Shown here: piece by piece, positions 1 to 64,000 of the stretch | Layout of the letters: each line of letters starts with the position of its first letter | How positions within the stretch are numbered: position 1 is the stretch's first letter | Source of the DNA: an uncultured Lachnospiraceae bacterium | GTDB lineage: Bacteria > Bacillota > Clostridia > Lachnospirales > Lachnospiraceae | DNA: 64,000 nt | Direction: 5' to 3' | Assembly (NCBI GenBank): GCA_946403075.1 | Contig: CAMIYN010000001.1 | Span: 7,014-71,013, forward strand | Made by a program: the position numbers and the translations under genes | Notes under the pieces: model-generated | Database searches by the model: none | Told to the model about the DNA's origin: nothing | What the model saw: only the letters and a program-made list of their open reading frames with translations

Positions 1-359
1 TCATTATACGGAGGATTTCCAACTATTATCAGTTTTTCATTTTCTTTTATTTTATAATTTTTTCTCTGGGTATTAGTAAATAGATTATTATTAAAATACT
101 CAACAAAAGGAAAATATCCTTTTGCTTTTTTTATTGCAACACTATCTATATCATTCCCTATATATCTATTGTCTTTATATTCTTCTTTTAATTGAAAAAA
201 TGCACCATAACCACAACTCGGATCCATTATAGTCCATTGCCCATTTATTGCATACACATGCATCCACATTTTTACAATATCTACATATTTTTTTGGTGTA
301 TAAAAACTTCCAAAGTTTATTCGATTTTTATAAGTCAAATGTTTCGCAAAATCATTCAT
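1..359 (-). CDS. N6-adenine DNA methyltransferase, gamma group (TaqI/Eco57I-like); only the N-terminal ~119 codons, gene runs off the window
   Basis: Absent from the ORF track because no stop lies in the window. Manual minus-strand translation from ATG 359-357 (SD GGGAGA = + strand tctccc 364-369) gives MNDFAKHLTYKNRINFGSFYTPKKYVDIVKMW...IMDPSCGYGAFFQLKEEY...KLIIVGNPPYN. Motif order X (GSFYTP), I (DPSCGYGAFF), IV (NPPY) is the gamma-class adenine MTase signature. Confidence 0.7.
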   Translation of the reverse strand, partial: MNDFAKHLTYKNRINFGSFYTPKKYVDIVKMWMHVYAINGQWTIMDPSCGYGAFFQLKEEYKDNRYIGNDIDSVAIKKAKGYFPFVEYFNNNLFTNTQRKNYKIKENEKLIIVGNPPYN

Positions 360-632
360 AATTTCTCCCATTTATTGTAACAAAACCTTTTTTACATATA
401 AAAACATACTACTTAATATTATACTCCAAAAAAAATAAAAAATCATAATGATTTTATGCTTTTTTATTAAAATTCTATAAGATTTGAGAATTTTTGCCAT
501 ATTTTACTTAAGTTTTAGTAAGTGCAAATAACTTTAATAGAGCACAATGTTTTTACATATAGCAAATAGGAAATCTCCAAAACTCTTTAATTTATAAACT
601 ATTTTCTTATATGTCTTTTACTATTTAGCTAT

Positions 633-998
633 TTAATTATTATTTTTATCAACTATCCCAAAACTCATATCAATTAAGTTTTTTATCTTATCTTCACTAA
701 CTTTGCTAATTTCAATGCTTATCCAATGTTTTTTATTCATATGATATGCTGGGGCAAAGCCATTAGTATTCTTTATAGATATTATAAAATCAGGTTCACT
801 TTTCACATTCATTATATCAATTTTATGATTTTTATTAGAACTCCTATACACTTTATTATATGGCACATCCATAATTATAGCAAACCATTTCTTTTTATTA
901 TTTCTAAATACAATATAATCTGGTGTATCTTCCCACAAAGACACACTTTCTATTTTATATTTTTTATATATGTATTTTTTTATCTCTTCTCTATTCAT
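633..998 (-). CDS. MmcQ/YjbR family DNA-binding protein
   Basis: 121-aa ORF. The C-terminal segment ...GFAPAYHMNKKHWISIEI... matches the hallmark ending of YjbR/MmcQ proteins. Confidence 0.65.
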   Translation of the reverse strand: MNREEIKKYIYKKYKIESVSLWEDTPDYIVFRNNKKKWFAIIMDVPYNKVYRSSNKNHKIDIMNVKSEPDFIISIKNTNGFAPAYHMNKKHWISIEISKVSEDKIKNLIDMSFGIVDKNNN

Positions 999-1122
999 CT
1001 GTTTAACAATAAGATATAGAAACCTCTAATTCTATATGATTTTTAAATTTTTTTTAAAACGACTGAATAATAATGGCTAAATAGAAAACCTCAGATAAAT
1101 TGTTAGTTTTTTAGAGGTTCCC

Positions 1123-2328
1123 TTAATTTATTTTCAACTCTATACTATTTTTATCAAGTAAGCTTTTTAACTCTTCATTTGTTTTTCCTACTATTTTACC
1201 AAGTTTAGTATACGACCACATATTGCTTCCATAAAACAAAACTATATTACTATCATTATATAAAACTATATCGCCAGGCTCTGCTAATATTTCAGTGTTA
1301 TTACTCACTATACTCTGTCCTATTTCTCCAACCTGCTCAAAACCACCATATTGATGAGTATTGATTATAAGACCTTTATTTTTTATAATTTCTTTTAATT
1401 CTTTTACTGAATTATTATCTTCCCATTCAACATCAACTTTTTTATTATCAATGTATAAATTCATATCTCTTCCTTTTTCATCTTTTGTTTCTATATTATT
1501 ATTTATTATACTATCTTTTAACAAATTGTTTAGTTCAGGTTCTTTACTTTCTATCATTTCAAAATTTTGCAATGAAGCATTTTGCCAAGAATTACTATCT
1601 GATAAATTTTGACCAAATAGCATATTTATAATAAAACCTATAATAAGTGCTAACATAATATAAATTAGCCTTTTTAAAACACTATTATCCTTTTTAGATA
1701 TTTCTTTTATGATATTTGAAACATTATGTCCTATAAATATAAAAAATGTAATCATACAAATATTTTCTATAAAAACCAAAATAGCAGCTTTTTCATAATC
1801 TAAAAAGGCAAAATGTGTTTTAAAAGTAATATAATTTATTATTCCACTTTTTATAAATAAATAAAACCCATATCCAGAAACAACAGTAAATATAATAGCT
1901 AATACACTTTTTATCTTGATTTGTATTTTTGCCATCATCACATTTATATGCATTCCTATATGCAGTCCCATAAAAATAAATGCCAAATATGAAAATGCCA
2001 AATGCATAACTCTTGCAGTATTTACATTAATTAAATTATATAGAAATGGTACAGCATGATTACTCATTGATACCCCAGAAATCGCAGTTAATGCAAATGA
2101 AATTAAAAGTAATAAATTTATCATCACACTAAATATTCTAAAAAGTTTATAAGACCCTTTAAATAAGCCTTGATACCATTTTCTATTTATAATTTGATGA
2201 AGTATGAGCAATATCACCATACTAACACCAAACCACTCATGCAGTGCTTCGCCTGTTACTTGGTATGCCATAAGCGGGATTAAAATAATACTCATTATAC
2301 CATCTATAATTTTTTTTATTTTATTCAT
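1123..2328 (-). CDS. Membrane protein (DUF4405/cytochrome-b-like N-terminal half) fused to a cyclophilin-like-fold C-terminal domain
   Basis: 401 aa. About 6 hydrophobic helices fill the first ~230 aa. The soluble C-terminus ...HQYGGFEQVGEIG...EPGDIVLYNDSNIVLFYGSNMWSYTKLGKI resembles the small cyclophilin-like proteins that accompany flavodoxins in Clostridia. Family call is from memory. Confidence 0.45.
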   Translation of the reverse strand: MNKIKKIIDGIMSIILIPLMAYQVTGEALHEWFGVSMVILLILHQIINRKWYQGLFKGSYKLFRIFSVMINLLLLISFALTAISGVSMSNHAVPFLYNLINVNTARVMHLAFSYLAFIFMGLHIGMHINVMMAKIQIKIKSVLAIIFTVVSGYGFYLFIKSGIINYITFKTHFAFLDYEKAAILVFIENICMITFFIFIGHNVSNIIKEISKKDNSVLKRLIYIMLALIIGFIINMLFGQNLSDSNSWQNASLQNFEMIESKEPELNNLLKDSIINNNIETKDEKGRDMNLYIDNKKVDVEWEDNNSVKELKEIIKNKGLIINTHQYGGFEQVGEIGQSIVSNNTEILAEPGDIVLYNDSNIVLFYGSNMWSYTKLGKIVGKTNEELKSLLDKNSIELKIN

Positions 2329-2408
2329 TTATAAACCTAAAATTTTTAAATACATTATGTTTTAACACAAGATATTTAAATCCTTTTTCCAAATTTTTTT
2401 ATATTTTA

Positions 2409-3167
2409 TTATTTGTTATTGTTTATGAAATTTTGTATATTATTTGTGTCTGCACTACTATTTAACCTTTCACCATTTACAAAATTTCCGCTCCCTGCAA
2501 GAGTTCCCAAGTTAGTTCCACTTCTACCTATGCCGCTTCCACCAGATGTGCAAAATGGTATAACTTTCTTTCCATCAAAATTATACTTTTCTACAAATGT
2601 TGCCATTATTCTTGGTGCATCGCCCCACCAGATTGGGTATCCAAGATAAATTGTATCATATGAAGATATATCAATATCATCACTTCCTATCTCTGGGCGA
2701 ACATTTTTATCATTCATTTCTTTTGTGCTTCTACTATTATTATCATGCCAATCTAAATCTGCTGCACTATATTGATTAAGTGGTACTATTTCATAAATAT
2801 CAGCATCAGTTAATTCAGCAATTTTCTCAGCTACTCTTTTAGTTGTTCCAGTAGCAGAAAAATATGCGACCAAAATATTATTGCTTGTCATTGTGTTGAC
2901 CAATTCAGTCTCTTTTGTTTCATTTATTTTTTCTATGTCTTTTTCAATCTCATTATCTTGTTTACTCACTTCATCAAATAACATCATTTCACCAATTGTT
3001 TCTGTTTTTGTCTCATTATTTACAATTTCATCTTCTGTTGTATCCAATATAGCATTAGTATTTTCTATAAAACTTCCTTGGTTTACATTACTGCTATCAT
3101 TACAGCCTACAAGAAATACAGCGATTAATACTGCTATATTAATTAATAATAATTTAAATATTTTCAT
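2409..3167 (-). CDS. Flavodoxin-family protein with lipoprotein signal peptide
   Basis: 252 aa. Signal peptide with lipobox LVGC, then an Asn/Glu/Thr-rich linker. Flavodoxin-like domain follows: ILVAYFSATGTTKRVAEKIA ... YLGYPIWWGDAPRIM ... IPFCTSGGSGIG. Confidence 0.75.
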   Translation of the reverse strand: MKIFKLLLINIAVLIAVFLVGCNDSSNVNQGSFIENTNAILDTTEDEIVNNETKTETIGEMMLFDEVSKQDNEIEKDIEKINETKETELVNTMTSNNILVAYFSATGTTKRVAEKIAELTDADIYEIVPLNQYSAADLDWHDNNSRSTKEMNDKNVRPEIGSDDIDISSYDTIYLGYPIWWGDAPRIMATFVEKYNFDGKKVIPFCTSGGSGIGRSGTNLGTLAGSGNFVNGERLNSSADTNNIQNFINNNK

Positions 3168-3199
3168 TTTAATAACCCCCTATATAATACTTATTTTTA

Positions 3200-3544
3200 T
3201 TATTTTCTAATAAATTTTTCATTTTTTTCCATATCTTTATCATCACTTATATATTTTTCAACTTTCATATGCAAATCATATTTATTCCTTAAAGCCATTA
3301 TTTTACTCATAGTTTCAAAATTATGATGCAAATCAAGTGCCTCTTGATTTTCCCAACTATCAATCAAGAGAATAGTATTTTCATCATTTAAAGGAATAAA
3401 ATATTCATATCTCAAATTACCTTTTTTTGATCTTATTTCATCCACTATTCCGCTTTGTATCATTTCTTCTGCAAATTTTTTTGCATTGCCATTTTCACTT
3501 TTATAATAAATATTAAATGTTAAATTCACAAACTTACTTCTCAC
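3200..3544 (-). CDS. ABM (antibiotic-biosynthesis-monooxygenase-like / putative quinol monooxygenase) domain protein
   Basis: 114 aa, GTG start. ...LRYEYFIPLNDENTILLIDSWENQEALDLHH... fits the ABM pattern (Y.. ....E.W.. .AL..H). Confidence 0.55.
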   Translation of the reverse strand: MRSKFVNLTFNIYYKSENGNAKKFAEEMIQSGIVDEIRSKKGNLRYEYFIPLNDENTILLIDSWENQEALDLHHNFETMSKIMALRNKYDLHMKVEKYISDDKDMEKNEKFIRK

Positions 3545-3550
3545 TTATTT

Positions 3551-3859
3551 CTAATAATCAACTACTTCAAGCCATTCAGTGGTAACATCAACCCCAGGCA
3601 CTTCTACTGAAATATGCGAAAACCAACTATCAATTCTTGCACCATGCCAATGTTTTACATTTACAGGAATATTTACTATATCGCCAGGTTTTAATTCTCT
3701 TCTCTCTTTCGAATCTTCTTGATAATAACCATATCCAGCAATACATATGAGTATTTGCCCTCCACCTGATTTTGATAGATGCTTATGCCAATTATTTCTA
3801 CATCCAGGTTCAAATGTCACATTATACATACTAACTTGTTCAGTACATATTGGATACAA
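3551..3859 (-). CDS. Cupin domain protein (start unresolved)
   Basis: VTFEPGCRNNWHKH ... GDIVNIPVNVKHWHGA is a classic two-motif cupin. The ORF-track start is a TTG. Cupin-like sequence (..LDLEASYGKYFVGKSYL..) continues in frame upstream to about 3952, overlapping the end of the preceding gene, with no ATG/GTG. Confidence 0.7.
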   Translation of the reverse strand: MYPICTEQVSMYNVTFEPGCRNNWHKHLSKSGGGQILICIAGYGYYQEDSKERRELKPGDIVNIPVNVKHWHGARIDSWFSHISVEVPGVDVTTEWLEVVDY

Positions 3860-3903
3860 ATAGCTCTTCCCTACAAAATATTTTCCATATGATGCCTCTA
3901 AAT

Positions 3904-4446
3904 CTAATTCATCTTGCCACAGTTTCCAACTTTGTTGCCCAAAACAAAATATTCATATGTTGGAAACTCAAATAAGACTGGTTTAAATTTATGGTAATCA
4001 ATTTTTCCATTTTCATTTAAATAATCTTCATCTACATAAGTTGCAAGTATCTTACAAATAAAATTATCAAAATTATCTAATTCGTAATTTCCATCCATTT
4101 CACATTCTATTGATATTTTTGCATCATCTATAAGCGGTGCACCATTTTCTCCTTTAGTCCATTTGAAAAAATTAGATTTATCTTCTTTATTGCCACTTAT
4201 TGTCCCCATCTTATCTGCCTCTTTAATCCATGATTCATCAACTATATTAATAGATAGTTTTTTATTTGCATTTATTCCCTTATTAATATAATGTGCTTTT
4301 ACAAGTGAAACCATCAAATGACTATGTGCTACAGTCCCCGCATGTGCTGCCAAAGTCCAAGTTGGTTTTTCATCAACAAATGCTCCTACTACTATTGTAG
4401 GACATGGATATAAAGCTAAAGTTTTTCCTATATTTTTTTTATTCAT
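3904..4446 (-). CDS. Flavin reductase-like (FMN-binding split-barrel) protein
   Basis: 180 aa. N-terminal LYPCPTIVVGAFVDEKPTWTLAAHAG and overall length fit the flavin reductase domain family. Confidence 0.6.
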   Translation of the reverse strand: MNKKNIGKTLALYPCPTIVVGAFVDEKPTWTLAAHAGTVAHSHLMVSLVKAHYINKGINANKKLSINIVDESWIKEADKMGTISGNKEDKSNFFKWTKGENGAPLIDDAKISIECEMDGNYELDNFDNFICKILATYVDEDYLNENGKIDYHKFKPVLFEFPTYEYFVLGNKVGNCGKMN

Positions 4447-4515
4447 ATTCCCCTCTCTTTATTTATTTTTAAGGCAACATCAAATTTATAAATTGTAGAT
4501 TTTTTAGATATTTCC

Positions 4516-5430
4516 TCAAAATATTATATTTACAATTATTCCGCTTACAAATGAAAATAATATTGTATAAATTATATAAATTATAAAATTTTTTATGCCA
4601 AGACATATTTTAAGTGCCCCAAGATTTGTAATTTTTGTAGCAGGTCCTGTAATCATAAACGAAGTCGCTGCCCCCATACTCATACCATTTGAAAGCCAAC
4701 TACGAAGTAATGGTATAGTTCCACCACCACACACATAGAGAGGCACCCCAATTGTAGCAGCCATCAAAACTCCCCATGCTTTATTTCCTCCAAATAATGA
4801 TACCATCACTTCTTCTTTGATATGCAATTGAAAAATCGCTGATAACACTATCCCTATAATAAAATATGGGAAAGTTGCTCTTATATTTCTCCAAACATTT
4901 TTTATATATCTTATAAACAAAATACTATCTATATCTCTATTTTTTATCGGTTCATCAAATTTTGAAAAGTCAAAAAATTTTTCATTTTTCTTTTTATAAA
5001 AAATATATACAAATAAACCTGCAATAATTCCACAAAGTGTACAACTTACAACTCTTATCATTACCATCATATTTCCAAGAGCTACACTATATATTATTAA
5101 CTGTGGATTAAGAAGTATAGAAGCCATACAAAATGATGCAATATAATCTTCTCTCATTCCTTTTTTTTCAAACGATGCCGCAATAGGTATTGTTCCATAC
5201 ATGCAAAGTGGTGATATTATTCCAAGAATGCAAGAGATGACTATGCCAAATAATCCCCACTTACTTTGATTTATATTCGACATTATAATATAGATTTTAT
5301 TTTTTGCGAATACCGAAACAAACGAACCTATTAAAATGCCTATCACATAATAAAAGAATATCTGCCTAAACTGGACATCTATGAAATACCATAAATATAT
5401 AAACTCTCGTTCTATAACTTCCATACTCAA
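4516..5430 (-). CDS. Predicted permease (ArsP_1/YraQ-like family)
   Basis: 304 aa, polytopic. Paired motifs ISPLCMYGTIPIAASF and VPLYVCGGGTIPLLRSW are typical of this permease family. Confidence 0.55.
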   Translation of the reverse strand: MSMEVIEREFIYLWYFIDVQFRQIFFYYVIGILIGSFVSVFAKNKIYIIMSNINQSKWGLFGIVISCILGIISPLCMYGTIPIAASFEKKGMREDYIASFCMASILLNPQLIIYSVALGNMMVMIRVVSCTLCGIIAGLFVYIFYKKKNEKFFDFSKFDEPIKNRDIDSILFIRYIKNVWRNIRATFPYFIIGIVLSAIFQLHIKEEVMVSLFGGNKAWGVLMAATIGVPLYVCGGGTIPLLRSWLSNGMSMGAATSFMITGPATKITNLGALKICLGIKNFIIYIIYTILFSFVSGIIVNIIF

Positions 5431-5432
5431 TA

Positions 5433-6575
5433 TTAATCAATATTTTCTAATTCATATTCTCTTGTTCCAAGTCCTATGTCAGCAGCATGTTCTAATGTAT
5501 GTTCTCCATGTTGCTGATTAATTCTATTTACAAGTGATTCTCTTCCCTCTGCTTTATATACCAAATCAAGACAAGCCTGGTCAAGTGCAACAGGATCATT
5601 TGAAGCAAGTATTCCTATGTCATGAATATCTGGTTCAGCAGGGTTTCCATTACAATCGCAATCAATTGAAAGCCTATTCATAACATTTATATATGTCATT
5701 TTTTTGCCATTGTCATAGTAGTCAGACATACCTTTTACCATTTCTGCAAGTGCTTCAAGCCAATCATCTTGTTTGTCATACCATATACTACCAGTAGTTT
5801 TTGTCCCTGCAGTGTGAACCAAAACTTTTCCAGAAGCAGATGACATACCAATACCTACATTTTTTATGGCTCCTCCATATCCAGCCATTTGATGCCCCTT
5901 AAAATGGGAAAGAACTATCACACTATCATATTTTTTTATGTGATCTCCTGTGATAAGTCTTGTAAGTCTTTTACCACCTGTTACTGGTATATCCATCTCC
6001 CCATCTTCATCCATTATGTCAACTTCTGCGATATCAGTATAACCATGATCTTTTGCTACTTGCTTATGCATAGCAGATTCTGCTCTTGGTCCACCATATG
6101 CTGTATTGCACTCTATGATAGTGCCATTTACTTTTTTTACTAAATCACCAATTAACTCTGCTCTCAAATAATTACTCCTTGGTGGTTCACCTGTTGAAAT
6201 CTTTACTCCAACATTGCCAGTTGGCTCCCATCCCAATTTTTCATAAATTTTAACAAGCGAATCTGCTGTTATTTCTTTTGTAAAATAAACTTTTGATGCC
6301 ATATTATTTTCTCCTTTTACATTTTCATTATTATTTAATAATTTTTCATTATCAATTATAACACTATTATTTATTTCAGTCTCATTAATATTATTAATTT
6401 CTGTGTCTTCAAATAGTGCTGTTGTTTCTATTTCTTTTGTTTCTTCTATTGTTTCTTTTATAGGATTTTCTGTCAACTGTGTAGTGTTTTTATCACAACC
6501 TACAAAAATACTCCATATCATTAACATTAATCCTAAAATCAAAATACTCTTCTTTTTCATATTTCCACCTTTCAT
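5433..6575 (-). CDS. DUF362 domain protein with lipoprotein signal peptide
   Basis: 380 aa. Lipobox FVGC, then an Asn/Glu/Thr-rich linker. DUF362-like core follows: KVYFTKEI...VKISTGE...TIIECNTAYGG...VLSHFKGHQMAGYGGAIKN...DCDCNG. Confidence 0.6.
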   Translation of the reverse strand: MKGGNMKKKSILILGLMLMIWSIFVGCDKNTTQLTENPIKETIEETKEIETTALFEDTEINNINETEINNSVIIDNEKLLNNNENVKGENNMASKVYFTKEITADSLVKIYEKLGWEPTGNVGVKISTGEPPRSNYLRAELIGDLVKKVNGTIIECNTAYGGPRAESAMHKQVAKDHGYTDIAEVDIMDEDGEMDIPVTGGKRLTRLITGDHIKKYDSVIVLSHFKGHQMAGYGGAIKNVGIGMSSASGKVLVHTAGTKTTGSIWYDKQDDWLEALAEMVKGMSDYYDNGKKMTYINVMNRLSIDCDCNGNPAEPDIHDIGILASNDPVALDQACLDLVYKAEGRESLVNRINQQHGEHTLEHAADIGLGTREYELENID

Positions 6576-6577
6576 AT

Positions 6578-7135
6578 TTACATAACTAATTTTGTTTCAT
6601 TTTTATGAAACTTTACCAAACCAGTCTTGTGCAAAGAGAGCATAAGACTTGGTATAAATATTAATTGAAAAATAATTCCAGGGACTGCATTTAAAAATGC
6701 TCCTGCCATAAACATTTGCCAAGTAAATACACTTCCATTTATTCCCAAAAGAATTATTTGTGCTATACCCCATACAACTCTACCTAAAATCATTGCTAAA
6801 ATAAGTGATTCATATAAAGCAATAATACATTTCCATCTTGAATTTTTATAGACAAATCCCACAACGAAGCCATACATAGCAAGTTCAACTGACATAGAAA
6901 TTGCTGTTGGATATAATGGGGGCATACCAAATGTGAAATGCCTAAGTATTGGTAGTATAATTCCTATTGTCAATCCATACATTGGTCCCACAATCAGTCC
7001 ACACAAAAATACTGGTAAATGCATTGGTAAAAAAGCATTGCCAAGCTGTTTAAGTTGACCAGTTAATAGTGGCAACACAAGTCCTAATGCTATAAATATA
7101 GCAGATAAAGTTAAATTTTTTGTCTTTACTGACAT
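6578..7135 (-). CDS. ECF transporter S component (substrate unknown)
   Basis: 185 aa with ~6 TM helices. LPMHLPVFLCGLIVGPMYG...GMPPLYPTAISMSVELAMYG is typical of ECF substrate-capture subunits. No ECF A/T genes are adjacent. Confidence 0.6.
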   Translation of the reverse strand: MSVKTKNLTLSAIFIALGLVLPLLTGQLKQLGNAFLPMHLPVFLCGLIVGPMYGLTIGIILPILRHFTFGMPPLYPTAISMSVELAMYGFVVGFVYKNSRWKCIIALYESLILAMILGRVVWGIAQIILLGINGSVFTWQMFMAGAFLNAVPGIIFQLIFIPSLMLSLHKTGLVKFHKNETKLVM

Positions 7136-7286
7136 ATTACCTCCTTTGTTAATAATTATATTTTTAATTTTTATTAAAAAATATAATAATCTCTAATATA
7201 AATATTTAAAAAAATTAATTTTGAAAAATATTAATAGTATAGGCTCAATAATAAATTATTCCAACAAACAAATTTAAAATCGTTCC

Positions 7287-7895
7287 TTAAATAATCTTCA
7301 TAATAAAATTATAAGTTAAATTATAAATTGTATTTCCATTCCACTTGTGTCCTGCCAACTCCATTGCTCTCATTTGTTTTTTTGTTACAAAAGAATATGG
7401 ATATAAGGCATAAATGAAAGGAAAAAACATATATGTGATTTTATCAATTTCTTTCTTTTCTAATAAAGGATTGTATTTAGAGAGAAGTTTAGAAAAAATC
7501 TTTATTGCTTTTAAAAATGCGACTTTAAAAGAAACAAGGCACTCCAATCTACAATTTTCTTCCATATCATAATTATTCATAGCCATAAGTTTTAATAGTT
7601 TAGTTCTATTTTCCAATGATTTAGCAATTTTATCTGCAAATGCTGTCTTTTTAAATTTTATTGTAGATTCATACATTTCATTTAATTCATCGCACCATCT
7701 CAAATATTCTTTTTCGTATAGTGCAAGAAATATTTCTTCTTTTGTTTCAAAATAATTATAAATAGATGCCCTAGTAAATGTAGTCTGTTTTGCTATATCT
7801 TTTATGGTGATATCTCTAAAACTCATAGTTTTATATAATTTTTCGCAAGCCAAAACAATCTCTTCTCTACGGGCATTAGTTACATCTTCTTTCAT
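7287..7895 (-). CDS. TetR/AcrR family transcriptional regulator
   Basis: HTH segment FRDITIKDIAKQTTFTRASIYNYFETKEEIF. The ORF-track start (7982) lies inside the predicted operator/+1 region of its own promoter, so the ATG at 7895 (MKEDVTNARREEI...) is preferred. Confidence 0.8.
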   Translation of the reverse strand: MKEDVTNARREEIVLACEKLYKTMSFRDITIKDIAKQTTFTRASIYNYFETKEEIFLALYEKEYLRWCDELNEMYESTIKFKKTAFADKIAKSLENRTKLLKLMAMNNYDMEENCRLECLVSFKVAFLKAIKIFSKLLSKYNPLLEKKEIDKITYMFFPFIYALYPYSFVTKKQMRAMELAGHKWNGNTIYNLTYNFIMKII

Positions 7896-7976
7896 AATTT
7901 TTTTTATCTTCGTTTTTTTGTTTTTTTCTTGGCTTTTTTTATTTTTTATCTTCACTTGTATTCTCCCAAATAAAAT

Positions 7977-8026
7977 TGACACAGTGTCAGTTTTTACATT
8001 ATATCATTTACCTGACACGGTGTCAA
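7977..8026 (-). promoter_or_regulatory. Consensus sigma-A promoter flanked or overlapped by two 13-bp perfect palindromes (putative TetR operators)
   Basis: The minus strand reads ATTGACA-CCGTGTCAGGTAAATGA-TATAAT-GTAAAAAC-TGACACTGTGTCA. The -35 TTGACA is the complement of 8021-8026, followed by an exact 17-nt spacer. The -10 TATAAT is the complement of 7998-8003. Palindromes TGACACGGTGTCA (8013-8025, overlaps -35) and TGACACAGTGTCA (7977-7989, at about +1). Confidence 0.6.
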
Positions 8027-8224
8027 TAATTTATTTTTTTAAAATCCATCAAGGAAACATTTATTATCTAGTAATTTTAAATTTATATTATTGGAAATTT
8101 TATTAAGTATTTATTTTAATTATCAAAATACTTTCATTAACAAATAATAATTATAATAATAATTTTTTACATTTTATCAGTTATTAGTTTTGTTGTTTTA
8201 GTATAATTAAATTTTGATCTAGTA

Positions 8225-9223
8225 TCATTTTTCCAAAATATGCAAATACTCAACTGTCGAATTGGCTTTATTAACCCTATTTGAATCTGCCTTAAATCTT
8301 TGATAGTCTGTATGCACCAAATCATAATGCCCATATTTTGACATAATTGATTTTATTACACTGCAAGGCATTAATCCTTCATTATTATACGATAAAAATA
8401 TGTATTTAAAATTAGCATTTTTTATTAAGCTATCAAATTCTTCTTTAACAGTATTTGATGAACAATACTTTGATTTGTTGTAATCCCGTAAACCTGTTTT
8501 TCCTTTAGGTGTAAATGTTTGATATTCAGCTATCGTATTCAATAAATGGTAATTGGCACCATATTGACGACTGTTATATGGTGGGTCAAGATATAATATA
8601 TCACCTTCAATTCTCTTTATTAATTCATTTGCATCTTCATTATACACAGCATGATCGTTTTCATTTATCTGATAGTCAGCTCCAACTAACACAAGATCTT
8701 TTTTAGCAGAACTCTTCAGGTGTTTTAGATAAGCTCCATATACACTTGCTGTATTTGCTACTTTATCTGCACACTCAAGCAAACTACATAATAAATAAAA
8801 ATATAAATTCTGAGATATTTTTAATCTTTCTTTCCAACAATTAATTTTTTTACGAATAGTATCAATCTTTTTCCCATTGTAATCAGAAAAAAACTGTCGC
8901 TCACCACTACCACCAAGACAATAATTTTTATATATAAAACCATTTGATACTAATTTTGAATTATTTAATTCATCTATGTATTCCTTTTTATTAGGGATAT
9001 CTATATGATTTTCAATATAATTTTTATTTATCACATAACTATAATATTCTAAATCATTGGCAATTACTTTTTTTGTTATAGTCTTAAATGTCCGTCCCAC
9101 AATTCCAGTACCAGCAAACAAATCACAAAAAACTTTTTTTGATAAATCTCTACCACATACTGATTTAATAGTTTCTGGAATAAAATTTTGGCACAATTTA
9201 AATTTTGAGCCTATATAGTTCAT
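8225..9223 (-). CDS. N6-adenine DNA methyltransferase (YxGSK ... FxGxG ... DPPY order; FokI/COG3392-type), apparently orphan
   Basis: MNYIGSKFKL... DLFAGTGIVG ... ILYLDPPYNSRQYGANYHLLN. Start moved to ATG 9223 (SD GAGGAGG upstream). The ORF-track TTG at 9244 overlaps the upstream mini-ORF. Confidence 0.8.
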   Translation of the reverse strand: MNYIGSKFKLCQNFIPETIKSVCGRDLSKKVFCDLFAGTGIVGRTFKTITKKVIANDLEYYSYVINKNYIENHIDIPNKKEYIDELNNSKLVSNGFIYKNYCLGGSGERQFFSDYNGKKIDTIRKKINCWKERLKISQNLYFYLLCSLLECADKVANTASVYGAYLKHLKSSAKKDLVLVGADYQINENDHAVYNEDANELIKRIEGDILYLDPPYNSRQYGANYHLLNTIAEYQTFTPKGKTGLRDYNKSKYCSSNTVKEEFDSLIKNANFKYIFLSYNNEGLMPCSVIKSIMSKYGHYDLVHTDYQRFKADSNRVNKANSTVEYLHILEK

Positions 9224-9224
9224 T

Positions 9225-9374
9225 TTAATATCCCACCTCCTCAAAGATAAGTTGATTTTTACTTACGAAATGCTCTATATATTTTAATTTTAGTGTTTTA
9301 CTAGTTCCAACAAATTGATAGTTAAGATGATATTTAAAAGTATTATAATCTACTATAAATACATGAATTGTCAT
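9225..9374 (-). CDS. 49-aa ORF, possibly the truncated N-terminus of a lost restriction/defence gene
   Basis: Manual translation gives MTIHVFIVDYNTFKYHLNYQFVGTSKTLKLKYIEHFVSKNQLIFEEVGY*. Its ATG overlaps the previous stop (TAATG), and its stop lies 1 nt before the MTase ATG. Too short for the ORF track. Confidence 0.3.
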   Translation of the reverse strand: MTIHVFIVDYNTFKYHLNYQFVGTSKTLKLKYIEHFVSKNQLIFEEVGY

Positions 9375-9867
9375 TATATGTTTTCTCCATATAATTTTTT
9401 CATCACAAAATCCACTGTGTGTTTAATAGCTTCAGTTGCGATTCTCTTTGCACAACTTTTTCTGTATTCAACAGGGTCATATTGATAACAGCCCTCACAT
9501 CCTATTTCAGCACTATAATTCTCATTACCTTTATAATAGGGATATGGATTCCCTAATAAATTTTTAGCATTCCATCTTTTTTATCTATCCTTTCTTTATA
9601 TTGTTGTAGCTGTTTTTCATCCGGTATTGATTTAAATTTATTCTCTATGATATAAACATTTTTTTCATTGTCTTTTATTTGTAAATCAATATTGTTTTTT
9701 TCTCGGTATACACCTTCAAACTTATTAACATCAAATTTCTTAAAAAACACTTTAACAAAACTATGGTCATTTTCAATCAACCAAGCCCATCAATTTGAAT
9801 GAAATAACTCATGTGAATTATTACTTAGTGCTGGCATTATCATTAAATCATTTGTTTTCCTACTCAT
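9374..9867 (-). pseudogene. Disrupted PD-(D/E)XK-like nuclease gene (in-frame TGA plus frameshift)
   Basis: The gene starts at ATG 9867 (SD AGAGG): MSRKTNDLMIMPALSNNSHELFHSN. An in-frame TGA (9790-9792) interrupts it, and the same frame continues WAWLIENDHSF...NIDLQIKDNEKNVYIIENKFKS...IDKKDGMLKIY*. The rest (..RWNAKNLLGNPYPYYKGNENYSAEIGCEGCYQYDPVEYRKSCAKRIATEAIKH..) is in another frame. The frames overlap at a T6/A6 run (9577-9582). The HSN.WAWL and D...E.K motifs suggest a PD-(D/E)XK fold. Confidence 0.5.
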
Positions 9868-9883
9868 TTTCTATAACCTCTTT

Positions 9884-10465
9884 TTAACTCTTATTAATTT
9901 TATGTAGTATTTCTTTTGCCCATGTCCAAATATAACGATCAAATGATTTATAATCAATTTGTTCTTTTAGCTTTTTCCCCTCATTAAATTTATTTATAAA
10001 TTTATCAACTATAGAGCAATAATCCTCATACTCTTTCATTTTATTTATACTTATTTTTTTGCCTGTGAAATTAGTTGCTTCATTAATCAAACATAACATT
10101 TGCTTTACTAATTTATCATAAATCGGGAATTTATCTTTTTCATATCTGCTGCAATATTTACTTGCAAAACTGGTACAATCTTTTGTGCCATATAATGTAC
10201 TTTTTACTTTGCAAATTTTATTAATTAATTTTTTATCACCTTTTTTCAACTTTTTATCAAAATTATCATCTTTACTTACTTCACAAATTTTTTTTACCAT
10301 CTCATCAAGCCCTTCTTTTAGATTAGTACTATAAAAAAAATCAAGCACTTTTACTTTTATAAATACTTCATATTCATCATTATTACTTTTATATTCACTA
10401 AATAATTTATCTAAAAATTTCTCTTGCAGTGGATATTTTTTCATAAATTTAGATTTAGACCACAA
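9884..10465 (-). CDS. Hypothetical protein (193 aa as ORF; ATG at 10444 gives 186 aa)
   Basis: Long open frame in a stop-rich AT genome, co-oriented and tightly packed with the nuclease remnant. The motif SFASKYCSRYEKDKFPIYDKLV vaguely recalls OGG-fold/HhH-like defence-island proteins (ASK.L....P..FPIYD). That comparison is from memory only. Confidence 0.4.
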   Translation of the reverse strand: MWSKSKFMKKYPLQEKFLDKLFSEYKSNNDEYEVFIKVKVLDFFYSTNLKEGLDEMVKKICEVSKDDNFDKKLKKGDKKLINKICKVKSTLYGTKDCTSFASKYCSRYEKDKFPIYDKLVKQMLCLINEATNFTGKKISINKMKEYEDYCSIVDKFINKFNEGKKLKEQIDYKSFDRYIWTWAKEILHKINKS

Positions 10466-10555
10466 ATTACATTTCTTTTCTTTAAAATTATATGTAAATA
10501 TTTTGTTTTTTCTTTTAAAATGTATTTCTTATATGAATTTTCGTAAGTTATATTA

Positions 10556-12094
10556 TTAATTGATTTTTTCATTAACTACCTCCCCATACAACTTCCTAAA
10601 ACTTTCAATAGAATTTTTTATTGTATCATAATCTACACAATAGGCAATTCTCACATATCCACTAATTCCAAAAGAACTACTTGGGACAAGTAATAAATTA
10701 TATTTAAGTGCAGTTTTTGAAAATAGTCTATCATCGCAAATAGGGCATTTCACAAATAAATAAAATGCACCATCAGGCTCTACAAATTTGTATCCTATCT
10801 CTCTCAATCTGCTAGTTAAAAATTCTTTATTTTTTTTATACAAATTTATATCGGAATTATCATCTATACAATTTGAAACTACATACTGAAATAAACTATT
10901 TGCACATACATAACCCATACTTCTACCAGCACCCATTATTGCATAATATAATTCATCTGCCACACTGCAATTTTTATTAACAACAATATAACCTATTCTC
11001 TCTCCAGGCAGAGACATTGATTTTGAAAAAGAATACTCTACCAAACTATTATCATAATAATTTGTAATAAATGGATATTTTTTATCTACATATAATAACT
11101 CTCTATATGGTTCATCAGAAATCAAAAAAATACTTTTATTGTATTCTTTCTCTTTTTCATTTAATACATTTACTATACCCTTTATTACATCTTCAGTATA
11201 AAAAACACCTGTTGGATTATTTGGTGAATTTATCAAAACTGCTTTTGTGTTTTTATTTATTTTTTGCCTCAAATCATCCATATCAGGATAGAAAGTATCT
11301 ATATTTGATTTTGCGACAACTAATTTTCCATTTGCATTTTCTACAAATACTTTATATTCTGGGAAATATGGGGATATAACTACTATTTCATCCCCTTCGT
11401 TTATTAAACTTTTTAATGTGATTGTGAGCCCTGCAGCTGCACCAACAGTCATATATATTTTATCAAAAGAAACATCTGCCCCATATTTTTTATTTAAACT
11501 ATTAGCAATTTTTTTTCTAGCTTCTATATTCCCTTGAGCTTGAGTATAACTATGTAAATATATTCCATCACTTTCATTTATTAAATTTATAATTTCTTTT
11601 TTTACTGATATTGGAGCAGGGATATTGGGATTCCCAAGTGAAAAATCATAAACTTTATCACTACCATATTTTTGTTTTAAAATTATGCCGTTTTCAAATA
11701 AATCTCTTATTTCAGATCTATTGCTACCAAGTTCAAGCATTTTCTTATTTATATTAGCCCCTACGATTACCTTTTTTGTCTCTTCAGTTGATATGGGTGA
11801 TTCACATCTGCAATCATCTCTTTCATCACTAAATTGGGCTCGCAAAGCTTCACCACTACGGTTATCGCTTTTGTTCCTACTATTATCTATTTTATCACTA
11901 TATTGGGCTCGCAATGCTTCGCCCCTACGATTATCGTTTTCGCCACTATGATTATCGTTTTCGCCACTATGATTATCGTTTTCACCACTACGATTATCGT
12001 TTTCACCACTGCAATCATTTCTTTCGCTACTACAATTATTACTTTCGCTACTACAATGTTCCTTCTTTTTTTTATTTAAATTATCAAAATCCAT
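10556..12094 (-). CDS. Class I/II pyridoxal-phosphate aminotransferase (aspartate/aromatic type) with a 118-aa repeat-derived N-terminal extension
   Basis: The core from MLELGSNRSEIRDLFENG...FSLGNPNIPAP ... SFSKSMSLPGERIGY ... is a typical aminotransferase fold I (SxSK Lys motif). The ATG at 12094 is 1 nt after the plsC stop (TAAAATG). An alternative canonical-length start is ATG 11740. Confidence 0.8.
   Translation of the reverse strand: MDFDNLNKKKKEHCSSESNNCSSERNDCSGENDNRSGENDNHSGENDNHSGENDNRRGEALRAQYSDKIDNSRNKSDNRSGEALRAQFSDERDDCRCESPISTEETKKVIVGANINKKMLELGSNRSEIRDLFENGIILKQKYGSDKVYDFSLGNPNIPAPISVKKEIINLINESDGIYLHSYTQAQGNIEARKKIANSLNKKYGADVSFDKIYMTVGAAAGLTITLKSLINEGDEIVVISPYFPEYKVFVENANGKLVVAKSNIDTFYPDMDDLRQKINKNTKAVLINSPNNPTGVFYTEDVIKGIVNVLNEKEKEYNKSIFLISDEPYRELLYVDKKYPFITNYYDNSLVEYSFSKSMSLPGERIGYIVVNKNCSVADELYYAIMGAGRSMGYVCANSLFQYVVSNCIDDNSDINLYKKNKEFLTSRLREIGYKFVEPDGAFYLFVKCPICDDRLFSKTALKYNLLLVPSSSFGISGYVRIAYCVDYDTIKNSIESFRKLYGEVVNEKIN
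11836..12066. repeat. Two GC-rich repeat cores plus seven tandem 21-bp units, inside the 5' end of the aminotransferase ORF
   Basis: Cores are GGGCTCGCAAAGCTTCACCACTAC (11836-11859) and GGGCTCGCAATGCTTCGCCCCTAC (11905-11928). From 11920 to 12066 there are 21-bp units CGCC(C/A)CTA(C/T)GATTATCGTTTT that decay progressively. They are translated as SGENDN(H/R) heptads and RGEALRAQ. Confidence 0.9.
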
Positions 12095-12095
12095 T

Positions 12096-12845
12096 TTATT
12101 TATTAATCCCCAACTTCATCAATTTTTTTATCTCATTCATTGCATATACTGAAACTCTATCAGTATATTCACTATCTAAATCTTTTACAAAAAAACTTTT
12201 TCCTATTATGACTTTTACTTTTGTTTTTTTGATTATAGGAAAATGTTTTTCAAAAACATCATCTGTATTTAAAAATGCAATGGGAACTATCTCACATCCT
12301 GTTTTTTTTGCTATGCTAAAACTTCCCTCTTTAAATTCAAGTAAATCTAATTGATTTTCATTTTTATTTCTTGTTCCCTCTGGAAAAATCCATACTGAAA
12401 TTCCATTTTGTATATTTTTGATAGCAACTATTATTGATTTCATAGCCTCTTTTATATTTTTTCTATCTATAAATATACAATTAATTTTATCCATCCATAT
12501 TTTTAATAGGAAAAACTTTTTTAACTCATCTTTTGACATATAACAAACTTTATCTCTATATATCCCATATCCTGCTATAATATCAAAAAAAGACCTATGA
12601 TTTGATATTAAAAGTTTACTTACTCCATTATTTAAATAAGTTTCAATATTTTCTTTTCCTATTACTTCTACATTGACACCAGAAATAAACAAAATCACAT
12701 CAAAAACTATATTTATAATTCTTTTATAAAATTTATATTCTAACTCTTTATCAAAAATAGATAAAATAAACCCTATAAGTAAACTAAGTTGCCCCACAGT
12801 AAAAAACAATATCAAAAAAATTATTATTAAAATTAATCTAATCAT
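12096..12845 (-). CDS. plsC: 1-acyl-sn-glycerol-3-phosphate acyltransferase
   Basis: N-terminal TM helix, then NHRSFFDI (HX4D) and IFPEGTRN motifs. Confidence 0.8.
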   Translation of the reverse strand: MIRLILIIIFLILFFTVGQLSLLIGFILSIFDKELEYKFYKRIINIVFDVILFISGVNVEVIGKENIETYLNNGVSKLLISNHRSFFDIIAGYGIYRDKVCYMSKDELKKFFLLKIWMDKINCIFIDRKNIKEAMKSIIVAIKNIQNGISVWIFPEGTRNKNENQLDLLEFKEGSFSIAKKTGCEIVPIAFLNTDDVFEKHFPIIKKTKVKVIIGKSFFVKDLDSEYTDRVSVYAMNEIKKLMKLGINK

Positions 12846-12847
12846 AA

Positions 12848-13648
12848 TTATATTACATCCGCAAATTGTTCTTTTAATTTATTAAAAAGTTTAAATCCAA
12901 AAACCAATATAACTAACGAAATCACTATATAGTAGATAGTTAATATTTTAAAATCATAGTTCATATTTTGTGAAATTAGAGCATTTCTATAACCATTTAT
13001 TATATAATATAGAGGATTTAGTTTAAATAATTTAATTATTGAAAATTTATCATTATTAAAAATTGATTCGTCAAACATTATGGGACACATCCATATTCCA
13101 AACTGTAATAAAATTCCTACAATCTGTCCCATATCTCTAAAAAACACATTTATACTACTCACCATATAAGATATTCCAAGCATTAAAATGCTTAGCATTA
13201 GAGAATAATAGAAAACCAAAAACCAAGATACAGAAAACTTGACTCCAAAAATTAACATAACAAAAAATGTAATTACCAAAAAACAAAAATGTGAAAGTGT
13301 AGTTGAAATCAATTTTATTATAGGTAAAAATGAAACATTAAATACAACTTTTTTTACGAGATAATTATATTCTATAAGGCAATTTGTGTTTTGGATAATA
13401 GTTTCCTGAAAATAAAACCAAGGAACTATTCCTGCTATTAACCATACTACATAAGGAACATTTGGAACAGGCGGAGTTGCTCTAAACCCAATTTGAAAAA
13501 TTAATGTATATACAAGAATAGTTGCCATAGGTTGTATAAACATCCAAATAATTCCAAAAAAACTACCCACAAATTTCTTTTTAAAATCTGACACGGCAAG
13601 TCCTATTATTTTATTTTTATTTTTTATTACTTCTACAAAAAAAGTCAT
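12848..13648 (-). CDS. ABC-2 type polysaccharide/teichoic-acid export permease (TagG/Wzm-like)
   Basis: 266 aa, 6 TM. The N-terminal ...DFKKKFVGSFFGIIWMFIQP... is typical of ABC-2 exporters. No cognate ATPase gene is adjacent. Confidence 0.6.
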   Translation of the reverse strand: MTFFVEVIKNKNKIIGLAVSDFKKKFVGSFFGIIWMFIQPMATILVYTLIFQIGFRATPPVPNVPYVVWLIAGIVPWFYFQETIIQNTNCLIEYNYLVKKVVFNVSFLPIIKLISTTLSHFCFLVITFFVMLIFGVKFSVSWFLVFYYSLMLSILMLGISYMVSSINVFFRDMGQIVGILLQFGIWMCPIMFDESIFNNDKFSIIKLFKLNPLYYIINGYRNALISQNMNYDFKILTIYYIVISLVILVFGFKLFNKLKEQFADVI

Positions 13649-13651
13649 AGT

Positions 13652-14554
13652 CTACCTCGCAAAAATTTTTCCCATCAAAAATCCTATATATCTAACTATG
13701 CAATAAATTACAAAATATATTAAATCCAAAAATCTATGTGTCTTTATACATTTTTTTATTCCATACTTAAATAATTTAAAACCTTCATTTTCACTTTTTA
13801 TATTATTATATATTTCTTTTTTCAGCTTTTGAGTTTTTCCAATATTATAATTCCTTATAAACTGACCCCATAAACTTAGATTATGTGAATGAAATACTTT
13901 TGCATCTGCCAAATACATAACTTTATATCCTCTATTTATTGCATTATAACTATAAATGCTATCTTCATTAAGGGGAATTCCTTCTTCAAACCCTCCAATC
14001 TCTCTAAAAATTTTTAGACTATACATAGCACATACATTTGATACAAAATAATTTTTAATGCCAAGTTTTTCTTTTGTCTCTAAACTCTTTTCAATATTAA
14101 AATTTGGATAATTAAAATTTCTAACCATTTTTTCTATAAAGCTTGCTCCATCAAGTGGCAACTGCCTTGCATAACAAACTGCCATCTTTTCATCAACAAA
14201 TGGTCTTACCAATTCAAAAACCAGAGTTTCATGAGCGGCCACTGCATCATCTGTCATAAATAGGACATAATCACTATCCAAAAAATTAACTGCATAATTT
14301 CTTGTCATCCCATGATTAAACTCTTCCCTTGTGATACTTTTTAATTTAACTGAACCTTCTTCTATATATTTATTTAATTTGTTTCTAAAATTATTTGTAA
14401 GATTTACATAAAGAGAATCTCTATCCGTACACATAAGGAGTATTGTTTTCAATTTAATTGTTTGTTGCAAGAGCATATCAATATTTAAAACCATTTTATT
14501 AGTTGGCTTATAACACAAAATAACTGCTGAAATTATCTTTTCACTATTTCCCAT
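13652..14554 (-). CDS. Family-2 glycosyltransferase
   Basis: ISAVILCYKP... and DSDYVLFMTDDAV (DxD) are GT-A fold motifs. Start placed at ATG 14554 (MGNSEKIISAV) to avoid a 40-nt overlap. Confidence 0.7.
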   Translation of the reverse strand: MGNSEKIISAVILCYKPTNKMVLNIDMLLQQTIKLKTILLMCTDRDSLYVNLTNNFRNKLNKYIEEGSVKLKSITREEFNHGMTRNYAVNFLDSDYVLFMTDDAVAAHETLVFELVRPFVDEKMAVCYARQLPLDGASFIEKMVRNFNYPNFNIEKSLETKEKLGIKNYFVSNVCAMYSLKIFREIGGFEEGIPLNEDSIYSYNAINRGYKVMYLADAKVFHSHNLSLWGQFIRNYNIGKTQKLKKEIYNNIKSENEGFKLFKYGIKKCIKTHRFLDLIYFVIYCIVRYIGFLMGKIFAR

Positions 14555-15893
14555 AATTAATTTTACCTCTAAAAAACTTACCACCCATTATCAAAAAATT
14601 CAATAAAAACATAATTATCAAAAAACTTACACTTGCCCCAACTAACCCATAAATCTTTACAAAAACATTTGAAACAATGATGCTTACAAAAAATACAACA
14701 ATATAGATAGTTAGCAAATATTCTTTCTTTTCTTCTATAATCAGCATAAAATAAATTGGTGTATTTATAGTATAAAAAATACCAGCAATCATTACAAGTA
14801 AAAAAGTTATAAATATTTCATTTGAGTTTGACATATTATATGTATTGTTAGTTAAAATATCTATTATATACAAATATAACTTTCCAAAAAATAATGATAG
14901 TAAAACCACTATCCCTGCAACAATTATTGAATACTTCAATATCTTTTTTGAAACATTATTATAATTTATTAAATCGCTACTATACATATTTGATATAGGT
15001 GTGACAAGTGGTCTCATTACAAACATACATAGCATATAAATTATATTTGACGGAATAAATAATAAATTAAAAATTCCACTCACACTATCATTTAAATACA
15101 AATCAATAGAAAACTTTGAGACTGAATGTATAAAACCATCAAGCAGGGTAATTAAAAAAAATGGCAAAAGTTCTATCATCATTATTTTAATTTTTTTAAA
15201 ATCAAATGAAAATTTATCATAATTTTTCAAAATACATACTTCAAAAAAAATCCCAGATATTAATTTTGATAAAACCGAAAAAATTGAACTTATAATTATA
15301 TTTTTAGTAATACAAATTAAAATTATAAAAACCAAAATAAAAATTAAAGTTCTAAAAAATAATCCTATTCCTGCCTTATACAACTCTCCCCTTCTCTGAA
15401 ACTCCCCCTCGTATACATCAAAAAAACCTTCAAAGACTCCTGAAAAAATTATGATTAATAAAAAAATGCTTTTATCGAAACTATATATATGTCTAAAATA
15501 CATTACATAAATATATGTAATACCAAATATTATCGATATAAAAGTAGTTATTAATCTAACTCCCAAATAGTCAAAAAAACTATATTTATTTTTTACATCT
15601 ATTGAATGATAACTTCTAATACCAAAATAAGAAATTATATATACTACATATGCAAGAGTTGAATAGCCAAAACTAAATAGTCCCCCAATCTCTCCACCAA
15701 GTATATTTATAACAAAAAAATTTAAAAATAAAGAAGTAGCAGAATATAAAAATGTTCCCACTGTATTCCATAAAAAATCTTTTTTTTCAATTTTTAAATT
15801 CCTATCTCTCATACTTCTTTTTTGATAATAGCCTCTAAAAATATAATTTTTCAAAATAAAATTTCTAAAATTATTGAATAGTAAAGGCTCCAT
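14544..15893 (-). CDS. Polysaccharide flippase-like polytopic membrane protein (Wzx/MOP superfamily)
   Basis: 449 aa with ~12-14 hydrophobic helices. Its position next to the GT2 and ABC-2 genes supports the call. Confidence 0.5.
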   Translation of the reverse strand: MEPLLFNNFRNFILKNYIFRGYYQKRSMRDRNLKIEKKDFLWNTVGTFLYSATSLFLNFFVINILGGEIGGLFSFGYSTLAYVVYIISYFGIRSYHSIDVKNKYSFFDYLGVRLITTFISIIFGITYIYVMYFRHIYSFDKSIFLLIIIFSGVFEGFFDVYEGEFQRRGELYKAGIGLFFRTLIFILVFIILICITKNIIISSIFSVLSKLISGIFFEVCILKNYDKFSFDFKKIKIMMIELLPFFLITLLDGFIHSVSKFSIDLYLNDSVSGIFNLLFIPSNIIYMLCMFVMRPLVTPISNMYSSDLINYNNVSKKILKYSIIVAGIVVLLSLFFGKLYLYIIDILTNNTYNMSNSNEIFITFLLVMIAGIFYTINTPIYFMLIIEEKKEYLLTIYIVVFFVSIIVSNVFVKIYGLVGASVSFLIIMFLLNFLIMGGKFFRGKINYGK

Positions 15894-15920
15894 AGGAAAC
15901 CTTAGATAAATTATACACTT

Positions 15921-16859
15921 TTAAAAAATTCCCTTATGATTTTCTCTAATATTCATCAAATAGTATTCATAAGCCCCAATACAAGTTGCATACTGTGAAT
16001 ATTCTTCATCTACATATTTATATTCAACATTTGTAAATTTTGAGATTAGATTAAAATATTTTTTTACTACTTCATAATTTAAAAAACCACCAGTTAATAT
16101 TACATCTATGTCATCTAAATTATTTCTTAACAAAAAATTTTTTTTGACTAAACTAAGTTGCAACCCAATATTTTGTGTTATCATATTGATAAAACCTGCA
16201 AGAATATCTTTTTTATCAATATTTTTATTGTTTTTTGCAAAATTTGCCGCTGTTATATCAAGAGATAAATTTGCTATTTTATTTTTACTTATATCAGAAA
16301 TCAATAAATCCACATTTTTAAAATTCCCACTATCTGCCATATCAAAAATTCCATTTATCTCTGTATCTATAACAAAATTTTTTGCTAACCCCAAAAAAGT
16401 TCCACCACCAAGACCTGTTCCACCAAGATATTCATAAGTTGCTAAATCTCCATACACAAAGCTTGTTCCTGTTCCAATATTTGCAACAATTCCTTTATCA
16501 ACTTTTCCAAGCACAACTCCACCTATACTTATTGCTTCAAATTCATCCACCCTTATCACTTTTATATTTGTTTCATCTAAACTCCCTTTTTTATGAGTGA
16601 TATATCTAAATCCTTTTTTTGTGTCAATGCTTTCGTCTTTCTCAAAAAATTCAAAACTCCCTGCCCCTGTCGCAACAATTACTTCCAAATCTCTAATGCT
16701 AATGTTTTTATTTATAAAATCAAATAACTCATTCTCTATATTATCATTTTTAAGAAATATGTTTTTATTTTTTATACTAATAATATCATTGTTTACTTCC
16801 ATCAGTAAAGTTTTTACATTAGTACTACCAAAATCTACTGAACATATAAAACTTGACAT
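15921..16859 (-). CDS. ASKHA-fold kinase, most like type II pantothenate kinase (Fumble/CoaW type)
   Basis: CSVDFGSTNVK (phosphate-1), NIGTGTSFVY, and YLGGTGLGGGTFLGLAK resemble the type II PanK motifs. Confidence 0.5.
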   Translation of the reverse strand: MSSFICSVDFGSTNVKTLLMEVNNDIISIKNKNIFLKNDNIENELFDFINKNISIRDLEVIVATGAGSFEFFEKDESIDTKKGFRYITHKKGSLDETNIKVIRVDEFEAISIGGVVLGKVDKGIVANIGTGTSFVYGDLATYEYLGGTGLGGGTFLGLAKNFVIDTEINGIFDMADSGNFKNVDLLISDISKNKIANLSLDITAANFAKNNKNIDKKDILAGFINMITQNIGLQLSLVKKNFLLRNNLDDIDVILTGGFLNYEVVKKYFNLISKFTNVEYKYVDEEYSQYATCIGAYEYYLMNIRENHKGIF

Positions 16860-17831
16860 CTATTCCTCCAAAAAATATTTGTCATAAATTTCATAAAATT
16901 TTTGCACCCTACACCCTACACCAAGTGATAAATCAATGCTACTCCAATAATTTGCATTTGACCTTACACTATTTTTTTCTTGAAACACTACAAACTGTTG
17001 GTTAAATTCTTTATTTTTTAAATCCTTTAAAATCTCTTGTTTTCTAAGAAGTGTTTCTTTCTCCATATAGTCATTTGTGCATTTAAATAGATAATACTTA
17101 TTTTGATAAGTCAACACATCACTCACATCACCTGTCGCGAGATAAAAAACTTCTGGGAAAATACTTGACATCTTATCTCCTCTTTTGATTATCATATTTA
17201 TATTTGTATCTTCACTATTACTACTTGCATAATAAGCAAAAGAAGAACCTCTAAGCTTCAATAATTCTTTTATCTCCCTTGCTCTCTCTTCTGATGACAA
17301 AATCATATATTCAACACTTACAACTTTTGACTCTGAAATACTTAGTTCCACATCAGAATTTCTTGTCATCGAATCTATTGCAAGATTTGCAAGCCTATAT
17401 ATACCATATAGATTTTTTATATCTTCTAAACTACACTCTATATATTCCAAATCCATTTCAGTCAAGCTTTGATAATAATCATTTGCTGCATTATTTATCC
17501 ACTCTCTATCTCTTGTGGATAATGTTATATTGAAAGAATCTGCAAATAATTTAAGAGTCATTAACTTTTCCACATAAGCTTTCACACATCCAACTATATA
17601 GTCTTTAAAATTCGAATCTCCTGATCCACTTTTTATCTTCCACACATCTGAACCAAAATTACTTTCAAATTTATTTTTTTCCTCTGCCACCAAAATCATT
17701 GACATACCTCTTGAAAATTCTGGGACTAAAACATAATTTGTGTCAGATATTTTTACACCAGAACACGAAGTAGTCAAAATAACAATTAAAACTAATAATA
17801 TTAATTTTTTAAAAAATGTTTTTTTCATCAA
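16860..17831 (-). CDS. Lipoprotein, function unknown (weak SurA-N/PrsA-like chaperone look)
   Basis: 323 aa with a signal peptide and lipobox TTSC. No catalytic motif recognised. Confidence 0.4.
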   Translation of the reverse strand: MMKKTFFKKLILLVLIVILTTSCSGVKISDTNYVLVPEFSRGMSMILVAEEKNKFESNFGSDVWKIKSGSGDSNFKDYIVGCVKAYVEKLMTLKLFADSFNITLSTRDREWINNAANDYYQSLTEMDLEYIECSLEDIKNLYGIYRLANLAIDSMTRNSDVELSISESKVVSVEYMILSSEERAREIKELLKLRGSSFAYYASSNSEDTNINMIIKRGDKMSSIFPEVFYLATGDVSDVLTYQNKYYLFKCTNDYMEKETLLRKQEILKDLKNKEFNQQFVVFQEKNSVRSNANYWSSIDLSLGVGCRVQKFYEIYDKYFLEE

Positions 17832-18286
17832 TATAAAAACCTTATAGCAATTATTGAAACTACCACCCCAACTATTGCACCTACTAAAACTTGGAAAGGA
17901 GTATGCCCTATATATTCTTTTAATCTCTTTTCAAAATCTAAATCATCAAAAATACTAGTATCAAACATAATTTGATTTAAAATCTGTGCCTGTTTTCCTG
18001 TCTCTTGTCTAACACCTACTGCATCATGAATTACTATTATTGCAAAAATAACTACTATTGCAAACTGCACAGTATTAAGCCCACAGTCATATCCAACTGC
18101 TATCACAAGGGACACCACAGTTGATGTATGTGATGATGGCATACCACCAGAACCTAGAAGTCTACTTACACTCAATTTTTTATTTATAATTAATTCAATT
18201 ATGACTTTAAGTATACCAGCAGTGACCCACCCAAGCCCTGCGATTATCAAAACTTTATTTTCTAAAATCATAGCAAAACTATTCAT
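17828..18286 (-). CDS. Divergent PAP2 / DUF212 (YuiD-like) membrane protein
   Basis: GGMPSSHTSTV ... HDAVGVRQETGKQA ... IGHTPFQVLVGA are DUF212 hallmarks. Confidence 0.7.
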   Translation of the reverse strand: MNSFAMILENKVLIIAGLGWVTAGILKVIIELIINKKLSVSRLLGSGGMPSSHTSTVVSLVIAVGYDCGLNTVQFAIVVIFAIIVIHDAVGVRQETGKQAQILNQIMFDTSIFDDLDFEKRLKEYIGHTPFQVLVGAIVGVVVSIIAIRFLY

Positions 18287-19949
18287 ATTTTTTCTCCTTA
18301 ATAGCCATATCCTTTAATTCTTTTGCATTTGCCAAAACTGTATCTGTTAAATTTTCATTTGAACCTATAAGTCTACCTATCTCTTTTATCATTCCATCCA
18401 TATCCAAATCTGTGATACTCGTTATTGTTCTATCATTTTCTACAGTTTTCTTTATGACAAAATGGTTGTCAGCCATAGCAGCTATTTGTGGCAAATGTGT
18501 TATACAGATTACTTGATGATTTTTTGATATCTTATTTAATTTTGTCGCAACCTTTCCTGCTGTTATACCACTGATTCCAGCATCTATCTCATCAAATATT
18601 AGAGAACTTGTATTAAAGCTATTTGATAGAATTGTTTTTATTGATAACATTATTCTTGAAAGTTCCCCACCTGATGCAACATCTGATAAATTTCTCATTT
18701 TTTCTCCTGTATTTAGTGAAATATTAAAACTCACATCGTCAAAACCATCAAGTGTAGGATTTTCTTTTTTATCAAAAGAAATATTAAATCGCACATCTAA
18801 AAAACCTAACTCTACCAATTCATTTATCAATTCTTTTTCAAAATTTATTGCTTTCTCTTTTCTTAGGCTGCTTAATTTTTCACACTCAATGTTTAATTTT
18901 TCTTTTATCTCATTTATCTTATTTAAAACATTTTCTTTTTCTGTCTCATAATTTGTAAGGATAGTTAGTCGCTCTTTTTTTTCTTTTAAACTATTAATTG
19001 CTTTTTCTATTGAATTATTATATTTTTGCAAAATATTTCTTATTAGATTTAATCTCTTTGTCACTATATCAAGTCTCTCTTCATCTACATCATATTTACT
19101 TATTGTTCTATCTATCTCTTTTAAATTATCATCAACTATTGACTCTGCATCAAAAAGTGAATCAAGTATCTTTTTTAAACTCTCATCATATTTATTCGCA
19201 GATTTTATCTCCGATATTGCACTGCTTAAATTTGCATTTTCTAAAATCTCTTGTGTCTTGTATAAATTTTCTTTTATATTTTTTGCATTTGATAAAATCT
19301 TAAATTCTTTTTCCAATTCTTCTTCTTCATCTGGTTTAATATTTGCATTTTCCAATTCTTCTATTTCATAACTAAGTAAATCTATTTCCCTTAGTCTCAT
19401 ATTTTCATCCATATTAAAACTTTCATATTTTTTTGTCGTATTTTTTAAATCATTATAAAAAACCTCAATATTTTTTTTATACTTTTCTACGGCTCTACCT
19501 ATATACTCATCTAAAAACTCTATATGTTTTGCATTTTTTCTCAAATCGTCACTATCATGTTGGCCATATATATCTATAAGGAGTTCTGTGACTTCTTTTA
19601 TTTTATTTAGGGTGCAAGGAACATCGTTTATTTTTGCAATATTTTTATCTTTTGTTATTTTTCTATATATGACAATTTTTCCATCTTCATCAATTGAAAT
19701 ATCCATTTGTTTTAATTTTTCCAAAGTGCTTTCATTTTTTTCAGAAAAAACAATTGACACAATGGTGTCTTCATCTTCATTTCGCATAAGTTCCCTACTT
19801 GCTCTCTTTCCAAGTGCAAGATTAATAGAACCTATTAAAATAGATTTTCCACTACCTGTCTCCCCTGTCAATATATTTAGATTATTTCTAAATTCTATGT
19901 TTGCCTCTTTTATGAGTGCAAAATTTTTTACACTTAATTCATCAATCAT
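18279..19949 (-). CDS. recN: DNA repair protein RecN
   Basis: 556 aa. N-terminal LSVKNFALI...LTGETGSGKSI (Walker A), a long coiled coil, and C-terminal ASGGELSRIML...IFDEIDAGISG. Confidence 0.9.
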   Translation of the reverse strand: MIDELSVKNFALIKEANIEFRNNLNILTGETGSGKSILIGSINLALGKRASRELMRNEDEDTIVSIVFSEKNESTLEKLKQMDISIDEDGKIVIYRKITKDKNIAKINDVPCTLNKIKEVTELLIDIYGQHDSDDLRKNAKHIEFLDEYIGRAVEKYKKNIEVFYNDLKNTTKKYESFNMDENMRLREIDLLSYEIEELENANIKPDEEEELEKEFKILSNAKNIKENLYKTQEILENANLSSAISEIKSANKYDESLKKILDSLFDAESIVDDNLKEIDRTISKYDVDEERLDIVTKRLNLIRNILQKYNNSIEKAINSLKEKKERLTILTNYETEKENVLNKINEIKEKLNIECEKLSSLRKEKAINFEKELINELVELGFLDVRFNISFDKKENPTLDGFDDVSFNISLNTGEKMRNLSDVASGGELSRIMLSIKTILSNSFNTSSLIFDEIDAGISGITAGKVATKLNKISKNHQVICITHLPQIAAMADNHFVIKKTVENDRTITSITDLDMDGMIKEIGRLIGSNENLTDTVLANAKELKDMAIKEKKYE

Positions 19950-19957
19950 TTAAGCCT

Positions 19958-20794
19958 CTACAATATTTTTATTCTCGTTATCAAATTTTTATAAAAACTA
20001 TTTTCAGAAAATGTAATAAACGATACTACTTCTTTTGCCTTCTCTATATGTATTTTATCTCCTTTTTTTAACTCTATATCATTTCTACCATCAACCTTAA
20101 CTATTTGTTTATCACTCATCATCTCTATTAAGATTTCTTTTTTATCATCTATAATGATACTCCTATTATTAAAAGCATGAGGACAAATAGGGGTTATCAA
20201 TATGCAGTTTACAGTAGAACTAACTATTGGGCCACCTGCCGAAAAAGAGTAGCCTGTAGAACCAGTAGGACTCGAAATTATAAGACCATCTGCATGATAC
20301 ATATTAAATAGTTTATCATAATCACTAAAATATAAATTATACTTGCCAATGACTCCAACCTCTCCACTCCTTATAGTGAACTCATTTAATGCTATCTCAT
20401 TAAAATTTTTTTTATTGTCATAGTGAATATCACATCTTAGCATTGACCTTTTAATTATATAATAATCCTCTTTTAAAATCTTTTCAAATAAAAAATCTAT
20501 CTCATCTATATTAAATAAGCTTGATAAAAAACCTATATGTCCTATATTTACACCAACTATTGGTATTTTGTATTTTATAGCGAGTTTAGCACATCTTATA
20601 ATAGTGCCGTCCCCACCACAAGCAATTATAACCTTTATATCACTTCCTATAAAATTTTTTTTTCCTATATTATCTATTTCAATCAAATCAAAAATATCAA
20701 TATCTATTTTATACTTTTTTGAAACGGATAACAACTTTTCTTTTGTTTTTATTTTTAATTTATTATTATTATCAATCACACATAAAAATTTCAT
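19958..20794 (-). CDS. nadK: NAD kinase
   Basis: IIACGGDGTIIR, NIGHIGFL and ISSPTGSTGYSFSAGGP motifs. Confidence 0.85.
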   Translation of the reverse strand: MKFLCVIDNNNKLKIKTKEKLLSVSKKYKIDIDIFDLIEIDNIGKKNFIGSDIKVIIACGGDGTIIRCAKLAIKYKIPIVGVNIGHIGFLSSLFNIDEIDFLFEKILKEDYYIIKRSMLRCDIHYDNKKNFNEIALNEFTIRSGEVGVIGKYNLYFSDYDKLFNMYHADGLIISSPTGSTGYSFSAGGPIVSSTVNCILITPICPHAFNNRSIIIDDKKEILIEMMSDKQIVKVDGRNDIELKKGDKIHIEKAKEVVSFITFSENSFYKNLITRIKIL

Positions 20795-21615
20795 TATCTA
20801 TCTCCCAACTCTTTATCTGCCAAATCTACTATTTCTCTTACTCTATTATCTATATCTATGCTATTTGTTACTCCTTTTTCTATATATAATAAATACTCTA
20901 TGTTTCCTTTTGCACCTTTTATCGGTGAATATTCCAATCCAAGTATACTATAATTTAACTCTTTACACAAATTTATTATTTTTTTTATTACTTCTATATG
21001 TAAATTTTTATCTCTTATTACCCCATTTCCTACATTTTCTCTACCAACTTCAAACTGTGGCTTAATTAATAAAACTGCCTTTGCTGTATCATTAATAATA
21101 CTGTCAACTGCCCCTATTAGTTTTGCTATAGAAATAAAACTAACATCCATAGTCATAAAACTTATATCATCATTGATTATTTCTCTATTTAAATATCTTG
21201 CATTTAAGTTTTCGTATAACTCCACTCTCTCATCAAGTCTAAGTTTATATGCAAGCTGGTTCGTGCCACAATCTACTGCATATACTTTTTTTGCACCATT
21301 TTGAAGCATACAGTCTGTGAAACCGCCAGTTGAAGAACCTATATCTATACAAATCTTGTTTTTTAAATCAATATCAAAGTTTTTAATTGCTTTTTCCAAT
21401 TTAAACCCTGCCCTACTCACATATGGAATATCTTTTCCTCTAAATTCGATGACTGAATCTCTATGTATTAAGCTACCTGCTTTATCTTCTTTTTGATTAT
21501 TTACATATATGAGACCTTCCATTATAGCAATTTTTGCTCTCTCTCTACTATCAAAAAAGCCTCTCTCAACCAAAAGCAAATCAAGCCTTTCTTTTTTTTT
21601 ATTTTTATCTATCAT
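20794..21615 (-). CDS. tlyA: TlyA-family rRNA 2'-O-methyltransferase (S4 domain + FtsJ-like)
   Basis: RLDLLLVERGFFDSRERAK..., YVSRAGFKLEKAI, DIGSSTGGFTDCMLQNGAKKVYAVD. Confidence 0.85.
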   Translation of the reverse strand: MIDKNKKKERLDLLLVERGFFDSRERAKIAIMEGLIYVNNQKEDKAGSLIHRDSVIEFRGKDIPYVSRAGFKLEKAIKNFDIDLKNKICIDIGSSTGGFTDCMLQNGAKKVYAVDCGTNQLAYKLRLDERVELYENLNARYLNREIINDDISFMTMDVSFISIAKLIGAVDSIINDTAKAVLLIKPQFEVGRENVGNGVIRDKNLHIEVIKKIINLCKELNYSILGLEYSPIKGAKGNIEYLLYIEKGVTNSIDIDNRVREIVDLADKELGDR

Positions 21616-22709
21616 TTATCTCTATCCATTATAAAGTTTATAAAAAATTTATAAAAATTTAATTTATATTTATTTACACTTTTCAAATTATCTATATTAA
21701 TATTTATATTCTCTTTTATTTTTTTAATTTTATCTCTTGTTTTTTCTGTCCCAAGTTTTTTAGCAAGTGTAAGTTTATGATTATTTGCATCAGAATTTGT
21801 TTTTTTGCCGATTATTTTTTCATCTCCAACTATTTCAAGTAAGTCATCAATTAACTGATATGAAAAACCTACATCTGTTGCAATTTTTTTTATTAAATCA
21901 ACATTTTCTTTATCATCATTTTTTGAAAATATTATACCAATCAAAAATGCAGCCAAAATCAACTTACCAGTTTTTTTATCATACATATATTTTAAAGAAT
22001 CAATATCTATATCTTTGCCTGTGTAATAAACATCAAGTAATTCTCCATATATCATTCCATTATATCCAGTAAAATCACTCAACATAAAATTTGCTCTATC
22101 AATTTTATTCATTAATTCAAAAAAATATTCTCTATTTATATTTTTATTAATTGCAATATTATTTTTAATATAGTTTATATTATTAAAAGCCTCTGCAAGT
22201 AATGCATCCCCTGCAAGTATCCCAAAACTCTCTCCATACTTTTTCCATGTGCTCTCTTTTCCTCTTCTAATCTCATCATTATCAATCGCTGGCAAATCAT
22301 CATGTATCAAACTAAATGTATGTATCATTTCTATTGATAACATAAAATGTTCTATCACTTGTATATCAAAAAAATCAAATATATAACTATTTAAAAATAT
22401 AAAAATTGGTCTTAATTTTTTACTTGAAGTAATGACTGAATATTCTATTATTTTATATAAAAACTCATTTTTTTCATTTTTATCACTGAATTTCAAAAAA
22501 AACAATTTATTAAAATAATCTAAAAATAATTTAAAAAATGACTCTAAAATCTCTGTTTTCTTTTTATCATTAGTAGTATCTATAAAATATTTTATATTTT
22601 CATCTAAATAATTAACAACTCTATCTCTTTCAATAATTTCACAATCAAAATATGTATATTTAAATATATTTAAATCTTCATTTGAGTTTTTTTCATTACT
22701 CAATTCCAT
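21612..22709 (-). CDS. ispA: Polyprenyl (farnesyl/geranylgeranyl) diphosphate synthase with N-terminal extension
   Basis: FSLIHDDLPAIDNDEIRRGK (first DDxxD) and YQLIDDLLE (second). About 70 extra N-terminal residues compared with typical IspA. Confidence 0.75.
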   Translation of the reverse strand: MELSNEKNSNEDLNIFKYTYFDCEIIERDRVVNYLDENIKYFIDTTNDKKKTEILESFFKLFLDYFNKLFFLKFSDKNEKNEFLYKIIEYSVITSSKKLRPIFIFLNSYIFDFFDIQVIEHFMLSIEMIHTFSLIHDDLPAIDNDEIRRGKESTWKKYGESFGILAGDALLAEAFNNINYIKNNIAINKNINREYFFELMNKIDRANFMLSDFTGYNGMIYGELLDVYYTGKDIDIDSLKYMYDKKTGKLILAAFLIGIIFSKNDDKENVDLIKKIATDVGFSYQLIDDLLEIVGDEKIIGKKTNSDANNHKLTLAKKLGTEKTRDKIKKIKENININIDNLKSVNKYKLNFYKFFINFIMDRDK

Positions 22710-22911
22710 TATCTATAACCTCTAATTTTTTTTCTACTCTATCAATTATCTTTTTTGCATCTTTTACGAGTTTTGCTCCCATCTCATAATACTTAATGCT
22801 ATCTTCAAGCCCACACTTATCACTTTCAAGTTTTTTTATTAACTCATCTAATTTTTTAAAAGTTTCCTCAATATTACCTTTTTCAATATTTTTAGTTTTT
22901 AGATTTCTCAT
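22696..22911 (-). CDS. xseB: Exodeoxyribonuclease VII small subunit
   Basis: 71 aa. FEETFKKLDELIKKLES....LEDSIKYYEMGAKL is the XseB pattern, in the conserved position before ispA. Confidence 0.8.
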   Translation of the reverse strand: MRNLKTKNIEKGNIEETFKKLDELIKKLESDKCGLEDSIKYYEMGAKLVKDAKKIIDRVEKKLEVIDNGIE

Positions 22912-22954
22912 AACCTTACTCCTTTTTCATCAATGATTCTTATTATAGTTAAAT

Positions 22955-23153
22955 GGGCTCGTGATGCTTCGCCCCTACGATTAACTCTACTTTCTTGCTT
23001 CGGGCTCGTTTAGGGCTCCCACTGGTTCGCCCCTACGGCCCCTACGGTTAACTCTACTATCTTGCTATAGGCTCGTGATGCTTCGCCCCTACATTTTTGG
23101 GTTCGTCCCTACGACTAACTCTACCATCTTGCTTCGGGCTCGCGGTCTCCTAC
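22955..23153. repeat. Array of about five GC-rich repeat units filling the xseA-xseB intergenic gap
   Basis: Cores at 22955-22978 (GGGCTCGTGATGCTTCGCCCCTAC), 23013-23036 (GGGCTCCCACTGGTTCGCCCCTAC + GGCCCCTAC) and 23070-23092. Diverged copies at 23098-23135 and 23136-23153. Linkers are GATTAACTCTAC(T/A)(T/A)TCTTGCT. Confidence 0.9.
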
Positions 23154-23166
23154 GAAACCTACAATA

Positions 23167-24372
23167 TTACTTCGCAGCTATATTCTTTTTCTTTATTTTA
23201 TCAACAATACTTGTCGCTACTCCATCTTTAAAAATTAATTTTAGTTTATCACCTTTTTTTATTTTCTTTACTGTTGACACATAATCGTTATTATGAGTTA
23301 CATATGCCATCCCATTTTTTAAATTATTTAATGGATTAGAATATTTTATTTTGTTTGACAACATTTCTAACACATTTTTTGTATTTTCAAATTTTCTAAA
23401 AAATAAATTTCTTATTTTTTCATTTTTAAATAAAAGTGTAGATTTTTTTTCTCTAATTTTTGAAAGTGGGGAAAATCCATTTAATTGTTGTTCATATATG
23501 TCTATTTGCTCATTATAGTTTTCAATTTTTCCATTCACTATATCTTTCATATCTAAAATATACTCATCATATGTATTCATCAATTCTTTATAGTCAAATG
23601 TTGCAATATTTCCTGCGGCTGTTGGTGTCGCTACACGGATATCTGCAACCATATCCGCAATGGTTATATCTATTTCATGCCCTACTGCTGATATTATAGG
23701 AGTTTTTGCATTAAATATAGCATAAGCAACTTCCACTGCATTAAAACAATTCAAATCATCTTTTGAGCCGCCACCTCTACCAACAATTATAACATCAAGC
23801 CCCATAGCATCCAAAGTTTTTATTCCTTGAACTATGCTGTCCTTTGACTTATCTCCTTGCACAATAGCAGGATATAAAACTGCTCTCACATAAGGGTTTT
23901 TATCAAGCATAGTCTTCATTATATCTTTTATGGCTGCACCATTTTTTGCCGTGACTATACCTACATTATTTGCATATTTAGGAATTTCTTTTTTATACAT
24001 AGGGTCAAACATCCCTCTTTCATACAACTCTCTCTTTAACTTTTCAAGTTCTTCATAAAATTTTCCAAGCCCTACATTTTCTAACTCATTTACATATATG
24101 GCATATCTCCCCTGTTTTTCATATACAGAGACTCTACCTTTTATTTTTACAGAAACTCCTTCTCTCAATATGTCTTGATTAAAATTTATTGTATTTGCAA
24201 AAATAATGCAAGCTACACTTGCATTATCATCCTTTAAACTAAAATAATAATTGCCGTAGGACAATTTTAAATTTGATATTTCACCTTCAACCAAAACATT
24301 TTTTAAAATATAATCATCATTAATTATATTTTTTATATAATTGTTTAATTCAGTTACTGTTAATGTTTTCAT
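23167..24372 (-). CDS. xseA: Exodeoxyribonuclease VII large subunit
   Basis: LTVTELNNYIKNII...VEGEISN (OB fold), GRGGGSKDDL, and a C-terminal coiled coil. Start placed at ATG 24372 (MKTLTV). Confidence 0.9.
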   Translation of the reverse strand: MKTLTVTELNNYIKNIINDDYILKNVLVEGEISNLKLSYGNYYFSLKDDNASVACIIFANTINFNQDILREGVSVKIKGRVSVYEKQGRYAIYVNELENVGLGKFYEELEKLKRELYERGMFDPMYKKEIPKYANNVGIVTAKNGAAIKDIMKTMLDKNPYVRAVLYPAIVQGDKSKDSIVQGIKTLDAMGLDVIIVGRGGGSKDDLNCFNAVEVAYAIFNAKTPIISAVGHEIDITIADMVADIRVATPTAAGNIATFDYKELMNTYDEYILDMKDIVNGKIENYNEQIDIYEQQLNGFSPLSKIREKKSTLLFKNEKIRNLFFRKFENTKNVLEMLSNKIKYSNPLNNLKNGMAYVTHNNDYVSTVKKIKKGDKLKLIFKDGVATSIVDKIKKKNIAAK

Positions 24373-24904
24373 TACTTTTATATACAGTTCCCAATATGCC
24401 ATTTATAAATTTGTCTGCTCTATCATCCATCCCATACACCTTTGCAAGAAGCACAGCTTCATTTATTGGTATATTTATATCTTTTATATTTTCATCAAAA
24501 TACATTTCATAAACTGCTATCATAAGTATATACTTTTCACATCTTGGTATATGATTTATATTCCACCCTTTTAAATTTTTTGTAAGTATTTCTAATATTT
24601 CTTTTTCTCTTTCATAAAAATTTTTCAAAAATATTTTAATTCTATTGTATAGGGAATCCATACATACTTCTTTTAAATTCTTTTTATCTTTTTCTTTTAT
24701 AGAATAATTTAGATGCCCATCTTTTTTATAAACATCAAAATATTTGATTGACAAATCACCTGTATACTCATTTTTGTATTCTTTATCTTCATATGGTAAA
24801 TTTATAAAATATTTATCAAGCAATTCATCCAAATTATAATCATTATAAAAAGAGAGCATAACCAAAATTTTTAGTTTATGGTCTCTTATCTCTCTTTCTT
24901 GCAT
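24350..24904 (-). CDS. nusB: Transcription antitermination factor NusB (N-terminally extended)
   Basis: C-terminal ILMIAVYEMYF...INEAVLLAKVYG.D...KFINGILG is the NusB signature. Confidence 0.8.
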   Translation of the reverse strand: MQEREIRDHKLKILVMLSFYNDYNLDELLDKYFINLPYEDKEYKNEYTGDLSIKYFDVYKKDGHLNYSIKEKDKKNLKEVCMDSLYNRIKIFLKNFYEREKEILEILTKNLKGWNINHIPRCEKYILMIAVYEMYFDENIKDINIPINEAVLLAKVYGMDDRADKFINGILGTVYKSNENINSN

Positions 24905-25251
24905 TATTCACTCACTTTTACATCATCAACTTTTATGTCTATAGAGCTTACTTCAATGTCAAGCATAGATTCAAGGGATTCGAGTATTTTTTCTTGTATT
25001 AAAGTGCAAGTTGATTGTATGTCATACCCTTGTTTTATTACAACACCAAGTTTTATCTCTATGCCATTTTCAGTTTTTTCTATTGAAATTCCCTTTTTTA
25101 GACTATTAGTCTCCATAAATGGCAGTATAGATTTTGTCATCCCACCAGATAAATGGGAAACTCCTTCAACAGAAGTAGCACTTATACCTGCTATCACTGC
25201 CATACAATCATCAGCTATTTGGACATTGCTTACCATACCATTATCTATCAT
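24904..25251 (-). CDS. Asp23/Gls24 family envelope stress protein
   Basis: 115 aa. ...IADDCMAVIAGISATSVEGVSHL... and the C-terminal ...VSSIDIKVDDV fit Asp23. Confidence 0.8.
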   Translation of the reverse strand: MIDNGMVSNVQIADDCMAVIAGISATSVEGVSHLSGGMTKSILPFMETNSLKKGISIEKTENGIEIKLGVVIKQGYDIQSTCTLIQEKILESLESMLDIEVSSIDIKVDDVKVSE

Positions 25252-25521
25252 ACGAAACTCCTTTTCTTTTAAGCTATTTATATAATACTACAAAAATTTT
25301 AATCTATAAGCCAATCTATTATTTTTTCTTTTTCTCACTACCACCAAAATCATTTATGAGTTTTTCACAATTTGTAAAATCAATACTCATAATTTCCCCT
25401 TTCGTTTGTTCTTAATAGTTTATCATATTTTATATATTTTGTTAATATTTTACACAAAGAAAAATAATGGTAAATAGCTAAATACTATATTAATTATTTG
25501 TTTTCATAAAAACATAGGTCT

Positions 25522-27549
25522 TTATACATCCATTATTATTGGTATAATTAGTGGCTCTCTTTTTATCGTTCTCCACAAATAATTACTAACTGCAGAAATA
25601 ATTTCTGTTTTTATTTTTTTCCAATCATTTTCACCATTATGTCTAAGTTCATTCAAAACATTTTTTACCACATCTTTAACCCCATTTATCAAATCAGTAG
25701 ATTCCTTCATAAATATAAATCCCTTTGATATGACATCTGGACCTGATACCAAATCAGATGAACGATGAGAAAGTGCCATAGCAATTATCAAAATTCCACT
25801 ATTTGCGAGATTTTGCCTATCTTTTAATACAATATTTCCTACATCTCCCACACCAAGTCCGTCTACATATATACCTCCTGCTTGGACTTTTGATATAATT
25901 TTTGCAGAAGCATTGCTAAGTTCAAGCACATCCCCTTGTTCTATCACAAGACAATTTTCATGTTTAACCCCCACAGACTCAGCAAGATTTGCAGCCTCCA
26001 ATCTATGCCTATACTCACCATGTATTGGTATTGCATATTTAGGGGAAATTAAAGTGTATATCAATTTTATCTCTTCTGCACATGCATGTCCTGACACATG
26101 AGTATCTTGGAAAATTACTTTTGCATGTCTCCTTGATACTTCATTTATTATTTTTGCCACTGATTTTTCATTACCTGGTATTGGCGATGATGAAAGTATC
26201 ACAACATCACCAGCCTGTATATTTAATTTCTTGTGTGTTCCATTTGCCATCCTTGATAATGCAGCCATCGATTCACCTTGTGAGCCAGTCGTTATTATAA
26301 CCGTTTTTTCAAGTGGATAGTTTTTTAGCATATCTGTATCAATCAAAATTCCCTTTTCTATATTTATATAACCAAGCTCTGTTGCTATATTGATTATGTT
26401 TAACATACTTCTACCCTCTATTGCAACTTTCCTACCATATTTAGCTGCCGTTGCAATTACCTGCCTAACTCTATCAACATTTGAAGCAAAAGTTGCAACT
26501 ATGATTCTATCTTTGTAGTGTTCATTAAAAATTGCATCAAAGGTTTTACCAACCACTCTTTCACTCATAGTAAATCCTGGCTTTGTAGCATTGGTAGAAT
26601 CAGAAAGCAATGCCAAAACTCCCATCCTACCTATCTCAGCAAAATGCTTTAAATCTATAGCATCACCAAATACGGGTGTGTAGTCAACTTTAAAATCTCC
26701 TGTATGCATAATTATTCCTGCGGGGGTATAAATGGCGAGAGCACAAGAATCAACAATGCTATGATTTGTTTTTACAAACTCTACATACATCGTTCCAAAT
26801 TTTACGATATCTCCAAAATCAACCTTATTTAACTCAACATTTGTGAGCTTATGTTCTTTTAATTTCCCTTCAATGAGCGCAATAGTTAATTTTGTACCAT
26901 ATATTGGAACATTTAGTTCTTTCATTATATAAGGTATTGCACCTATGTGGTCTTCATGTCCGTGTGTTAACACAAGTCCTTTTACTTTTTCTCTATGTTG
27001 TTTTAAGTATGTAACATCTGGTATAACCAAATCTATTCCAAGTAAATCTTCATTTGGAAAAGACAAACCACAATCAATTATCACTATATCTTTTTCATTT
27101 TCCAAAATAGTTATATTCATACCTATTTCTTCAAGTCCACCAAGTGAAATAATCTTGATTTTTTCAGTTGGGTCAGCCTGAAAACCTGACAAAAAGTTTC
27201 TATTTTGCATATTGTATTTATCTTTTAATTCATTTTTATTTTGATGTGTTTTTTTGAAAACTGAAGTTGTATCAGCTCTCAAATTACTTTCTTCATATTT
27301 TTTTGCTTCATCAAAAACTGTATTTTGCTTATGACTATTTTTAACCCCTTTACCTATCTTATCATTTAGCTTTCTACTGCTTTTAACATCTCGCATCACT
27401 CTTTCTACTCTCCCAGTTTTTTTAACTTCTTTTACTTCCTTTTCACTATTATTACTCAAATTAAGCATATTATTATTAAAAAACTCATCTATCGATACTT
27501 TTTTTGATATGCTTGGGTTTGTATTCATATTATTTTTTTCAGGTATCAT
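25522..27549 (-). CDS. rnj: Ribonuclease J with ~125-aa Lys/Asn-rich N-terminal extension
   Basis: The canonical part starts at KIKIISLGGLEEIGMN. LTHGHEDHIGAIPY metallo-beta-lactamase/beta-CASP motifs are present. Confidence 0.9.
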   Translation of the reverse strand: MIPEKNNMNTNPSISKKVSIDEFFNNNMLNLSNNSEKEVKEVKKTGRVERVMRDVKSSRKLNDKIGKGVKNSHKQNTVFDEAKKYEESNLRADTTSVFKKTHQNKNELKDKYNMQNRNFLSGFQADPTEKIKIISLGGLEEIGMNITILENEKDIVIIDCGLSFPNEDLLGIDLVIPDVTYLKQHREKVKGLVLTHGHEDHIGAIPYIMKELNVPIYGTKLTIALIEGKLKEHKLTNVELNKVDFGDIVKFGTMYVEFVKTNHSIVDSCALAIYTPAGIIMHTGDFKVDYTPVFGDAIDLKHFAEIGRMGVLALLSDSTNATKPGFTMSERVVGKTFDAIFNEHYKDRIIVATFASNVDRVRQVIATAAKYGRKVAIEGRSMLNIINIATELGYINIEKGILIDTDMLKNYPLEKTVIITTGSQGESMAALSRMANGTHKKLNIQAGDVVILSSSPIPGNEKSVAKIINEVSRRHAKVIFQDTHVSGHACAEEIKLIYTLISPKYAIPIHGEYRHRLEAANLAESVGVKHENCLVIEQGDVLELSNASAKIISKVQAGGIYVDGLGVGDVGNIVLKDRQNLANSGILIIAMALSHRSSDLVSGPDVISKGFIFMKESTDLINGVKDVVKNVLNELRHNGENDWKKIKTEIISAVSNYLWRTIKREPLIIPIIMDV

Positions 27550-27635
27550 TTTTTATATCTCCCTTTTATAAATATTTTTTATTTATTTTTTTACATAAAC
27601 ACCATACAAATTATGCTATTTACTATTTTTCAACA

Positions 27636-27886
27636 AGGTTCGCACCTATAATTAACACTACTATCTTACTATGGGCTCGCGATGCTTCGCCCCTACGATT
27701 AACTCTACTATCTTACTACGGGCTCGCGATGCTTCGCCCCTACAGACAACTCTGCTGTCTTACTACGGGCTCGTTTAGGGCTCCCACTGGTTCGCCCCTA
27801 CGGTCCCTACGATTAACTCTACTTTCTTGCTTATGAGCTCAAGGGACTTCCTATCGGTAGACAAGCCACCCTACGACAACATCCTG
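27636..27886. repeat. Array of GC-rich repeat units between rnj and the DUF1292 gene
   Basis: Perfect cores GGGCTCGCGATGCTTCGCCCCTAC at 27673-27696 and 27720-27743 (47-nt period). A type-b core GGGCTCCCACTGGTTCGCCCCTAC sits at 27778-27801. A partial copy is at 27636-27672 and a drifted copy GAGCTCAAGGGACTTCCTATCGGTAG.. at 27835-27886. Confidence 0.9.
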
Positions 27887-27895
27887 TAATATATA

Positions 27896-28198
27896 TTATA
27901 CTAATTCAATGTCATCTCTAATTAAAATCTTTTTAAAAACATCTGCCACTTTTTCATACTCACTATCATCATCAACTATTTCATACTCTGCTATTCCATT
28001 AGCATCCATCTTTACTTCTCTCAAAATAAAACAATCCTCTTCAATGTCTTCTAAAAAATCACTTGCTACATCTTTTGAATTATCCCCAGTTTTTTCCACC
28101 ACAAGCACATAATTTACACCATCAAGAATAGTTTGTTCTATCACTTCTACTACAATATCACCACTATCCCCTTTTAAAACTATTTCACTGCTTATCAT
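27896..28198 (-). CDS. DUF1292 family protein
   Basis: 100 aa, acidic. ...DGVNYVLV......FILREV.......YEIVDDDSEYEKV fits DUF1292, in the conserved position after ruvX. Confidence 0.7.
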   Translation of the reverse strand: MISSEIVLKGDSGDIVVEVIEQTILDGVNYVLVVEKTGDNSKDVASDFLEDIEEDCFILREVKMDANGIAEYEIVDDDSEYEKVADVFKKILIRDDIELV

Positions 28199-28256
28199 TT
28201 TATTTATAAAAAACTATAATCTATAATTTTTTATCTAACCTCCTTTTTTTATATTA

Positions 28257-28676
28257 TTATTTATTTTTATAATTTTCTAAAATTAAACTCGCTGCTATCT
28301 GATCTATATATTTTTTTTGCTCTTCTTTTTTAAGCCCCTTATATGCAATTATTTCTTTCGCATCAAGTGTTGTCCATCTCTCATCTTCAAACAAAACTAT
28401 TATATTTTCACTTATTCTATTTTTTAATTTTTCACAAAACTCTTTTGTCTCACATACTCTTTTACTCTCACTGCCATCTGCATTTAAAGGCAAACCTATC
28501 ACTATCTTTTCTATATTATTCTCATTTATAATTTTTTCTATTTCAACCAAACTTTTTCTCAAAACATTTTTTCTTTTCCTAAAAATCGTCTTTACTGGAT
28601 ATATGAAATCAATTTGTGTATCAAAAATTGCAAGTCCTATACTCATATCCCCATAATCTATCCCAAGAATTTTCAT
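28257..28676 (-). CDS. ruvX: Holliday-junction-resolvase-like nuclease RuvX/YqgF
   Basis: MKILGIDYGDMSIGLAI ... IVIGLPLNADGSES ... DERWTT motifs. Confidence 0.85.
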   Translation of the reverse strand: MKILGIDYGDMSIGLAIFDTQIDFIYPVKTIFRKRKNVLRKSLVEIEKIINENNIEKIVIGLPLNADGSESKRVCETKEFCEKLKNRISENIIVLFEDERWTTLDAKEIIAYKGLKKEEQKKYIDQIAASLILENYKNK

Positions 28677-28730
28677 TTATTTGTCTCCACCATCACTTCG
28701 TAATAATAATGTTAATAAATATTATTTTAT

Positions 28731-28754
28731 GACTCCCAAGGGTTCATTCCCTAC
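28731..28754. repeat. AT-drifted relic of the type-b repeat core
   Basis: GACTCCCAAGGGTTCATTCCCTAC compared with GGGCTCCCAAAGGTTCGCCCCTAC (47616-47639): 19 of 24 positions match, same orientation. Confidence 0.35.
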
Positions 28755-28982
28755 TTTATAAAATTTTGCCACTACTTTTCTAAAATTAGCATTATTTTAA
28801 CATTACACTTTTATTTTAAAAATCATAAAATCTTATAGACTACATAAAAAGATTTAACTAAAAAGCAATCTTTTTAGAAAGTTCATTAATTATTTATCTT
28901 TACATTTTTTCATTTCCATCACTCACAATAAAAAATATCTTTTCTAACGAAAAGCAGTAAAACAAAAGTTTCACGAATCAAA

Positions 28983-29258
28983 TTATTCAAATTTATCTTT
29001 TAAATATGAAGAAACTAATTCTTCAAGTATTTCATCTCTTTCAACCTTACTTATCAATGTTCTCGCATTTTTATAGCTTGTAATATATATAGGATCACCA
29101 CTTAAGATATACTCAGTGATTTGATTAACTGGATTATGTCCTTTTTCTTTTAATATACTATAAACTTGTGCTAATATTTCTTTTACATCTAAAGTTTCAT
29201 TAGCACAAGAATTTAAATTTATAATTTGTGTTTCATCAAAATTTTTATTTTGTTCCAT
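28983..29258 (-). CDS. ireB: IreB family regulatory phosphoprotein (UPF0297)
   Basis: ...[38 protein letters not shown]...RDEILEELV. Start placed at ATG 29258 (MEQNKNF), clear of the mtaB stop. Confidence 0.8.
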
Positions 29259-29280
29259 ATGTTTTATTTTACATAATAAA

Positions 29281-30687
29281 TTAAATTTTTGCAAGTAAAT
29301 AATTATTTTTTATTTCATATATAATACAATTAATTATACTTCCAATTTTTATATAAAAGTTAGAATTATTACAAAAAGCTTTCACTTTGTAATACTCTCT
29401 AGTATATCCTACAAAACAATATAAATCATTATTTACACTTTCTATTTCCTCCACAAGTATTTCTACATTTTTTCCTATCTTGCCTCTATTATATTCATCA
29501 GTAATTTCTTGCAATTCTCTTATCATCAAATTAGACCTTTCATCTTTTAAAGTATCAGAAAGCTGTTCCATTTTCTCTGCTTTTGTTCCTTTCCTTATCG
29601 AATACTTAAAAACATTGGGATTATAAAATCTGATTAATTTTGCAAAATTCAAACTTTCAAAAAATTCTTCACAAGTTTCAGTTGGGAACCCAACTATTAT
29701 ATCAGTTGTTATAGTAGAATCTAAAAATTCTTTCCTTATACAATTCACTATATCAAAAAATTCACTAGTAGTATATTTTCTATTCATTTTTTTTAAAATA
29801 TTATCACTTCCTGACTGCAGTGACAAATGGAAAGTAGGACAAAATTTTTCATACAAATTTTTATCCAATTTTATTTCTCGCAAAAACAAATCATTTATTA
29901 TTCTTGGTTCAAGTGAGCCAAGTCTTATTCTTTTGATTTCTCTTATCTCTGCTATTCTTTTCATTAACTCAATCAATTTATTTCTAACTAAATCTCTACC
30001 ATCTTCACTCTCATAAGATTTATTATAAAAATCTAAATAATATGAACTAATATGTATCCCTGTCAAAATTACTTCAACTGTTCCAGTTTTTACTCTACCT
30101 TGTATATCTTTTACTACTTCACTAATTTCCCTTGATTTAATCTTACCTCTTAGATATGGTATTATACAATAAGAACAAAATTGATTACAACCATCTTCTA
30201 TTTTAATAGATGTCCTAACTCTTTCAACATCATTTTTTTCTTTATTATAAATATTATTGGTATGGCTTTCGTTTATAATATTTTTCTTTTCTACATCATT
30301 TAAATTTTTATCATTATTTATTTTTTTAAAATAATCAATCACTATGTTGTATGTCTTGTCCTTGTCTTTATTTGTAATCAATAAATCAATACTTATATCG
30401 TTTTTGCTTAACTCATTTTTATTTGCATCAACCGAGCAACCAATAGCAACTACTACTGCATTTTTATTCATTTTTTTTGCTCTATGTAGCATTTGCCTTG
30501 ACTTTTTATCTGCTATACTTGTGACAGAACAAGTATTAACAACATATATGTCTGCAACTTCATCAAATAAAACTTCCAAAAAACCATTTTCAAAAAAATC
30601 ATTTTTAATTTTTTCAAGTTCATATAGATTTACTTTGCACCCAAGATTTTTATATGCGATTTTTTTATTTGAAAATTTATTATCCAC
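29281..30687 (-). CDS. mtaB: Radical-SAM methylthiotransferase, MtaB-like
   Basis: N-terminal GCKVN.YE...NTCSVT, radical [14 protein letters not shown], and a C-terminal TRAM-like region. Confidence 0.8.
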
Positions 30688-31604
30688 TATTTAACTCTTT
30701 GCATTGTCCTAAAATTTATCACTTGAACTAAAATTATTGATATAGTCATTAAAATTGCTCCAAATATCTGCAATAAATTTAAACTTTGATTAAGTATAAA
30801 AAAACCAAAAATTGCTGCAAACATCCCTTCAAAACTCATAATAAGTGTAGCAATTATTGGATCACAATGTTTTTCCCCTATTATTTGAAAAGTATATGCT
30901 ACCCCTATGACCAAGATGCCAGAAAATAAAATTGCAAATCTTGCAAGTATAATTTTTTCAACCGTCAAATCCTCAAATAAAAATACCAATATAAAATTTA
31001 ATATCATAACTTCTACAAATCTAAAAAAAGAAAATTTTAATTCATCTATTCCAGATACATTTTTTGATATCATTATTATGTCAATAGAAAATCCAATAGT
31101 TGATAAAAAGCATATAAAATCTCCTACATTTATTGATATATTATCATCAAGATTTAACATAGCAATACCAATAAGTGCTGTCCCTATAAAAAACCACATA
31201 AGTTTAGTAATCTTCTTTTTAAAAAACATAAGTGAAATTATAGGAACAAGTATCACAGTCAATGCAGATATAAACCCAGCTTTTGCTGCTGTAGTCTGCA
31301 TAATGCCAATTTGCTGCAAAGTCATTCCAGTAAACAAAAAAAATCCACAAAAAAAAGATACCTTTATTGTTTTTTGTATATTTTCATCTTTTCTAAAAAA
31401 ACAAATTTTTTTAAACCTTTTTAAATTATCACAAATTATCATCATAAATATTGCGACAATTCCTACAAAACATCTAATTGCTGTAAAAGAAAAACTACCC
31501 AAATGCACACCACCAAGATATTGTGCCACAAACCCTGCACCCCATATTATGGCAGTGATAGTTAGCATTACTATCCCTTTTATATTTGTATTATGATTAT
31601 CCAT
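30687..31604 (-). CDS. EamA/DMT family transporter
   Basis: 305 aa with 10 TM helices in two EamA-like halves. N-terminal LTITAIIWGAGFVAQ. Confidence 0.7.
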   Translation of the reverse strand: MDNHNTNIKGIVMLTITAIIWGAGFVAQYLGGVHLGSFSFTAIRCFVGIVAIFMMIICDNLKRFKKICFFRKDENIQKTIKVSFFCGFFLFTGMTLQQIGIMQTTAAKAGFISALTVILVPIISLMFFKKKITKLMWFFIGTALIGIAMLNLDDNISINVGDFICFLSTIGFSIDIIMISKNVSGIDELKFSFFRFVEVMILNFILVFLFEDLTVEKIILARFAILFSGILVIGVAYTFQIIGEKHCDPIIATLIMSFEGMFAAIFGFFILNQSLNLLQIFGAILMTISIILVQVINFRTMQRVK

Positions 31605-31716
31605 TTAAAACTCCATATGAATTATTACTGATATCTTTTTTTTCATTTTTCTATTAATGTTAATATCTAATGATATAATAAAACCTATAAAAAGTCTAAC
31701 AATTTATCTAAGGTTT

Positions 31717-31856
31717 ACTATCTTGAAAAGGGCTCGCGTGCTTCGCCCCTACAACTTTCACTGCTATATTGCAAACGGGCTCCCAGTGGTTCGCCCCTAC
31801 GGCCCCTACGGTTAACTCTACTATCTTGCTTCGGGCTCGCGATGCTTCGCCCCTAC
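31717..31856. repeat. Three GC-rich repeat units between the TolC-like gene and eamA
   Basis: GGGCTCGCG-TGCTTCGCCCCTAC (31730-31752), GGGCTCCCAGTGGTTCGCCCCTAC+GGCCCCTAC (31777-31809), GGGCTCGCGATGCTTCGCCCCTAC (31833-31856). Confidence 0.9.
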
Positions 31857-31868
31857 ATTTTTTTATCT

Positions 31869-33284
31869 CTACTCTATGTCTATAAAACCATAAGTTCCAA
31901 AATAATAATCATTTATGGCAGTTATATAATTATACTTACTTGTTTTTACTTCCATTTCAGTTGCAAGATTTTGAATTAATAAACCCAAATGCTCGCTCTC
32001 ACTAAGCAAATCATTTTCTTTTTTATTTTCTGTAGCTATTTGATTTAGATTTAATATCTCTCTCTGCAACCCACTACTTTTATATCTTAATTTCATTGCA
32101 GTTAGCTCTTTATACTTTAATTCAAGACCTGAAATTATTTTTTGTTTCGTTGCTTCAAGATATCTTGTATATGTAAACTTACTTGTAGACTCTGGTAGTC
32201 TCTTTTTATTTTCTCCTTTTTTCCTAATGTCATCATAGCTCGTATGACTATAATATGCCATCTCTTTATCAGTATCAAAGTTTATGCCATTTACATAATT
32301 TTCATCTGGCTCTGGTTCTATGAATTTCAATTTATTTATATCCCTTAATGAATAACCAAGATTTATTGCTATCAATTCTTTTACATTTCGCATTGTAGTT
32401 CTCGTGGACTTTAAAGTATCTCTTGTATTCATAAAATTTAACCTATGCTTCTCGACTTCCTGTGTAGTCGCAAGCCCTAGATTCCTATTATTAATATACA
32501 GTTTATAAATTTTATCATATAAATCTACTTGTTTTACCAATATTTTTTCATAAAATTCAAGTTGCTTGTATGACAAAAAAGCAGAACTCATACTTTTTGA
32601 CAACAAATTTCTAACTCTCACTATTTGTGAATTATTATTAACATTTTGCATTAACATAAGTGCCTTATTATATCCAGATACTGCACTATGCAGCTGCGTT
32701 GATGTTAAATCTATAGTTCCTATCCCTATTTGCACCTGAGAAATTCCTGTTTTTATTGCAACTACACTGCTATCAGTATCGGAAAGCCCAGATTGTTTCA
32801 TTAAATTTAATTTCATATTTAATTCTTCATATTGAAGTTTTAATTTCTTTTTTTCTGATGGCAAATCACTCAAAGTATTCCTTAGAGCATCTACTGTCAC
32901 TTCTCCACCACCTGCTATATATAGATTTGTCCTTATCGTATTTTCTGCCGAAGACACTGCATACTTATATGTAGGAGCAAAGTATTTAATCCTGAGTGGT
33001 ATTGTTTCCAAATTTACATTATAATTATTCACTCTATTGTATTCATCCATATTTTCTGCTATCGATGGAGTTGGATTTAGTGGATTTACGAGCTCTATTT
33101 TTCTACCACTCCTTATAATGCCATTTGATACACTACTATCATCTTCTGCGATTGGCATATCAACTTCTGCCACATAGCCATCTTCAAGTAGTTTTTTTGA
33201 TAATAAATTATAAGGATTTAACACACTGCAAATAACAGCAATTATAACTACAAAACTTAAAATTTTAAATCTACAATATTTCAT
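31869..33284 (-). CDS. TolC/OEP-like efflux-associated protein (divergent)
   Basis: 471 aa with an N-terminal hydrophobic segment and long heptad/coiled-coil-like repeats. It sits in an RND operon. Similarity to OEP is judged only from repeat character. Confidence 0.4.
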   Translation of the reverse strand: MKYCRFKILSFVVIIAVICSVLNPYNLLSKKLLEDGYVAEVDMPIAEDDSSVSNGIIRSGRKIELVNPLNPTPSIAENMDEYNRVNNYNVNLETIPLRIKYFAPTYKYAVSSAENTIRTNLYIAGGGEVTVDALRNTLSDLPSEKKKLKLQYEELNMKLNLMKQSGLSDTDSSVVAIKTGISQVQIGIGTIDLTSTQLHSAVSGYNKALMLMQNVNNNSQIVRVRNLLSKSMSSAFLSYKQLEFYEKILVKQVDLYDKIYKLYINNRNLGLATTQEVEKHRLNFMNTRDTLKSTRTTMRNVKELIAINLGYSLRDINKLKFIEPEPDENYVNGINFDTDKEMAYYSHTSYDDIRKKGENKKRLPESTSKFTYTRYLEATKQKIISGLELKYKELTAMKLRYKSSGLQREILNLNQIATENKKENDLLSESEHLGLLIQNLATEMEVKTSKYNYITAINDYYFGTYGFIDIE

Positions 33285-34426
33285 TAGTTCCCTGCACTCG
33301 CTAACCCATTTATTGTTGCCAAATAATTTTGATATGCTATTGCCAAATCAAAATTTGCAATTGTCAAATTAAAATCTGCAATATTTTTATTATACCTTGC
33401 AGTCTCAAATTCTTTCTCACTAATACTTCCCATATTAAAACTATTTTCAGCAAGTTTAAATTCGTCTTTTACATAGTTTGTATTTATCAGTTCAGTATCA
33501 TAAATGCTAAGTTGATCCCTTAAATCATTATATTTTTTTTCTACATCTGCTCTTATATAATTTTCAGCAGAAGACATATTTATTCTATTTTGATTTTTCA
33601 TTTCAGTTGAACTTGCATTTTCGTATTGTCTCTTGTAAATTTCATACTGTATATTGTTATTGATTGCTTTAACTGTGTCCACTGCCACATTTATACTTTT
33701 TATAAAATCAGGGCTAACGAGATTTGGCTGCATAATTATTACTTCATCCGCAACAGATTTACCACAATTTATTAACAGATTTCTCCTTGCATTTTGTAGT
33801 TTAGAATTAGCACTTATCACATTTGCTTTTGCATCATTCACATTTTTTACAGCAAGCAAATATTCCACTCTTGTCGCATTTCCTACATCAAAATTATTTT
33901 TAACTGTTTCATACTTTCTATTTGCTTCTTTTAAATTTGCATTTACCTTTCCTTCTTCTACACCATATTTATAATAATTTATGAGTAAAGTTTTTGTTGC
34001 AAGCACTAGATTTTTTTCAAGCATATAATAATTTAAAAAATTCACTGTGCTATCTACTACATTTTTATCTGCATTTATTCTCATAGCATCAGCTTGAGCT
34101 CTATACATAGCAGCTTGTACCTCATTATCTGTGCTACTTGCAAGTGCATCCAAGCTATCATATGCATCCATATAATCATTATACACATCTGTACTTGTTT
34201 TGTTTGCTTCATATGAATTCCAATTATTTTGCACAGTTGGATTATACAAATTTATAATATCATCTATTTCATCAAAATATATCGTATTATCAGAAAGTCT
34301 ACTCTTTTCTTCATTTGTCCTATTTTTATATAAATGGTCATATGCAGTAATATTTAATGGATATACCACCCCACTTATTGATAAACACATCACACATATA
34401 AAAATTATTATATTCCTTATCTTCAT
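33284..34426 (-). CDS. TolC/OEP family efflux protein
   Basis: 380 aa with a signal peptide. Two-fold repeat with OEP-like segments (..NFDVGNATRVEYLLAVKNVNDAKANV.. and ..SFNMGSISEKEFETARYN..), ending ..AYQNYLATINGL. Confidence 0.5.
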   Translation of the reverse strand: MKIRNIIIFICVMCLSISGVVYPLNITAYDHLYKNRTNEEKSRLSDNTIYFDEIDDIINLYNPTVQNNWNSYEANKTSTDVYNDYMDAYDSLDALASSTDNEVQAAMYRAQADAMRINADKNVVDSTVNFLNYYMLEKNLVLATKTLLINYYKYGVEEGKVNANLKEANRKYETVKNNFDVGNATRVEYLLAVKNVNDAKANVISANSKLQNARRNLLINCGKSVADEVIIMQPNLVSPDFIKSINVAVDTVKAINNNIQYEIYKRQYENASSTEMKNQNRINMSSAENYIRADVEKKYNDLRDQLSIYDTELINTNYVKDEFKLAENSFNMGSISEKEFETARYNKNIADFNLTIANFDLAIAYQNYLATINGLASAGN

Positions 34427-34436
34427 TTCATCTCCT

Positions 34437-37400
34437 CTATTGTTTATTCATTTCGCTGATTGCAACGCTACTCTCTCTTGCTAAATCTTCTATGCTTGCA
34501 CCTTTTTTATGACTAAACAAACTATACAAAACAGGCAGTACAAAAAAAGCCATTAATGTCGAAATTATAAGTCCACCCAAATTGGCAACTCCAAGGCCTT
34601 GTAAGATTTCTCCATTTTTACCATATGCAAGAGACATCGGTATCATAGAAACTATAGTTGTAAGGGTTGTCATTAGTATAGGTCTCATTCTTATAGCACC
34701 TGCCTCTACAATTGCTTTATTTAATTCCATTCCATCATTCAAATATTGATTTACAGTATCTACATATAATATTCCATTATTAACAGCTGTTCCTACGAGC
34801 ATCAAAAATCCAAGTAATGCTGTCATACTAAGTTTTAAATTTGCAAGCCATAGAGCAAAAAAAGCTCCAGTAAATGAAAATAATATTGTCCCCATAACCA
34901 TAAGAGAATACCTAACACTCTCAAACTGTGATGCCATAACCACAAATACTAAAAATATCGCTACAGCTATTGCAACAAAAAGTGAGCCAAACTCCTCTTG
35001 TATCATTTCATCTATTGTACTTGCTGCTATATACACATCCTTATTCAAAAGAGGTTTTACTATGTTTTCCCTTATTTCTGTATTTGATTCTTTTGTGAAG
35101 TTATTGTTATAAATAGCAGTTATATTTGTTCTATATTTTTTATTATACTTTGTAATTCCTGCTGGCGAATCATAAATAGCAATATTTGCTATATCTTTTA
35201 ATGTAGTCTTTACACCACTACTACTTACCAATTCTATTCCCTCTACTTCTTCTATTGTATCATATTCACCTTTTGGATATTCAATATTTACTGTCAATGT
35301 TTCCCCATCAACTCTCATATCGAATAGTTCCTTTCCAGAAAGTATACTATTTAATAAGCTTCCAACTTGTGCAGGTGTAAATCCTTCTGCTGCTGCAAGT
35401 ATTGGGTCAATGGTCGCTCTTATAACTGGTGCAGCATTATCAAGTGAAGTTGTAATATTTGATACATCTTTTCTCTTTTCTAATTCTTTTACTATATTGT
35501 CGTTTACTTCTTTTAATTCACTATAATCATTTGATTCAAGATAAATATCAAATCTATTTCCAGATGGCATAACAAATGAGCTAGTAAATGATGTTGCATA
35601 AGAACTCACATCAACAGTGCAATTCGGTACATTTGATAACTCCTCTGCCCACTCTGTTACAAGTTTTTTTGTAGATTTTTGTCTATCCTCTTTTAAAAAT
35701 GCTATAAGGGATTGTCCTGTTGTTCTTGTTCCCATAGACATACTTGATGCACTATTTGACAATACAAAATGCTCTACATCAGTTTGATTCTTTACAAAAT
35801 TTTCAAAATCACTATAAATCTTATCTGCCTCTTGAAGTTTTAGTCCAGGCTTTGTCATTATATCTATTTTTATCATTCCCTCATCTGTGCTTGCCACTAG
35901 TTCTGTCTTGAATGTAGGTATTAATAAAAATCCAATAAGTAAAATAATTATACTGATAACACTTACTAACACTCTATGATTTAAAAACTTAGGAATAGTT
36001 CTCCTATACCAAGCTTGAACATGCACTACAAGTCCAGCAATAGGAGCTGTAGATTTTTTCTCAGGTTTCCAAAAGACATAAGTAAAAGGCACAATTGCAA
36101 CAGATGATACAAACGATGCCAACATACAAAATACAATAGTAAAACCAAGTGGCTTAAAAAATTGTCCTGCCATACCTTGCATAAAACCAAGAGGGGCAAA
36201 TACAACTACTGTAGTCATTGTAGAACCAAAAACTGAAAAACCGATAGTATTCGTTGCAGCAATTGCAGTTTTTATATAATTTTTTAAATCTCTTCCACCA
36301 TACAATTCTTTTGATCTAAAACATTGTTCAAGCACACAAATAGAGTTATCGACCATCATTCCAACACCCAAAACAAGTGATGAAAGAGTTATTAAATTTA
36401 ATGTGTATCCTGATATATACATTAAGACAAGAGCTGTAAGTATTGAAAACGGAATTGATGTTCCTATAATTACTGAGCCTTTAATATCACCAAGGAAAAT
36501 ATACAAAACAAACATTGATAAAATAATTGCTATAATCATAGTTTGAAATACATTAAATATTGAATTGTTTATATTATCTGCTTGGTCAGTTATAATAGTA
36601 ACCATCAAGTTTTTATCATCTCTTGTCAAATTATTTAACACTCTTTTAACTTGTCTTGAAAGTGAAACACTGCTTGCACTTTGCACTTTATTTATAGATA
36701 CAATCATACAATCTTCCAAATCATATCTACCAAATGTAGTAATATCTTTTTTAGTTACATATATATCTGCAAGGTCTTCTAAATACAATGTTCTCTTGTT
36801 TCCAGTTATTATAGGAATATTTTTCAACGAATCAACTGTATCATACTCAACCTTTGTAGACATCGATAAATCTTGGTCTGCAGAAGTCACAGTGCCTGCT
36901 GGATAGGTAAAATCTGCTGCACTTATTATTGTTGCAAGGGTAGTGATAGATAAGTTATATCTTGCAATCTGTTCTGGCTTTAATTCTATTTTTATATAAC
37001 TCTCTCTCCCACCTGCAGTGTCAACACTTGCTACATCACTTACCTTTTCTAATTCTTTTACAAAAGTATTAGTTACATAATTATATATATCTTCTGTAGC
37101 TTTATTTCTAACAGCAAGTCTCATTGAAGGAACTGAATTCATATCCATTTCTATTATAGATGGTTCTCTCACATTATCATCAAAATCAACTTTAACTGCA
37201 TCTATCATCTTTTTTAAATCATTATATGCTACATCCATATTTTGGTTATAATCATATTGAACCACAGCGATAGACATATTTTCTCTCGATACACAAGTTA
37301 TATCTTTTGCACCTTGTAAATTATATGCTTTTTCTTCGATCTTTTTTGTAACATTAGTATCAACATCTTCTGGAGATGCACCAGGATACACTGTTGCGAC

Positions 37401-37538
37401 CACATACATCGGCATACTTATCTGTGGTGTCAACTCGTACTTGAACTGAACGAGCGACATTATACCAAAAAATATAATACTACAAATTATAAGTATGCTT
37501 GTTATTGGCTTTGTTAGGACAAACTTTGTAACTATCAT
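34437..37538 (-). CDS. RND (AcrB/AcrD/AcrF family) efflux transporter
   Basis: 1033 aa with the 12-TM, two-large-loop architecture. N-terminal ...KPITSILI...GI.SL......ELTPQISMPMYVVATVYPGASPEDVD. Confidence 0.9.
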   Translation of the reverse strand: MIVTKFVLTKPITSILIICSIIFFGIMSLVQFKYELTPQISMPMYVVATVYPGASPEDVDTNVTKKIEEKAYNLQGAKDITCVSRENMSIAVVQYDYNQNMDVAYNDLKKMIDAVKVDFDDNVREPSIIEMDMNSVPSMRLAVRNKATEDIYNYVTNTFVKELEKVSDVASVDTAGGRESYIKIELKPEQIARYNLSITTLATIISAADFTYPAGTVTSADQDLSMSTKVEYDTVDSLKNIPIITGNKRTLYLEDLADIYVTKKDITTFGRYDLEDCMIVSINKVQSASSVSLSRQVKRVLNNLTRDDKNLMVTIITDQADNINNSIFNVFQTMIIAIILSMFVLYIFLGDIKGSVIIGTSIPFSILTALVLMYISGYTLNLITLSSLVLGVGMMVDNSICVLEQCFRSKELYGGRDLKNYIKTAIAATNTIGFSVFGSTMTTVVVFAPLGFMQGMAGQFFKPLGFTIVFCMLASFVSSVAIVPFTYVFWKPEKKSTAPIAGLVVHVQAWYRRTIPKFLNHRVLVSVISIIILLIGFLLIPTFKTELVASTDEGMIKIDIMTKPGLKLQEADKIYSDFENFVKNQTDVEHFVLSNSASSMSMGTRTTGQSLIAFLKEDRQKSTKKLVTEWAEELSNVPNCTVDVSSYATSFTSSFVMPSGNRFDIYLESNDYSELKEVNDNIVKELEKRKDVSNITTSLDNAAPVIRATIDPILAAAEGFTPAQVGSLLNSILSGKELFDMRVDGETLTVNIEYPKGEYDTIEEVEGIELVSSSGVKTTLKDIANIAIYDSPAGITKYNKKYRTNITAIYNNNFTKESNTEIRENIVKPLLNKDVYIAASTIDEMIQEEFGSLFVAIAVAIFLVFVVMASQFESVRYSLMVMGTILFSFTGAFFALWLANLKLSMTALLGFLMLVGTAVNNGILYVDTVNQYLNDGMELNKAIVEAGAIRMRPILMTTLTTIVSMIPMSLAYGKNGEILQGLGVANLGGLIISTLMAFFVLPVLYSLFSHKKGASIEDLARESSVAISEMNKQ

Positions 37539-37548
37539 CTCTCACCTC

Positions 37549-38730
37549 TTACCTATCTTGACTCTCAAATAAATTTTTAATATTCACAGTATCTTTAATC
37601 TTGACTGTGACATTTTCTGCGAGATCACTGTGCCATGTCGCAACTATATTATCTCCTTCATTTACCCCTGATAAAACTTCTATTTTATCTATTGTATCAA
37701 TTCCACTTTCAAAAAACTTTTTCATAATAATTCCATCACTATCTACCACATAAACAAAAGGTTTTGTATTTTCATAATAAACTATTTTTTTGGGAAGAAT
37801 ATAAGTATTATTGCTCTTTTCATATACAAAAGTAACTTTTGCCATAACTCCTGATGCAAAAGTATTCTCATCATCTATAACAGCTTTTATATTAAATAAA
37901 CCAGTATTTGCACTTATTAATTTTGCCTTATCTGTCACCGTTCCTGTATAAATCTTTCCTTGTTTTTCAATTTTTACTGTGTCATATAAATTAATCCCAT
38001 CAAGCACACTTTCAGTTACACCAAATTCTACTTGTTTTACATCTTTTGCAGTAATATAACAAAGCACAGTGCCAGAATTTATCGTTACATTTAATGTCAT
38101 ATCTGTATTCTCTATTACCCCATCGCCTGTTGCAACAGGTGTTGCAAACTCAACTTGAGTATCATATTTTAGTTTTGCTCCATCATATTGAGCTTTTATC
38201 TGTTCAAAACTTTGTTTTGATATATCCCCACTCTCGTAAAGTTTTTCCATTCTCTCATAATTTTTTCTTACTGCATCATACTCAATAAATGCAGCATCTA
38301 TTTGCTTTGAATTGTCAATTTCACAAATCTTATCCCCTTTTTTAACTTCTTGGCCATTTGAAACATATATTTTTGTGATTTCTCCACCAACTTTATTTAC
38401 TACATAAAAAGTATCACTTGGCATAATAGTTCCCATAACTGATCTCTCTTTTTCAATACTTCCTTTTTCTATATTAGTAACATTTACAACTGGCAAATTG
38501 ACAACTGCCTCATCTTCCTTATATGTAATTTTTCTCACAATCATTAAAATTATACAAATACATACAAAAATAACACCTAATCTTAAAATAAGTCCTCTCG
38601 CAAAATTTTTTTTATCTTTTTTTTCTCCATCTTCCTTCATCATAATAGTATTTGTCAAATTTTCTTTTATCTTTTTTCCTTTTTTAACCATTTCGTTTAC
38701 ATTTAAATTTTTCATAACCCATCCTTTCAA
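37549..38730 (-). CDS. RND efflux periplasmic adaptor (HlyD/MFP family)
   Basis: 393 aa with an N-terminal TM anchor. Lipoyl/barrel-sandwich hybrid motifs (..VSNGQEVKKGDKICEID..), a coiled-coil hairpin and beta-barrel. Confidence 0.8.
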   Translation of the reverse strand: MKGWVMKNLNVNEMVKKGKKIKENLTNTIMMKEDGEKKDKKNFARGLILRLGVIFVCICIILMIVRKITYKEDEAVVNLPVVNVTNIEKGSIEKERSVMGTIMPSDTFYVVNKVGGEITKIYVSNGQEVKKGDKICEIDNSKQIDAAFIEYDAVRKNYERMEKLYESGDISKQSFEQIKAQYDGAKLKYDTQVEFATPVATGDGVIENTDMTLNVTINSGTVLCYITAKDVKQVEFGVTESVLDGINLYDTVKIEKQGKIYTGTVTDKAKLISANTGLFNIKAVIDDENTFASGVMAKVTFVYEKSNNTYILPKKIVYYENTKPFVYVVDSDGIIMKKFFESGIDTIDKIEVLSGVNEGDNIVATWHSDLAENVTVKIKDTVNIKNLFESQDR

Positions 38731-38731
38731 A

Positions 38732-39328
38732 TTATTTACTTTTTATACTTTTTTCTATTATTGATAATTTATATTCAAATTCTTTATTCAATACATTTTT
38801 ATTAATATCCAAAACTATTCTAAAAACCGTTAAAGCAATCGTTGTTATAACCATATCTACAATTATAAAAAATTTTTCTTTATCTACATATTTTTTTATA
38901 TCTACTTTTTGATAAATATAATCATAAAAATTTTTAAAATCATTATATAAAACATTACGATAAGAGTATATTAGATTATAATTAGAACTAACATTTTGCA
39001 AAAATAATAGCATATCTTTTTTTTTGATAAAACTAATCAACTCATCTTTTCCCTTTCTCACTGATTTGAAAAAATCTCCATTCTCTTCATCTAAAATTTG
39101 TATAAAACTTTTATTAATTTTTTCATAATAATTATTGAATAGAGTAAATATTGCATCATTTTTATCTTTGAAATATGTATAAAAAGTTCCTCTTGAGATT
39201 TCAGCTTCACTCGTTATATCACTAATTGATATACTATCTAACTCTTTTCCTTTTACTATTGTTTCTATTGAATCAAAAACTAATTGTTTCTTTTTTGGTT
39301 TTAATGTTGTAAATCTTTCGTATGGCAT
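38732..39328 (-). CDS. TetR/AcrR family regulator of the RND operon
   Basis: HTH ISISDITSEAEISRGTFYTYFKDKNDAIF. ATG 39328 is preferred over the track's GTG 39334 because SD AAGGAG lies 5 nt upstream of the ATG. Confidence 0.8.
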   Translation of the reverse strand: MPYERFTTLKPKKKQLVFDSIETIVKGKELDSISISDITSEAEISRGTFYTYFKDKNDAIFTLFNNYYEKINKSFIQILDEENGDFFKSVRKGKDELISFIKKKDMLLFLQNVSSNYNLIYSYRNVLYNDFKNFYDYIYQKVDIKKYVDKEKFFIIVDMVITTIALTVFRIVLDINKNVLNKEFEYKLSIIEKSIKSK

Positions 39329-39340
39329 AGACACTCCTTT

Positions 39341-39398
39341 TACAAATTAACAACTGTCAATTTTTGTATATTATATCAAATTTTTTACTATTGTCAAT
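39341..39398 (-). promoter_or_regulatory. Sigma-A promoter with repeated ATTGACA half-sites (putative TetR operator)
   Basis: The minus strand reads TTGACA (complement of 39393-39398), a 16-nt spacer, TATAAT (complement of 39371-39376), ATACAAAAA, then TTGACAGTTGTTAA (imperfect palindrome, 39347-39360), then AAGGAG. Confidence 0.5.
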
Positions 39399-39518
39399 AA
39401 AAAGATTAATGTTTATTAAATGTAAAAATAATTTCTAAACAAGATAAGTAATAGCTTACATTATCACAAAAAATATGTTATTTTTTAAACCATATATCAT
39501 TAGAGATTGTCATAATCT

Positions 39519-39557
39519 GCAAAACAAAAGAGATAAGCTATTTAACTTATCTCTTTT
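39519..39557 (-). terminator. Rho-independent terminator after the rubredoxin-like ORF
   Basis: Perfect 10-bp stem AAGAGATAAG (39528-39537) / CTTATCTCTT (39546-39555) with an 8-nt loop. It is followed on the minus strand by UUUUGUUUU. Confidence 0.7.
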
Positions 39558-39584
39558 ACATATTAAAGATGAACTCTAATAAAT

Positions 39585-39695
39585 TTAGTCTTTCTTTTCC
39601 TCAAATTGGCTTGCATCAGCACCACAAAGAGGACATTTTTCAGGAGCTGTATCTCCTTCATGCACATAACCACATATTTTACATACCCATTTCAT
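39585..39695 (-). CDS. Rubredoxin-like zinc-ribbon mini-protein (36 aa)
   Basis: Not in the ORF track (too short). Manual translation gives MKWVCKICGYVHEGDTAPEKCPLCGADASQFEEKKD*, with two CxxC pairs and SD GGAGA 8 nt upstream. Confidence 0.6.
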   Translation of the reverse strand: MKWVCKICGYVHEGDTAPEKCPLCGADASQFEEKKD

Positions 39696-39795
39696 ATTAG
39701 TTGTCTCCTTTCACTTTAAACTTTGTATAATTATATCATTTAGAGCAATTTTTAGCAATATGTCCAGTAGTCCATAGATAGGTAGAAACCCCATC

Positions 39796-39990
39796 TTATT
39801 TCCTTTCATTTATACTAATTGCAAATTTATTTTTAATTTCATCTAAATTTTTATTAAAAATTTTTACTTGATCCTTATAGAAATTTTTAATTTCGTCTCT
39901 GGTCATTGTTTCAAATCTTTTAGAGTTTTCTATTCTAATCTTATGAATATCGTCAATTGTTAAATCATATGTTCCATCCGAGTATCTCAC
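39796..39990 (-). CDS. Hypothetical 64-aa protein, immediately downstream of the PIN-like ORF (possible partner)
   Basis: GTG start 2 nt after the PIN-like stop. Charged and helical-looking. No family recognised. Confidence 0.3.
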   Translation of the reverse strand: MRYSDGTYDLTIDDIHKIRIENSKRFETMTRDEIKNFYKDQVKIFNKNLDEIKNKFAISINERK

Positions 39991-39992
39991 AA

Positions 39993-40292
39993 TTACACCT
40001 CCATTTCTAATAATGTCATTGGATTTATAATTTCTATATCCTTAAGCCCTTTTAACTGTGTTATTTTTCTAACACCTTGTATTGTTTTTATATTTACTAA
40101 ATGCTTAAAGTTCCAAGAAATAATAACATCGCACTCATTCAAAACAGCTACTGCTATATGCTGACAATCTTCGAAACTCTTTTCGTTTAAAATCCCTATA
40201 TCAACAATTTCATCTACTAAATCAAATACATCATCAGTTATTTCTAAATTAGTATATTGTATTTCACTTAATTTTTGATTGCAAAATATCAA
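39993..40292 (-). CDS. PIN-like domain protein (putative VapC-type toxin), N-terminus lacking a canonical start
   Basis: FEDCQHIAVAVLNECDVIISWNFKHLVN is a PIN C-terminal pattern. The frame stays open upstream to 40361 (INVYNIYLSDITVAEINKCNKGK, containing the expected N-terminal acidic motif) but contains no ATG/GTG/TTG. An ATG at 40357 (TAATG overlap with the upstream stop) is in another frame and stops after 9 codons. Confidence 0.45.
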   Translation of the reverse strand: MIFCNQKLSEIQYTNLEITDDVFDLVDEIVDIGILNEKSFEDCQHIAVAVLNECDVIISWNFKHLVNIKTIQGVRKITQLKGLKDIEIINPMTLLEMEV

Positions 40293-40356
40293 TTTTCCTT
40301 TATTACATTTATTAATTTCAGCAACTGTTATATCTGATAAGTAAATATTATAAACA

Positions 40357-41361
40357 TTAATTTAATACCTTACTCAAAACTTCAAGATTTTTTTTCATAT
40401 AACTCAAATAACTCTCTCCTTTTTTTATATCATCAGCAGAAACTGCTTGAAGTGAAAACATTGTCTCTATCTCAGCACTTTTTCCTTTGCTATTTAAAAT
40501 TATTGCCTCAGCAATTTTTTTATCGCTTCCATCTATTGTCATAACATATTTTAAATTTTCTTCATCCAATTTGTCTGCCAAAAATCTTATTGTATTAAAG
40601 CTTGCCTCTGTCTCAGCAGAGCAACCCTTAAATGCTGCATAATATTTCAAACCATAATCATCAACCAAATATCTAAATGGAAATCTATCGCCAAATAAGA
40701 TCACCCTTGTATTTGCAGTAGCTGTGATTCTTGCAAAATCATCATCTAAAAAATTAAGTTCTCTTAAATAGTTATCAAGATTTTTTCTATATATGTCTTC
40801 CCCACTTTTATCAAGCATTGATATTGCATTGCACAATTCATTACAAATTGTTTTTGCATTTATAACGGATAGCCACACATGTTCATCATATTCTATTTCT
40901 TCTTCAACACCGTCTCCTTTTTCTTCCTCTTCTTCCATTCCTTCTATTAACTCTTCTTCTTTTATCCTACTTCCAAGTATTTCCATCAAATTAATAGTTT
41001 TTAAATTTGAATTTTCTGTCTGCTCCAAAACTCTCTCAACCCAAGCATCTGACTCTCCACCAACATATACAAATAAATCTGCTTCATTTATATCCAGCAT
41101 ATCTTTCATAGTTGGTTGGTAATTATGTAAATCCACACCACTATCAAGAAGTATTGACACATCAAATTTTTCACTATTTTCGCCTATTATCTCTCTCACA
41201 AAATCATATTCTGGAAAAATCGTTGTGACAATTTTGATTTTTTCATCAGCAGTATCGCCATTTACTATACCATTTGTTTCATTTACAACATCTTTTTTGC
41301 CACAAGAAAAAATCAACAAACATAAAACAAATAAACTTACTAAACTAAATCCTTTTTTCAT
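40357..41361 (-). CDS. Metal (Zn/Mn) ABC transporter substrate-binding lipoprotein, ZnuA/TroA family, without adjacent permease/ATPase
   Basis: Lipobox IFSC. IKIVTTIFPEYDFVREI, DLFVYVGGESDAW, an acidic loop EEEEEKGDGVEEEIEYDEHVW, then GCSAETEAS. Confidence 0.8.
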   Translation of the reverse strand: MKKGFSLVSLFVLCLLIFSCGKKDVVNETNGIVNGDTADEKIKIVTTIFPEYDFVREIIGENSEKFDVSILLDSGVDLHNYQPTMKDMLDINEADLFVYVGGESDAWVERVLEQTENSNLKTINLMEILGSRIKEEELIEGMEEEEEKGDGVEEEIEYDEHVWLSVINAKTICNELCNAISMLDKSGEDIYRKNLDNYLRELNFLDDDFARITATANTRVILFGDRFPFRYLVDDYGLKYYAAFKGCSAETEASFNTIRFLADKLDEENLKYVMTIDGSDKKIAEAIILNSKGKSAEIETMFSLQAVSADDIKKGESYLSYMKKNLEVLSKVLN

Positions 41362-41453
41362 AACAAATATTCTCCTTTTTTAGCCCTGTTGATAGGTAAA
41401 ATGAAGAAAAATCTCTTCACAAGGGTTGATTATACAATTTTAGGAGCAAACTG

Positions 41454-43559
41454 TCAATTTTTAATAGGTCTAAACAACAATATTAAAACAACTATTGCCA
41501 TTAACATTGATATAACTGTCCATATACCAAATACCCCAGCTGTCAAAAACATTCCTATATTATATAAGACCATTGCAATAAAGTAGCCTACACACATTTG
41601 AAAAATAAAAGTTATAAAGCCCCATTTTGCACTGCCTTGTTCTCTAAAAGCAGCAGCAATTGCTGCAAGACAAGGTGCATTAAATACATTAAATAGCATA
41701 AAACTAAGTCCTGCCAAACTATTTCCACCAAACAAATTGTTTATAGCATACACTATATCATCTTCACTTTCTGTCGCAGCATTTGCAAGCATCCCAAGTG
41801 TAGCAGTCGCTTGTTCTTTTGCAATCTCAGCAGAAATAGATGCAACTGCTCCTTGCCAATTCCCAAATCCAAGTGGAGCAAATATAACTGCAATAAAATC
41901 TCCTATAACCTTCAAAATACTTTCATTTAAGTCTACCATCTCAAATCTAAAATTAAAATTCATCAAAAACCACAAAATAATACAAGCAGAGAAAATTATT
42001 GTTCCTGCTTTTATTATAAATCCTTTTGCTCTATCCCAGGTTCTAATTATTACATTTCTAACAGCAGGTAAATGATATGCAGGTAATTCCATTACAAATG
42101 GAGCAGGATCTCCTGAAAATACTTTAAACTTTTTTAAAATTATTCCAAATACTACTACTACCATTATCCCTATAAAATAAACTGATGTCGCTATCAAACT
42201 ATTTCCACCAAAAAAAGTTTTAGTCATAATCAAGACAATTTCCATTTTTGCAGCACAAGGTATAAAAGTAGCAAGCATTATTGTCATTCTTCTATCTTTT
42301 TCTTCTTCGATAGTGCGAGATGCCATTATAGCAGGAACTCCACATCCAGTCCCTATAACCATAGGTATAAATGACTTTCCTGACAAACCAAATTTTCTAA
42401 ATATCCTATCAAAAATAAATGCCACTCTTGCCATATACCCAGAATCTTCAAGTATAGATAAAAGCAAAAACAAAATTGCTATTTGTGGCACAAAACCGAG
42501 CACCGTTCCTACACCATTTACAATTCCATCTATAACCAAACTTTTTATCCAATCAGACACATTTAAAAAGCTTAAAAAACTTTCTACAATATTTGGCACA
42601 ATTTCACCAAACAAAACATCATTCATCCAATCAGTCAAAAAACTGCCAAATTGCCCCATCGAGATACTATACACAATTCCCATAATGACTGCAAAAATTG
42701 GCAGAGCAAAAATTCTATTTGTAATAACTGAATCTATTCTGTCTGAAATACTCAAATCCCCTTTAGCTCTCTTTTTTATTACTGCCCTACTAACGAGTTC
42801 TTGTATAAATTCATATCGTTGATTTGTTATAATACTCTCTGCATCATCATCTACTTCCAGTTCACAATCTTTTATATGTTCTTCTATATGGTCTATAACA
42901 TCTTTTTCTATTTTTAAATTTTTATATGCTTCTTTATCTCTTTCAAATATTTTTATAGCAAACCATCTTATATTACTCTCATCAACTATATCTTGTATTG
43001 ATTCTTCAATATGAGCCAATGCATGCTCTACAGACCCTCTGAAAATATGAAGACAACTCGTTTTATGTTTTTCACTACCAACTTTTATACACTCACTTAT
43101 TACTTCATCAATTCCTTTATTTTTGAGTGCAGACATAGTCATTACAGTACAGCCAAGTTCTTTTGATAATTTTTCAATATCTATCTTATCTCCATTTTTC
43201 TCTACCACATCTATCATATTTATAGCTACAACTGTAGGTATTCCTATCTCCAAAATTTGAGTTGTGAGATATAAATTTCTTTCAATATTTGTCCCATCAA
43301 CAATGTTTAAAATAACATCAGGCTTATCATTTACGATATAATTTCTTGCTACTACTTCCTCCATCGTATATGGAGAAAGAGAGTATATACCAGGCAAATC
43401 TTGTATTGTCACATTTTTATCAAGTCTATATTTGCCTTCCTTTTTTTCAACTGTCACACCAGGCCAATTTCCTACATATTGAGATTGTCCTGTCAATTCG
43501 TTAAAAAGTGTTGTCTTTCCACAATTTGGATTTCCAGCAAGTGCAATCCTTAAATTCAT
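41454..43559 (-). CDS. feoB: Ferrous iron transporter FeoB
   Basis: IALAGNPNCGKTTLFN G-domain and a polytopic C-terminal part. Start at ATG 43559, which has SD GGGAGG 8 nt upstream. Confidence 0.9.
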   Translation of the reverse strand: MNLRIALAGNPNCGKTTLFNELTGQSQYVGNWPGVTVEKKEGKYRLDKNVTIQDLPGIYSLSPYTMEEVVARNYIVNDKPDVILNIVDGTNIERNLYLTTQILEIGIPTVVAINMIDVVEKNGDKIDIEKLSKELGCTVMTMSALKNKGIDEVISECIKVGSEKHKTSCLHIFRGSVEHALAHIEESIQDIVDESNIRWFAIKIFERDKEAYKNLKIEKDVIDHIEEHIKDCELEVDDDAESIITNQRYEFIQELVSRAVIKKRAKGDLSISDRIDSVITNRIFALPIFAVIMGIVYSISMGQFGSFLTDWMNDVLFGEIVPNIVESFLSFLNVSDWIKSLVIDGIVNGVGTVLGFVPQIAILFLLLSILEDSGYMARVAFIFDRIFRKFGLSGKSFIPMVIGTGCGVPAIMASRTIEEEKDRRMTIMLATFIPCAAKMEIVLIMTKTFFGGNSLIATSVYFIGIMVVVVFGIILKKFKVFSGDPAPFVMELPAYHLPAVRNVIIRTWDRAKGFIIKAGTIIFSACIILWFLMNFNFRFEMVDLNESILKVIGDFIAVIFAPLGFGNWQGAVASISAEIAKEQATATLGMLANAATESEDDIVYAINNLFGGNSLAGLSFMLFNVFNAPCLAAIAAAFREQGSAKWGFITFIFQMCVGYFIAMVLYNIGMFLTAGVFGIWTVISMLMAIVVLILLFRPIKN

Positions 43560-43572
43560 AAAATTTACCTCC

Positions 43573-43794
43573 CTATTCAACTTCTAATAATTTTGCATCA
43601 TCTTTTCTTATAGATAATTCATATCCCCTAACTGTAATCTCTATTGGGTCACCCAGGGGTGCGAATTTTCTTATGAAAATTGATGTGCCTTTTGTTATTC
43701 CCATATCCATTATTCGCCTTTTTACTTTTCCTTCACTATTAATTTTTTTAACTACTGCTGTGTCCCCTACACTCATATCACCAAGAGTCTTCAT
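43573..43794 (-). CDS. feoA: FeoA domain protein
   Basis: 73 aa. LGDMSVGDTAVVKKI....VKRRIMDMGITKGTSI SH3-like FeoA pattern. Confidence 0.8.
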   Translation of the reverse strand: MKTLGDMSVGDTAVVKKINSEGKVKRRIMDMGITKGTSIFIRKFAPLGDPIEITVRGYELSIRKDDAKLLEVE

Positions 43795-43881
43795 TCTTTA
43801 CCTCCTTTCATTTTTTATATTTAAAATATTTTAAAAAATTGTTAAAACGAGCTTAACAAATAATTTGATTTTAGATGTTCC

Positions 43882-44118
43882 TTAATTTTTACTTTTATCA
43901 ATTATTTCTATCATTATTTTTTCTGCCATTTCTTTTGTTATTGCAATTCTACTTTCTTTTATATTAAGTATGACATCACCATTATGTGATGAAACAACTT
44001 TCGCTAATGCACCATCTACAAAACCCAAATCCATTAGGTGTTTTTTGCTATCATCCCTCCCTATGAGCTTACTAATTTTCACAATATCTCCTGACTTTAC
44101 ATACATTAATGGAAGCAT
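43882..44118 (-). CDS. feoA: FeoA domain protein (second copy)
   Basis: 78 aa. VKSGDIVKISKLIGRDDSKKHLMDLGFVDGALAKVV. Confidence 0.75.
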   Translation of the reverse strand: MLPLMYVKSGDIVKISKLIGRDDSKKHLMDLGFVDGALAKVVSSHNGDVILNIKESRIAITKEMAEKIMIEIIDKSKN

Positions 44119-44120
44119 AC

Positions 44121-44279
44121 CTACTCCTTGTTATTTATGTTATTTTTTCTGCACATTTCACAAGTTTTATTGTTGCAATTCATACCACAGTTGCAACAGG
44201 ATTTGCTATTTCTAATATGTCTAATTGCAAATCCAAACAAAACAAAGACCAAAATTAAAACAATTATATCTCCAATCAT
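44121..44279 (-). CDS. FeoB-associated Cys-rich small membrane protein (52 aa)
   Basis: Not in the ORF track. Manual translation gives MIGDIIVLILVFVLFGFAIRHIRNSKSCCNCGMNCNNKTCEMCRKNNINNKE*, one TM helix plus a Cys cluster. SD GGAGGT is 5 nt upstream. Confidence 0.7.
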   Translation of the reverse strand: MIGDIIVLILVFVLFGFAIRHIRNSKSCCNCGMNCNNKTCEMCRKNNINNKE

Positions 44280-44380
44280 ATCAACCTCCTGTATTACATT
44301 TAAAGAGTCTTAAATAATACAATTTTTTAAAACAAAATTAAAAAACATTATTGAAACTATCATAATAATAATTAAGTATT

Positions 44381-44442
44381 GTTAATCATAGTTAATCATA
44401 TCTAACTAACCGTATAATACAATATTAATTAATTTTTGTCAA
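44381..44442 (-). promoter_or_regulatory. Candidate feo promoter with a tandem 10-bp repeat just downstream (possible metalloregulator site)
   Basis: The minus strand reads TTGACA (complement of 44437-44442), a 17-nt spacer, then TATTAT (complement of 44414-44419). A further 13 nt on comes TATGATTAAC-TATGATTAAC (44381-44400, an exact tandem decamer). Confidence 0.4.
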
Positions 44443-44474
44443 CAAAAAAATCCCTTTTATATAAAAGGGATTTA
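44443..44474 (-). terminator. Rho-independent terminator after modC
   Basis: AAATCCCTTTTAT/ATAAAAGGGATTT perfect inverted repeat (44448-44473), followed on the minus strand by a U-run (+ strand A-run 44443-44450). Confidence 0.65.
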
Positions 44475-44549
44475 CTGTTATCAAATGTATTTAAACTACA
44501 TTTATACATTGCTTATTTTTTTGGCAGTCTCCAAAATATAATTAAATTT

Positions 44550-45305
44550 TTATTGATTCTTATCATCCATCTCATCAAGTTCTTTTCTCGAAATATCAGA
44601 AAACATAACTATCTTTTTGCTTGCTTCGGTTTTTGGATTTTCAATTATCTCTTTTATGTTCCTATCTTCTACTACTTCACCATTAGCCATTATTATTGAC
44701 CTTTTACATATATAATATACTTCATTTATATTGTGCGAAACAAATAAAGTCCCCTTATCAAAAAATTTTATAGTCCTTTTTAATTCTTTTGCTAAATTCC
44801 ATTTTAAAAATGCATCTATAGCAGAAAATGGTTCATCAAGCAATAAATACTCAGGTTCATTTACAACTATTCTCGCGAGTGCAACTCTCTGTTGCTGTCC
44901 CCCCGACAACTCACTTGGATATTTATTTTCAAGTCCATCAAGTTCAAGTGATTTTATCATATATTTTACTTTTTCTTGTTTTTCAGAATTTGTATATTTT
45001 TTGTTTACAGATATAAAAATATTTTTCCACACAGTCATATTTGGAAATAGTGCATAGTTTTGAAATAAATATGCAATATGCCTATCTTGAGTTCTTATAT
45101 TTATTTTCTTTTCACTATCAAACAATACTCTATCATTTAAAATAATTTGTCCCTTGTCTGGTTTTTCTATTCCTGCAATACATTTTAAAGTCATCGACTT
45201 GCCAGAACCTGATGAGCCAATTAATCCTATTATATCTTTATCAGTTTCAAAATTTACTTCCAAATCAAATTTATTTAATTTCTTTTTTATATTTACTTTT
45301 AACAA
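44550..45305 (-). CDS. modC: Molybdate/sulfate-type ABC transporter ATP-binding protein
   Basis: GLIGSSGSGKSMT (Walker A), LSGGQQQRVALAR, LLLDEPFSAID. Located after modA-modB. Confidence 0.75.
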   Translation of the reverse strand: MLKVNIKKKLNKFDLEVNFETDKDIIGLIGSSGSGKSMTLKCIAGIEKPDKGQIILNDRVLFDSEKKINIRTQDRHIAYLFQNYALFPNMTVWKNIFISVNKKYTNSEKQEKVKYMIKSLELDGLENKYPSELSGGQQQRVALARIVVNEPEYLLLDEPFSAIDAFLKWNLAKELKRTIKFFDKGTLFVSHNINEVYYICKRSIIMANGEVVEDRNIKEIIENPKTEASKKIVMFSDISRKELDEMDDKNQ

Positions 45306-45323
45306 TTTGCACCAATATAATTT

Positions 45324-45974
45324 TTATTTCTTTTCAAAATTATTTATAAATAATAAAACTATCGCAGAGATTAAAATATTTATCATAACCCAAACAAATG
45401 CCATATGCTCATTATCCGTTCTCCACAGCTGGTATACTGTTGTGGATATAGTTGCAGTTTTTCCTGGTGTATATCCAGAAACCATCGAAGTAGCACCATA
45501 CTCACCAAGTGCTCTCGCAAATGACAAAACTGCTCCTGCCATGAGTCCCTTTTTGCAATAAGGCATCCTTATATTCCAAAAAATATAACTATTGCTTAGC
45601 CCCAAAGTTTTACCTGCACTTGAAAGAGTTGTGTCAAATGATTCAAAAGCACCTCTCGCAGTTCTATACATTAGTGGAAATGCCACGATTGATGTTGCAA
45701 ATATTGCTGACCACCAAGTCATAATTATTTTTACATTTAAAGTTTCATATATAAATTTTCCAAATGGTTGTCTAGGTCCTAAAAATAGCAATAATAAATA
45801 ACCTACCACAGTAGGAGGCAAAACTAATGGAAGTGTCAATAGGACATCCAATGCTCCTTTTACAATTTTAGGTAGTTTTGCAACATAATATGCAAAAAAT
45901 ATTCCAAAGAAAAATATTATTATTGTTGATATTATTGCAATTCTAATTGAATTATATAATGGGTATAAATCCAT
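45324..45974 (-). CDS. modB: Molybdate ABC transporter permease
   Basis: PLVLPPTVVGYLLL and the EAA-like loop SFARALGEYGAT. Start at ATG 45974, directly after the modA stop. Confidence 0.85.
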   Translation of the reverse strand: MDLYPLYNSIRIAIISTIIIFFFGIFFAYYVAKLPKIVKGALDVLLTLPLVLPPTVVGYLLLLFLGPRQPFGKFIYETLNVKIIMTWWSAIFATSIVAFPLMYRTARGAFESFDTTLSSAGKTLGLSNSYIFWNIRMPYCKKGLMAGAVLSFARALGEYGATSMVSGYTPGKTATISTTVYQLWRTDNEHMAFVWVMINILISAIVLLFINNFEKK

Positions 45975-45975
45975 T

Positions 45976-46788
45976 TTAATTTGCCTTTGCAAAGCCAACT
46001 GACTCAAATACCGATATTGCTTCATTTGTAGATAAATAATTTAAAAATTCTCTTGCAGTAGTCTCGTTTTTTGTGATATTTAAAATAGCAGCTGGATATA
46101 TAACTTGTCTACACATGTCCTTTGTGGCAAGGTCAATAATTTTAAGGTCTGCAGATACTGCATCAGTTGCATATATTATTCCTGCATCTACTGTTCCTTG
46201 TTTTACTTGTGTAGTTACTTCTTTTACATTTGAGCCATAAGTAATTTTATTTTGCTGCTCCAATTCTACAATAGATGTGCCAAGATATTCAAGTATTTCT
46301 AATGTGTATGCTCCAACTGGCACATCGCTATTTCCTATGGCAAGTAGTGATAACTTATCAGTTTTTAAATCATCAAATGATTGAATATTTTTGGGATTTC
46401 CATCTGGCACAACAAGAGCAACTTTATTTTCAAGTAAATTTTTTCTTGTTCCCTCTAATATAAAATCATTTTTGTCAGGGTTACTACTCTCATCCCTTGT
46501 TATGTCTAATTGATTCATTTGTTTTTGTGCTGCCGATATAAATATATCACAATCTGCCCCAGCAAGGATTTGCTTTAACAATGTACCAGATGAATCAAAA
46601 TTATATGTAATTTTTACATTTTTATTCTTTGACTCATAATCTTTTTTAATTTGTTCCATAGTCTCTGTCATTGATGCTGCAGCAAACACAATTAACTCTT
46701 CGCTTTTTGATGAGTTCCCTTCACTACTACAACCAACAAGTGAAAACACTAAACTTAAAACTAAAAAAATTCTTACTACTTTTTTCAT
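45976..46788 (-). CDS. modA: Molybdate-binding lipoprotein
   Basis: Start at ATG 46788 (MKKVVRIFLVLSLVFSLVGC lipobox). VFAAASMTE...FDSSGTLLKQILAGADCDIFISAA ModA pattern. Confidence 0.85.
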   Translation of the reverse strand: MKKVVRIFLVLSLVFSLVGCSSEGNSSKSEELIVFAAASMTETMEQIKKDYESKNKNVKITYNFDSSGTLLKQILAGADCDIFISAAQKQMNQLDITRDESSNPDKNDFILEGTRKNLLENKVALVVPDGNPKNIQSFDDLKTDKLSLLAIGNSDVPVGAYTLEILEYLGTSIVELEQQNKITYGSNVKEVTTQVKQGTVDAGIIYATDAVSADLKIIDLATKDMCRQVIYPAAILNITKNETTAREFLNYLSTNEAISVFESVGFAKAN

Positions 46789-47088
46789 AATCTTATTTTT
46801 TAACTCCTTATATTTTGATATATAAGCTCTAATAATAGTAATATTCAAAATTTCATTTTTAAAATTATTGAATAATGAAGGTTACATAAAAACCTTAACT
46901 AAAATTTTTTAAAGATTTCATTATTATTAGTATAGTATCAAATTTAAAACTAATTTCAATAAAAAAAATTCTTATTAATAAAATAAGAATTTTTTTTTAT
47001 AATTTTAATAATGTGAAAAATTTTATTAGATATTTTAACAAGCTAAATTATTAAAATTATATAATATTTAAAAAAATATTAAAAATAC

Positions 47089-47176
47089 TTGCTACGGGCT
47101 CGCGGTGCTTCGCCCCTACGGCCCCTACGGTTATCGCTACTGTATTGCAAGCGGGCTCGTGGTACTTCGCCACTAC
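47089..47176. repeat. Two GC-rich repeat units at or just past the 3' end of the giant ORF
   Basis: GGGCTCGCGGTGCTTCGCCCCTAC (47096-47119) +GGCCCCTAC, linker GGTTATCGCTACTGTATTGCAAGC, then GGGCTCGTGGTACTTCGCCACTAC (47153-47176). The ORF stop TAG is the complement of 47173-47175, inside the second core. Confidence 0.9.
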
Positions 47177-50100
47177 AATTGCAATATGATTCTGTTTTTT
47201 ATGATGCCCAAGTCATTTACTTCATACTCTACATTACCATATCTTACTTTTTCATTTATTGCCATCTCCCCTGTCTCTTTAAAGAAATAACTCTCCCCAT
47301 TTATAACTTTGATACCTGTTTCAATGTTTCCATCCCTATCAAAACTATAAATATTTATTTTGTTTCCTATCTTGATTTTATATATGCCATTTCTTAATTT
47401 ATCATCATCTATTATATATTGGAGTTTTCCATTTGCATCTATAAAATTGCCACTGTCGTATACTTTACTGTCTGTTAAAATGTTATTTACACTGACTGCA
47501 TACAACATATTTAATATGTTTTTTGTGGTTTCAAGGTTTGATTTGAAATTGCTACTGTCTTGCAATTGGGCTCGTGGTACTTCGCCCCTACGGCTATCGC
47601 TACTGTCTTGCACACGGGCTCCCAAAGGTTCGCCCCTACGGTTATCGCTGCTGTCTTGCACACGGGCTCCCAGTGGTTCGCCCCTACTATTTATTGGGGC
47701 TTCGCCACTACTATTTAGTTCGGCTTCACCACTACTGCTACTGCTTCCCATCGCATTACTTCTTCTATTGCTCATGTTATTTTCTCTAGTTGTCTGAACA
47801 TTTGGACCTGTAGATGTATTCATGCCTGTACCAAATGGAGTTACATTAATATTTACATATCCTAAACCTCCATCAAGTGTATATGCATATATATATATAT
47901 ATGTATAGTTGTCAAAAGCAGGTTGTCTATCCGTATATGCAGTACCATCATATACTATTACTTGTCCTCCATTCCCTGGTTTTTCTGTCCTTCTGCAAGA
48001 GCATATATATATATACATCATACCCTTATTAATAAATGAATGTCCATCCATATCTAAATCATAGCCATTTAAACAAATTCCTGCATATCCATTTACTGGC
48101 ATATCATCTGTAAGTTTTATATCTTCGGTAAGGAAGAAAAATCCCATTTTAGTACTTTGTGGGTTGTCAGCATCATAAAATGCTGTCTTTAATGCACTTA
48201 CTCCACCTTGAGTTAATGGTTCATATGCAAACTTGCCGACATTCCCTGATGTATCTTGCCCCTTACCATTAGTATAATGCTTATGTGTGTTTTCAAGTTC
48301 AGCTATCAATTCTATACTTCCATCTTTTATGTCTAACAACTGACTTACTGGCAAATCTGTTATGCTATTTGTGTCATCTGGCATCACATAATATCTAGCA
48401 GTTATTTGCCCATTTGCAAGTGCTGTATCTATTGCAGTATCCCCTACATTATTTATTTTATTAACTTTCCACCTATTTATTCTATATCCTGGTTTTCTAA
48501 ATACAGTTTGTCCAATAACATATCTTTGATAATACTTTAATTCTTGCGATACATCACTTCCACTTATCAAAGAATCCGTATTTTTTGTGAGTTTCAATGT
48601 GTATTTATTCTCTTCCCATACTGACACAAGGTTAACTGTATAATTATTATTATTATCGATGTTAATCTTAAAATTATCCGTTGACACATCATATGCTGTA
48701 TTTAATTTAAATGTTTTCGTTCCATTTGTATATCCTACAAGTGTAAAGCCTTTCATCTTCGCACCATCATCTGTGAAGGTTATTTTATTCCCCATTCCAA
48801 TACTTTGTGATGGAACACTAGTTTGGCTTGGTGTCTTGCTATTGCCATCCGATGCTATGCTTCCATTAATTGTAAATGAGAACAAAACTTTAGTTTCTTC
48901 CAAAATTGCTGTAAATATAATTGTTGCTCCATCCTCATTTATGAATTTTTGTATTTTTGCACCTGGATTATACTCGTTCCCAACCATATTATATAAATAC
49001 GAAATATCATTCCCACTCTTATTAAGTACTTTTGTAATCTTCCAACTTTTGATATAACAATTTTCTTTTTCTACGGCATCAGTAGATAATTCTATGCTTT
49101 TATAATATCCTACATTTATGTCATCTGTTACAGATAGAGTAGCACCTTCATCATCAGTATTGTATCTAATGTTATATGTCTTCTCAACCCATATAGCCGT
49201 AAATGTAATTGTTATTCCTGAATCTTCTACTCCCATCTCTATTAGTGATACCTCTGCATTTGGCTCATATTGATTGTCATTTATACTTGATTTCCACCCT
49301 ACAATTCTAAATCCTTCAAGTGTAAATGTATTGTCAGGTTTTAATTTAATTCTCTCACCCTCTACATCATTATATGTTATTGAACTATCACTTGGAGAAT
49401 ATTTTTCACCATTTGACCCTATCCCTTCACCTACATTATATACGAGATTGTATTTTATGCCTGCCAATGATTTCCCTATTATCAACTTTTCTTCGCCATC
49501 TATTATTGTAATCATTGTTGACAAATTCTTTCTAACTCCTCCTGTCTCGGCTCTTATTCTTTCCGTTGGATCTATCTCGTTCAATCCAAGAACTGTCTCT
49601 TCATTAAAGTTATTATATACTACTCCTGTATATGGATCAGCTAATGCTATTTCCATATCTGACTCAGCGAGTTTGAATTTTGAATTACTCTTAGTCTTCA
49701 TAAATCCATCATTTCTCAAACTATATACTTGATGTATTTCTCCATCACTCAAATTACCTATAACCTTGATATTTGCATCACCTATCTCCAAAAGTCCTTT
49801 ACTGCCTACCAACAATCCTGCCTTCTCCCCTGTTCCTACAAGGAATGTATTTTCACTTATATTTATTTGCCCACCTGCTTCAATTGTCCCATACATCTCT
49901 ACTGCTCCTTGCAAGCCATTTAGTGCTACAAACTCATTTCCTACTACATTTATTTCTGAATCTACTTGACTTATCCACTTTGTCCCCTCAGCAGTCCTTA
50001 TCGCATATTTTAAATTCTTATTATCTCTTATACTTACTTTTGCCATTTTTACATTTGTGATTGATTGGTTTATTAGATTTATTACTCCCTCTCCTATCCT

Positions 50101-53100
50101 ATAATTATCTTCTATTGCTATATCGTTCTCAAATTGTAAGGCAGTTGAATTTTCTATTTTGAATATATTTTCTCTTACATCCACACCACTTACTGACATT
50201 GTATTTATTGTGAGTTTTGAATTGTCTAATCTAACAAGATTAGAAAACTCCCCACCCTCTACTATAAATTCTGTTATATATTCATCTACATTTACTTCAT
50301 TTGCATTTATATCACTCAAACTTATTAGCATTTGAGTAGTCTTATATCCTACAAACTTAACTTTTGCAAGTGCAAACTCTACACCATTACCCACAATGAC
50401 ACTATTACTCTTTGTTCCAGTTGTTCTCTGTGTAAATGTTGCATTTATTGCTTTAAAACCATTACCATTTATTATTCTATCTGCTACTACATCTATCTCT
50501 GTCTTTCCATATATTCTTCCTTTTACACCAGTAAATACATTGTTGCTACCTAAGTTTGTATATACTGCCTTTTCTTCTTGACAGTTTGTGATTACCACTT
50601 CATACTGCGAACTTCCTGTTGCTTGGAATCTTACTCCTGTTAAGTTAAACCCATTTAAGCATATTACAAGTTTTCCCCTAACTGTTATCACTGTGTCAGT
50701 ATTCTTTGTTATATCTGTCCCAAGATAATAATACCCTTGTCCTCTTGTTATTGCTTGTTCTACACTATCTGTGTCTCTCCACTCTGCATATACTTCACTA
50801 TTACTTCTATGTTGTGCTACTCCTGTATGTTCACAATCAAGCTCATTTATTTGTCCACAATCTTTATGCTTATGACTTCCATCATCATCTACATATGTCC
50901 ATACTGCTCTCAGTACTACTGTTCCACCATTTACTCCTAACCATTCTCTTACTTCATCTCTTGGCCTAAATGTATTTCCTATCTGAACATTATTACTACT
51001 TACATTATTCCCATTTTTATCTATTATTCTCACTACTTCCCAGCTTGCTGATTTGTAATGTTCTCTTATAAAATTAGATGCTCTTATTATAACTGAATCA
51101 TAATAGTATGGCTCTTGTGTTTCTATTTTACCCTGTGCTGCTTCATGTCCTGATTCATATTCTATCTTATATGTATACTCCTCCCACAAACCATATAGAT
51201 ATACTACATCTACTCCATTTATAGTTTTTCTCGCATAATCCAAATCTGGTATAGGTGAACCTGCCATAAATGCTACTACCTTCTCTTCACTGTATGAAAT
51301 ATTTTCTATCGGAGTCCATCCCACAAACCTAAATTGCTTTGCTTCAAATCTATTATTACTCAACACCTGTGTACTCATTATTGATCTTACATCTTGTGAA
51401 TACTCATCCCCCTCTACTTCTACTGTTCCTCCTCTATGTTTTCTTGCAATTCCACCTCTATACACAATTCTATAACCTTGCACTGTTACTATTTTTACAT
51501 CATCTTCTTCTAGTATTACTGACAATAAATTATAATTATGAAGTCCTGTGTCTGCATTAAATACTTTCTTGTATTCTTCCCTTGCATCCTTGCCTTGTGT
51601 TATATGTTGATTGGTAAACTCTTTATATATTGTTCCAAGTGTTACATTCGTAAATGCCACTGTCATACTTGATTTTGTTGTGTCAAATCTACACCCTTCA
51701 TATGTCTCCAAAAAACCATTGCTATTATTAGCCAATACTTCTACAACTTGCCCAGTACTACTTTCACTTCTATTATTTTTTACATTTAAATATCCATTAC
51801 CTAGTTTTATCACAGAAGCACTATTGCCATCCACTAACCTTAGTCCTATTCCCCTTGTAGTAATGTAATTATTACTTATATCTAGATTCCCAAGAATTAT
51901 CGCTTCTCCATTATAATCTAACCAAAATATAGCATTATTCTCTACATAGTTATTCGCTGTTATTAATCTATTTTTAGTTATTAATATATCTGTATCTAGT
52001 GCTACATGTACATTCCCTGCTCCTTGACTAGCAACTATTGATACTATCCTTCCCCTTCCTGTATTTCCATTTATATCCAGTTTCTTTCCCTGTGTCATTG
52101 TAAATTTTGTAACCTTTAATATATTGCCAGTGTTTGCTGTATTATCTTTTATATCCAAATTTCCATCAATAGCGATTGTTCTTATGTCAAACAAATCACT
52201 ACTTACTGTGTTATTATTTATATAATTATCCCCATTAAATGTAATGTCTGTATTATAAAATATATTTCCTTCACTAACGACTTTCTCTACTACACAATCT
52301 TTTAATACCATTCTACTATCATTTATAACAAACTCATCTATATCACAATCATGAACACTTATTGTATCCCATACATTAAATGAGTTTAGAGCAAATGTAG
52401 CAATACCGCTTGCCTCTACTTGTATATCTACATTATATAATACTGTCGCACTTATTTTATTAAATATATATGCTATATTAGTTTTACTTGTTGTTATTTT
52501 TATTTTTTCTTTTCCACCATATATATTACAATACACCCCACTAAACATTGATAAATTGTTATCTTCATGATTAATTTCTATCTCTCCATACATATCTTTA
52601 CAGTTAGATAGATTTACTATTCCCTCACCATTTATCTCTATATTTTGTAGCATATTCCCCGCCAAACATATATTTAATTCTACATTGTTTGGAACTGTTA
52701 ATTCTGTTATCTTATCTTCTTCCCCTGTAATTTGTGTCAAAAATACATATATTTTACTTCCACTATAAGCATCTGCCACTCTTCTCGTTAAATCTTCTAT
52801 TGCAGCAATTGCTGTATATCTATAATTTGAACTATGACTATCTCCCAAATGATTGCAGCTTCCAGTTACACCACATACTTTATGTGTATGATTTGCATCT
52901 ACTGGCATCCAATTTACTTCAAGTACTACTACACTACCATCTCTCTCTGTAAGTCCACTCTTTTTCATATTAGACCCTATGAGCACTATCTCAGGACTTA
53001 TTACCTCTTCTACTTCTACTCCGTTTTTATCTTTATATCTTACCTTCTTTACTTTCCAACCATTTGCTACTGTCCCCTCTCTTGCCTCATATGTGTTTCT

Positions 53101-56100
53101 CTTTAATCTCTCATCAGCAAAATAACTTCCTGTATCATCATCCATTTTCTCTGTTGTCGTATATCCTGCTGTATATTCTATGCTATACTCTACTTCCTTC
53201 CATATTGCAAATACTGGTACCACTCCCCGCTTTGTCGCAAGACTCGGTATCTCTACTAATGGCTGATAGAGAGTTCCTGTTGTATCAGTCTCCTGTAAAC
53301 TCCAACCCATAAATGCAAATCCATCTGCATAATAATAATTTTCGTTTAATTTTACATTCTCATTTAACTCTGCTAATGTATTGCTTACTACTATTCCTTC
53401 ATCTAATTTAACTTCATGCTCATTTCCATTGAAATCTATTGCCCTTCCTTTGTTATATGTTATTTCATATTCTAGATTTTTCCATACTGCAGTCAAAACT
53501 ATTCTTGCTCCATCTATATCAACAAGTCCTTTTTCACTATTGCCTGTAAATCTTTTACCAAGTATTTCCGATTCTACTAAATCTTTTCCATCAGCATCAT
53601 AAATTTTTGTTATCGTCCAACCCACAAAATCAACTGTTTCTTGTTCTGGATACATATTCCTCAAATCAATATTTTCATAATATTCATACTCTCCATCTCT
53701 AATTGTTACATCTATTATGTCTTCCCTTCCAGATTTAAACTCCAAGTTATATTTCTTGTTAGCCCATACTGCTGTAAGAATTATCTCGCTTAAATCATTA
53801 TTTATACCATCTTCTACTACTTCCCCAACATTATACCTATATCCATTTTCACTTACCCAACCTACTACCTTAAATCCTGCAGCTTTTATTATTTCTGCAT
53901 TTTCTTCTGTTAAATTTGTGCTTAAAACTACACTATCTCTATAATAGGCTATCTGATCAGGGTGTTCTCCCTTTGGTATTACATCTGAACCCCCAACACT
54001 TATCACTTCTGATCTATACTTTATAGTATATGTCTTTTGCTCCCATATTGCATATATAAGTATTTCTTCATCATCCTCCACTTCTTCAAATGCAGCCCGT
54101 CCTTCTCCTGGCTTTGTTATATCGCTTTTACCATTTTCATCTACACCTTCCTTATAAGGGCTCCAACCTACAAGTTCAAAACCATCTACCATATATGGAT
54201 TCTCCGTCTTATTTAAAAATGTTATCACTCCTCCTAACGACTCTACTTCTTTTATATAGTTATCAGGTCCACTTATATCTCTTATACTACCATCTCTCCC
54301 CTTTGCTACTCCTCTTTGATAATTTAACCTATACTTTCTATCTATCGCTTCCCCAGGTATTCCTATCCTTATATCCTTTGTCTCTGTTACATATACTACA
54401 AGCCCTTCATTTTCCCTAACTGAGTTAAATGAAATTCCTACCTGTTCTAATTTATTATTTTGCATTATGAGTCCTCTACCATTTGTCCTATTCGTGAATA
54501 GGACATCAACATCCATCTTGTTATCTGTTTCATTTCCTCTCATAAATGCTTTTACATTTTCACTATATATCCCTGCTCCTATCTTTTCCCCTATCCTACT
54601 CTTTACATAACCATACTCAGTAAAGTCAAGATATGCTGACTTCGTTAGATATATCCCTGATAATATTCCACTACTTAAATCTGTATAATTACTATATTGA
54701 TTATTTATTAACTCTAATCCTGCTCCCTTAAAATATATACTACTATCATCTGTTACTTCCACTATCCCTTGTGGACTCTTATTACTATTAATTGTATTCT
54801 GCTTTATCTCAAATTTATCCCCTACTATATAAATATTCTTTACATCATTCCCTACTGATATTATCTCTCCATTAAATGTTGAATTATTTATACTTAATCC
54901 TGACACATAAAAATCATCAGCACTCTTTATTAATTTACTTCCACTATCTACCTTTGCTTTTAAACTTGTCTTCTCTATCACTACTTTACTTGCTTTCTCT
55001 ATGAAATTTGCATTATTTTTTAATTCAAAATTTCCATCAACTCCATACATCCCTATTTCTCTATTTGTATTTATGAAATATCCATCTACTCCATTTACTG
55101 TTATTCCTTTTCTTCCCATTACATAGATTTTTAAATTATCTCCTATCTTTACATTCGTTAACTTACTTTCCTTTGGCTCTCCATTATACTCACAATTTAC
55201 CAAATATAAAATCCCAGAACCTGTAAAGGTTACATTTGTCAATGAATACCCTGATAGACATAGTGATACTTCATTATTTATTGCCACCTCTTGATTACTT
55301 ATATCTCTACTCAGTGAAAATGCACGGCTTTCATTATTAATATCACTTAATGCATTTATTGCTTTATATTTATATCTTGTTGTATGTTCCTCCCCTATCT
55401 CTTTACAACTTATAGAACAACCTTCCTTTACTCCACATAATAAATGTGTGTGCATATTCTCTATTACTACCATTTCCTCTATCTTGTATTCATTTACTAT
55501 TAAATTCTTATAAAGATTTGTATCTGCTTTAAACATTTCTCTATATTTTGTGACATCCTCCACTGTCTCTTCATTCCAGTTCGTTACTATCGTGCCACTT
55601 CCATCATCAGTAGAAAATGCTACTGTCATCTCTGTGTCCTTTGATAGTTTACCACCTGCACCTTCTACTAACTCTATGAAGCCTTCGCTATTTTCACTGT
55701 AGACTTGATACATAACACCATTTGAATTTCCTTTATTATCTTTTACTTTTATAGTGGTATTACCTGCTTTTATACTCTGAGAAGACCCAAATCTCATAGC
55801 AGCAAATATTCTATTAGAAAAATTGTTTTCTGTTATCTTATTATTACTTATATTTAATTTTACATCATTTGATATATCAAATGCACCATCAGATGAATAA
55901 TCTACAATCGCTATATCTATATTTCCAGCTACGATAGTATTTCCACTTATATCTATACTACTATTTTTTATTGCTACACCATTTCCAATAGAAAGCATCC
56001 CTGCTCTCTCCACTTTAGAGTTTGCTATTTTTATATTTGATTTTTCAATGTTTACATTTTCATTCAATGCGACTAATGGATAATTTCGATTCTCCCCACT

Positions 56101-59100
56101 TATATTTATATCCCCTATAAATTTTACATTAGAAAAATCGTATAATATATTCTCACCATTTCCGCGATATCCACTTATATTTGTTTCACTTATTGTCCAT
56201 CCACTATAATTTTCACCATAATGCACTGCTTGTCCCAAATTCACCGAGCTGCTTGATGACGATAATTCTGCTCCACATACTACTGCTTTCTTGCCAAATG
56301 CCAAACTATCACACTTTACTATTATCCTACTTTTAAGACTTATTAAATTCTTTTCATCAATCTTGCCACACATATATCTTATATATATTCTATCACTATT
56401 TACACCCCTATTAAAATCAGCAAGCTCCCCATTTGTAGCATTTACTACTGCCTCATATTTGTCAGTTTCTGTTATCTCATATAAACTTTTTGAAGTATTA
56501 CTTGCTATCACTTCAACTGCGGATACTGGATAACCAGAACCTTGTGTCGTTGTTTTATATAGATACACAAAATTTCCTTCACTGCATCCTTCATTTAGAT
56601 TCCAAGCATTCCCATCAAAATCTGTTATCGCTACATAATCTTTATTTGATAATCCTGTAAAGTCTTTTGGGTTTCTACCATCATCATTAAACCATCTCTC
56701 TCCTATGCCCCAGATTGCTTCACTCTTATTCGTTGTCATTTGATACCCGAGATACAATTCTGCTCCATCTGTGCCTTGGTTTAAATTTGTCTCAAGCATC
56801 ACATATCCCTTACTATCAAATGTGCTTTTTGCAGTTTGTTTTGACATTTTTAGGATTTTTACATCTTTTATGTATTCGTCTGCTTCCGTTCTTTTTACTT
56901 CTACTTCTACCAATAATTTTTGTATTATATTAACTGTCAAATCTTCACTAAAAATATTCACTGAATCATTTTTTAAAGTTGCATTACTCTTTGTAAAACA
57001 GTTAACTATATTAACTTTTCCACTTCCTTCAAATGAAACTCCTTCTATTTTTTTCCCTCTTAAACACAAATTTAATGTTCCATTTACTGTTATAGTTTTC
57101 TTTTCCACTATATTTTGCTTTAGATAAAAATTACCATTGTCAACTATATCAGATATTTTAGTAACCCCTTCAAACAAGACCTCTTCATTTAAATCTATTC
57201 CATTATTTAAAAATTCTGTTTTTATCTCGCTTGAATGATTACATCTATTTTTTATACATCCACACAAACTATGTGTGTGTGTAGCATTATTCCACACTGG
57301 ATATAATATTATCTTTGACCCTATAGCGGCTCCTGGTATTCCTTTAGTAAGTTTTTCTCTCAACTCAAAATCTATATTATCAGAACCTTCTGTAAGGGTC
57401 CAACCTATCTGTTTTACTTCTTCTTCCTCACTCTGAATAGTCCACATCTTATCAAATAATGTTATAGATTTATCGATAGTAGCATATTGAATAATGCTTG
57501 TTTCTTGTCCATTACCCAAAACACTCTTCCACTCCATACTATCTGGTGCAGATAATCTATATTCTATAATATAATCTTTATTGCCTGCACTATAATCCCC
57601 TGGGAACCACATAGAACTTGGGCCGTAGCCACGACTACTAGGATTATACACCTGAAATTTAAAAGGCATAAGTGGATTATGATTATTAAAATTTGCTCTC
57701 GCCTCCCTTATAGGAAAATCATTATCTGGATAAAAAAATCCTTCTTTCCCATACAAGTAAGCCCAACTATATTGCTTCTTTAACTCATCATCTCCATAAA
57801 TTCTTTGCACATATCCTGGACGAGGAGAGTTGGGGTCGTCGACCCAGTACAAACCTGTTCCATCATATTTCTCAGGAGTGTCTTTGTATATTTCATACAA
57901 GTAGTTTGGTATCAGGTATTCATCGTTATTGTTACTTCTATGAGTTTTTAAAACAATACACCCCTCTCTCCCAAATCGATTATCTTTTGTGACATTACCA
58001 AATATTTGTCTCGTCTCATTTTTATCCTCATATACATATGAAAAAGTAATAGATGAATTCCCTTCATTTGCAATAGGACCACATCTTTTTACATCATCAT
58101 TTTCTAATTTAAATAAATGATCCTTCATAATAAAATAATGATTTCTCCAAGTATCATTTCTATAATTTATTAAAGAGAATGTTAGTCCAGCAAAATAATC
58201 CCTATACGAAGAAATACCTGCAGCACTCATATATCTATCAGGAAACTTTGGAGGCTCAAGAATTATCCAAGGGCTTATTAAACCTCTTTCCATTTCAGCT
58301 TTAGTTCTTCCTATTTCAAGTTGTCCATTTGTGATGTTATACCAATCTCTTAACATAATCACATCCAAAGATGTAGGTCTTATTACATGTGGATCATCTG
58401 TAGTGTGTATAAATGTTTTAAAATGAGTATCATAATTAAATATCCCTTCTACAGATGCAAGGGTATTATCCTTTATAACCAAAGAGCCACCTATTCGAGT
58501 GTCCGTTCCATTTAATCTCATACCAACTGGATATGATGTTGGAGAATACTCTCTACTCTCGTCAATATAGCATGGATTAATATTATAATTACATGTATTA
58601 TTTTGAATTCTGACACTTGCAACAGCCTGAATTGTAGTATAGAGTCTTGCACGATAAGGGCTGGCCTTTATCCATGGTCCCCATTCAACTTGATTTACTA
58701 TACTCCCATATCTTTCAATTGTATAATTTCTGCTTTTGTATATCAAACGAGATCCAATTGTACTATTATTCTCTATGTTTATTGCAGGTGCCCTGAGAGT
58801 GCAATCATAAACTTTTGCCGAAGTAAAATCTTGTACTATATCAATAGAATCCTTTAAATATATGTATTCAGCAAGCACACCATCCCCTACTATTGTACTA
58901 CTTGTCCTTGGTGTGAATACGATGTCAGCATAGTCAAGTGCTGACCCTTCACCCTTTTCTTCAAGTCTAAACTCCATTAAAGAATTCGCATCTTTAGGAC
59001 CTGGCACATATAAATCTCTCAATTCTCTAATTTCATCACCACTAATATACCCATATCCAATTTCCCACTGGTCTTCAGCTTTATTCAACCATTCTCTTAA

Positions 59101-62100
59101 TTCTCTTGATGGATCATAATGTATATAAGGATTATAATCAAAATACTTCCTATACTTTGCATTAATCACTTCTCTCACAAGATAATATTTGTTTTTTTGA
59201 TGACAATCGGAAAATGAAACTCCACATATTTCAACTTTAGGATGATAATTACCATAATCATAATAAGTGCCCTCAGCAATTTTCTCTGGATACAGATTTT
59301 GATTCCCATAATGCCAATATAAGCCTGAAGAACAATTTATAAATTTCACATCACTATGAAGAAAAGTATTCTCAACTCTATATATTTCCAAAATAGGTTG
59401 ATATGCTATAGTTTTTCCTTTATTTGTCATATTAAAATTCATAAATTTAACATCTTTTAAATAAACTTTGTTTAGACCATCAAATAATAGTGGAATATCG
59501 TTAGCAACACTAATCCTACCATATGATTTATAATTCATTTGAAAATCATTATAATCAAATACACAATTATATATATAACATGCTGGATGATTATTTAAGG
59601 TTCTAAAACTTCCTGGTCTTATGTGAACTGGTGCTCTAAATTTTATTCCTCTTAAACTCCATATAAAATTCGGTAGTTTATGTCCATACATATATCTACC
59701 ACACCACCCACAGTATCCTATTTTTGCTCGTTCACCACACTGGTATTTCCAGGGCTTATCCGGTTCCAAGATTGTTTCTCTCCATATATATTCCCAATCA
59801 TCTGCATCAACATATACATCACACCATTTTGTTAAACGATCACTAGTTGGCATAAAATCTATACAACCACGATTAAATTCTTGAGTTCCACCAGATATTA
59901 TACTTAACGAACCAAACCAAGCATTGGGCGAATAGAAAAAACAACTCTTTTCTGGGTTACTATATATTGTTGCTACATTGTTTTTACAGTTATATATATG
60001 TAAAGTAAACCATGGGTTGCCAACAACATAAAAATTTTTAATATTTTTTCCATTTAAGCAAATCGTCATTTCTAAAGAAATACCCCTTTTCAACGGAATT
60101 GGGATTTCACCGTTTACAAAAAAAGTATTCCAATCAAACATATCTTGATCTATATAAAATCGATTGTAGAAAGAAGTTGAGGTGCTATAGGGATGACCAC
60201 CACGAATAAAATGCTCATAATAATAAGCTTCATCATAATACCAATCGATATCCGATATATAATATGGAGTTTTAGGAAATGTAGATATTGGAGCATAATA
60301 ATACGAGTACTTTTTATGATAAGGGTCACCAAATGTCTCGTAAAACTTGTTATCTGCATCATTTTTGTATTTATGAGAACCACTTGAGGGAGTATGTTCA
60401 ACCTCTCCATATTTAATTCCTCTTTTTATATTTGGCAACTCAAAACCATCTTTTTCATTTTCTTCAATCTTCTCCCCATTATCTTCGACAGCACCAAGTT
60501 TTTTACTTCTCGCCACTGTCTCTACTTCTTGTTCACTACTACCCAATATCATTTTTCTAATAATTGTTTTATAATTTTCTATTACTTTTCCTAATACTTC
60601 TTCATCTTTTATATAATTGTTTATAGTAAATATTTTTAATTCATTTTCATCATATTCTTCAGCACCTTCACTTTGCAAAGGCAAATCATCTTGTAGAGAT
60701 GTCGCTTCCGTGTTAATCTCATCATTTTCGATGTTTTCATTTTCTACATACTCTATTTCTGATTTATCCATAGGGACAAAGCTATGTGATTCTTCCATCA
60801 CTTTTTCACCACTTATGTCATCATGTAGAGATGCTCCATCTATACCCACATTTTCTGCATCCGTTTTCGCACCATGCTCTCCATCATTTCCATACTTATT
60901 TTGTCTGTTTGGTACATGTATCGCACTGGACTCATCATTATTTATCTTCATATCATCACTATCGATGTTTTCATTTTCTAAATATTCTGCATCAGCCTCA
61001 AAAATGCTATATTCTTCATCAACTTCGTTTTTTGCATGTTCTACTTCGGGATCCCAAGGATTTGTCTCTTCTGTGTCTTCTTTTTCGTTTTCTTCTTTTA
61101 TTATCCCCTCAAGTTTTAATGCCTCATAACTTCTATCATATAATTCTCTCAAAACACTATTAGCAATTTCTGCTGGCATATATATTGAACTCAATTCTTC
61201 TTTACCAGTATAATTTTCATACTTATCTACACCACTACTTATTGCAGCCTCTACTTCTTTTATCAATCTATCCTTATCTAATTGAAAACTTATCTCAGCA
61301 TTGTTATCTTCATTTTTTATTGATTCTATAACTTCTTTTTCGTTATATATATTCTTCCACACTGCTGGGACAACTACTACTTTTTTAAGCCCATAATCAT
61401 CACTTATTACAACAGACACAATAGGACTGAGAAGTAGTTCTTCGTAAAGCAATGCTTCTTTTATTTCTTGTTCTTCTTTGTAAGGAACAGAAATCTCTTG
61501 CCTTTCATCTGTTCCTTGCATCAAAACTTTTACTATCTTCCAGTTATTTTCAGTTATTCCACTCTTTTGGTTTTTTATAAATAAATCTATATAGTTAGTT
61601 ATGTTTTCATCTATTTTTGTTTCATCATCATTATTTTCTATACTTGCTTCACTTGCTGTAGATGGTGAAGCAGCTGTGCCATTGTCTATAGTATTTATAT
61701 CGGGCACGGGGTACTTCACCTCTACATCATTTGGATTCGCCCCTACAACGGCATCTTCTGCATTTTCTATATTCTCGTTTTCTTCATTTGTCTCATCGGG
61801 CTCGCGATGCTTCGCCCCTACATTATTTTCGTTCGCCCCTACGACTTCGTTGTCATTGTTCTCATTGTCATCAGCGGGCTCCCAATGGTTCGCCCCTACA
61901 TTATTTTCGTTTGCCCCTACAACGGCATCTTCTGCATTTTCTGTATTCTCGTTTTCTTCATATTCCCCATCGGGCTCGCGATGCTTCTCCCCTACGGTGT
62001 TTGGGTTTGTCTCTACAGTATCATCGCTTTTGTTTTCCTTATTCTCATTTTCTAGATATTCTCCATCGGACACGGGATACTTCGCCCCTGCATTACTTGG

Positions 62101-62484
62101 GTTCTCCCCTGCAACGGCATCTTCTGCATTTTCTGTATTCTCGTTTTCTTCATATTCCCCATCGGGCTCGCGATGCTTCGCCCCTACGGCTTCTACTTCT
62201 ATATCTTCATCAATTCCATTTAACTCATCACTATTTTCACCTTCAGCAAAAAACTCACCACCTTCATTTGGTGCTGTGGTATTTGTATCTTCCACGGTTT
62301 CGCTACTACTATCACTTTTTGGTTTTGTGCTAGCAAGTGTTGACACAGCATTACTGCTTATCAACATACTTAATAGTAGCACAAAAGAGATAACTCTCTT
62401 TAAGTTACCCACAGTAAATATTTTTGCGGTAAAACTTTTTACTCCTTTTTTAATTTTTAAAAAGTTAGTCATATGTGTTTTCAT
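47173..62484 (-). CDS. Giant (5103 aa) modular secreted/cell-surface protein. Signal anchor, acidic repeat region, ~1000-aa Tyr/Trp/Cys-rich region, five HxH..CG...CL(N/S/R/A)G + beta-helix-like modules alternating with Listeria-Bacteroides (Flg_new-type) repeats, then C-terminal cell-wall-binding-like repeats
   Basis: A single uninterrupted 15.3-kb frame in a stop-rich AT genome, with strong SD AAAGGAGGT 7 nt before the ATG. N-terminal hydrophobic segment VISFVLLLSMLISSNAVSTLA. Repeated ..GF.(V/L)VGW.. ~70-aa units (e.g. GFELVGWSPYKEG, GFKVVGWVSENG, FRFVGWTPIE, GFRIVGWKSS, GFTLVGYTNG). The C-terminus ..NGESYFFKETGEMA.. resembles choline/cell-wall-binding repeats. Confidence 0.85.
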   Translation of the reverse strand: MKTHMTNFLKIKKGVKSFTAKIFTVGNLKRVISFVLLLSMLISSNAVSTLASTKPKSDSSSETVEDTNTTAPNEGGEFFAEGENSDELNGIDEDIEVEAVGAKHREPDGEYEENENTENAEDAVAGENPSNAGAKYPVSDGEYLENENKENKSDDTVETNPNTVGEKHREPDGEYEENENTENAEDAVVGANENNVGANHWEPADDNENNDNEVVGANENNVGAKHREPDETNEENENIENAEDAVVGANPNDVEVKYPVPDINTIDNGTAASPSTASEASIENNDDETKIDENITNYIDLFIKNQKSGITENNWKIVKVLMQGTDERQEISVPYKEEQEIKEALLYEELLLSPIVSVVISDDYGLKKVVVVPAVWKNIYNEKEVIESIKNEDNNAEISFQLDKDRLIKEVEAAISSGVDKYENYTGKEELSSIYMPAEIANSVLRELYDRSYEALKLEGIIKEENEKEDTEETNPWDPEVEHAKNEVDEEYSIFEADAEYLENENIDSDDMKINNDESSAIHVPNRQNKYGNDGEHGAKTDAENVGIDGASLHDDISGEKVMEESHSFVPMDKSEIEYVENENIENDEINTEATSLQDDLPLQSEGAEEYDENELKIFTINNYIKDEEVLGKVIENYKTIIRKMILGSSEQEVETVARSKKLGAVEDNGEKIEENEKDGFELPNIKRGIKYGEVEHTPSSGSHKYKNDADNKFYETFGDPYHKKYSYYYAPISTFPKTPYYISDIDWYYDEAYYYEHFIRGGHPYSTSTSFYNRFYIDQDMFDWNTFFVNGEIPIPLKRGISLEMTICLNGKNIKNFYVVGNPWFTLHIYNCKNNVATIYSNPEKSCFFYSPNAWFGSLSIISGGTQEFNRGCIDFMPTSDRLTKWCDVYVDADDWEYIWRETILEPDKPWKYQCGERAKIGYCGWCGRYMYGHKLPNFIWSLRGIKFRAPVHIRPGSFRTLNNHPACYIYNCVFDYNDFQMNYKSYGRISVANDIPLLFDGLNKVYLKDVKFMNFNMTNKGKTIAYQPILEIYRVENTFLHSDVKFINCSSGLYWHYGNQNLYPEKIAEGTYYDYGNYHPKVEICGVSFSDCHQKNKYYLVREVINAKYRKYFDYNPYIHYDPSRELREWLNKAEDQWEIGYGYISGDEIRELRDLYVPGPKDANSLMEFRLEEKGEGSALDYADIVFTPRTSSTIVGDGVLAEYIYLKDSIDIVQDFTSAKVYDCTLRAPAINIENNSTIGSRLIYKSRNYTIERYGSIVNQVEWGPWIKASPYRARLYTTIQAVASVRIQNNTCNYNINPCYIDESREYSPTSYPVGMRLNGTDTRIGGSLVIKDNTLASVEGIFNYDTHFKTFIHTTDDPHVIRPTSLDVIMLRDWYNITNGQLEIGRTKAEMERGLISPWIILEPPKFPDRYMSAAGISSYRDYFAGLTFSLINYRNDTWRNHYFIMKDHLFKLENDDVKRCGPIANEGNSSITFSYVYEDKNETRQIFGNVTKDNRFGREGCIVLKTHRSNNNDEYLIPNYLYEIYKDTPEKYDGTGLYWVDDPNSPRPGYVQRIYGDDELKKQYSWAYLYGKEGFFYPDNDFPIREARANFNNHNPLMPFKFQVYNPSSRGYGPSSMWFPGDYSAGNKDYIIEYRLSAPDSMEWKSVLGNGQETSIIQYATIDKSITLFDKMWTIQSEEEEVKQIGWTLTEGSDNIDFELREKLTKGIPGAAIGSKIILYPVWNNATHTHSLCGCIKNRCNHSSEIKTEFLNNGIDLNEEVLFEGVTKISDIVDNGNFYLKQNIVEKKTITVNGTLNLCLRGKKIEGVSFEGSGKVNIVNCFTKSNATLKNDSVNIFSEDLTVNIIQKLLVEVEVKRTEADEYIKDVKILKMSKQTAKSTFDSKGYVMLETNLNQGTDGAELYLGYQMTTNKSEAIWGIGERWFNDDGRNPKDFTGLSNKDYVAITDFDGNAWNLNEGCSEGNFVYLYKTTTQGSGYPVSAVEVIASNTSKSLYEITETDKYEAVVNATNGELADFNRGVNSDRIYIRYMCGKIDEKNLISLKSRIIVKCDSLAFGKKAVVCGAELSSSSSSVNLGQAVHYGENYSGWTISETNISGYRGNGENILYDFSNVKFIGDINISGENRNYPLVALNENVNIEKSNIKIANSKVERAGMLSIGNGVAIKNSSIDISGNTIVAGNIDIAIVDYSSDGAFDISNDVKLNISNNKITENNFSNRIFAAMRFGSSQSIKAGNTTIKVKDNKGNSNGVMYQVYSENSEGFIELVEGAGGKLSKDTEMTVAFSTDDGSGTIVTNWNEETVEDVTKYREMFKADTNLYKNLIVNEYKIEEMVVIENMHTHLLCGVKEGCSISCKEIGEEHTTRYKYKAINALSDINNESRAFSLSRDISNQEVAINNEVSLCLSGYSLTNVTFTGSGILYLVNCEYNGEPKESKLTNVKIGDNLKIYVMGRKGITVNGVDGYFINTNREIGMYGVDGNFELKNNANFIEKASKVVIEKTSLKAKVDSGSKLIKSADDFYVSGLSINNSTFNGEIISVGNDVKNIYIVGDKFEIKQNTINSNKSPQGIVEVTDDSSIYFKGAGLELINNQYSNYTDLSSGILSGIYLTKSAYLDFTEYGYVKSRIGEKIGAGIYSENVKAFMRGNETDNKMDVDVLFTNRTNGRGLIMQNNKLEQVGISFNSVRENEGLVVYVTETKDIRIGIPGEAIDRKYRLNYQRGVAKGRDGSIRDISGPDNYIKEVESLGGVITFLNKTENPYMVDGFELVGWSPYKEGVDENGKSDITKPGEGRAAFEEVEDDEEILIYAIWEQKTYTIKYRSEVISVGGSDVIPKGEHPDQIAYYRDSVVLSTNLTEENAEIIKAAGFKVVGWVSENGYRYNVGEVVEDGINNDLSEIILTAVWANKKYNLEFKSGREDIIDVTIRDGEYEYYENIDLRNMYPEQETVDFVGWTITKIYDADGKDLVESEILGKRFTGNSEKGLVDIDGARIVLTAVWKNLEYEITYNKGRAIDFNGNEHEVKLDEGIVVSNTLAELNENVKLNENYYYADGFAFMGWSLQETDTTGTLYQPLVEIPSLATKRGVVPVFAIWKEVEYSIEYTAGYTTTEKMDDDTGSYFADERLKRNTYEAREGTVANGWKVKKVRYKDKNGVEVEEVISPEIVLIGSNMKKSGLTERDGSVVVLEVNWMPVDANHTHKVCGVTGSCNHLGDSHSSNYRYTAIAAIEDLTRRVADAYSGSKIYVFLTQITGEEDKITELTVPNNVELNICLAGNMLQNIEINGEGIVNLSNCKDMYGEIEINHEDNNLSMFSGVYCNIYGGKEKIKITTSKTNIAYIFNKISATVLYNVDIQVEASGIATFALNSFNVWDTISVHDCDIDEFVINDSRMVLKDCVVEKVVSEGNIFYNTDITFNGDNYINNNTVSSDLFDIRTIAIDGNLDIKDNTANTGNILKVTKFTMTQGKKLDINGNTGRGRIVSIVASQGAGNVHVALDTDILITKNRLITANNYVENNAIFWLDYNGEAIILGNLDISNNYITTRGIGLRLVDGNSASVIKLGNGYLNVKNNRSESSTGQVVEVLANNSNGFLETYEGCRFDTTKSSMTVAFTNVTLGTIYKEFTNQHITQGKDAREEYKKVFNADTGLHNYNLLSVILEEDDVKIVTVQGYRIVYRGGIARKHRGGTVEVEGDEYSQDVRSIMSTQVLSNNRFEAKQFRFVGWTPIENISYSEEKVVAFMAGSPIPDLDYARKTINGVDVVYLYGLWEEYTYKIEYESGHEAAQGKIETQEPYYYDSVIIRASNFIREHYKSASWEVVRIIDKNGNNVSSNNVQIGNTFRPRDEVREWLGVNGGTVVLRAVWTYVDDDGSHKHKDCGQINELDCEHTGVAQHRSNSEVYAEWRDTDSVEQAITRGQGYYYLGTDITKNTDTVITVRGKLVICLNGFNLTGVRFQATGSSQYEVVITNCQEEKAVYTNLGSNNVFTGVKGRIYGKTEIDVVADRIINGNGFKAINATFTQRTTGTKSNSVIVGNGVEFALAKVKFVGYKTTQMLISLSDINANEVNVDEYITEFIVEGGEFSNLVRLDNSKLTINTMSVSGVDVRENIFKIENSTALQFENDIAIEDNYRIGEGVINLINQSITNVKMAKVSIRDNKNLKYAIRTAEGTKWISQVDSEINVVGNEFVALNGLQGAVEMYGTIEAGGQINISENTFLVGTGEKAGLLVGSKGLLEIGDANIKVIGNLSDGEIHQVYSLRNDGFMKTKSNSKFKLAESDMEIALADPYTGVVYNNFNEETVLGLNEIDPTERIRAETGGVRKNLSTMITIIDGEEKLIIGKSLAGIKYNLVYNVGEGIGSNGEKYSPSDSSITYNDVEGERIKLKPDNTFTLEGFRIVGWKSSINDNQYEPNAEVSLIEMGVEDSGITITFTAIWVEKTYNIRYNTDDEGATLSVTDDINVGYYKSIELSTDAVEKENCYIKSWKITKVLNKSGNDISYLYNMVGNEYNPGAKIQKFINEDGATIIFTAILEETKVLFSFTINGSIASDGNSKTPSQTSVPSQSIGMGNKITFTDDGAKMKGFTLVGYTNGTKTFKLNTAYDVSTDNFKINIDNNNNYTVNLVSVWEENKYTLKLTKNTDSLISGSDVSQELKYYQRYVIGQTVFRKPGYRINRWKVNKINNVGDTAIDTALANGQITARYYVMPDDTNSITDLPVSQLLDIKDGSIELIAELENTHKHYTNGKGQDTSGNVGKFAYEPLTQGGVSALKTAFYDADNPQSTKMGFFFLTEDIKLTDDMPVNGYAGICLNGYDLDMDGHSFINKGMMYIYICSCRRTEKPGNGGQVIVYDGTAYTDRQPAFDNYTYIYIYAYTLDGGLGYVNINVTPFGTGMNTSTGPNVQTTRENNMSNRRSNAMGSSSSSGEAELNSSGEAPINSRGEPLGARVQDSSDNRRGEPLGARVQDSSDSRRGEVPRAQLQDSSNFKSNLETTKNILNMLYAVSVNNILTDSKVYDSGNFIDANGKLQYIIDDDKLRNGIYKIKIGNKINIYSFDRDGNIETGIKVINGESYFFKETGEMAINEKVRYGNVEYEVNDLGIIKNRIILQL
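47176..47460 (-). other. C-terminal cell-wall/glucan-binding-like repeat region of the giant protein
   Basis: SGNFIDANGKLQYII..., NIYSFDRDGNIETG, INGESYFFKETGEMAINE, VEYEVNDLGII are degenerate aromatic-Gly ~20-aa repeats of the CW_binding_1 type. Confidence 0.45.
47551..47740. repeat. Three full GC-rich repeat units (exact 48-nt period) plus half copies, translated inside the giant ORF
   Basis: Cores at 47568-47591, 47616-47639 and 47664-47687. Half copies GGGGCTTCGCCACTAC (47697-47712) and GGCTTCACCACTAC. Translated as ..SRGEPLGARVQDSSDNRRGEPLGARVQDSSDSRRGEVPRAQLQDSS.. Confidence 0.9.
47887..48015. repeat. Two AT dinucleotide tracts, (AT)8 at 47887-47902 and (AT)6A at 48003-48015, inside the giant ORF
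   Basis: Read directly from the sequence. They encode ..TYIYIYAYT.. and ..MYIYICSC.. Confidence 0.9.
56370..56870 (-). other. Three-fold beta-prism-like (MABP-like) insert within module 1 of the giant protein
   Basis: Three similar segments: GYVMLETNLNQGTDGAELYLGYQ, DYVAITDFDGNAWNLNEGCSEGNFVYLYK, YEAVVNATNGELADFNRGVNSDRIYIRYM. The pattern (GY.v....(D/N)(L/F)N.G....YL.Y) recalls MABP/beta-prism repeats. From memory only. Confidence 0.3.
61702..62187. repeat. Six GC-rich repeat cores plus half copies embedded in ~190-bp tandem repeats, translated in the N-terminal acidic region of the giant ORF
   Basis: Perfect or near-perfect cores at 61798-61821, 61876-61899 (type b), 61972-61995 and 62164-62187. 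Diverged cores at 61702-61725 and 62068-62091. Translated as VGAKHREPDGEYEENENTENAEDA, VGANHWEP, VGEKHREP. Confidence 0.9.
62329..62484 (-). other. N-terminal signal peptide / membrane anchor of the giant protein
   Basis: A basic stretch (KIKKGVKSFTAKIFTVGNLKR) followed by hydrophobic VISFVLLLSMLISSNAVSTLAS. Confidence 0.6.
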
Positions 62485-62549
62485 ATCAACTACCTCCTTT
62501 GTTAAATGGATTGATGTTTATATTTTTATAATTTAATGTTGGATAATTT

Positions 62550-62629
62550 AACTATCTTGCTTCGGACTCGTGGTACTTCGCCCCTACTATTTATTTGGGG
62601 TTCGCCCCTACGGCCCCTACGATTGCAAC
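62550..62629. repeat. GC-rich repeat unit(s) in the leader 70-145 nt upstream of the giant ORF start
   Basis: Linker ACTATCTTGCTTC, core GGACTCGTGGTACTTCGCCCCTAC (62564-62587), then TATTTATTTGGGGTTCGCCCCTACGGCCCCTACG. Confidence 0.9.
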
Positions 62630-63297
62630 AATAGGCAGAAAAATTCTATCTACCCCACTATATTATATAGCAAAATGAACCAATTTAAAATTGGTCGCAA
62701 TATTCCATCAAAATTATAACACAATATTAAATTTTTTACAATAAAAAAATGCGAAAAAATTATTTAAATTTTATTGGTCCTTGTAAAATACAAACAATTT
62801 TAAAATTATTTAAATACTATGTATAATATATGGGATTTTTAGACTGTGTAATATTAAATAGTATAAATTTATAATAGTTTTAATAAAGTATTTTTATTAA
62901 CTTAAAAAATTTTAGTAATTTAACACTATGGTATATTGAGAATTTGTTGAATTTTTTAGTATTTTCAATTATTTTACCTTAAATTGTATGAATTTTATAA
63001 ATTTTTTGCTCTTTCAAATTGAATATGGGGTTTTAGGCATTTTCTAAACAACTAATTTTGTCACTAAAACCAACAGAACTTTTTGCTGAATTGTAGAGGA
63101 CTATTCCAATATAGTAGTTTTCTTGCTATAGAAAAATATTACTGAATCGTAGAGAAGCACTGCGACATAGTGTGTAGGGTAAAATTTGTAAATAATAAAT
63201 TCTATGCCACCAAAAAATTTAATGTCGCCCACATTTTATATAAGAAAACTACTGTTTTGGAATTAAAGGTTCAGTTTCAATATAGATAACAATAGTT

Positions 63298-64000
63298 TTA
63301 CTGAAAATCAATAGATTTTTTTATCACAACAAAAATAACTACAAATTGAATTAAAGGAATTAAAAAAAGAAAATCATTTTTAAACAAAAAACTATTAGTA
63401 TATAGACTGATACTTCCAACAAATAGCATAAAAGTTGTGAGACCAAAGGCAAAACCTTTATAATTTTTAAGACTATTTGACACCAAAATCAAAGTTATTG
63501 GCATACTGATATTAAAAGTAAAAATTCCTAAAAGCAATAAAAAAAAGTTTTGATAAAAATAAAAACAAATAGTAGATGTTATTAGACTAATAGTTATGAC
63601 TCTTTTTATACCATATCGATCTGCCAAAATTCCTCCTGCCAATTTCCCAAAAAAAGTTGCCAAAACTACCAAAATTGATTGAAAAAAAATTAATGAAAAA
63701 TTAAAATTTGAAAAAAAAGACCTAAGACCTATTGCAATTAATAAAAAAATTATAGAAAAAATTGTGTTAAACCGAATGTCCTTGTCATTATTCTCAACAT
63801 TTTCTATATACCCAAATGAATTTTTTATGACATACAAAAATAAAATAAAAAAAATTATAATCAACCTAACATAATTTATAAAATTTATCTCATAACTGAT
63901 TAAAATTTTTGATAAAAAAACTCCTATAGTTCCAGTTGAAACATAAATTCCTACAAACTTAGAAAGCCCCCCACTTCTCTCCAAGACTTCTTTTCCACAA
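63298..64000 (-). CDS. Polytopic membrane transporter, MFS-like C-terminal half (5' end outside the window)
   Basis: The frame remains open upstream of the track's TTG (..CGKEVLERSGGLSKF..) to the window edge. About 6 TM helices. GGILADRYGIKRV resembles the MFS D-R-x-G-R motif. Confidence 0.5.
   Translation of the reverse strand, partial: CGKEVLERSGGLSKFVGIYVSTGTIGVFLSKILISYEINFINYVRLIIIFFILFLYVIKNSFGYIENVENNDKDIRFNTIFSIIFLLIAIGLRSFFSNFNFSLIFFQSILVVLATFFGKLAGGILADRYGIKRVITISLITSTICFYFYQNFFLLLLGIFTFNISMPITLILVSNSLKNYKGFAFGLTTFMLFVGSISLYTNSFLFKNDFLFLIPLIQFVVIFVVIKKSIDFQ

Follow-up and report, generated by a model that had tools for sequence, protein, structure and literature searches.

A strand-polar family of GC-rich hairpin repeats in an AT-rich, Clostridia-like genome resembles GTAG-tagged REP elements

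GTAG-tagged repetitive extragenic palindromes (REPs) are substrates of RAYT/TnpA_REP Y1 transposases, whose genes are usually flanked by the REPs of the same genome (a REPtron). They are defined by a GT[AG]G tetranucleotide that stands 5' of a hairpin foot at a distance of 0-2 nt, the hairpin being formed by a GC-rich, perfect or imperfect palindrome (PMC3733652; PMC6006769). In the REPs of subclass 2.4 TnpA_REP, the lowest three pairs of the stem are G-C, and these REPs can insert in frame in genes (PMC6006769); GTAG REPs are documented to insert in frame and to donate TAG stop codons, and REPs inside genes, as well as tandem arrays of short-stemmed copies, have likewise been published (PMC3733652). 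In E. coli REPs, both the GTAG and the bulge are needed for cleavage (PMC8266576). For the IS200/IS605 elements, insertion into the lagging-strand template is described as giving rise to orientation polarity (PMC6006769). To date, REP and RAYT studies have dealt almost only with Proteobacteria and a few other phyla of normal G+C content, and the 2013 catalogue of GTAG repeats contains no Firmicutes (PMC3733652).

Here, we describe a family of short GC-rich repeats in a window of 64 kb, by which we mean the whole stretch of DNA that was analysed. We propose, at a probability of roughly 0.7, that the family represents GTAG-tagged REP-type elements built on a 24-nt single-strand hairpin module. 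The kind of element is itself already known; the host is an uncultured gut bacterium, and GTAG REP repeats have so far been uncatalogued in its Clostridia-like group.

Composition and loci of the repeat family

The family has two 24-nt cores, type a and type b, with 14 and 13 matches, respectively, at no more than three mismatches, and together these amount to 19 distinct full cores in the 64-kb window. The full cores are found on the + strand only, and 100 shuffles yielded none. The same bias holds for the shorter motifs of the window: TTCGCCCCTAC (at most one mismatch) occurs 28 times on + and never on -, CCCCTAC 32 times on + and never on -, and the linker AACTCTACTATCTTGCT (at most three mismatches) nine times on + and never on -. 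An earlier, sequence-only reading of this DNA had reported about 20 full or near-full GC-rich cores at 8 loci in a single orientation; our counts bear this out, and all 8 of its locus coordinates proved correct. The copies are dispersed over 8-9 loci, with ~20 full cores and 28-32 CCCCTAC-type heads in 64 kb, and are mainly extragenic. Because the G+C content of the window is only 24-34%, the core, at 17/24, is conspicuous and, as that reading held, unlike the background composition.

A conserved 23-nt linker, common to different loci, lies between the 24-nt cores, and the 47-nt unit of core plus linker that had been noted before was recovered by TRF at 27639-27773. The period is 47 nt between genes; within ORFs the periods are multiples of 3 (21, 24, 48, 69 and 96 nt). 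The arrangement is exclusively head-to-tail, with no inverted REPIN or BIME pairs in the window. Every gene of the window lies on the - strand, and the repeat copies are sense to the genes.

Between genes, clusters (all on -) were located at 22955..23153, between xseA (23167-24402) and xseB, with 3 full cores, half copies and three linkers; at 27636..27886, between the DUF1292 gene (27896-28198) and the RNase J gene (25522-27549), with 2.9 copies of the 47-nt tandem unit, a type b core and an AT-drifted relic; and at 31717..31856, between ORF 31869-33284 and an EamA-family transporter gene (30687-31604), with three cores, one of which has a 1-nt deletion. An AT-drifted type b relic, GTAGGGAATGAACCCTTGGGAGTC, lies upstream of ruvX at 28731..28754 (-); it had already been singled out as a relic, and by eye it matches type b at ~19/24 positions.

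Other copies lie within genes. The 5' part of ORF 10556-12094, which encodes a PLP aminotransferase, carries a degenerate, putatively REP-derived array at 11754..12054 (-), comprising two full cores (11905-11928 and 11836-11859), the relic of a head (11754-11764) and, within the same interval, a 21-nt-period array of AT-drifted heads, GTAGTGGCGAAAACGATAATC, all on -. The locus previously delimited as 11836-11928 reaches to ~12054 as this degenerate 21-nt array; its two periods (21 and 69 nt) are divisible by 3, and the aminotransferase family profile begins only at residue 115 of the ORF. A giant ORF at 47173..62484 (-), with 5103 aa and no Pfam domain match, is a host gene with candidate REP-derived coding segments at both ends. 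One in-frame array follows its signal-peptide-like N-terminus (61702..62187, -; 96-nt period), and another lies in its C-terminal linker (47551..47740, -; periods of 48 and 24 nt). The reading frames used give VGAKHREP, VGANHWEP and VGANENN in the former and RGEPLGAR in the latter, such that coding copies occur in two different frames. Further clusters lie upstream of the giant ORF (62545..62629, -; a linker, a core and half copies) and directly downstream of it (47089..47176, -), where the GTAG of copy 47153-47176 forms the TAG stop codon of the ORF (47173-47175). Copies in tolerant linkers would be translated as short peptides. In a relative (L029), the HemZ gene contains six insertions with in-frame copies. 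The earlier description of the copies as both intergenic and in-frame intragenic is confirmed by these clusters and arrays, as is its remark that transposase and integrase genes are absent, none being present among the window genes scanned. A tRNA scan of the window found nothing.

The hairpin on the gene-sense strand

The sequence-only reading had not recognised the family as REP, and this judgement must be reversed; the strand that it read was the antisense strand. On the gene-sense (-) strand, the core consists of GTAG, GGGC, GAA, nn-loop-nn, GA and GCCC in that order, and constitutes a GC-rich, imperfect, bulged hairpin. The GTAG is invariant in 20/20 distinct 24-mers and immediately precedes GGGC, and GGG/CCC at the stem bottom provides three G-C pairs. 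The structure comprises a 4-bp basal stem, an internal loop with GAA opposite GA, a 2-bp inner stem and a triloop.

This structure is supported by covariation. Paired cells make up 96.7% for the proposed structure versus 12-50% for slid controls, and compensatory changes were found at both inner pairs (G-C to C-G in 4 sequences and C-G to T-A in 3); neither the covariation score nor the percentage paired was reached in any of 500 shuffles. Types a and b have the same predicted fold. The fold z-scores of the window copies are modest (-1.3 to -1.5), and those of two sister variants from related contigs, GGGCGGATaccATCCGCCC and GGGACGACAtttTGTCGTCCC, are -3.2 and -4.9; these sister variants keep GTAG and GGG and have perfect stems of 8-9 bp. 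The canonical REP rule (the RNAMotif rule of PMC6006769) calls for a fully paired basal stem of at least 7 bp (7-20 bp); the window copies, with 4 bp plus 2 bp, fall outside this rule, and sister variants in L001, L025, L029, L036 and L041 fall within it. REPs that depart from the rule have been published, among them those of Thauera with their 5-bp stems (PMC3733652). No consistent CT cleavage dinucleotide is visible beside the window copies.

The regular 24-nt repeat with a 23-nt spacer and the GC-rich hairpins could also bring to mind a CRISPR-like array, intrinsic terminators or an assembly artefact, readings to which we assign a negligible probability. An Rfam scan of the whole window, a check that the sequence-only reading had proposed, gave 0 matches at or above a family's gathering threshold. 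A CRISPR array, in which unique spacers separate identical repeats and cas genes usually lie nearby, was rejected: one conserved linker recurs as the spacer at several loci, and the scanned genes are housekeeping genes. A rho-independent terminator was rejected likewise, as no T-run follows the hairpins and no terminator-like site falls on the three clusters in the scanned region 22000-32500. Independent assemblies and samples contain the family, which disposes of the artefact that had been considered before.

In silico, the RNA hairpin is predicted to make up 85-93% of the ensemble at -9.2 kcal/mol. The clusters are probably transcribed, because they lie between and within co-directional genes, and transcripts would thereby gain stable RNA hairpins (about -9 kcal/mol). 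In a different reading, the copies are host-selected RNA elements and not selfish DNA, and their transcribed hairpins in operon spacers would stop 3' exonucleases, offer sites for RNase processing or couple translation; their one-way orientation would then reflect a function in mRNA, and they would have spread by duplication and gene conversion. The dominance of the hairpin in the predicted ensemble fits this reading, as do the positions of the window copies, which are all sense to genes and lie between co-transcribed genes, and the effects of REPs on mRNA stability that are reported in PMC3733652 and PMC3479197. It is countered by the coding copies in two frames and by the invariant unpaired GTAG, a known guide of Y1 transposases that has no obvious role in RNA. 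We regard this RNA-element reading as unlikely, also in light of the relatives described below.

Relatives and Y1 transposase genes

In syntenic relatives without clusters, three junctions measure 2-44 bp, versus about 245-346 bp in the window. The xseA/xseB junction is 2-6 bp long in L002, L003 and L004, the junction between the DUF1292 and RNase J genes is 12 bp long in L002 and L004, and the gap between ORF 31869-33284 and the EamA transporter gene is 44 bp long in L002. With XseA identities of 68-85%, these relatives are too diverged for base-level insertion junctions or a target site to be read from the comparison. The 2-12 bp junctions of close relatives at the same sites argue against elements that the host has selected as RNA.

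A scan of the genome collection detected the exact type a core in one other genome only, a goat-reticulum MAG labelled Lachnospiraceae. The family is further present in 24 AT-rich metagenome contigs; hence, it is neither confined to this region nor produced by one assembly. The plasmid collection showed no similarity to a cluster. A search of the published literature for the core string returned no paper containing it, and it is absent from the supplements of the 2013 survey (PMC3733652).

In the metagenome contigs, too, GTAG usually lies on the G-rich strand. It was found on that strand in 36/44 clusters, and 30 clusters are sense to neighbouring genes and 7 antisense. The latter bias would suit RNA elements; opposite-sense copies in L003 and in the HemZ gene of L029, which speak against them, show that the polarity is not absolute. 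Because genes and skew share one direction here, polarity with respect to replication and polarity with respect to transcription are inseparable.

Near-identical hairpins are physically linked to Y1/RAYT genes at loci that belong to other phyla (L011, L009/L042 and L045), which agrees with what has been published on subclass 2.4 TnpA_REP and its REPs (PMC6006769). The Y1_Tnp gene of L011 (Pfam E 1.2e-21) is located between terminal inverted repeats that contain GTAGGGGCGAACCAGTTTGAGCCC, which is identical to the window type b at 21/24 positions by count. RAYT-like genes of L009/L042 and L045 contain GTAGGGGCGAAGC...GCTTCGCCCCTAC between the HuH and Tyr motifs. The window family and the Y1/RAYT-linked elements at three independent loci have the head GTAGGGGCGAAGC/GTAGGGGCGAAC in common. 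A search with a pattern of 18 specified bases returned 38 loci, three of which are on or beside Y1 genes, and it is very unlikely that this arose by chance. A hairpin that bounds or invades Y1 transposase genes elsewhere again disfavours a purely RNA-based role, although the RNA reading would be consistent with mobile REPs having been co-opted secondarily.

The six-frame ORFs of the 64-kb window and the AT-rich related loci searched yielded no Y1/RAYT gene; the only matches of the Y1/RAYT search were in GC-rich loci. The queries were E. coli TnpA_REP (checked against 4ER8), IS608 TnpA (an approximate sequence), the proteins of L009 and L011, a profile built from 25 RAYT-like proteins and a Clostridia-type Y1 consensus, which has thousands of homologues. 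One of these homologues, P0261 (loci L048-L053), was examined and rejected as a partner; it is flanked by a different hairpin, GGAGACAAGGGGACGGTTCTCTTGTCTCC.

The lack of a RAYT in the window and the AT-rich related loci lends some weight to a further reading, in which the repeats form an unrelated new small family, RPE- or MITE-like, that moves by an unknown non-Y1 mechanism and whose GTAG and REP likeness are convergent. The stems shorter than those of canonical REPs, the strictly head-to-tail order, the 23-nt linker, which has no counterpart in the available descriptions of REPs, and the hosts of the 2013 survey, with no Firmicutes among them (PMC3733652), point the same way. We nevertheless consider this improbable, since the GTAG is invariant, the shared head is physically tied to Y1/RAYT genes at three independent loci, 3/38 pattern-search loci are on or beside Y1 genes, and neither terminal inverted repeats nor target duplications are present. 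A MITE was rejected as a candidate: as the sequence-only reading had stated, the cluster sequences show no terminal inverted repeats, and the units are direct repeats.

The reading as GTAG-tagged REP-type elements draws on the hairpin architecture, its covariation, the insertion polymorphism, the polarity, the in-frame copies and the association of the hairpin with Y1 (HuH) genes elsewhere. According to this reading, the elements would be non-autonomous: a Y1 transposase of the RAYT/TnpA_REP type, encoded elsewhere in the genome and most likely belonging to subclass 2.4, would nick and re-join them as single-stranded DNA. We propose that the enzyme works on the template of the lagging strand, which would account for the finding that GTAG is almost always on the G-rich strand, and that the arrays may arise when core plus linker (47 nt) is then amplified locally in head-to-tail order. 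It is also conceivable, albeit doubtful, that the repeats represent a separate class of strand-polar, REP-like elements of single-stranded DNA in AT-rich Clostridia: a minimal, bulged hairpin of 24 nt in which G-A mismatches occur in tandem, arranged head-to-tail only with a fixed linker and in one orientation relative to the replication fork, served by a new-subclass Y1 enzyme or lacking a classical RAYT, and routinely turned into coding sequence, as the shift of the array period from 47 to 48 nt inside genes would suggest.

Comparison with known systems

A GTAG REP family in gut Clostridia of ~28% G+C would widen the range of hosts known for these repeats. Against the AT-rich background of such a genome, the GC-rich copies are trivial to detect, and they run nearly all one way along the replichore; together, these properties offer a clean natural test of the model of single-stranded insertion into the lagging-strand template. 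The frame-preserving 48- and 96-nt arrays, the donated stop codon and the six HemZ insertions of a relative would be examples of REPs turned protein. In practical terms, such repeats will fragment metagenome assemblies and give spurious or extended ORFs in MAG annotation.

The ends of IS200/IS605 elements (IS608, ISDra2) share with the family a subterminal hairpin, a 5' tetranucleotide guide and one-strand reading, and in L011 a type-b-like hairpin lies in the ends of an IS200-like element; the window copies differ in having neither a transposase nor distinct left and right ends. The Rickettsia palindromic elements (RPEs) are similarly small and abundant, reside in an AT-rich genome and are tolerated in frame. 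They are roughly 100-150 bp long, much longer than the window unit, and are not known outside Rickettsia. Of the RPE likeness that the sequence-only reading had favoured, the in-frame insertion behaviour stands, whereas the tag (CGTC for RPEs according to PMC3733652, GTAG here) and the unit of 24 nt (47 nt with linker) set the two apart.

Among REPs, GTAG-1 of Thauera sp. MZ1T (PMC3733652) resembles the window family in its short stems (5 bp in Thauera), its tandem arrays, its position beside operons and its clusters inside ORFs that are translated as tens of amino acids; Thauera is a GC-rich betaproteobacterium, and its repeat sequence is different. The E. coli REP/BIME system (TnpA_REP, RAYT Group 2; PDB 4ER8) likewise combines GTAG with an imperfect palindrome containing stem mismatches and forms clustered composite arrays with conserved linkers. 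However, E. coli REPs are ~35 nt long with longer stems, BIMEs alternate the REP orientation whereas all window copies are direct, and the sequence similarity is limited to GTAG and the G/C-rich foot.

The closest system is that of the subclass 2.4 REPs (Quentin et al. 2018, PMC6006769), which fall in the GTAG superfamily (Di Nocera et al. 2013, PMC3733652). They may also correspond to RAYT Group 4 (Bertels et al. 2017, PMC5581495), the one basis for this being the table label '2.4 (4)'. The window family differs from these REPs in its AT-rich (~28% G+C), Clostridia-like host, its bulged stem of 4+2 bp, its single orientation with head-to-tail order only, its 23-nt linker and 47-nt unit, and in that a cognate RAYT was not found in the window or the AT-rich related loci. 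It agrees with them in the 5' GTAG at the hairpin foot, the three G-C pairs, the in-frame copies and the use of TAG as a stop codon, and in being dispersed, mostly intergenic and downstream of genes, with several hairpin subtypes adjacent to one another. Finally, the family has the head GTAGGGGCGAAGC in common with the 'double-foot' REPs that lie inside the RAYT-like genes of L009/L042 and L045.

GTAG-tagged hairpins on the minus strand

Both 24-nt cores recur in the window as the sequence-only reading had described, with 14 matches to type a and 13 to type b at ≤3 mismatches, which together represent 19 distinct full cores; dinucleotide-preserving shuffles of the window yielded no core matches. 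All 19 full cores lie on the + strand, and the single orientation noted in that reading extends to the parts of the element: the 3' half of the core, TTCGCCCCTAC (≤1 mismatch), occurs 28 times on the + strand, CCCCTAC 32 times and the linker 9 times, and each occurs 0 times on the - strand. The coordinates that had been assigned to the eight loci and to the relic at 28731-28754 were correct, and the 47-nt unit was recovered by Tandem Repeats Finder at 27639-27773. That reading, made on the antisense strand, therefore missed the identity with repetitive extragenic palindromes (REPs). Reverse-complemented to the - strand, every core starts with GTAG, followed by a GC-rich imperfect palindrome: GTAG GGGC GAA GC atc GC GA GCCC in type a and GTAG GGGC GAA CC agt GG GA GCCC in type b.

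Among all the copies collected from the window and related contigs, a common 4-bp foot (GGGC/GCCC) directly follows GTAG; above it lies an internal loop bordered by G-A and A-G juxtapositions, and the centre consists of an inner stem of 2-3 bp and a loop of 3-4 nt. Sister variants in related contigs keep GTAG plus GGG and have perfect stems of 8-9 bp, such as GGGCGGATaccATCCGCCC and GGGACGACAtttTGTCGTCCC. Across an alignment of 20 distinct 24-mers, GTAG is invariant and the proposed structure pairs 96.7% of cells, compared with 12-50% in slid controls; compensatory changes occur at both inner pairs (G-C to C-G in four sequences and C-G to T-A in three), and in no case did any of 500 shuffles equal the real alignment in covariation score or in the share of paired cells. 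The predicted RNA fold, ....((((...((...))..)))), accounts for 85-93% of the ensemble in the two variants with a GC inner stem and for 60% in type b, at about -9 kcal/mol. The bulged forms have modest fold z-scores (-1.3 to -1.5); those of the perfect forms (-3.2 and -4.9) are strong. Copies in the window fall short of the strict REP rule of a stem of at least 7 bp, and no inverted REPIN pairs were found among them.

Insertion polymorphism and strand polarity

The clusters are insertions. In L002, a syntenic contig of a relative whose XseA is 68% identical, gene order is the same as in the window, but the xseA/xseB junction measures 2 bp versus ~245 bp in the window, the junction between the DUF1292 gene and RNase J 12 bp versus ~346 bp, and the gap before the EamA gene 44 bp versus ~264 bp; the extra length at these three window junctions consists of repeat clusters. 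The xseA-xseB junction is also tight in the related locus L004 and in L003, from an 85%-identical relative, yet L003 carries related repeat copies at other sites; among close relatives, the positions of copies are therefore subject to turnover. The scanned window genes are ordinary chromosomal ones (xseA, RNase J, ruvX, polyprenyl synthase, RND pump, modA, feoB, znuA and ABC transporters), and the earlier claim that no transposase or integrase accompanies the repeats held among them and in the synteny with L002. A D12-class N6-adenine DNA methyltransferase is encoded at 8225-9244 (-), with no obvious restriction partner among its scanned neighbours.

The nearest named protein relatives belong to MAGs labelled Lachnospiraceae, and the exact core was present in just one other species-representative genome, a goat-reticulum MAG with the same label. 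Scanning metagenomes with a degenerate core of 18 specified bases returned 38 loci, 24 of which are AT-rich (27-38% G+C) with clear family members, and in which several hairpin subtypes often adjoin one another. The match GTAGGGGCAGAGCCCCTATTTTTG at 660-685 of locus L017 lies 3' of an ORF and has the appearance of an intrinsic terminator, so not every GTAGGGGC match belongs to the family; no terminator-like features were found at clusters in the stretch scanned.

The window itself has 24-34% G+C and a + strand GC skew that is strongly negative over its entire length, and essentially all real genes are on the - strand, so that the sense strand is also the G-rich one. When clusters were counted in the 24 AT-rich loci, L003, the further locus L001 and the window, 36 of 44 had GTAG on whichever strand is locally richer in G. 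Relative to the adjacent genes, GTAG was sense in 30 clusters and antisense in 7. Skew and gene direction, either of which could cause the polarity, coincide in these genomes and are inseparable here. The exceptions come chiefly from L003 and another locus, L029.

Copies within coding sequences

A giant ORF (47173-62484, - strand, 5103 aa) bears REP-derived arrays at both ends. It has zero Pfam matches; its N-terminus looks like a signal peptide, and its last ~100 residues may be cell-wall-binding-type repeats. The N-terminal arrays, which follow the signal-peptide-like start, read VGAKHREP, VGANHWEP and VGANENN, the C-terminal linker arrays read RGEPLGAR in a different frame, and the GTAG of a repeat copy provides the TAG stop codon. 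Inside ORFs every array period is a multiple of three (21, 24, 48, 69 or 96 nt), whereas the intergenic period is 47 nt, which argues that the in-ORF copies are translated and held in frame.

At 11754-12054 (-), a degenerate REP-head array forms a putative 110-residue N-terminal extension of an aminotransferase ORF, whose family profile begins at residue 115; the putative extension (11754-12094) contains HSGENDN and RSGEALRAQ repeats with periods of 21 and 69 nt, and a REP head overlies the expected canonical start. The HemZ gene of L029 (510-2234, - strand; TIGR03994, 448 bits) contains six copies in frame, which run the opposite way (CTAC sense) and are read as AFAPT-type peptides; HemZ is coproporphyrinogen dehydrogenase, and its contig is AT-rich and related to the window. 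RNase J (25522-27549, - strand) has ~130 N-terminal residues before its family profile begins, but its L002 ortholog is similarly long (657 aa); this extension is therefore a lineage trait not caused by the repeats.

Y1/RAYT transposases and known REP systems

No gene for a Y1/RAYT transposase, the HuH enzyme of REPs, was found in the window or in the AT-rich related loci searched. Among GC-rich matches of the same pattern search, three loci lie on or beside such genes. In L011, a contig of 55% G+C, an IS200-like Y1_Tnp gene (8352-9000; Pfam E 1.2e-21) is enclosed by terminal inverted repeats of ~95 bp containing GTAGGGGCGAACCAGTTTGAGCCC, which matches type b at 21 of 24 positions by manual count. 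The RAYT-like gene of L009 (495-1028, - strand), identical in L042, matches the NCBIfam REP-associated tyrosine transposase at E 7.8e-15, below the curated cut-off, and between its HuH and Tyr motifs carries an in-frame double-foot REP, GTAGGGGCGAAGCAAGAG...CTCTTGCTTCGCCCCTAC. The codon expected to encode the conserved Trp of the WQR motif is TGA in this gene, which may be a pseudogene or else reflect a sequencing error. Its homologues, many of them named 'REP element-mobilizing transposase RayT' by JGI, show a hypervariable VGA...APT/SPL insert between the two motifs; the homologue in L045, from a Calditrichaceae MAG, contains GTAGGGGCGAAGCATTCC...GGAATGCTTCGCCCCTAC within the gene, a comparable element lies immediately downstream, and a kinase gene holds a further copy. 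A Clostridia Y1 element, whose identical 248-aa Y1_Tnp gene occurs in six different neighbourhoods on Clostridia contigs of 32-39% G+C (L048-L053), was rejected as partner of the window family: its flanking GC-rich hairpin, GGAGACAAGGGGACGGTTCTCTTGTCTCC, differs. Parts of the head are duplicated in that hairpin, much as in the half copies of the window.

We propose that the elements move as single-stranded DNA through the action of a Y1 enzyme of RAYT type whose gene lies elsewhere in the genome. Arrays would be built as the 47-nt core-plus-linker unit is amplified locally in tandem; half copies, for example GTAGGGGCC preceding a full core, may arise as side products when cleavage and rejoining recur, or through slippage; and elements transcribed inside operons would give stable RNA hairpins. 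The lagging-strand template is where Y1 transposases act (PMC6006769). On the conventional interpretation of GC skew, the G-rich - strand is leading-strand sequence and hence that template, so such action would give the polarity seen here.

The window family consists of GTAG-tagged hairpins that are insertion-polymorphic, strand-polar and tolerated in frame, and we file it under the known GTAG-REP kind. The defining feature of REPs is a 5' GT[AG]G at the hairpin foot (PMC6006769; PMC3733652), and in E. coli, cleavage by TnpA_REP requires GTAG and a stem bulge (PMC8266576). Earlier descriptions include TAG stop codons donated by REPs, REPs within genes, and tandem arrays whose stems are 5 bp long (PMC3733652). 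The same survey found GTAG repeats in Proteobacteria, Cyanobacteria, Chloroflexi and the PVC group, with no Firmicutes listed (PMC3733652), and Clostridia do have some RAYTs, of Group 1 (PMC5581495); the host group and arrangement of the present family had not been catalogued before. REPs associated with subclass 2.4 TnpA_REP have three G-C pairs at the bottom of the stem (PMC6006769), and the L009, L042 and L045 elements correspond exactly to this published description.

Follow-up and report, generated by a model that had tools for sequence, protein, structure and literature searches.

The window (the whole stretch of DNA analysed here, 64,000 nucleotides in length) was shown to harbour a giant open reading frame (ORF) on the minus strand at positions 47173..62484, which represents an uninterrupted single frame of 5103 aa, precisely as delineated in an earlier, sequence-only reading of this DNA. 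The ATG start codon of this ORF is located 8 nt 3' of a ribosome-binding site (RBS; AAAGGAGGT), and the ORF is preceded by a gene-free stretch of ~800 nt. Flanking genes encode ModABC, FeoB, ZnuA, a TetR protein and an RND pump. The deduced FeoB protein exhibits 74-76% identity to its counterparts in rumen Lachnospiraceae metagenome-assembled genomes (MAGs; water deer, goat and cattle RUGs), while all other matches display ≤58% identity. The RND pump, together with a weak OEP match, had raised the question of a diderm (Fusobacteria-like) host, which was rejected in view of this similarity between FeoB and Lachnospiraceae sequences. No Rfam match at the gathering threshold and no tRNAs were observed in the window.

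The deduced protein, all parts of which are given here in N- to C-terminal order with minus-strand coordinates, begins with a signal-like segment (aa 1-52; 62329..62484, including the start codon, as defined by the translation and the upstream RBS) that consists of a basic n-region, a hydrophobic stretch of 17 residues (VISFVLLLSMLISSNAV) and the sequence TLA|S. This N-terminus fits a Sec signal, the cleavage site having been placed by eye. Acidic low-complexity repeats (VGAKHREPDGEYEENEN...) with a 96-nt period are located at 61676..62239 and consist of a dispersed GC-rich element with a GTAG tag, which is repeated here in frame. The first module (module 0; aa ~700-1725, 57310..60387), recognized by the head profile described below, possesses a degenerate head, which has ICLNG at aa 809 and IYNC but lacks the HxH/Cys knuckle, and a long body rich in Tyr, Trp, Phe and Cys for which neither a family match nor a Pfam match was obtained. 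Module 1 (aa 1726-2334, 55483..57309; head HTHSLCGCIKNRCNH...LCLRG...IVNC) carries an insertion of ~210 aa (aa ~1855-2070), without a PDB-sequence or Pfam match, which is followed by a beta-helix body and a conserved tail (...TNWNEETV). Module 2 (aa 2335-2715, 54340..55482) is composed of a head (HTHLLCGVKEGCSISCKEIGEEH...LCLSG...LVNC) and a beta-helix body. A spacer of approximately five divergent Flg_new (InlB B-repeat)-like domains (aa 2716-3188, 52921..54339; repeat-profile matches at aa 2716-2817, 2818-2910 and 3004-3098) then leads to module 3 (aa 3189-3639, 51568..52920), with its head (HTHKVCGVTGSCNHLGDSH...ICLAG...LSNC), beta-helix body and tail. Two to three further Flg_new-like repeats (aa 3640-3860, 50905..51567; profile match at aa 3669-3769) separate module 3 from module 4 (aa 3861-4300, 49585..50904; head HKHKDCGQINELDCEHTGVAQH...GYYYL...ICLNG...ITNC), of which the structure was modelled with AF2. 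Following another spacer of approximately five such repeats (aa 4301-4723, 48316..49584; profile matches at aa 4343-4435 and 4531-4626), the truncated module 5 (aa 4724-~4895, 47800..48315) retains HKH, ICLNG and YICSC, yet lacks the Cys/His knuckle and has a short body. The protein terminates with a Ser/Gly-rich linker (47515..47799), in which the repeat and motif scan identified three in-frame 48-nt copies of the GTAG element (RRGEPLGARVQDSSD x3), and with approximately four degenerate 20-aa repeats of the choline-binding/cell-wall-binding type, followed by a TAG stop codon (47173..47514; sub-threshold Choline_bind_3 match).

A motif scan located the HxHxx[C/N]G signature at aa 1736 (window positions 57256-57282), 2345 (55429-55452), 3199 (52867-52890), 3871 (50851-50874) and 4734 (48265-48288) for modules 1 to 5, respectively, all on the minus strand. 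The CLxG motif is found 61-75 aa C-terminal of HxH, at aa 1807, 2409, 3273, 3942 and 4804, while an extra CLNG, representing the degenerate first copy, is present at aa 809; these positions agree to within a few nucleotides with those listed for HxH..CG and CLxG in the sequence-only reading. When all ORFs of the 64-kb window were searched with a head profile, six copies were identified in the giant ORF (domain E=6e-6 for the degenerate first copy at aa ~798-847 and 1e-17, for module 5, to 2e-25 for the other five) and no match was obtained in any other ORF. Self-comparison revealed that the regions C-terminal of the listed motifs are paralogous. The claim of five paralogous modules, each of which opens with a conserved His/Cys cluster, was consequently upheld by self-comparison and alignment with respect to paralogy, but not with respect to number, as the head profile detects six. 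Similarly, the cluster is present in four of the noted copies, whereas the fifth (module 5) lacks the Cys part and, despite its HKH and ICLNG, is truncated; the first noted copy (module 1) is indeed a module, albeit one that is interrupted by the above-mentioned insertion.

A five-way module alignment showed protein identities of 20-29%, with two His residues, a Gly, C-L-x-G and a downstream Cys being invariant, and the module-encoding DNA contains no common repeat of more than ~35 nt, indicating that the modules are old paralogues rather than the product of a collapsed or duplicated assembly. The multi-module architecture cannot be explained by assembly collapse. The notion that the 15.3-kb ORF represents an assembly chimera or collapsed repeat, and that its five- or six-fold architecture is therefore unreal, draws on the considerable length of this repeat-containing gene, on its probable origin from a metagenome assembly and on the low-complexity arrays (96- and 48-nt periods) at both ends of the ORF. 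It is nevertheless extremely unlikely: sequences of such low identity leave nothing to collapse, the gene forms one unbroken frame with an RBS and a stop codon, and independent MAGs encode the same succession of head, body, tail and Flg_new in proteins with three to eight modules. Tandem arrays within the giant ORF are confined to its low-complexity ends, and the copy number of these terminal arrays is the only aspect of the architecture that could be wrong.

To place the module among known protein families, the complete giant protein and ten sub-segments were compared with Pfam and NCBIfam, which yielded nothing significant. Profiles built from 5 or 30 module sequences had no meaningful match among PDB sequences, and a spacer block was likewise unmatched there. 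No Pfam or NCBIfam family covered the module in five fully scanned homologues, nor did a recurrent family emerge from individual scans of all 30 alignment members; a DUF5006 match to module 4 (E=0.013) was dismissed as a chance match, as it was seen in no other alignment member. A word-index homologue search gave no match when module 3 was used on its own, and module 4 alone retrieved no relative from GTDB species-representative genomes. In contrast to these single-module searches, the five-module profile, run exhaustively with HMMER against 1.84 billion cluster representatives, returned 244 proteins at E≤1e-3, 54 of which at E≤1e-10. Among the best 150 of these 244 proteins, a refined head profile identified 448 head copies, present at one to eight per protein and spaced about 200-600 aa apart, with bodies ranging in length from ~200 to >600 aa. 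Named family members are derived from Lachnospiraceae and Ruminococcaceae/Oscillospiraceae MAGs and are annotated as 'hypothetical protein', with the exception of one 'BspA family LRR surface protein' (P0014). The closest relatives (P0002-P0006, P0012, P0014 and P0016) all share the complete syntax of the window protein, i.e. head, beta-helix body and conserved tail (...G-x-[IV]-x-x-N-W-x-x-E-x-V), to which P0003 adds Flg_new-like repeats, and P0003, P0005, P0014 and P0016 are among those with full-length module matches. The window heads match the family consensus H-x-H-x2-C-G...G-x-Y-Y-L-x2-D...L-C-L-N-G...I-[TC]-[DN]-C and are followed, as in the family, by a beta-helix body. As judged from these sequence comparisons, the module represents a genuine domain family for which no database has an annotation, and the earlier statement that it could not be assigned to a characterized family was thus substantiated by the negative Pfam, NCBIfam and PDB-sequence results, including those for the homologues. 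No description of the module was found in the searchable literature, Pfam (2025 copy), NCBIfam 20 or the PDB.

The structure of module 4 (aa 3862-4300) was predicted with AF2 using a 30-sequence alignment of full modules. The resulting model (md8f986f79ace; mean pLDDT 82.5, pTM 0.85) is an all-beta solenoid in which short beta-strands repeat through residues 56-430, preceded at the N-terminus by a short strand (H10-K11-H12), a loop, a second strand and one helix. A single-sequence AF2 prediction of module 3 reached a pLDDT of 43.5. Foldseek comparison of the module with the PDB and BFVD exclusively retrieved right-handed parallel beta-helix proteins (CBA120 TSP3, PfbA, AlgG, Sf6 TSP, HK620 tailspike, Lactobacillus reuteri SRRP, chondroitinase B and crAss001 tailspike), although all matches were weak (best E=2.5e-3, TM 0.2-0.47, 8-13% identity) and no close structural relative was found in these two databases. 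The module is therefore predicted to adopt a right-handed parallel beta-helix, i.e. the fold of the pectate-lyase-like superfamily, and the N/G/I-rich runs, which had previously been read as suggestive of such a helix, correspond to its rungs in the AF2 model. Curated beta-helix families (Beta_helix, Pectate_lyase_3, NosD and others in Pfam/NCBIfam) did not match the window protein, and a Beta_helix match just under the cut-off (E=1.3e-5) was observed in homologue P0008 only.

The spacers between modules consist of repeats of ~90 aa, five copies of which display a G[FY]xFxGW ... LxAxW signature while a sixth was recognized by means of the repeat profile. The Pfam models for Flg_new/InlB B-repeats (PF09479 and PF18998) did not match any of the three spacer blocks at E≤5. 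An iterated profile derived from five window repeats, however, reached the Pfam-positive Flg_new domain of homologue P0008 (residues 3318-3386; Flg_new E=1e-51) with E-values of 1e-4 in iteration 3 and 1e-9 in iteration 4, as calculated for a small database of 150 proteins. Furthermore, canonical Flg_new domains in the homologues end in ...A-L-W immediately before the next HxH, as is the case in the window protein. This profile link and the matching junction indicate that the window spacers are divergent InlB B-repeat domains. The proposed alternation of modules with Flg_new-type repeats was hence retained through the link to P0008, despite the absence of Pfam matches.

With regard to cell wall attachment, the C-terminal ~115 aa (aa 4991-5103) contain about four degenerate 20-aa repeats as discerned by eye, which match Choline_bind_3 with E=9e-4 and 19.6 bits, i.e. 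under the cut-off of 27. Neither an LPXTG sorting signal nor SLH domains were identified in the window protein. Other members of the family carry SLH (P0069, 3e-32), YDG (P0010) and Flg_new domains, in support of the family as a whole being extracellular and associated with the wall. The suggestion of a surface protein or adhesin is consistent with the signal-like segment seen by eye, with the SLH, Flg_new and YDG domains and BspA-type name among homologues, and with wall-binding repeats that score below threshold, while an S-layer association was not borne out for the window protein. From these sequence features, we infer export, anchoring and an adhesive role for the giant protein. The gene neighbourhoods of two small homologues encompass transporters and a flavodoxin, with no conserved partner gene.

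To define the His/Cys cluster, 152 complete heads were aligned, which yielded the consensus H(96%)-x-H(100%)-x2-C(96%)-G(97%)-x(3-6)-C(84%)-x-H(62%)-x(~5)-H(91%), followed downstream by G-x-Y-Y-L-x2-[DN] ... L-C(100%)-L-N-G ... I-[TC]-[DN]-C(94%) ... G-x-I. In the set of 448 heads, the Cys of CLNG (439 of 443 heads) and that of [DN]C (413 of 435) represent the most conserved residues of the family. The second His of HxH is present in each of the 287 heads in which this position was aligned; among the remaining 161 heads, HxH was located upstream in 85 and HxxH in 22, with 54 displaying neither. Potential ligands of the knuckle were counted across the first 28 aa C-terminal of HxH in the 287 heads. 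Exactly four Cys and His residues (CCHH, CCCH or CCCC) were found in 150 heads and three Cys/His residues plus C-x-[D/E] replacing C-x-H in 62, bringing the number of heads with four C/H/D/E ligands to 212. Knuckle ligands were absent from 20 heads, all of which retained HxH and both helix Cys. In the window protein, the knuckles are of the CCCH (modules 1 and 2) and CCHH (modules 3 and 4) types, with none in module 5. Four ligands with conservative interchange, as expected of a structural zinc site with tetrahedral geometry, were hence observed in 212 of these 287 heads. The preservation of ligand number through Cys-His-Asp/Glu swaps, the all-or-none behaviour of the unit and the i/i+2 arrangement of His residues on a beta-strand argue for metal sites rather than disulfides, and the ligand conservation and swap statistics fit the former much better than the latter.

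Based on this pattern, we infer that each beta-helix is capped by two putative structural metal (Zn) sites. Site A would be formed by the HxH beta-strand together with the Cys of CLNG and the Cys of [DN]C on the first two rungs, while site B, present in most copies, would correspond to the loop C-G-x(3-8)-C-x-[H/D/E]-x(4-6)-H as a Cys2His2-type knuckle. In module 4, the residues of site A would be H10, H12, C81 and C107. The metal is most likely Zn(II) and its role most likely structural, in that it may nucleate each solenoid or lock it at its N-terminal end, in an anaerobic setting where disulfides are scarce. With respect to site A, the three stacked residues could be too distant for a single ion in a strict rung ladder, and the helix Cys, which persist in 54 of the 448 heads without HxH or HxxH, could perhaps serve in core packing or a disulfide. 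The more far-reaching proposal that the head constitutes a previously undescribed binuclear metal clasp with more than a structural role, by which the folding, rigidity or ligand binding of giant surface fibres in anaerobic gut and rumen Clostridia would depend on metal or redox state, is tentative and rather doubtful; if true, it would define a new class of metallo-beta-helix domain that is reiterated up to eight times per protein.

Two other explanations of the His/Cys cluster were weighed against metal binding. If the conserved Cys formed disulfides or a simple cysteine ladder, with the His residues being incidental or involved in pH-dependent packing, no metal site would be required. Such an arrangement would be in line with the position of the rung Cys C81 and C107 of module 4, which are about one coil apart and could stack, with the conservation of the rung Cys even in the 54 heads that lack HxH/HxxH, and with the C-D-C sequence found in ~43% of heads, which would provide further Cys partners. 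It would not account for an HxH that the AF2 model places on a beta-strand as a classic metal-ligand pair, for a knuckle that exchanges His for Cys or Asp/Glu while keeping four ligands (150+62 of 287), or for the loss of Cys and His together as a unit (20 of 287). Extracellular disulfides are, moreover, uncommon in strict-anaerobe gut Clostridia, to which the hosts belong, and the disulfide explanation is considered unlikely. The location of the cluster exactly at the post-Flg_new junction (...AVW-x(3-8)-HxHxxCG), in both the window protein and its homologues, and the nearly invariant C-G dipeptide might instead suggest a self-processing or catalytic centre, which would cut the chain by autoproteolysis at x|C-G or staple it by means of a cross-link. 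Copies without knuckle and C-G are common and otherwise intact, however, the ligand swaps follow a metal-site pattern, and no search showed similarity to Hint, GPS, SEA or thioester/ester-bond domains, all of which render self-processing very unlikely.

A comparable question arises for the beta-helix bodies, which could represent carbohydrate-active enzymes of the pectate-lyase superfamily (polysaccharide lyase, hydrolase or epimerase), in which case the giant protein would be a multi-catalytic fibre degrader and the His/Cys cluster a structural accessory or part of an active site. The Foldseek neighbours indeed include AlgG/AlgE6 epimerases, chondroitinase B, PL6 alginate lyases, polygalacturonases and phage depolymerase tailspikes, and the host is related to rumen Lachnospiraceae. 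These structural matches are weak (E>1e-3, TM 0.2-0.35), though, and reflect a shared fold only, and no Pfam/NCBIfam enzyme family was detected in the window protein or in five homologues. Family-wide conservation pertains to the N-terminal cap and not to a groove in the body: outside the cap, only a short C-terminal tail (...NWNEETV) is conserved, and this among the closest relatives, whereas the bodies are hypervariable in length and sequence. Conserved residues were found to reside in cap and core, and none of the body columns was invariant or near-invariant in the 30-sequence alignment, in which these variable bodies are poorly aligned. An enzymatic role for the bodies is accordingly regarded as improbable, and the giant protein is more likely to be an adhesin or stalk than an enzyme. 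The giant ORF probably encodes a wall-tethered fibre or adhesin, in which metal-clasped beta-helices alternate with Flg_new spacers and the variable bodies mediate binding. In this model, the protein would be exported from a Lachnospiraceae-like bacterium of the rumen or gut by the Sec pathway and held non-covalently to the wall by its C-terminal choline-binding-type repeats, so that six rigid beta-helix modules and strings of divergent Flg_new domains project outward. The hypervariable bodies would act as the working surfaces, most likely binding ligands or glycans of plant fibre, other cells or the host.

Beta-helix modules in giant surface proteins of Firmicutes are already known. PfbA of Streptococcus pneumoniae (PDB 4MR0/3ZPP) and SRRP of L. 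reuteri (5NXK) belong to the same predicted fold class as the module described here and are, similarly, extracellular modules of large wall-associated proteins in Firmicutes. This likeness is at the fold level only (E=6e-3 to 0.1, TM 0.26-0.47, 11-12% identity): the PDB sequences of both are unmatched by the module profile, neither protein detectably shares the HxH/Cys signature or the conserved tail, and the window-type module is, unlike PfbA and SRRP, reiterated up to eight times per protein. The tailspikes and pectate-lyase superfamily, which provide the best Foldseek E-values, have a right-handed beta-helix of ~12-13 rungs in common with the module (e.g. CBA120 TSP3 5W6F, Sf6 TSP 4URR, AlgG 4NK6 and chondroitinase B 1DBG), but neither sequence nor profile comparison gave a significant match, no catalytic motif is common to them and the module, and the conserved part of the module family is the N-terminal His/Cys cap as opposed to a substrate groove. 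Surface proteins with Flg_new/InlB B-repeats (PF09479, PF18998) of Firmicutes and Bacteroidota share G[FY]xFxGW...LxAxW with the window spacers, and the Pfam-positive Flg_new domains of the homologues are located directly upstream of module heads, as are the window spacers, although the latter, at about 90 aa, are of greater length and comprise two alternating sub-types. A higher-GC branch of the family possesses rungs of the type GGGVYN.GTFTM.GG.I..N, reminiscent of chlamydial Pmp proteins (PF02415), one member matching Chlam_PMP with E=2.6e-5; the window protein, in contrast, has N/I/S-rich rungs, no PMP match, no autotransporter barrel and a monoderm host. Finally, the heads resemble Cys2His2/Cys3His zinc knuckles in that four Cys/His ligands lie close together, undergo Cys-His and His-Asp/Glu swaps and occur in an all-or-none manner, yet their spacing, C-x(4-8)-C-x-H-x(4-6)-H between the HxH strand and the beta-helix, matches no Pfam zinc-finger model, with Znf_SCAND3 and zf-CDGSH as single, sub-threshold matches only. 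What is new here, according to these comparisons, is the HxH/CCHH/CLNG/DC cap, the conserved tail and the reiteration, which together set the module apart.

Most giant surface proteins encoded by uncultured Clostridia of the rumen and gut carry the annotation 'hypothetical'. The present module (~400 aa, one to eight copies per protein, 244 cluster representatives), which is covered by no curated family or solved structure, gains a confident predicted fold and a sharply defined His/Cys signature, and its family definition could be converted into a Pfam/InterPro entry. The proposed metal clasp, if true, would represent a new way to cap or stabilize extracellular beta-solenoids in anaerobes and would offer a handle for annotating, expressing and crystallizing such proteins, while the variable bodies of the helices are candidates for what determines attachment to plant fibre, the host or other microbes.

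At its low-complexity ends, the giant ORF was found to consist of a GTAG-tagged, GC-rich hairpin element (~48 nt) that is repeated in frame. The motif of this element has 27 matches in the window as compared with 0.15 expected, 26 of these being on the strand of the giant gene, and five of the window's intergenic spaces likewise contain the element in tandem. The TAG stop codon of the giant ORF lies inside, and is supplied by, a copy of this element, and its inner 2-bp stem displays compensatory variants (GC..GC, CC..GG and GU..AC). The same behaviour has been described for GTAG-REPs (PMC3733652), in a paper whose main text mentions neither Firmicutes nor Clostridia; a RAYT gene was not found in the 64-kb window.

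A GC-rich, GTAG-tagged hairpin unit (the GTAG element), consisting of GTAGGGGCGAAGCATCGCGAGCCC followed by ~24-34 nt, was found to be dispersed across the window, compared with a genomic GC content of 28%. In total, 27 matches to its motif were observed in the window, against 0.15 expected, and all but one (26/27) are carried by the gene strand. Elements were located on the minus strand at 22965-23092, 27683-27801 and 31739-31856, among other positions, and the intergenic copies are arranged as direct tandem arrays of two to three units each. The hairpin (GGGC...GCCC) displays compensatory variants in its inner 2-bp stem, and the element resembles the GTAG-tagged REPs (PMC3733652), for which Firmicutes/Clostridia are not mentioned in the main text of that publication. 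No RAYT gene was identified within the 64-kb window, and the exact 24-mer of the element matched solely one JGI metagenome contig (L084).

Besides these intergenic copies, the unit was also shown to occur in-frame within the ORF of the giant predicted surface protein (minus strand, 47578-47711 and 61712-62187), where a 48-nt period encodes the peptide RRGEPLGARVQDSSD and a 96-nt period VGAKHREPDGEYEENEN. Furthermore, elements at 47106-47176 (minus strand) supply the TAG stop codon of this ORF. The gene-free stretch of ~800 nt upstream of it (62485-63297), which produced no match in an Rfam comparison, is very AT-rich and holds two elements (62574-62611, minus strand), ~90-130 nt 5' of the start codon.

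The aminotransferase (10556-12094) and RNase J (25522-27549) ORFs, both on the minus strand, extend ~120-147 aa N-terminal of the Pfam domain start. Tandem SGENDNH repeats lie in the extension of the aminotransferase, as does a single GTAG element (11915, minus strand). Because of these features, the true starts of both ORFs may lie downstream, or, as in the giant ORF, the element may have become part of the coding sequence.

Within the giant protein, module 1 carries an insertion of ~210 aa between its His/Cys-motif head and beta-helix body (56275-56920; aa ~1855-2070), for which no match was found in Pfam or PDB sequences. Two repeats within it follow the pattern I..V.I......GY......N.G....(I/L)Y(I/L).Y and may point to a beta-prism or lectin-like domain. 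Tyr, Trp, Phe and Cys are unusually abundant (e.g. YYYAPISTFPKTPYYISDIDWYYDEAYYYEHF and CGERAKIGYCGWCGRYMYGH) in the ~900-aa body of the first, degenerate module 0 (whole module 57310-60387, aa ~700-1725), and relatives of this module were detectable for the head only, with none for the body. If the C-terminus of the protein is wall-bound, this body would form the distal fibre tip and is therefore a candidate ligand-binding end.

The host seems to be a monoderm member of the Lachnospiraceae, judging from the similarity of its FeoB. The window also encodes an RND efflux operon (33284-38730, minus strand), comprising an AcrB-type pump and a HlyD-type adaptor, and a protein adjoining the pump genes exhibited a weak OEP/TolC-like match (E 2e-4).

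Follow-up and report, generated by a model that had tools for sequence, protein, structure and literature searches.

The window (the whole 64-kb stretch of DNA that was analyzed) contains a giant open reading frame (ORF) on the minus strand, together with repeat arrays that lie inside it, at its stop codon and in its 5' leader. Further arrays occur within an aminotransferase gene and between the members of three gene pairs (Table 1). The DNA around the giant ORF has a GC content of 29%, and the repeat itself is GC-rich. No Pfam domain scored above threshold in the giant protein. Its C-terminal module shows a weak similarity to choline-binding or cell-wall-binding repeats that falls under the Pfam cutoff. 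When 125 aa covering this module were used as a query, the sole homologue was a 149-aa fragment (P0003, 63% identical); the same module is also found at the N terminus of unrelated proteins (e.g., P0014). In the contig encoding P0003 (501 bp), an in-frame TAA lies 9 nt upstream of the ATG, and the domain is preceded by AT-rich DNA with no array; the contig carries a poly(A) run of ~22 nt, which is prone to assembly error. An exhaustive HMMER search for orthologues of the giant ORF retrieved only the protein itself and short fragments, and a JGI metagenome scan gave one distant match (40% identity). When the C-terminal 700 aa were searched against a word index, no match appeared, not even the query itself, probably due to low-complexity saturation.

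Table 1. Positions of the Repeat Arrays and Associated Features in the Window
Feature	Position	Strand	Description
Giant ORF	47173..62484	-	5103 aa; signal-peptide-like N terminus; repeat-derived segments near both ends
Intragenic array	47544..47735	-	192 nt (64 codons); two 24-nt short units, then three 48-nt units
Short units of intragenic array	47712-47735, 47688-47711	-	24 nt each
Cores of intragenic array	47664-47687, 47616-47639, 47568-47591	-	24 nt each
Linkers of intragenic array	47640-47663, 47592-47615, 47544-47567	-	24 nt each
C-terminal module	47176..47543	-	~122 aa, downstream of the intragenic array
Array at the giant-ORF stop codon	47096..47176	-	cores 47153-47176 and 47096-47119; 24-nt linker 47129-47152; half-core 47120-47128
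Second intragenic array	61702..62187	-	close behind the giant-ORF signal peptide; frame a: GTA GGG GCG AAG (VGAKHREP)
5'-leader array of the giant ORF	62564..62620	-	half-core, 24-nt short unit (intragenic short-unit type), GTACCAC-type core
Array between 471-aa ORF and EamA transporter gene	31730..31856	-	includes 48-nt unit 31753-31800
DUF1292/RNase J array	27637..27874	-	period 47: 24-nt core and 23-nt type-1 linker; reference array of the preliminary description
xseA/xseB array	22955..23162	-	intergenic
Repeat-derived N-terminal extension of class I/II aminotransferase (ORF 10556..12094)	11757..12054	-	21-nt short units and cores

The Intragenic Array of the Giant ORF

The preliminary description of this DNA had placed three cores inside the giant ORF, starting at 47568, 47616, and 47664 with a spacing of exactly 48 nt. 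These starts were recovered on the plus strand (GGGCTC..CCCCTAC), and TRF reported a period of 48 at 47551-47687, with 2.9 copies, 84% matches, and no indels. The array extends further than had been noted, since two 24-nt short units belong to it. Read on the minus strand in the frame of the giant ORF, it gives ...SRGEPLGARVQDSSDNRRGEPLGARVQDSSDSRRGEVPRAQLQDSS..., identical to the translation quoted at that time. This is frame c of the repeat (GT AGG GGC GAA = RRGE...). The giant ORF is open for ~4,920 codons before the array and for a further 125 codons after it until the stop; no interruption was seen, as expected from the claim that the copies sit within a continuous ORF. Between the first two 48-nt units there are 4 differences, 3 of them synonymous, a count too small for codon-position inference. 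No terminator-like sites were found near the array.

The linkers are also as claimed: GGTTATCGCTGCTGTCTTGCACAC (24 nt) in the intragenic array and GATTAACTCTACTATCTTACTAC (23 nt) in the intergenic array. Aligned with one gap, they agree at 16 positions, exactly the approximate figure given before, and only 1 of 2000 shuffles scores equally. Unit alignment and the linker shuffles together uphold the proposed homology of the intragenic and intergenic units.

A Family of GTAG-Tagged Hairpin Repeats

On the sense strand, the repeat unit consists of GTAG, a small imperfect hairpin (GGGC-GAA-SY-NNN-RS-GA-GCCC), and a linker, which is 23 nt long in type 1 (period 47) and 24 nt long in type 2 (period 48). 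Shortened units of 9 and 20-24 nt occur as well. The 5' tag is GTAG in most copies in the window and ATAG or GCAG in a few. This anatomy was found at 8 sites in the window; the arrays consist of 2-4 units each and are dispersed over many sites. The 12-mer TTCGCCCCTACG, allowing up to 2 mismatches, has 32 core matches in the window versus 0.51 expected, a number that 0 of 100 shuffles attained. All 32 lie on the plus strand, and 18 of them are inside ORFs.

Folded as RNA, the 24-nt core has the minimum free energy structure ((((...((...))..)))), with energies of -10.6, -10.1, and -7.3 kcal/mol for three core subtypes; as DNA, the same core forms a weak hairpin (-3 to -5 kcal/mol), and the z-scores are near zero in two subtypes. 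The stem is only 4 + 2 bp long, and tandem G·A pairs are predicted beside its outer part. Variants of the inner stem (GC/GC, CC/GG, and GT/AC) amount to compensatory changes: 93.7% of cells are paired (versus 11.5-49% in slid controls) and 8 are double-compensated, giving a covariation score reached by 0 of 500 shuffles. The outer stem is fixed by the search pattern and is thus uninformative for covariation. Rfam gave no match at gathering thresholds for the whole window and none at E <= 1 for the 47-nt array, and an exact-sequence literature search with the core retrieved no paper.

All five intergenic arrays in the window lie between co-directional genes, and four of them begin 0-20 nt past the upstream stop codon. 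The array between the DUF1292 and RNase J genes has the 47-nt period ascribed to it (at 27639-27773), and it does close in any frame, all three being shut within ~30 codons. At the 3' end of the giant ORF, the repeat supplies the stop codon itself: the GTAG of core 47153-47176 provides the TAG at 47173-47175. The array at this position is the nearest relative of the intragenic units, with which it shares the 48-nt period; the GTACCAC core subtype, found only around the giant ORF, is common to this array and to core 47568-47591.

The Repeat Is Open in Two Frames and the 48-nt Unit Is Also Intergenic

The same repeat DNA is read in two frames, as RRGEALRAQ/RRGEPLGAR (frame c) and as VGAKHREP (frame a), and both are used within each of two ORFs (the giant ORF and the aminotransferase); the third frame of the core is TAG. 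Frame a is read in the second intragenic array of the giant ORF, where the period is 96 nt (a 24-nt core, a 51-nt acidic segment, and a 21-nt short unit). Its core at 62164-62187 has the same sequence as two intergenic cores (27720-27743 and 31833-31856). Likewise, the intragenic frame-c core at 47664-47687 agrees with the intergenic core at 31777-31800 at 24 of 24 positions. Some coding copies thus equal intergenic ones over 24/24 nt, and two frames of one DNA sequence are in use; this places the DNA repeat before the peptides.

The type-2 linker is not confined to coding DNA. An intergenic copy at 47129-47152 matches the intragenic linker at 20 of 24 positions without a gap (0 of 2000 shuffles score equally), and a second, at 31753-31776, matches at 17 of 24. 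The intergenic 48-nt units that contain them (47129-47176 and 31753-31800) are stop-free in both usable frames. The earlier suggestion that a unit of 47 nt becomes one of 48 nt in coding DNA therefore holds as far as the homology of the units is concerned; conversion on becoming coding does not hold, since the 48-nt, stop-free unit is also intergenic. It follows that an ORF-compatible subtype either pre-exists or is exchanged with neighboring intergenic copies, and selection in coding DNA need only reject units that are not a multiple of 3. Two directions of change had been offered, exonization of a noncoding repeat or decay of a coding one. Exonization is clearly favored, by the two frames, by the 24/24 identity, and by a sister species free of the repeat (see below); decay is not.

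Strain Variation and Comparison with a Sister Species

In the repeat-derived extension of the aminotransferase, the 21-nt units encode SGENDNR and are accompanied by two full frame-c cores (RRGEALRAQ) and a truncated frame-a core (11757-11764). Orthologues that are 95-96% identical differ in the repeat region solely by 21- and 33-nt indels, and an orthologue that is 83% identical has indels of 6, 15, 6, and 21 nt. All of these are multiples of 3, and conspecific strains vary in the number of 21-nt units. This coding array, analogous to that of the giant ORF, is reproduced in four independent assemblies. Translation of the aminotransferase could begin downstream, at MLELGS..., which would leave the extension outside the protein. 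For the intergenic DUF1292/RNase J array, a conspecific strain (L067) has an equal number of units with different core subtypes.

The syntenic 22-kb locus of a sister species (L066) has no half-core. Its intergenic gaps are 12, 2, and 44 nt, versus 346, 255, and 264 nt for the array-filled gaps of the window; there, xseA and xseB are separated by 2 nt. Related cores are present in several metagenome-assembled genomes (MAGs) labeled as low-GC rumen Clostridia or Lachnospiraceae; some lie within long ORFs, where they are always in the sense orientation. The comparison of sequences indicates that the repeat family was gained in the source lineage.

Relation to Known Repeat Systems

The closest parallels are to the GTAG-tagged REP elements (Di Nocera et al., 2013; PMC3733652) and, more broadly, REP/RAYT systems (PMC2817692). 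Both those elements and the present family have an unpaired GTAG before a short GC-rich imperfect palindrome, and the arrangement of stem, noncomplementary di- or trinucleotides, and short GC-flanked loop corresponds to the simple GTAG-3 layout (PMC3733652). GTAG-tagged REPs are mostly intergenic, with positions near the 3' end of the ORF upstream; some are intragenic and can encode up to 82 aa (PMC3733652). The present copies, too, are located where two ORFs run in one direction, a short distance from the 3' end of the first, with occasional intragenic copies coding for tens of amino acids. Subfamilies separated by compensatory stem changes, a copy density that is high within the window, and clusters that are tandemly reiterated together with conserved spacers complete the likeness. 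The differences concern host, stem, arrangement, and coding. The present host is a member of the low-GC rumen Clostridia, whereas neither Firmicutes nor Clostridia are mentioned anywhere in that paper (PMC3733652). The stem of 4 + 2 bp compares with 5-13 bp reported for REP families, for which inverted dimers are typical (PMC3733652); in the window and in the related low-GC loci, all copies are head to tail on one strand, with no inverted dimers (REPIN/BIME). The share of copies that appears to be translated, in two frames, is also unusually large. A Pfam search of the scanned ORFs of the window and of the annotation of syntenic orthologues found no RAYT or Y1 transposase (Y1_Tnp), and a RAYT motif scan of the window and related DNA loci, by regular expression, was negative.

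Rickettsia palindromic elements (RPEs) are selfish palindromic repeats and resemble the family in that both occur intergenically and in frame inside unrelated genes, to which they add peptide segments with the ORF kept open (PMC10969869, PMC3733652). Such in-frame placement was found here at both ends of the giant ORF, in the aminotransferase gene, and in related MAGs, again within ORFs. A single RPE insertion spans ~100-150 bp, has a long palindrome, and encodes one conserved peptide, whereas the present unit is 47-48 nt long with a 24-nt hairpin core, forms tandem arrays, and is read in two frames. The hosts belong to different phyla, and the sequences are unrelated.

The mycobacterial MIRU, whose description is credited to Supply et al. 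in 1997, are reportedly direct tandem repeats of ~46-53 bp between operon genes. They are said to be oriented with transcription, to vary between strains, and to touch the stop or start codons of flanking genes. The 47- and 48-nt tandem units at xseA/xseB, DUF1292/RNase J, and other junctions, all in the sense orientation, recall this pattern. MIRUs differ in having no GTAG-plus-hairpin core and in not typically lying deep in large ORFs; moreover, in the sole intergenic array compared across strains here, the unit number was constant and the subtype content varied. Regularly spaced, partly palindromic repeats of ~24 nt with spacers of ~23 nt are also reminiscent of CRISPR. A CRISPR array was ruled out: the "spacers" are linkers conserved within and between arrays, there are 2-4 units, and some are coding.

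Discussion

We consider it probable that a REP-like DNA repeat, GTAG tagged and specific to this lineage, gave rise to the units at 47544-47735, which would be copies translated in frame. We infer their translation from the continuity of the ORF and from the in-frame indels. The family forms head-to-tail arrays co-oriented with genes, most of them 0-20 nt past the upstream stop codon. Because the core is open in two frames, in which the 48-nt type-2 unit also has no stop, ORFs can carry the repeat as a linker of low complexity or as an extension at one end. In the giant ORF, a frame-a array follows the signal peptide, and a frame-c array separates the body of the protein from the cell-wall-binding-like module. 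Arrays may grow, shrink, and swap subtypes through slippage, unequal recombination, or gene conversion, and within genes only changes of multiples of 3 nt would survive. The repeat itself may be a selfish or REP-type element that spread by a single-strand DNA (RAYT-like) or recombinational route, and the peptides that it encodes are probably tolerated spacers rather than functional motifs.

The reverse history, in which a protein repeat (for example, a linker motif of surface proteins) was original and the intergenic arrays are its decayed remnants, seems very improbable. The intragenic location of more than half of the core matches would suit it, as would the two open frames of the intergenic arrays at 47096-47176 and 31730-31856, as might be seen in a coding repeat that had recently become a pseudogene. 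However, two frames of the same DNA give unrelated peptides, which largely refutes it. The intergenic copies are the closest to consensus and retain a hairpin with compensatory changes, and the arrays split unrelated housekeeping genes (xseA and xseB, DUF1292 and RNase J) that abut in the family-free sister species. A peptide query also gave no protein family match: a chimeric query joining the repeat peptides of the two frames, which was overly short and repetitive for a collection of 5.8 billion sequences, had no match at E <= 0.01. It is harder still to credit that the contig is misassembled at the repeats and that the ORF is truly interrupted there. The source does seem to be a metagenome assembly, short-read assemblies are error-prone at repeats, and the giant protein clusters as a singleton, from a single contig of 131,280 bp. 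Against this stand the thousands of open codons upstream of the array and those that follow it at so low a GC content, the independent homologue of the downstream module in the same frame, and the recovery of the aminotransferase coding array from separate assemblies. With units of 24 or 48 nt, a wrong unit count would in any case leave the frame intact.

Two further explanations carry more weight, although neither is likely. One is a special case of the preferred reading, in which the C-terminal module descends from a gene of its own downstream; when the upstream stop codon was lost, a stop-free 48-nt array between the two genes would have become an interdomain linker. This tentative route accords with the normal position of arrays just past a stop codon between co-directional genes, with the related type-2 units on both sides of the module (47544-47735 and 47096-47176), and with the restriction of the GTACCAC subtype to the surroundings of the giant ORF. 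The in-frame stop upstream of P0003, the AT-rich DNA rather than an array in front of its domain, and the N-terminal location of the module in proteins such as P0014 also suit it. However, the P0003 contig is short and its poly(A) run invites assembly error, the searches found no true orthologue of the giant ORF, and insertion of an array into an existing interdomain linker fits the data equally well. The other, somewhat more doubtful, is that the hairpins act in the transcript (in 3'-end protection, operon processing, or as a translation brake) and that intragenic copies are kept for a function at the mRNA level. The proposed role of GTAG REPs is largely that of RNA elements (PMC3733652). The sense orientation of every copy in the window and nearly all copies in related MAGs, the location of arrays directly past stop codons, and the RNA fold that is consistent across subtypes, with covariation, point the same way. 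Gene and replication direction coincide, however (GC skew of -0.33, plus strand), and orientation therefore cannot separate an RNA-level from a DNA-level cause. At locus L046 of a related MAG, one intergenic copy runs antisense to the genes on either side; it is discordant with both transcription and replication direction, which coincide in nearly all loci compared. The sister species does without arrays at the same operon junctions, and the lack of an Rfam match or a terminator-like site in the searches above also counts against a role in the transcript.

Intragenic REPs and RPEs have already been documented (PMC3733652, PMC10969869), and the present case, read as translated copies of a REP-like repeat, is a further example of a known phenomenon (REP- or RPE-type repeats inside genes) rather than a new mechanism. 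It allows an intergenic hairpin repeat and its translated copies to be compared base for base, in two frames, in an uncultured rumen lineage, with a repeat-free sister genome and polymorphic strains at hand as controls. It also extends GTAG-type REP-like elements to low-GC Clostridia and illustrates how repeats may supply stop codons, N-terminal extensions, and interdomain linkers. A bolder proposal, which we regard as unlikely but worth stating, is that low-GC rumen Clostridia harbor a lineage-specific REP-like element that forms solely head-to-tail arrays at stop codons, co-oriented with transcription, and whose 48-nt subtype, being stop-free in two frames, is a ready-made "fusion linker" that repeatedly turns intergenic DNA into protein. 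If true, this would account for N-terminal extensions and interdomain linkers, as well as for how a 5,000-aa surface protein acquired a downstream cell-wall-binding gene; gene fusions and disordered linkers could then arise by this route in general.

For the annotation of such MAGs, GC-rich segments of the "RRGEALRAQ" or "VGAKHREP" kind are repeat derived. Contig breaks are likely at the repeats, and start-codon calls upstream of arrays call for care. The predicted peptides of the translated repeat are GEPLGAR, VQDSSDNR, and HREPDGEYEENENTENAEDAVVGANENNVGAK.

The intragenic array belongs to a dispersed hairpin repeat family

The window has a GC content of ~29%, and its minus strand carries essentially all real genes. 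TRF at 47551-47687 gave a period of 48 nt with 2.9 copies and no indels; on the plus strand, 47568, 47616 and 47664 are the first positions of the GGGCTC...CCCCTAC cores. In the frame of the giant ORF (47173..62484(-), 5103 aa), the array reads ...SSGEAELNSSGEAPINSRGEPLGARVQDSSDNRRGEPLGARVQDSSDSRRGEVPRAQLQDSSNFKS..., and the ORF stays open for 125 further codons. The core coordinates, 48-nt spacing, linker sequences and translation in the preliminary description were all reproduced in the window. A search of the window for the 12-mer TTCGCCCCTACG (≤2 mismatches) returned 32 matches, all on the plus strand, against 0.51 expected; the repeat is therefore real and a member of a dispersed family. 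On the sense (minus) strand, each unit comprises a 24-nt core, GTAG-GGGC-GAA-(2 nt)-NNN-(2 nt)-GA-GCCC, and then a linker. Four arrays (23029, 31793, 47112 and 62604) contain a tandemly duplicated 9-mer, GCCCCTACG GCCCCTACG (sense GTAGGGGCC GTAGGGGCGAA), always directly 5' of a core, as though the half-core were a standard array module.

All three core subtypes share the RNA fold ((((...((...))..)))), with an inner stem (2 bp) of GC/GC, CC/GG or GT/AC. For the covariation analysis, the window and related MAG loci supplied 29 distinct cores, whose inner 7 nt the search pattern had left free. Pairing was found in 93.7% of cells, with double compensatory changes in both inner pairs. The observed covariation was reached by none of 500 shuffles, and slid-register controls gave 11.5-49% pairing. 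The fold is weak when computed as DNA.

Repeat forms and repeat-bearing features of the window
Feature	Position	Strand	Length or period	Composition or reading
Type-1 linker GWAGYAAGATAGTAGAGTTAAYC	27637-27874, 22955-23162, 31810-31832		23 nt, period 47	
Type-2 linker ~GYKTGCAAKAYAGYAGYGAWARYY			24 nt, period 48	
Truncated form GTAGGGGCC			9 nt	
Short units, e.g. GTAGGGGCGAACCCCAAATAAATA			20-24 nt	
Intragenic array, giant ORF	47544-47735	-	192 nt	short units (2 × 24 nt) plus type-2 units (3 × 48 nt); frame c
Second array, giant ORF	61702-62187		period 96 nt	frame a
Aminotransferase N-terminal extension	11757-12054			frame c
Intergenic array at giant ORF stop	47096-47176			
Giant ORF stop (TAG)	47173-47175			frame b
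Intergenic type-2 unit	47129-47176		48 nt	linker 20/24 identical to intragenic linker, gapless
Second intergenic type-2 unit	31753-31800		48 nt	linker identity 17/24

One repeat is read in different frames

The core is open in two frames. Frame a (GTA GGG GCG AAG CAT CGC GAG CCC) encodes VGAKHREP, frame c (GT AGG GGC GAA ...) encodes (R)RGEALRA or RGEPLGA, and frame b (G TAG) is a stop; all three outcomes are present within the window. The second array of the giant ORF, right after a signal-peptide-like N terminus, uses frame a, its cores reading VGAKHREPDGEYEENENTENAEDAV...; some copies there are degenerate, with broken stems. The frame-c extension of the aminotransferase also holds a frame-a remnant. 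The giant ORF terminates at a TAG supplied by the GTAG of the first core in the adjoining intergenic array, so the repeat sets the end of the protein. Read one frame over, the array past this stop is open for at least 27 more codons. Coding core 62164-62187 is identical at 24/24 positions to intergenic 27720-27743 and 31833-31856, as is coding core 47664-47687 to intergenic 31777-31800. Since one DNA gives two unrelated peptides, the primary entity is the DNA repeat, with the peptides as its by-products.

The preliminary description held that a 47-nt intergenic unit becomes 48 nt on becoming coding. The underlying linker homology (16 matches and one gap) was recovered, its score being equaled by 1 of 2000 shuffles, and type-1 arrays do close in every frame, within ~30 codons. 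The length change itself is not supported, as 48-nt type-2 units are also intergenic. One lies directly downstream of the stop codon and has the GTACCAC core subtype, otherwise confined to 47568-47591 and the 5' leader (62564-62587). Frames a and c run without a stop through each of the two intergenic units. An ORF-compatible 48-nt subtype thus already exists outside genes and no conversion is needed; the subtype appears to have been exchanged locally around the giant ORF. Exonisation of the repeat, with the same DNA read in two frames, is the supported part of that interpretation, and 47-to-48 adaptation is the unsupported part.

Arrays are lineage-specific gains and vary among strains

The sister species is represented by a 22-kb syntenic rumen-metagenome locus (L066), whose RNase J is 87% identical and whose genes are arranged as in the window from RND pump to Fumble-family gene. 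The half-core is absent from these 22 kb (≤2 mismatches allowed). The DUF1292/RNase J, xseA/xseB and ORF470/EamA gaps measure 12, 2 and 44 nt there and 346, 255 and 264 nt in the window, where they are filled by arrays. These short, array-free gaps identify the window arrays as lineage-specific gains.

Four conspecific strains (L061-L064) share 95-99% protein identity with the window over syntenic genes. Their aminotransferase genes differ from that of the window by one 21-nt unit indel and one 33-nt indel, which takes out the 3' part of a frame-a core (VIVGAKHCEPNLEFSNNINKK in other strains, VIVGANINKK in the window). In L068, an orthologue with 83% identity, full cores take the place of the 21-nt short units of the window, and the indels measure 6, 15, 6 and 21 nt. 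All aminotransferase indels compared are multiples of 3, unlike the non-coding unit lengths (9, 20, 47, 56 and 58 nt), a pattern that argues for coding constraint on the extension. In the window gene (10556-12094), the extension comprises ~115 aa from repeat units in two frames, and indels among strains span 6-33 nt. Translation may start at either the upstream ATG or the internal MLELGS methionine. In another conspecific strain (L067), the DUF1292/RNase J array matches the window in unit number and differs in core subtypes, which indicates rapid conversion or turnover of units.

Origin of the repeat and of its coding copies

Among known systems, the GTAG-tagged REP superfamily (PMC3733652) comes closest; the window repeat resembles it in tag, in the layout of stem, non-complementary nucleotides and GC-flanked loop, in having sub-families with compensatory changes, and in a position adjoining ORF 3' ends. 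That superfamily also has documented copies inside genes, where they encode up to 82 aa (PMC3733652), and in-frame fusions provide a functional likeness to Rickettsia RPEs (PMC10969869). The window repeat differs from GTAG-tagged REPs in host phylum, in its very short stems, in arrays that are exclusively head-to-tail and single-strand with conserved linkers, in lacking inverted dimers, and in that no RAYT was found in the 64-kb window. In organization, the arrays resemble MIRU-type intercistronic tandem repeats.

We consider it most likely that a DNA repeat of REP-like type, selfish or structural, seeds and expands beside stop codons, and that in-frame copies of multiple-of-3 length are tolerated in ORFs as low-complexity spacers. 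Spread by RAYT-type single-strand DNA transposition is a possible route, with which the tag, hairpin and strand placement fit. As for placement, the GTAG strand lies on the leading-strand sequence, the lagging-strand template (PMC6006769). The 64-kb window yielded no Y1 transposase, and local spread could alternatively have occurred by recombination or slippage alone. A possible RNA-level role is suggested by the strict co-orientation of the repeat with transcription; however, gene and replication directions coincide here, which makes RNA-level and replication causes of orientation inseparable.

The array under study might record the fusion of two genes, the giant ORF body and its C-terminal module, via a once-intergenic array. 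The array lies exactly between body and module, and the sole homologue found for the module (P0003, 63% identical, on a 501-bp rumen contig) has AT-rich DNA and an in-frame TAA upstream. These features are compatible with such a fusion, which we regard as tentative and less likely than not. Within the protein collection, the giant protein forms a singleton; full-length relatives are absent from 1.8 billion representative proteins, and it has no Pfam domain at E ≤ 0.001, while its last 125 aa carry a sub-threshold choline-binding repeat signal. It is internally self-similar (e.g., residues 3242-3900 versus 3905-4560), with recurring '..KLVICLNG.NLTG..' modules, and has distant similarity to further large proteins, such as the 4113-aa P0002 with 27 matched stretches.

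Distribution in other genomes

Species-representative genomes were scanned with GGGCTC-N7-TTCGCCCCTAC. Among the matches listed, at least six low-GC rumen MAGs (CAMJKC01, JAFSKG01, JAFWVX01, JAGBKB01, OMRR01 and CAMYZE01), labeled Lachnospiraceae, Clostridiales or Clostridia, have multiple loci each. Their cores are tandem and often within long ORFs, where they are always sense and in frame a or c. The CAMJKC01 MAG, labeled 'uncultured Lachnospiraceae', shares its ENA sample with L068, so the window organism is probably related to that bin. High-GC genomes, among the matches listed, gave single matches at chance level. GTAGGGGCGAA-N7-GAGCCC cores occur at many loci in cyanobacterial Scytonema MAGs (L012, L014, L017, L030, L033, L040, L042, L043, L047 and L052) and in an acidobacterial Blastocatellia MAG (L007, L011, L018, L021 and L022). 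Their inner sequences and flanks differ from the window family, and they probably represent separate GTAG REP families with tag and outer stem in common. The cores of L022 form an inverted, REPIN-like pair. Among the loci compared, the only clear exception to co-orientation is an intergenic core in the related rumen MAG RUG816 (L046, 1207-1230), which runs antisense to its two flanking genes and to local GC skew.

Neighboring genes

In L067, RNase J and Asp23 genes are separated by a HipA_C-domain (toxin-like) gene (3196-4104); the corresponding window site is a 270-nt gap only (25252-25521). In the window RNase J (25522-27549), the metallo-beta-lactamase domain is preceded by a Lys/Asn-rich N-terminal extension of ~120 aa, which is not repeat-derived and shows a 23-aa indel relative to the sister species (L066, 10001-11974). 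At 8225-9780, a D12-class N6-adenine DNA methyltransferase gene precedes a 75-aa ORF that partially matches a PD-(D/E)XK nuclease, the two possibly representing a decayed restriction-modification pair. In L061, the methyltransferase shows 99.7% conservation.

Follow-up and report, generated by a model that had tools for sequence, protein, structure and literature searches.

A GC-rich REP-type hairpin repeat between and within the genes of an AT-rich rumen Clostridia genome

A short GC-rich hairpin repeat of the REP type lies both between and within genes in an AT-rich rumen Clostridia genome, where it has probably spread and where its core is read in several frames. The repeat was analyzed in a 64,000-nt stretch of DNA from an uncultured Lachnospiraceae bacterium (the window) and in 41 related loci from rumen Clostridia, together about 330 kb. 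The most satisfactory explanation, and one that is likely to be correct, is that a REP-type element multiplies at the nucleic-acid level in an AT-rich, uncultured clade of rumen Clostridia and is tolerated in several reading frames. An earlier note on this DNA had likewise proposed that the repeat persists as DNA or RNA and that its translation is merely tolerated, and seven independent lines of evidence now support that proposal.

The repeated unit is a 24-nt core. At up to 3 mismatches, the 24-mer GTAGGGGCGAAGCATCGCGAGCCC has 12 matches in the 64-kb window, all on the minus strand and including those at 62164-62187, 61972-61995, 61876-61899, 61798-61821, 47568-47591 and 11905-11928. No match was found in 100 shuffled versions of the window sequence (chance expectation 0), which confirms the 24-mer as a repeated element. 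For the 11-mer GTAGGGGCGAA there are 21 matches, none of them on the plus strand, and a census of the window gave 28 cores at 8 separate sites, on a single strand throughout. The core begins with an unpaired GTAG, which lies immediately 5' of the stem in every window copy (GTAT and GTAC variants occur in related loci), and continues with an imperfect GC-rich hairpin of roughly 20 nt, made of GGGC-GA(A), an inner stem of 2-3 bp closed by a loop of 2-3 nt, and GA-GCCC. The copies include types a, b and c, the one at 47568 being a third subtype beside types a and b, and the variants include a 23-nt class.

All subtypes share the predicted RNA minimum free energy fold ....((((...((...))..)))), with the GTAG unpaired in each. 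Covariation analysis of the copies found 95-97% of the stem cells paired, the conservation of the outer stem being partly imposed by the structural search patterns. The inner stem carries compensatory changes, with double changes of GC<->CG and CG<->UA, and the outer stem shows the double change GGGC/GCCC<->GCGC/GCGC (G:C<->C:G). The observed covariation score was reached by no shuffle, and slid controls collapsed. Single 24-mers fold with no significant gain over their shuffles (z -0.5 to -1.5). A reading of the GAA/GA internal loop as a k-turn or K-loop was rejected; it is broken by the type-b and 23-nt variants, and the covariation favors the 12:18 and 13:17 pairs, i.e. an inner stem of 2 bp.

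Two sense frames of the core are open, designated F0 (GTA GGG GCG) and F1 (xGT AGG GGC), while in the third (xxG TAG) the last three bases of the tag form a TAG stop. Five of the six frames are open, so that a copy that arrives or expands in a gene would not truncate the protein as long as its length is a multiple of three. The copies in and around genes of the window, all on the minus strand, are as follows.

47173-62484, minus strand: giant ORF of 5103 uninterrupted codons, with F0 copies of the repeat towards the N-terminus and F1 copies towards the C-terminus
62564-62620, minus strand: array on the 5' side of the giant gene, consisting of GTAGGGGCC, a half unit and then a type-c core
61699-62187, minus strand: N-terminal acidic array of the giant ORF, F0, in 96-nt units
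62164-62187, 61972-61995, 61876-61899 (type b) and 61798-61821, minus strand: full cores of the N-terminal array
62091, 61920, 61842, 61746 and 61725 (starts), minus strand: half or degenerate cores of the N-terminal array
47544-47735, minus strand: C-terminal array of the giant ORF, F1, with three 48-nt units after two 24-nt half units, encoding SSGEAELNSSGEAPINSRGEPLGARVQDSSDNRRGEPLGARVQDSSDSRRGEVPRAQLQDSS
47090-47176, minus strand: array directly after the giant gene, with its second core at 47096-47119
31712-31856, minus strand: array of three cores between ORF 31869-33284 and an EamA transporter gene
27630-27875, minus strand: head-to-tail intergenic array with a 47-nt period, flanked by a DUF1292 gene and RNase J
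22955-23153, minus strand: head-to-tail array downstream of the gene for the exonuclease VII large subunit (23167-24402)
11740-12094, minus strand: N-terminal aminotransferase extension of 118 codons, with 21-nt and 69-nt repeat units
11905-11928 and 11836-11859, minus strand: F1 cores in the aminotransferase extension
11754-11764, minus strand: remnant of an F0 core in the aminotransferase extension, the result of an in-frame deletion of 33 nt

The giant gene shows several frames in use. Translation of ORF 47173-62484(-) reproduced the F0 peptides VGAKHREP (twice), VGEKHREP and VGANHWEP at residues about 100-235. The C-terminal region contains the F1 peptides RGEPLGA and RRGEVPRAQ, residues about 4935-4985 being SRGEPLGARVQDSSDNRRGEPLGARVQDSSDSRRGEVPRAQ, and the aminotransferase ORF 10556-12094(-) reads NRRGEALRAQ and NRSGEALRAQ in the same frame. 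The two frames one nucleotide apart described in the earlier note are therefore real features of these ORFs. The stop codon of the giant gene (47175-47173) is itself the TAG of the first GTAG tag in the array that follows. The closed frame thereby serves as the stop, and with Val-Gly and Arg-Gly read from the other two, this one gene uses each of the tag's sense frames. That VGAKHREP and RRGE..A(Q) peptides coexist in a single gene is probably explained by the survival of open-frame copies as tolerated peptide. The statement that the very same 24-mer is read in two frames holds with one correction: differently framed copies within the window differ by 1-3 bases (one mismatch between the type a F0 core and the 11905 core, and one between the type b cores at 61876 and 47664), but exact identity is found between the window and related locus L043, where the 24-mer GTAGGGGCGAAGTACCACGAGCCC, read in F1 in the window (47591), is read in F0 (VGAKYHEP).

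The wider sample leads to the same conclusion. The repeat is carried by 23 GTDB loci, which lie on many contigs of 6 rumen MAGs, and by another 18 loci from metagenomes, and several of the repeat matches lie at contig ends. Among cores inside long ORFs of the window and the 41 related loci, 50 are in F0 and 17 in F1, contrary to what a rule of one frame would predict, and one radical-SAM gene (in L034) uses two antisense frames and one sense frame. Of the five open frames of the core, at least four are thereby in use, which argues for maintenance at the level of DNA or RNA. Both sense frames are represented among in-frame copies in a D-Ala-D-Ala ligase (Ddl), an M20 peptidase, HsdS, a HerA/VirB4-like ATPase and a membrane protein. 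Copies within such unrelated conserved enzymes split Pfam domains, and the paralogues L001 and L003 differ by a 45-codon (135-nt) insert present in one only; both observations point in the same direction. So does codon usage, since the codons of the core are among the rarest of the host (CGC is 0.6% of Arg, GCG 6% of Ala and CCC 4.7% of Pro codons).

The repeat is commonly arranged in tandem, and the periods depend on coding context. Adjacent cores inside long ORFs are spaced by a multiple of 3 in 31 of 33 cases, while those outside are distributed 15/19/13 among spacings of 0, 1 and 2 modulo 3. Tandem Repeats Finder (TRF) likewise gave periods of 21, 24, 48, 69 and 96 nt in coding arrays and 47 nt in an intergenic array. 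Array unit lengths vary between strains (21-, 30- and 48-nt units), and the spacer sequences, too, are conserved from one unit to the next and from one locus to another. The strong N-terminal cores of the giant gene are spaced by 192 and 174 nt, as expected from the tandem duplications of about 174-192 bp reported previously, but the underlying unit is shorter. TRF detected a 96-nt unit (3.3 copies, 72% matches), in which a 51-nt acidic spacer joins a 24-nt core to a 21-nt half-core, so the 192-nt period represents two diverged 96-nt units. The 48-nt unit of the C-terminal array consists of a 24-nt core and a 24-nt spacer (TRF periods 48 and 24). A CRISPR-like array was considered and rejected, given the conserved spacers, the scattering of the arrays, also inside ORFs, and the lack of a cas domain in the scanned genes.

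The giant protein, also present in the public protein database (P0125), begins with a signal-peptide-like sequence behind a strong AAAGGAGG ribosome binding site (RBS), and is probably of a secreted or surface type; no Pfam family matched it at E<=1e-3. Its ortholog P0126, encoded in L043, retains F0 units in another arrangement that is still in frame. A disorder proxy was run on the N-terminal acidic array, and residues 1-109 of the aminotransferase have pLDDT values below 50; the repeat-encoded segments look disordered in these predictions. The C-terminal array is followed by 139 open codons, where a choline-binding-repeat match is weak and sub-threshold, and a protein search with the C-terminal 404 aa gave no match at E<=1e-5. 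A search with a synthetic F1 peptide also gave no match, P0001 included, in keeping with the insensitivity of such searches to low-complexity sequence.

Other arrays lie between co-directional genes, head-to-tail in each case. These intergenic arrays contain stop codons, and this property, together with the 47-nt period, also argues for maintenance at the nucleic-acid level. The 27630-27875 array includes a nested type-b composite, GTAGGGACC-GTAGGGGCGAACCAGTGGGAGCCC-TAAAC-GAGCCC; the N-terminal extension of the adjacent RNase J was checked and has no repeat origin. A short ORF follows the 22955-23153 array, which lies just ahead of the strong RBS and the ATG (about 22911) of this ORF. By the usual gene order, xseA-xseB-ispA, the ORF is a putative xseB. 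The array upstream of the giant gene sits about 75 nt 5' of the start codon, and the equivalent position in L043 carries no array. The arrangement directly after the giant gene recurs in L014 and L022, and no intrinsic terminator was found downstream of the gene.

The element probably spreads by dispersal to new sites combined with local head-to-tail tandem duplication. Dispersal would be carried out by a single-strand-DNA enzyme of the Y1/HUH class, either a RAYT (TnpA-REP) or an IS200-type protein, as proposed for GTAG REPs. Tolerated copies would then persist in linkers, loops and termini as disordered peptide free of sequence constraint, presumably translated wherever they lie within an ORF, while intergenic copies may act as transcribed hairpins within operon mRNAs.

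One can ask whether the encoded peptide is instead the selected unit, for example as a surface-protein motif, with the nucleotide likeness left over from recent coding duplication. The giant protein does appear to belong to the class in which peptide repeats are common, and its F0 units are kept in P0126. This idea is nonetheless largely refuted, and almost no probability attaches to it. It does not account for the use of two sense and two antisense frames, the abundance of stop-containing non-coding arrays, the copies in unrelated cytoplasmic enzymes, the choice of codons that are rare for the host, or the lack of amino-acid constraint; a search of 1.84 billion representatives, furthermore, gave just 2 hits for the 168-aa N-terminal repeat region. 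Local replication slippage or unequal crossing-over, acting on a GC-rich, microsatellite-like unit and involving no transposition-like dispersal, is very improbable as the sole process, even though the head-to-tail arrays and strain-to-strain variation in unit length are what it would produce. It accounts for expansion but not for the seeding of new sites, and it is contradicted by the de novo 135-nt insert in one paralogue and by the many unlinked sites that carry single copies or arrays, which involve different genes and come from at least six MAGs and further metagenome contigs. A more serious objection is that one of the two readings is untranslated, because the aminotransferase starts at Met119 or because the repeat-bearing ends of the giant ORF are annotation artefacts. 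Aminotransferase homologs at <=73% identity are all about 395-400 aa and lack the extension, and Met119 is invariant across seven aligned sequences, but not across a 42-sequence alignment; the ancestral first-Met position is AAT in the window, and ATG 12094 has no strong RBS. If Met119 is the start, which is possible in principle, these copies belong to a 5' leader. Against this, five strain variants all keep the extension open, over 118-130 codons, although they are heavily diverged and carry several in-frame indels (7-aa indels among them), for which the probability of no stop under neutrality is about 0.01-0.02; its array periods are 21 and 69 nt; and ATG 12094 lies 1 nt past the upstream stop codon, so that translation could be coupled to the upstream gene. 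The differences within the extension are spread evenly across codon positions, and non-synonymous changes greatly outnumber synonymous ones. The extension is therefore under no amino-acid constraint and yet stays open, as expected if the repeat is maintained as nucleic acid and tolerated as peptide. In the giant gene, both arrays are internal to an uninterrupted 5103-codon body, with the RBS and signal-peptide-like start upstream and the 139 open codons downstream. Overall, an untranslated reading is doubtful.

The rival with the most in its favor is a functional RNA module selected in transcripts, such as a hairpin that punctuates operon mRNAs and has a role in their protection or processing; the coding copies would then be by-products. 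This alternative is possible, though clearly less probable than multiplication of a REP-type element, with which it is partly compatible. Cores fall in unidirectional spacers 59 times, in convergent spacers 4 times and in divergent spacers never, and between unidirectional genes 52 cores are in the sense orientation and 7 in the antisense. Many copies lie between a stop codon and the following RBS, and G-U wobble pairs (GGGT..GCCC) are frequent on the sense strand. At L023 and L026, where the local gene direction conflicts with the overall GC skew, the core follows the gene. On the other side, there is no Rfam match at the gathering score or even at E<=1, antisense copies are present in L013 and L034, and the arrival of copies at new sites and their position inside enzyme loops are left unexplained. 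The strong sense-strand bias fits RNA-level selection and lagging-strand targeting equally well, and the two are inseparable in this sample.

Comparison with known systems places the element among the REPs. In the canonical REP, a hairpin carries GT[AG]G at its 5' foot (PMC3733652, PMC6006769), and REPs of the E. coli type are imperfect palindromes with a bulge, preceded by a conserved motif (PMC8266576). Structurally, the present element fits the definition of GTAG-tagged REPs. It is closest in form to the enterobacterial-type GTAG-3 family, in which non-complementary di- or trinucleotides separate the stem from a GC..GC loop (PMC3733652); the shared features are the unpaired 5' GTAG, a GC-rich hairpin of 20-25 nt, non-complementary bases between outer and inner stems, subfamilies related by compensatory changes, frequent G-T pairs, and a location in unidirectional or convergent spacers. 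Occasional in-frame intragenic copies of GTAG REPs occur in O. terrae, Thauera and R. conorii, and the survey of these REPs makes no mention of Firmicutes (PMC3733652). Here, in contrast, the repeat occurs in an AT-rich Clostridia lineage and has an outer stem of only 4 bp, intragenic copies make up about half of those in the window, and the arrays are head-to-tail, an arrangement that is rare in described REP families. An associated RAYT was not found either: phmmer with E. coli RayT gave none in the window and 41 loci (about 330 kb; best E 0.42), and Pfam scans of about 31 window ORFs gave no Y1_Tnp domain. TnpA-REP recognizes GTAG and an imperfect hairpin on single-stranded DNA, and REPINs are inverted doublets of REPs (PMC3116915, PMC2817692, PMC8266576). 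The substrate type is thus the same, and the bias to one strand would fit a lagging-strand-template mechanism. Inverted pairs (REPIN or BIME) were not seen in the window, however, all 28 cores being on one strand in head-to-tail arrays, and the link to such an enzyme is one we infer.

Two further systems resemble the repeat in behavior. Rickettsia palindromic elements (RPEs; Ogata et al. 2000, as summarized in PMC10969869 and PMC3733652) are selfish palindromic repeats that lie in frame in many unrelated genes and also in non-coding DNA, RPE-1 being about 100-150 bp and encoding one conserved peptide. In-frame insertion into unrelated genes, tolerance of the extra peptide and the existence of non-coding copies are common to both, whereas the present unit is 24 nt (47-48 nt with its spacer), is read in several frames and forms tandem arrays; sequence relationship is lacking and the host phylum differs, so the behavior is the same but the family is not.

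BOX elements of Streptococcus pneumoniae form modular head-to-tail intergenic arrays that are co-transcribed with their neighbors and can fold into stable hairpins; the modules are 45-59 nt with no GTAG tag. To our knowledge, BOX does not have systematic in-frame coding copies. The likeness is in head-to-tail modular arrays in a Firmicute, and it is not known to extend to sequence similarity.

Selfish repeats of this kind are known, but the present family and host group appear to be undescribed. A bolder reading, which is unlikely but deserves mention, is that a Firmicute-specific REP system spreads a head-to-tail, sense-strand-restricted hairpin by a route other than a classical RAYT, perhaps through an IS200-type TnpA or by a mechanism linked to RNA or to replication, and systematically generates protein segments, N-terminal extensions and stop codons across the clade, even in essential enzymes such as D-Ala-D-Ala ligase.

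Multiplication of a REP-type element would in any case provide a natural example of selfish DNA, acting at the nucleic-acid level, that is read through by ribosomes in several frames. If confirmed, it would extend GTAG-type REPs to AT-rich Clostridia, and a sizeable share of the protein linkers and extensions in a gut or rumen lineage would be repeat-made. It would also serve as a warning for annotation, as N-terminal extensions and low-complexity inserts in these MAGs may be repeat-derived, and it would explain breaks in short-read assemblies at repeat sites, since several matches end contigs. Finally, the strong strand bias offers a route to asking whether REP orientation tracks replication or transcription.

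The giant gene (47173-62484, minus strand) is an uninterrupted ORF of 5103 codons, with a signal-peptide-like start and a AAAGGAGG ribosome-binding site upstream of it, and two arrays of the 24-nt GTAG-tagged core lie inside it. At residues ~100-260 of the protein the cores are read as GTA GGG GCG AAG... (frame F0), which gives VGAKHREP twice, VGEKHREP and VGANHWEP, along with degenerate copies (AGAKYPVS/VEVKYPVP). At residues ~4935-4985 the reading is xGT AGG GGC GAA... (frame F1), which gives SRGEPLGARVQDSSDN, RRGEPLGARVQDSSDS and RRGEVPRAQLQDSS; the aminotransferase gene (10556-12094, minus strand) has the F1 readings NRRGEALRAQ and NRSGEALRAQ. The coordinates and readings of the earlier note, with the VGAKHREP type at the N terminus and the RGE type at the C terminus and in the aminotransferase, were all correct, as were its N-terminal tandem duplications, in which strong cores are spaced by 192 and 174 nt and TRF finds a unit of 96 nt. 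Downstream of the F1 array the frame stays open for another 139 codons, and the last 125 amino acids have a weak, sub-threshold choline-binding-repeat match. The third sense frame (xxG TAG) is closed by the TAG within the tag. The giant gene itself stops (47173-47176) at such a TAG, in the core starting at 47176 that is the first repeat downstream, and ORFs in two related loci (L014, core at 7608; L022, core at 4526) are terminated in the same way.

A fragment of a giant-gene ortholog from another rumen sample (protein P0126, locus L043; ~77% DNA identity) is also open across the N-terminal region, with units arranged differently from those in the window, and an identical type-c 24-mer is read there in F0 (VGAKYHEP) and in the window in F1. 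When frames were counted in open stretches of at least 200 codons from all sources, F0 was found 50 times and F1 17 times. A frame survey had been proposed as the refutation of the claim that one motif is used in two frames, and two-frame use is therefore confirmed. In-frame elements occur in the following proteins of related loci.

D-Ala-D-Ala ligase (L021, L033), its Pfam domain split into two stretches
M20 peptidase (L007)
HsdS (L006)
HerA/VirB4-like ATPase (L001, L003)
DUF285/LRR surface protein (L002)
Membrane protein (L017), with CRGEQKY three times in F1

Three readings of the element were found within one radical-SAM (HemN-like) gene (L034, 510-2234, minus strand), which has one sense F1 copy (RGECLQSP) and about eight antisense copies in two frames (..FAPT and ..RPY types). 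Of the paralogues L001 and L003, from one MAG, only L003 has a 135-nt repeat insert, and the two also differ by a 21-codon expansion at a second site. As to translation, 31 of the 33 spacings between adjacent cores inside long ORFs are multiples of three; outside long ORFs the residues modulo 3 number 15/19/13. TRF periods are 21, 24, 48, 69 and 96 in coding arrays, and a period of 47 was measured for the intergenic array near 27 kb, spacings being variable in the other intergenic arrays.

Homologs of the aminotransferase at up to 73% identity are all ~395-400 aa long and do not have its 118-residue extension. The extension is open in all five close variants (504-523 aa), with in-frame indels, and in four of them the site of a 33-nt in-frame deletion in the window is occupied by a full F0 core (VGAKHCEP or VGAKLCEP), so that F1 and F0 copies coexist in this gene in those strains. 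Differences by codon position are 27/28/31 in the extension and 24/19/75 in the enzyme body, with non-synonymous to synonymous counts of 45:13 and 38:59, respectively, which shows that the extension evolves without amino-acid constraint and that the enzyme body is constrained. The probability that neutral sequence at the extension's divergence would be free of stops is ~0.01-0.02, and Met119 is a possible alternative start. Where orthologs have the ancestral first Met (MINKKM...), the window has AAT, directly after a repeat remnant (11754-11764, compared with loci L044 and L045). The repeat insertion appears to have taken the place of the original start region for translation.

Selection for the encoded peptide was weighed against the earlier proposal that the repeat is maintained at the DNA or RNA level and tolerated in translation. 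Disorder prediction, which had been suggested for the encoded segments, placed these on the disordered side of the charge-hydropathy plot and the flanking protein bodies outside it, and in the AlphaFold model of the aminotransferase, residues 1-109 have pLDDT below 50 and most of the enzyme exceeds 90. The core codons are among the rarest in window genes (CGC 0.6% of Arg, GCG 6% of Ala, CCC 4.7% of Pro; for F1, CGT and CGA 2.6% each, GCC 3.3%, TCG 4.9%). The 168-residue N-terminal repeat region of the giant protein has only two matches, itself and P0126, among 1.84 billion representative proteins. Selection for a peptide fits none of the disorder, codon and homology data, and maintenance at the DNA or RNA level is supported. 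The giant secreted protein matches no Pfam family at E<=1e-3, and no homologs were detected for its C-terminal 404 aa. Inside it are about five large modules, each marked by a (T/S)H(T/K)H..CG...C.H motif, at about residues 1735, 2345, 3198, 3870 and 4733.

At 24-34% GC the window is AT-rich, its GC skew is strong and constant, and its minus strand holds essentially all of the genes; those scanned are ordinary chromosomal ones (exonuclease VII, RNase J, RuvX, RecN-like, FeoB, transporters, a Dam-type methylase), with no tRNA genes and no Rfam matches in the window. When up to 3 mismatches are allowed, the 24-mer GTAGGGGCGAAGCATCGCGAGCCC has 12 matches in the window, all on the minus strand, and none in shuffles; the 11-mer GTAGGGGCGAA has 21 minus-strand copies and none on the plus strand. 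Half of the 28 cores in the window are intergenic, in head-to-tail arrays at five sites, with units consisting of the 24-nt core and a conserved 23-24-nt spacer and containing stop codons.

22955-23153, downstream of xseA and ahead of a short ORF
27630-27875, between a DUF1292 gene and RNase J
31712-31856, intergenic array
47090-47176, directly after the giant gene
62564-62620, directly before the giant gene

Long plus-strand ORFs (61601-62536, 61731-62333, 47360-47797 and 27504-27836; up to 311 aa) run antisense through GC-rich arrays. These are shadow ORFs, because the complement of the repeat has no stop codons, and they could be mis-annotated as genes. RNase J (25522-27549, minus strand; 675 aa) has its metallo-beta-lactamase domain from residue 145 only, and its Lys/Asn-rich N-terminal extension of ~120 residues is not repeat-derived.

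Scanning for the exact pattern recovered the element in 23 stretches, belonging to six GTDB genomes, and in 18 metagenome stretches, none of them from the genome of the window itself; the six genomes are all uncultured rumen MAGs, with the labels Lachnospiraceae, Clostridia or Clostridiales. In the window and the 41 loci together, 59 cores are between unidirectional genes (52 sense, 7 antisense), 4 between convergent genes and none between divergent genes, and many cores are placed after a stop codon and before the next gene's ribosome-binding site. The strand bias may reflect replication or transcription, and two small cases lean to gene direction. The repeat is also found at the very ends of MAG and metagenome contigs (L006 3-26, L012 1-24, L023 3-26, L031 3-26, L021 73-96), which suggests that it breaks short-read assemblies of these genomes.

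The core consists of GTAG followed by GGGC-GA(A)-[inner stem and loop]-GA-GCCC, and paired changes in the inner 7-mer (GCnnnGC, GTnnnAC, CCnnnGG) distinguish the subtypes. Related genomes have further subtypes (TGCttGCA and a 23-nt form, GGGCGAGCnnnGCGAGCCC), an outer-stem variant (GCGC...GCGC) and the perfect hairpins GGGCGGATnnnATCCGCCC and GGGACGACAnnnTGTCGTCCC. The ViennaRNA fold ....((((...((...))..)))), in which GTAG is unpaired, is common to every subtype. In two alignments 95-97% of cells are paired, the outer stem being partly fixed by the search patterns used to collect copies, and three pairs have changes on both sides; none of 500 shuffles scored as high in covariation, and in slid control structures pairing falls to 8-57%. 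Taken singly, 24-mers show no significant gain in stability over shuffles. A composite type-b unit, GTAGGG(G/A)CC-GTAGGGGCGAACCAGTGGGAGCCC-TAAAC-GAGCCC, at two window loci (27790-27860 and 23020-23060), folds as a hairpin nested in an outer GGGGC/GCCC stem (-20.1 kcal/mol, z -2.1) and may record the insertion of one element into another. The metagenome contigs L026 and L027 (JAEEGL01...) carry a related subfamily, GTATGGGCGAGCTATGCGAGCCCCTAC, which may be a different REP class in a neighbouring lineage; it is tagged at both ends (5' GTAT; 3' complement of GTAG), so its orientation is ambiguous.

In GTAG-tagged REPs a GT[AG]G stands at the base of a hairpin; their subfamilies show compensatory changes in the stem, G-T pairs are frequent, and the elements lie between unidirectional or convergent genes with occasional in-frame intragenic copies (PMC3733652, PMC6006769, PMC8266576). 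The element has the structure that defines this group and resembles the GTAG-3 layout in its outer stem, non-complementary di-/trinucleotides and GC..GC inner loop; its behaviour is like that of the Rickettsia palindromic elements (PMC10969869). It differs from described REPs in its very short outer stem, in arrays that are head-to-tail rather than inverted dimers, in its high intragenic share and in its host, an AT-rich Clostridia lineage. Firmicutes are not mentioned in the REP surveys consulted, the motif was not found in the literature searched, and the window and 41 loci (~330 kb) contain no RayT-like ORF. Its mechanism of mobilisation and any RNA-level role are inferred. The element is a hairpin repeat of the REP type, and its spread takes place at the nucleic-acid level; translation is passive, in any of its five open frames that a copy happens to occupy, and the sixth gives stop codons. 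The kind of element is known, and the host group is new.
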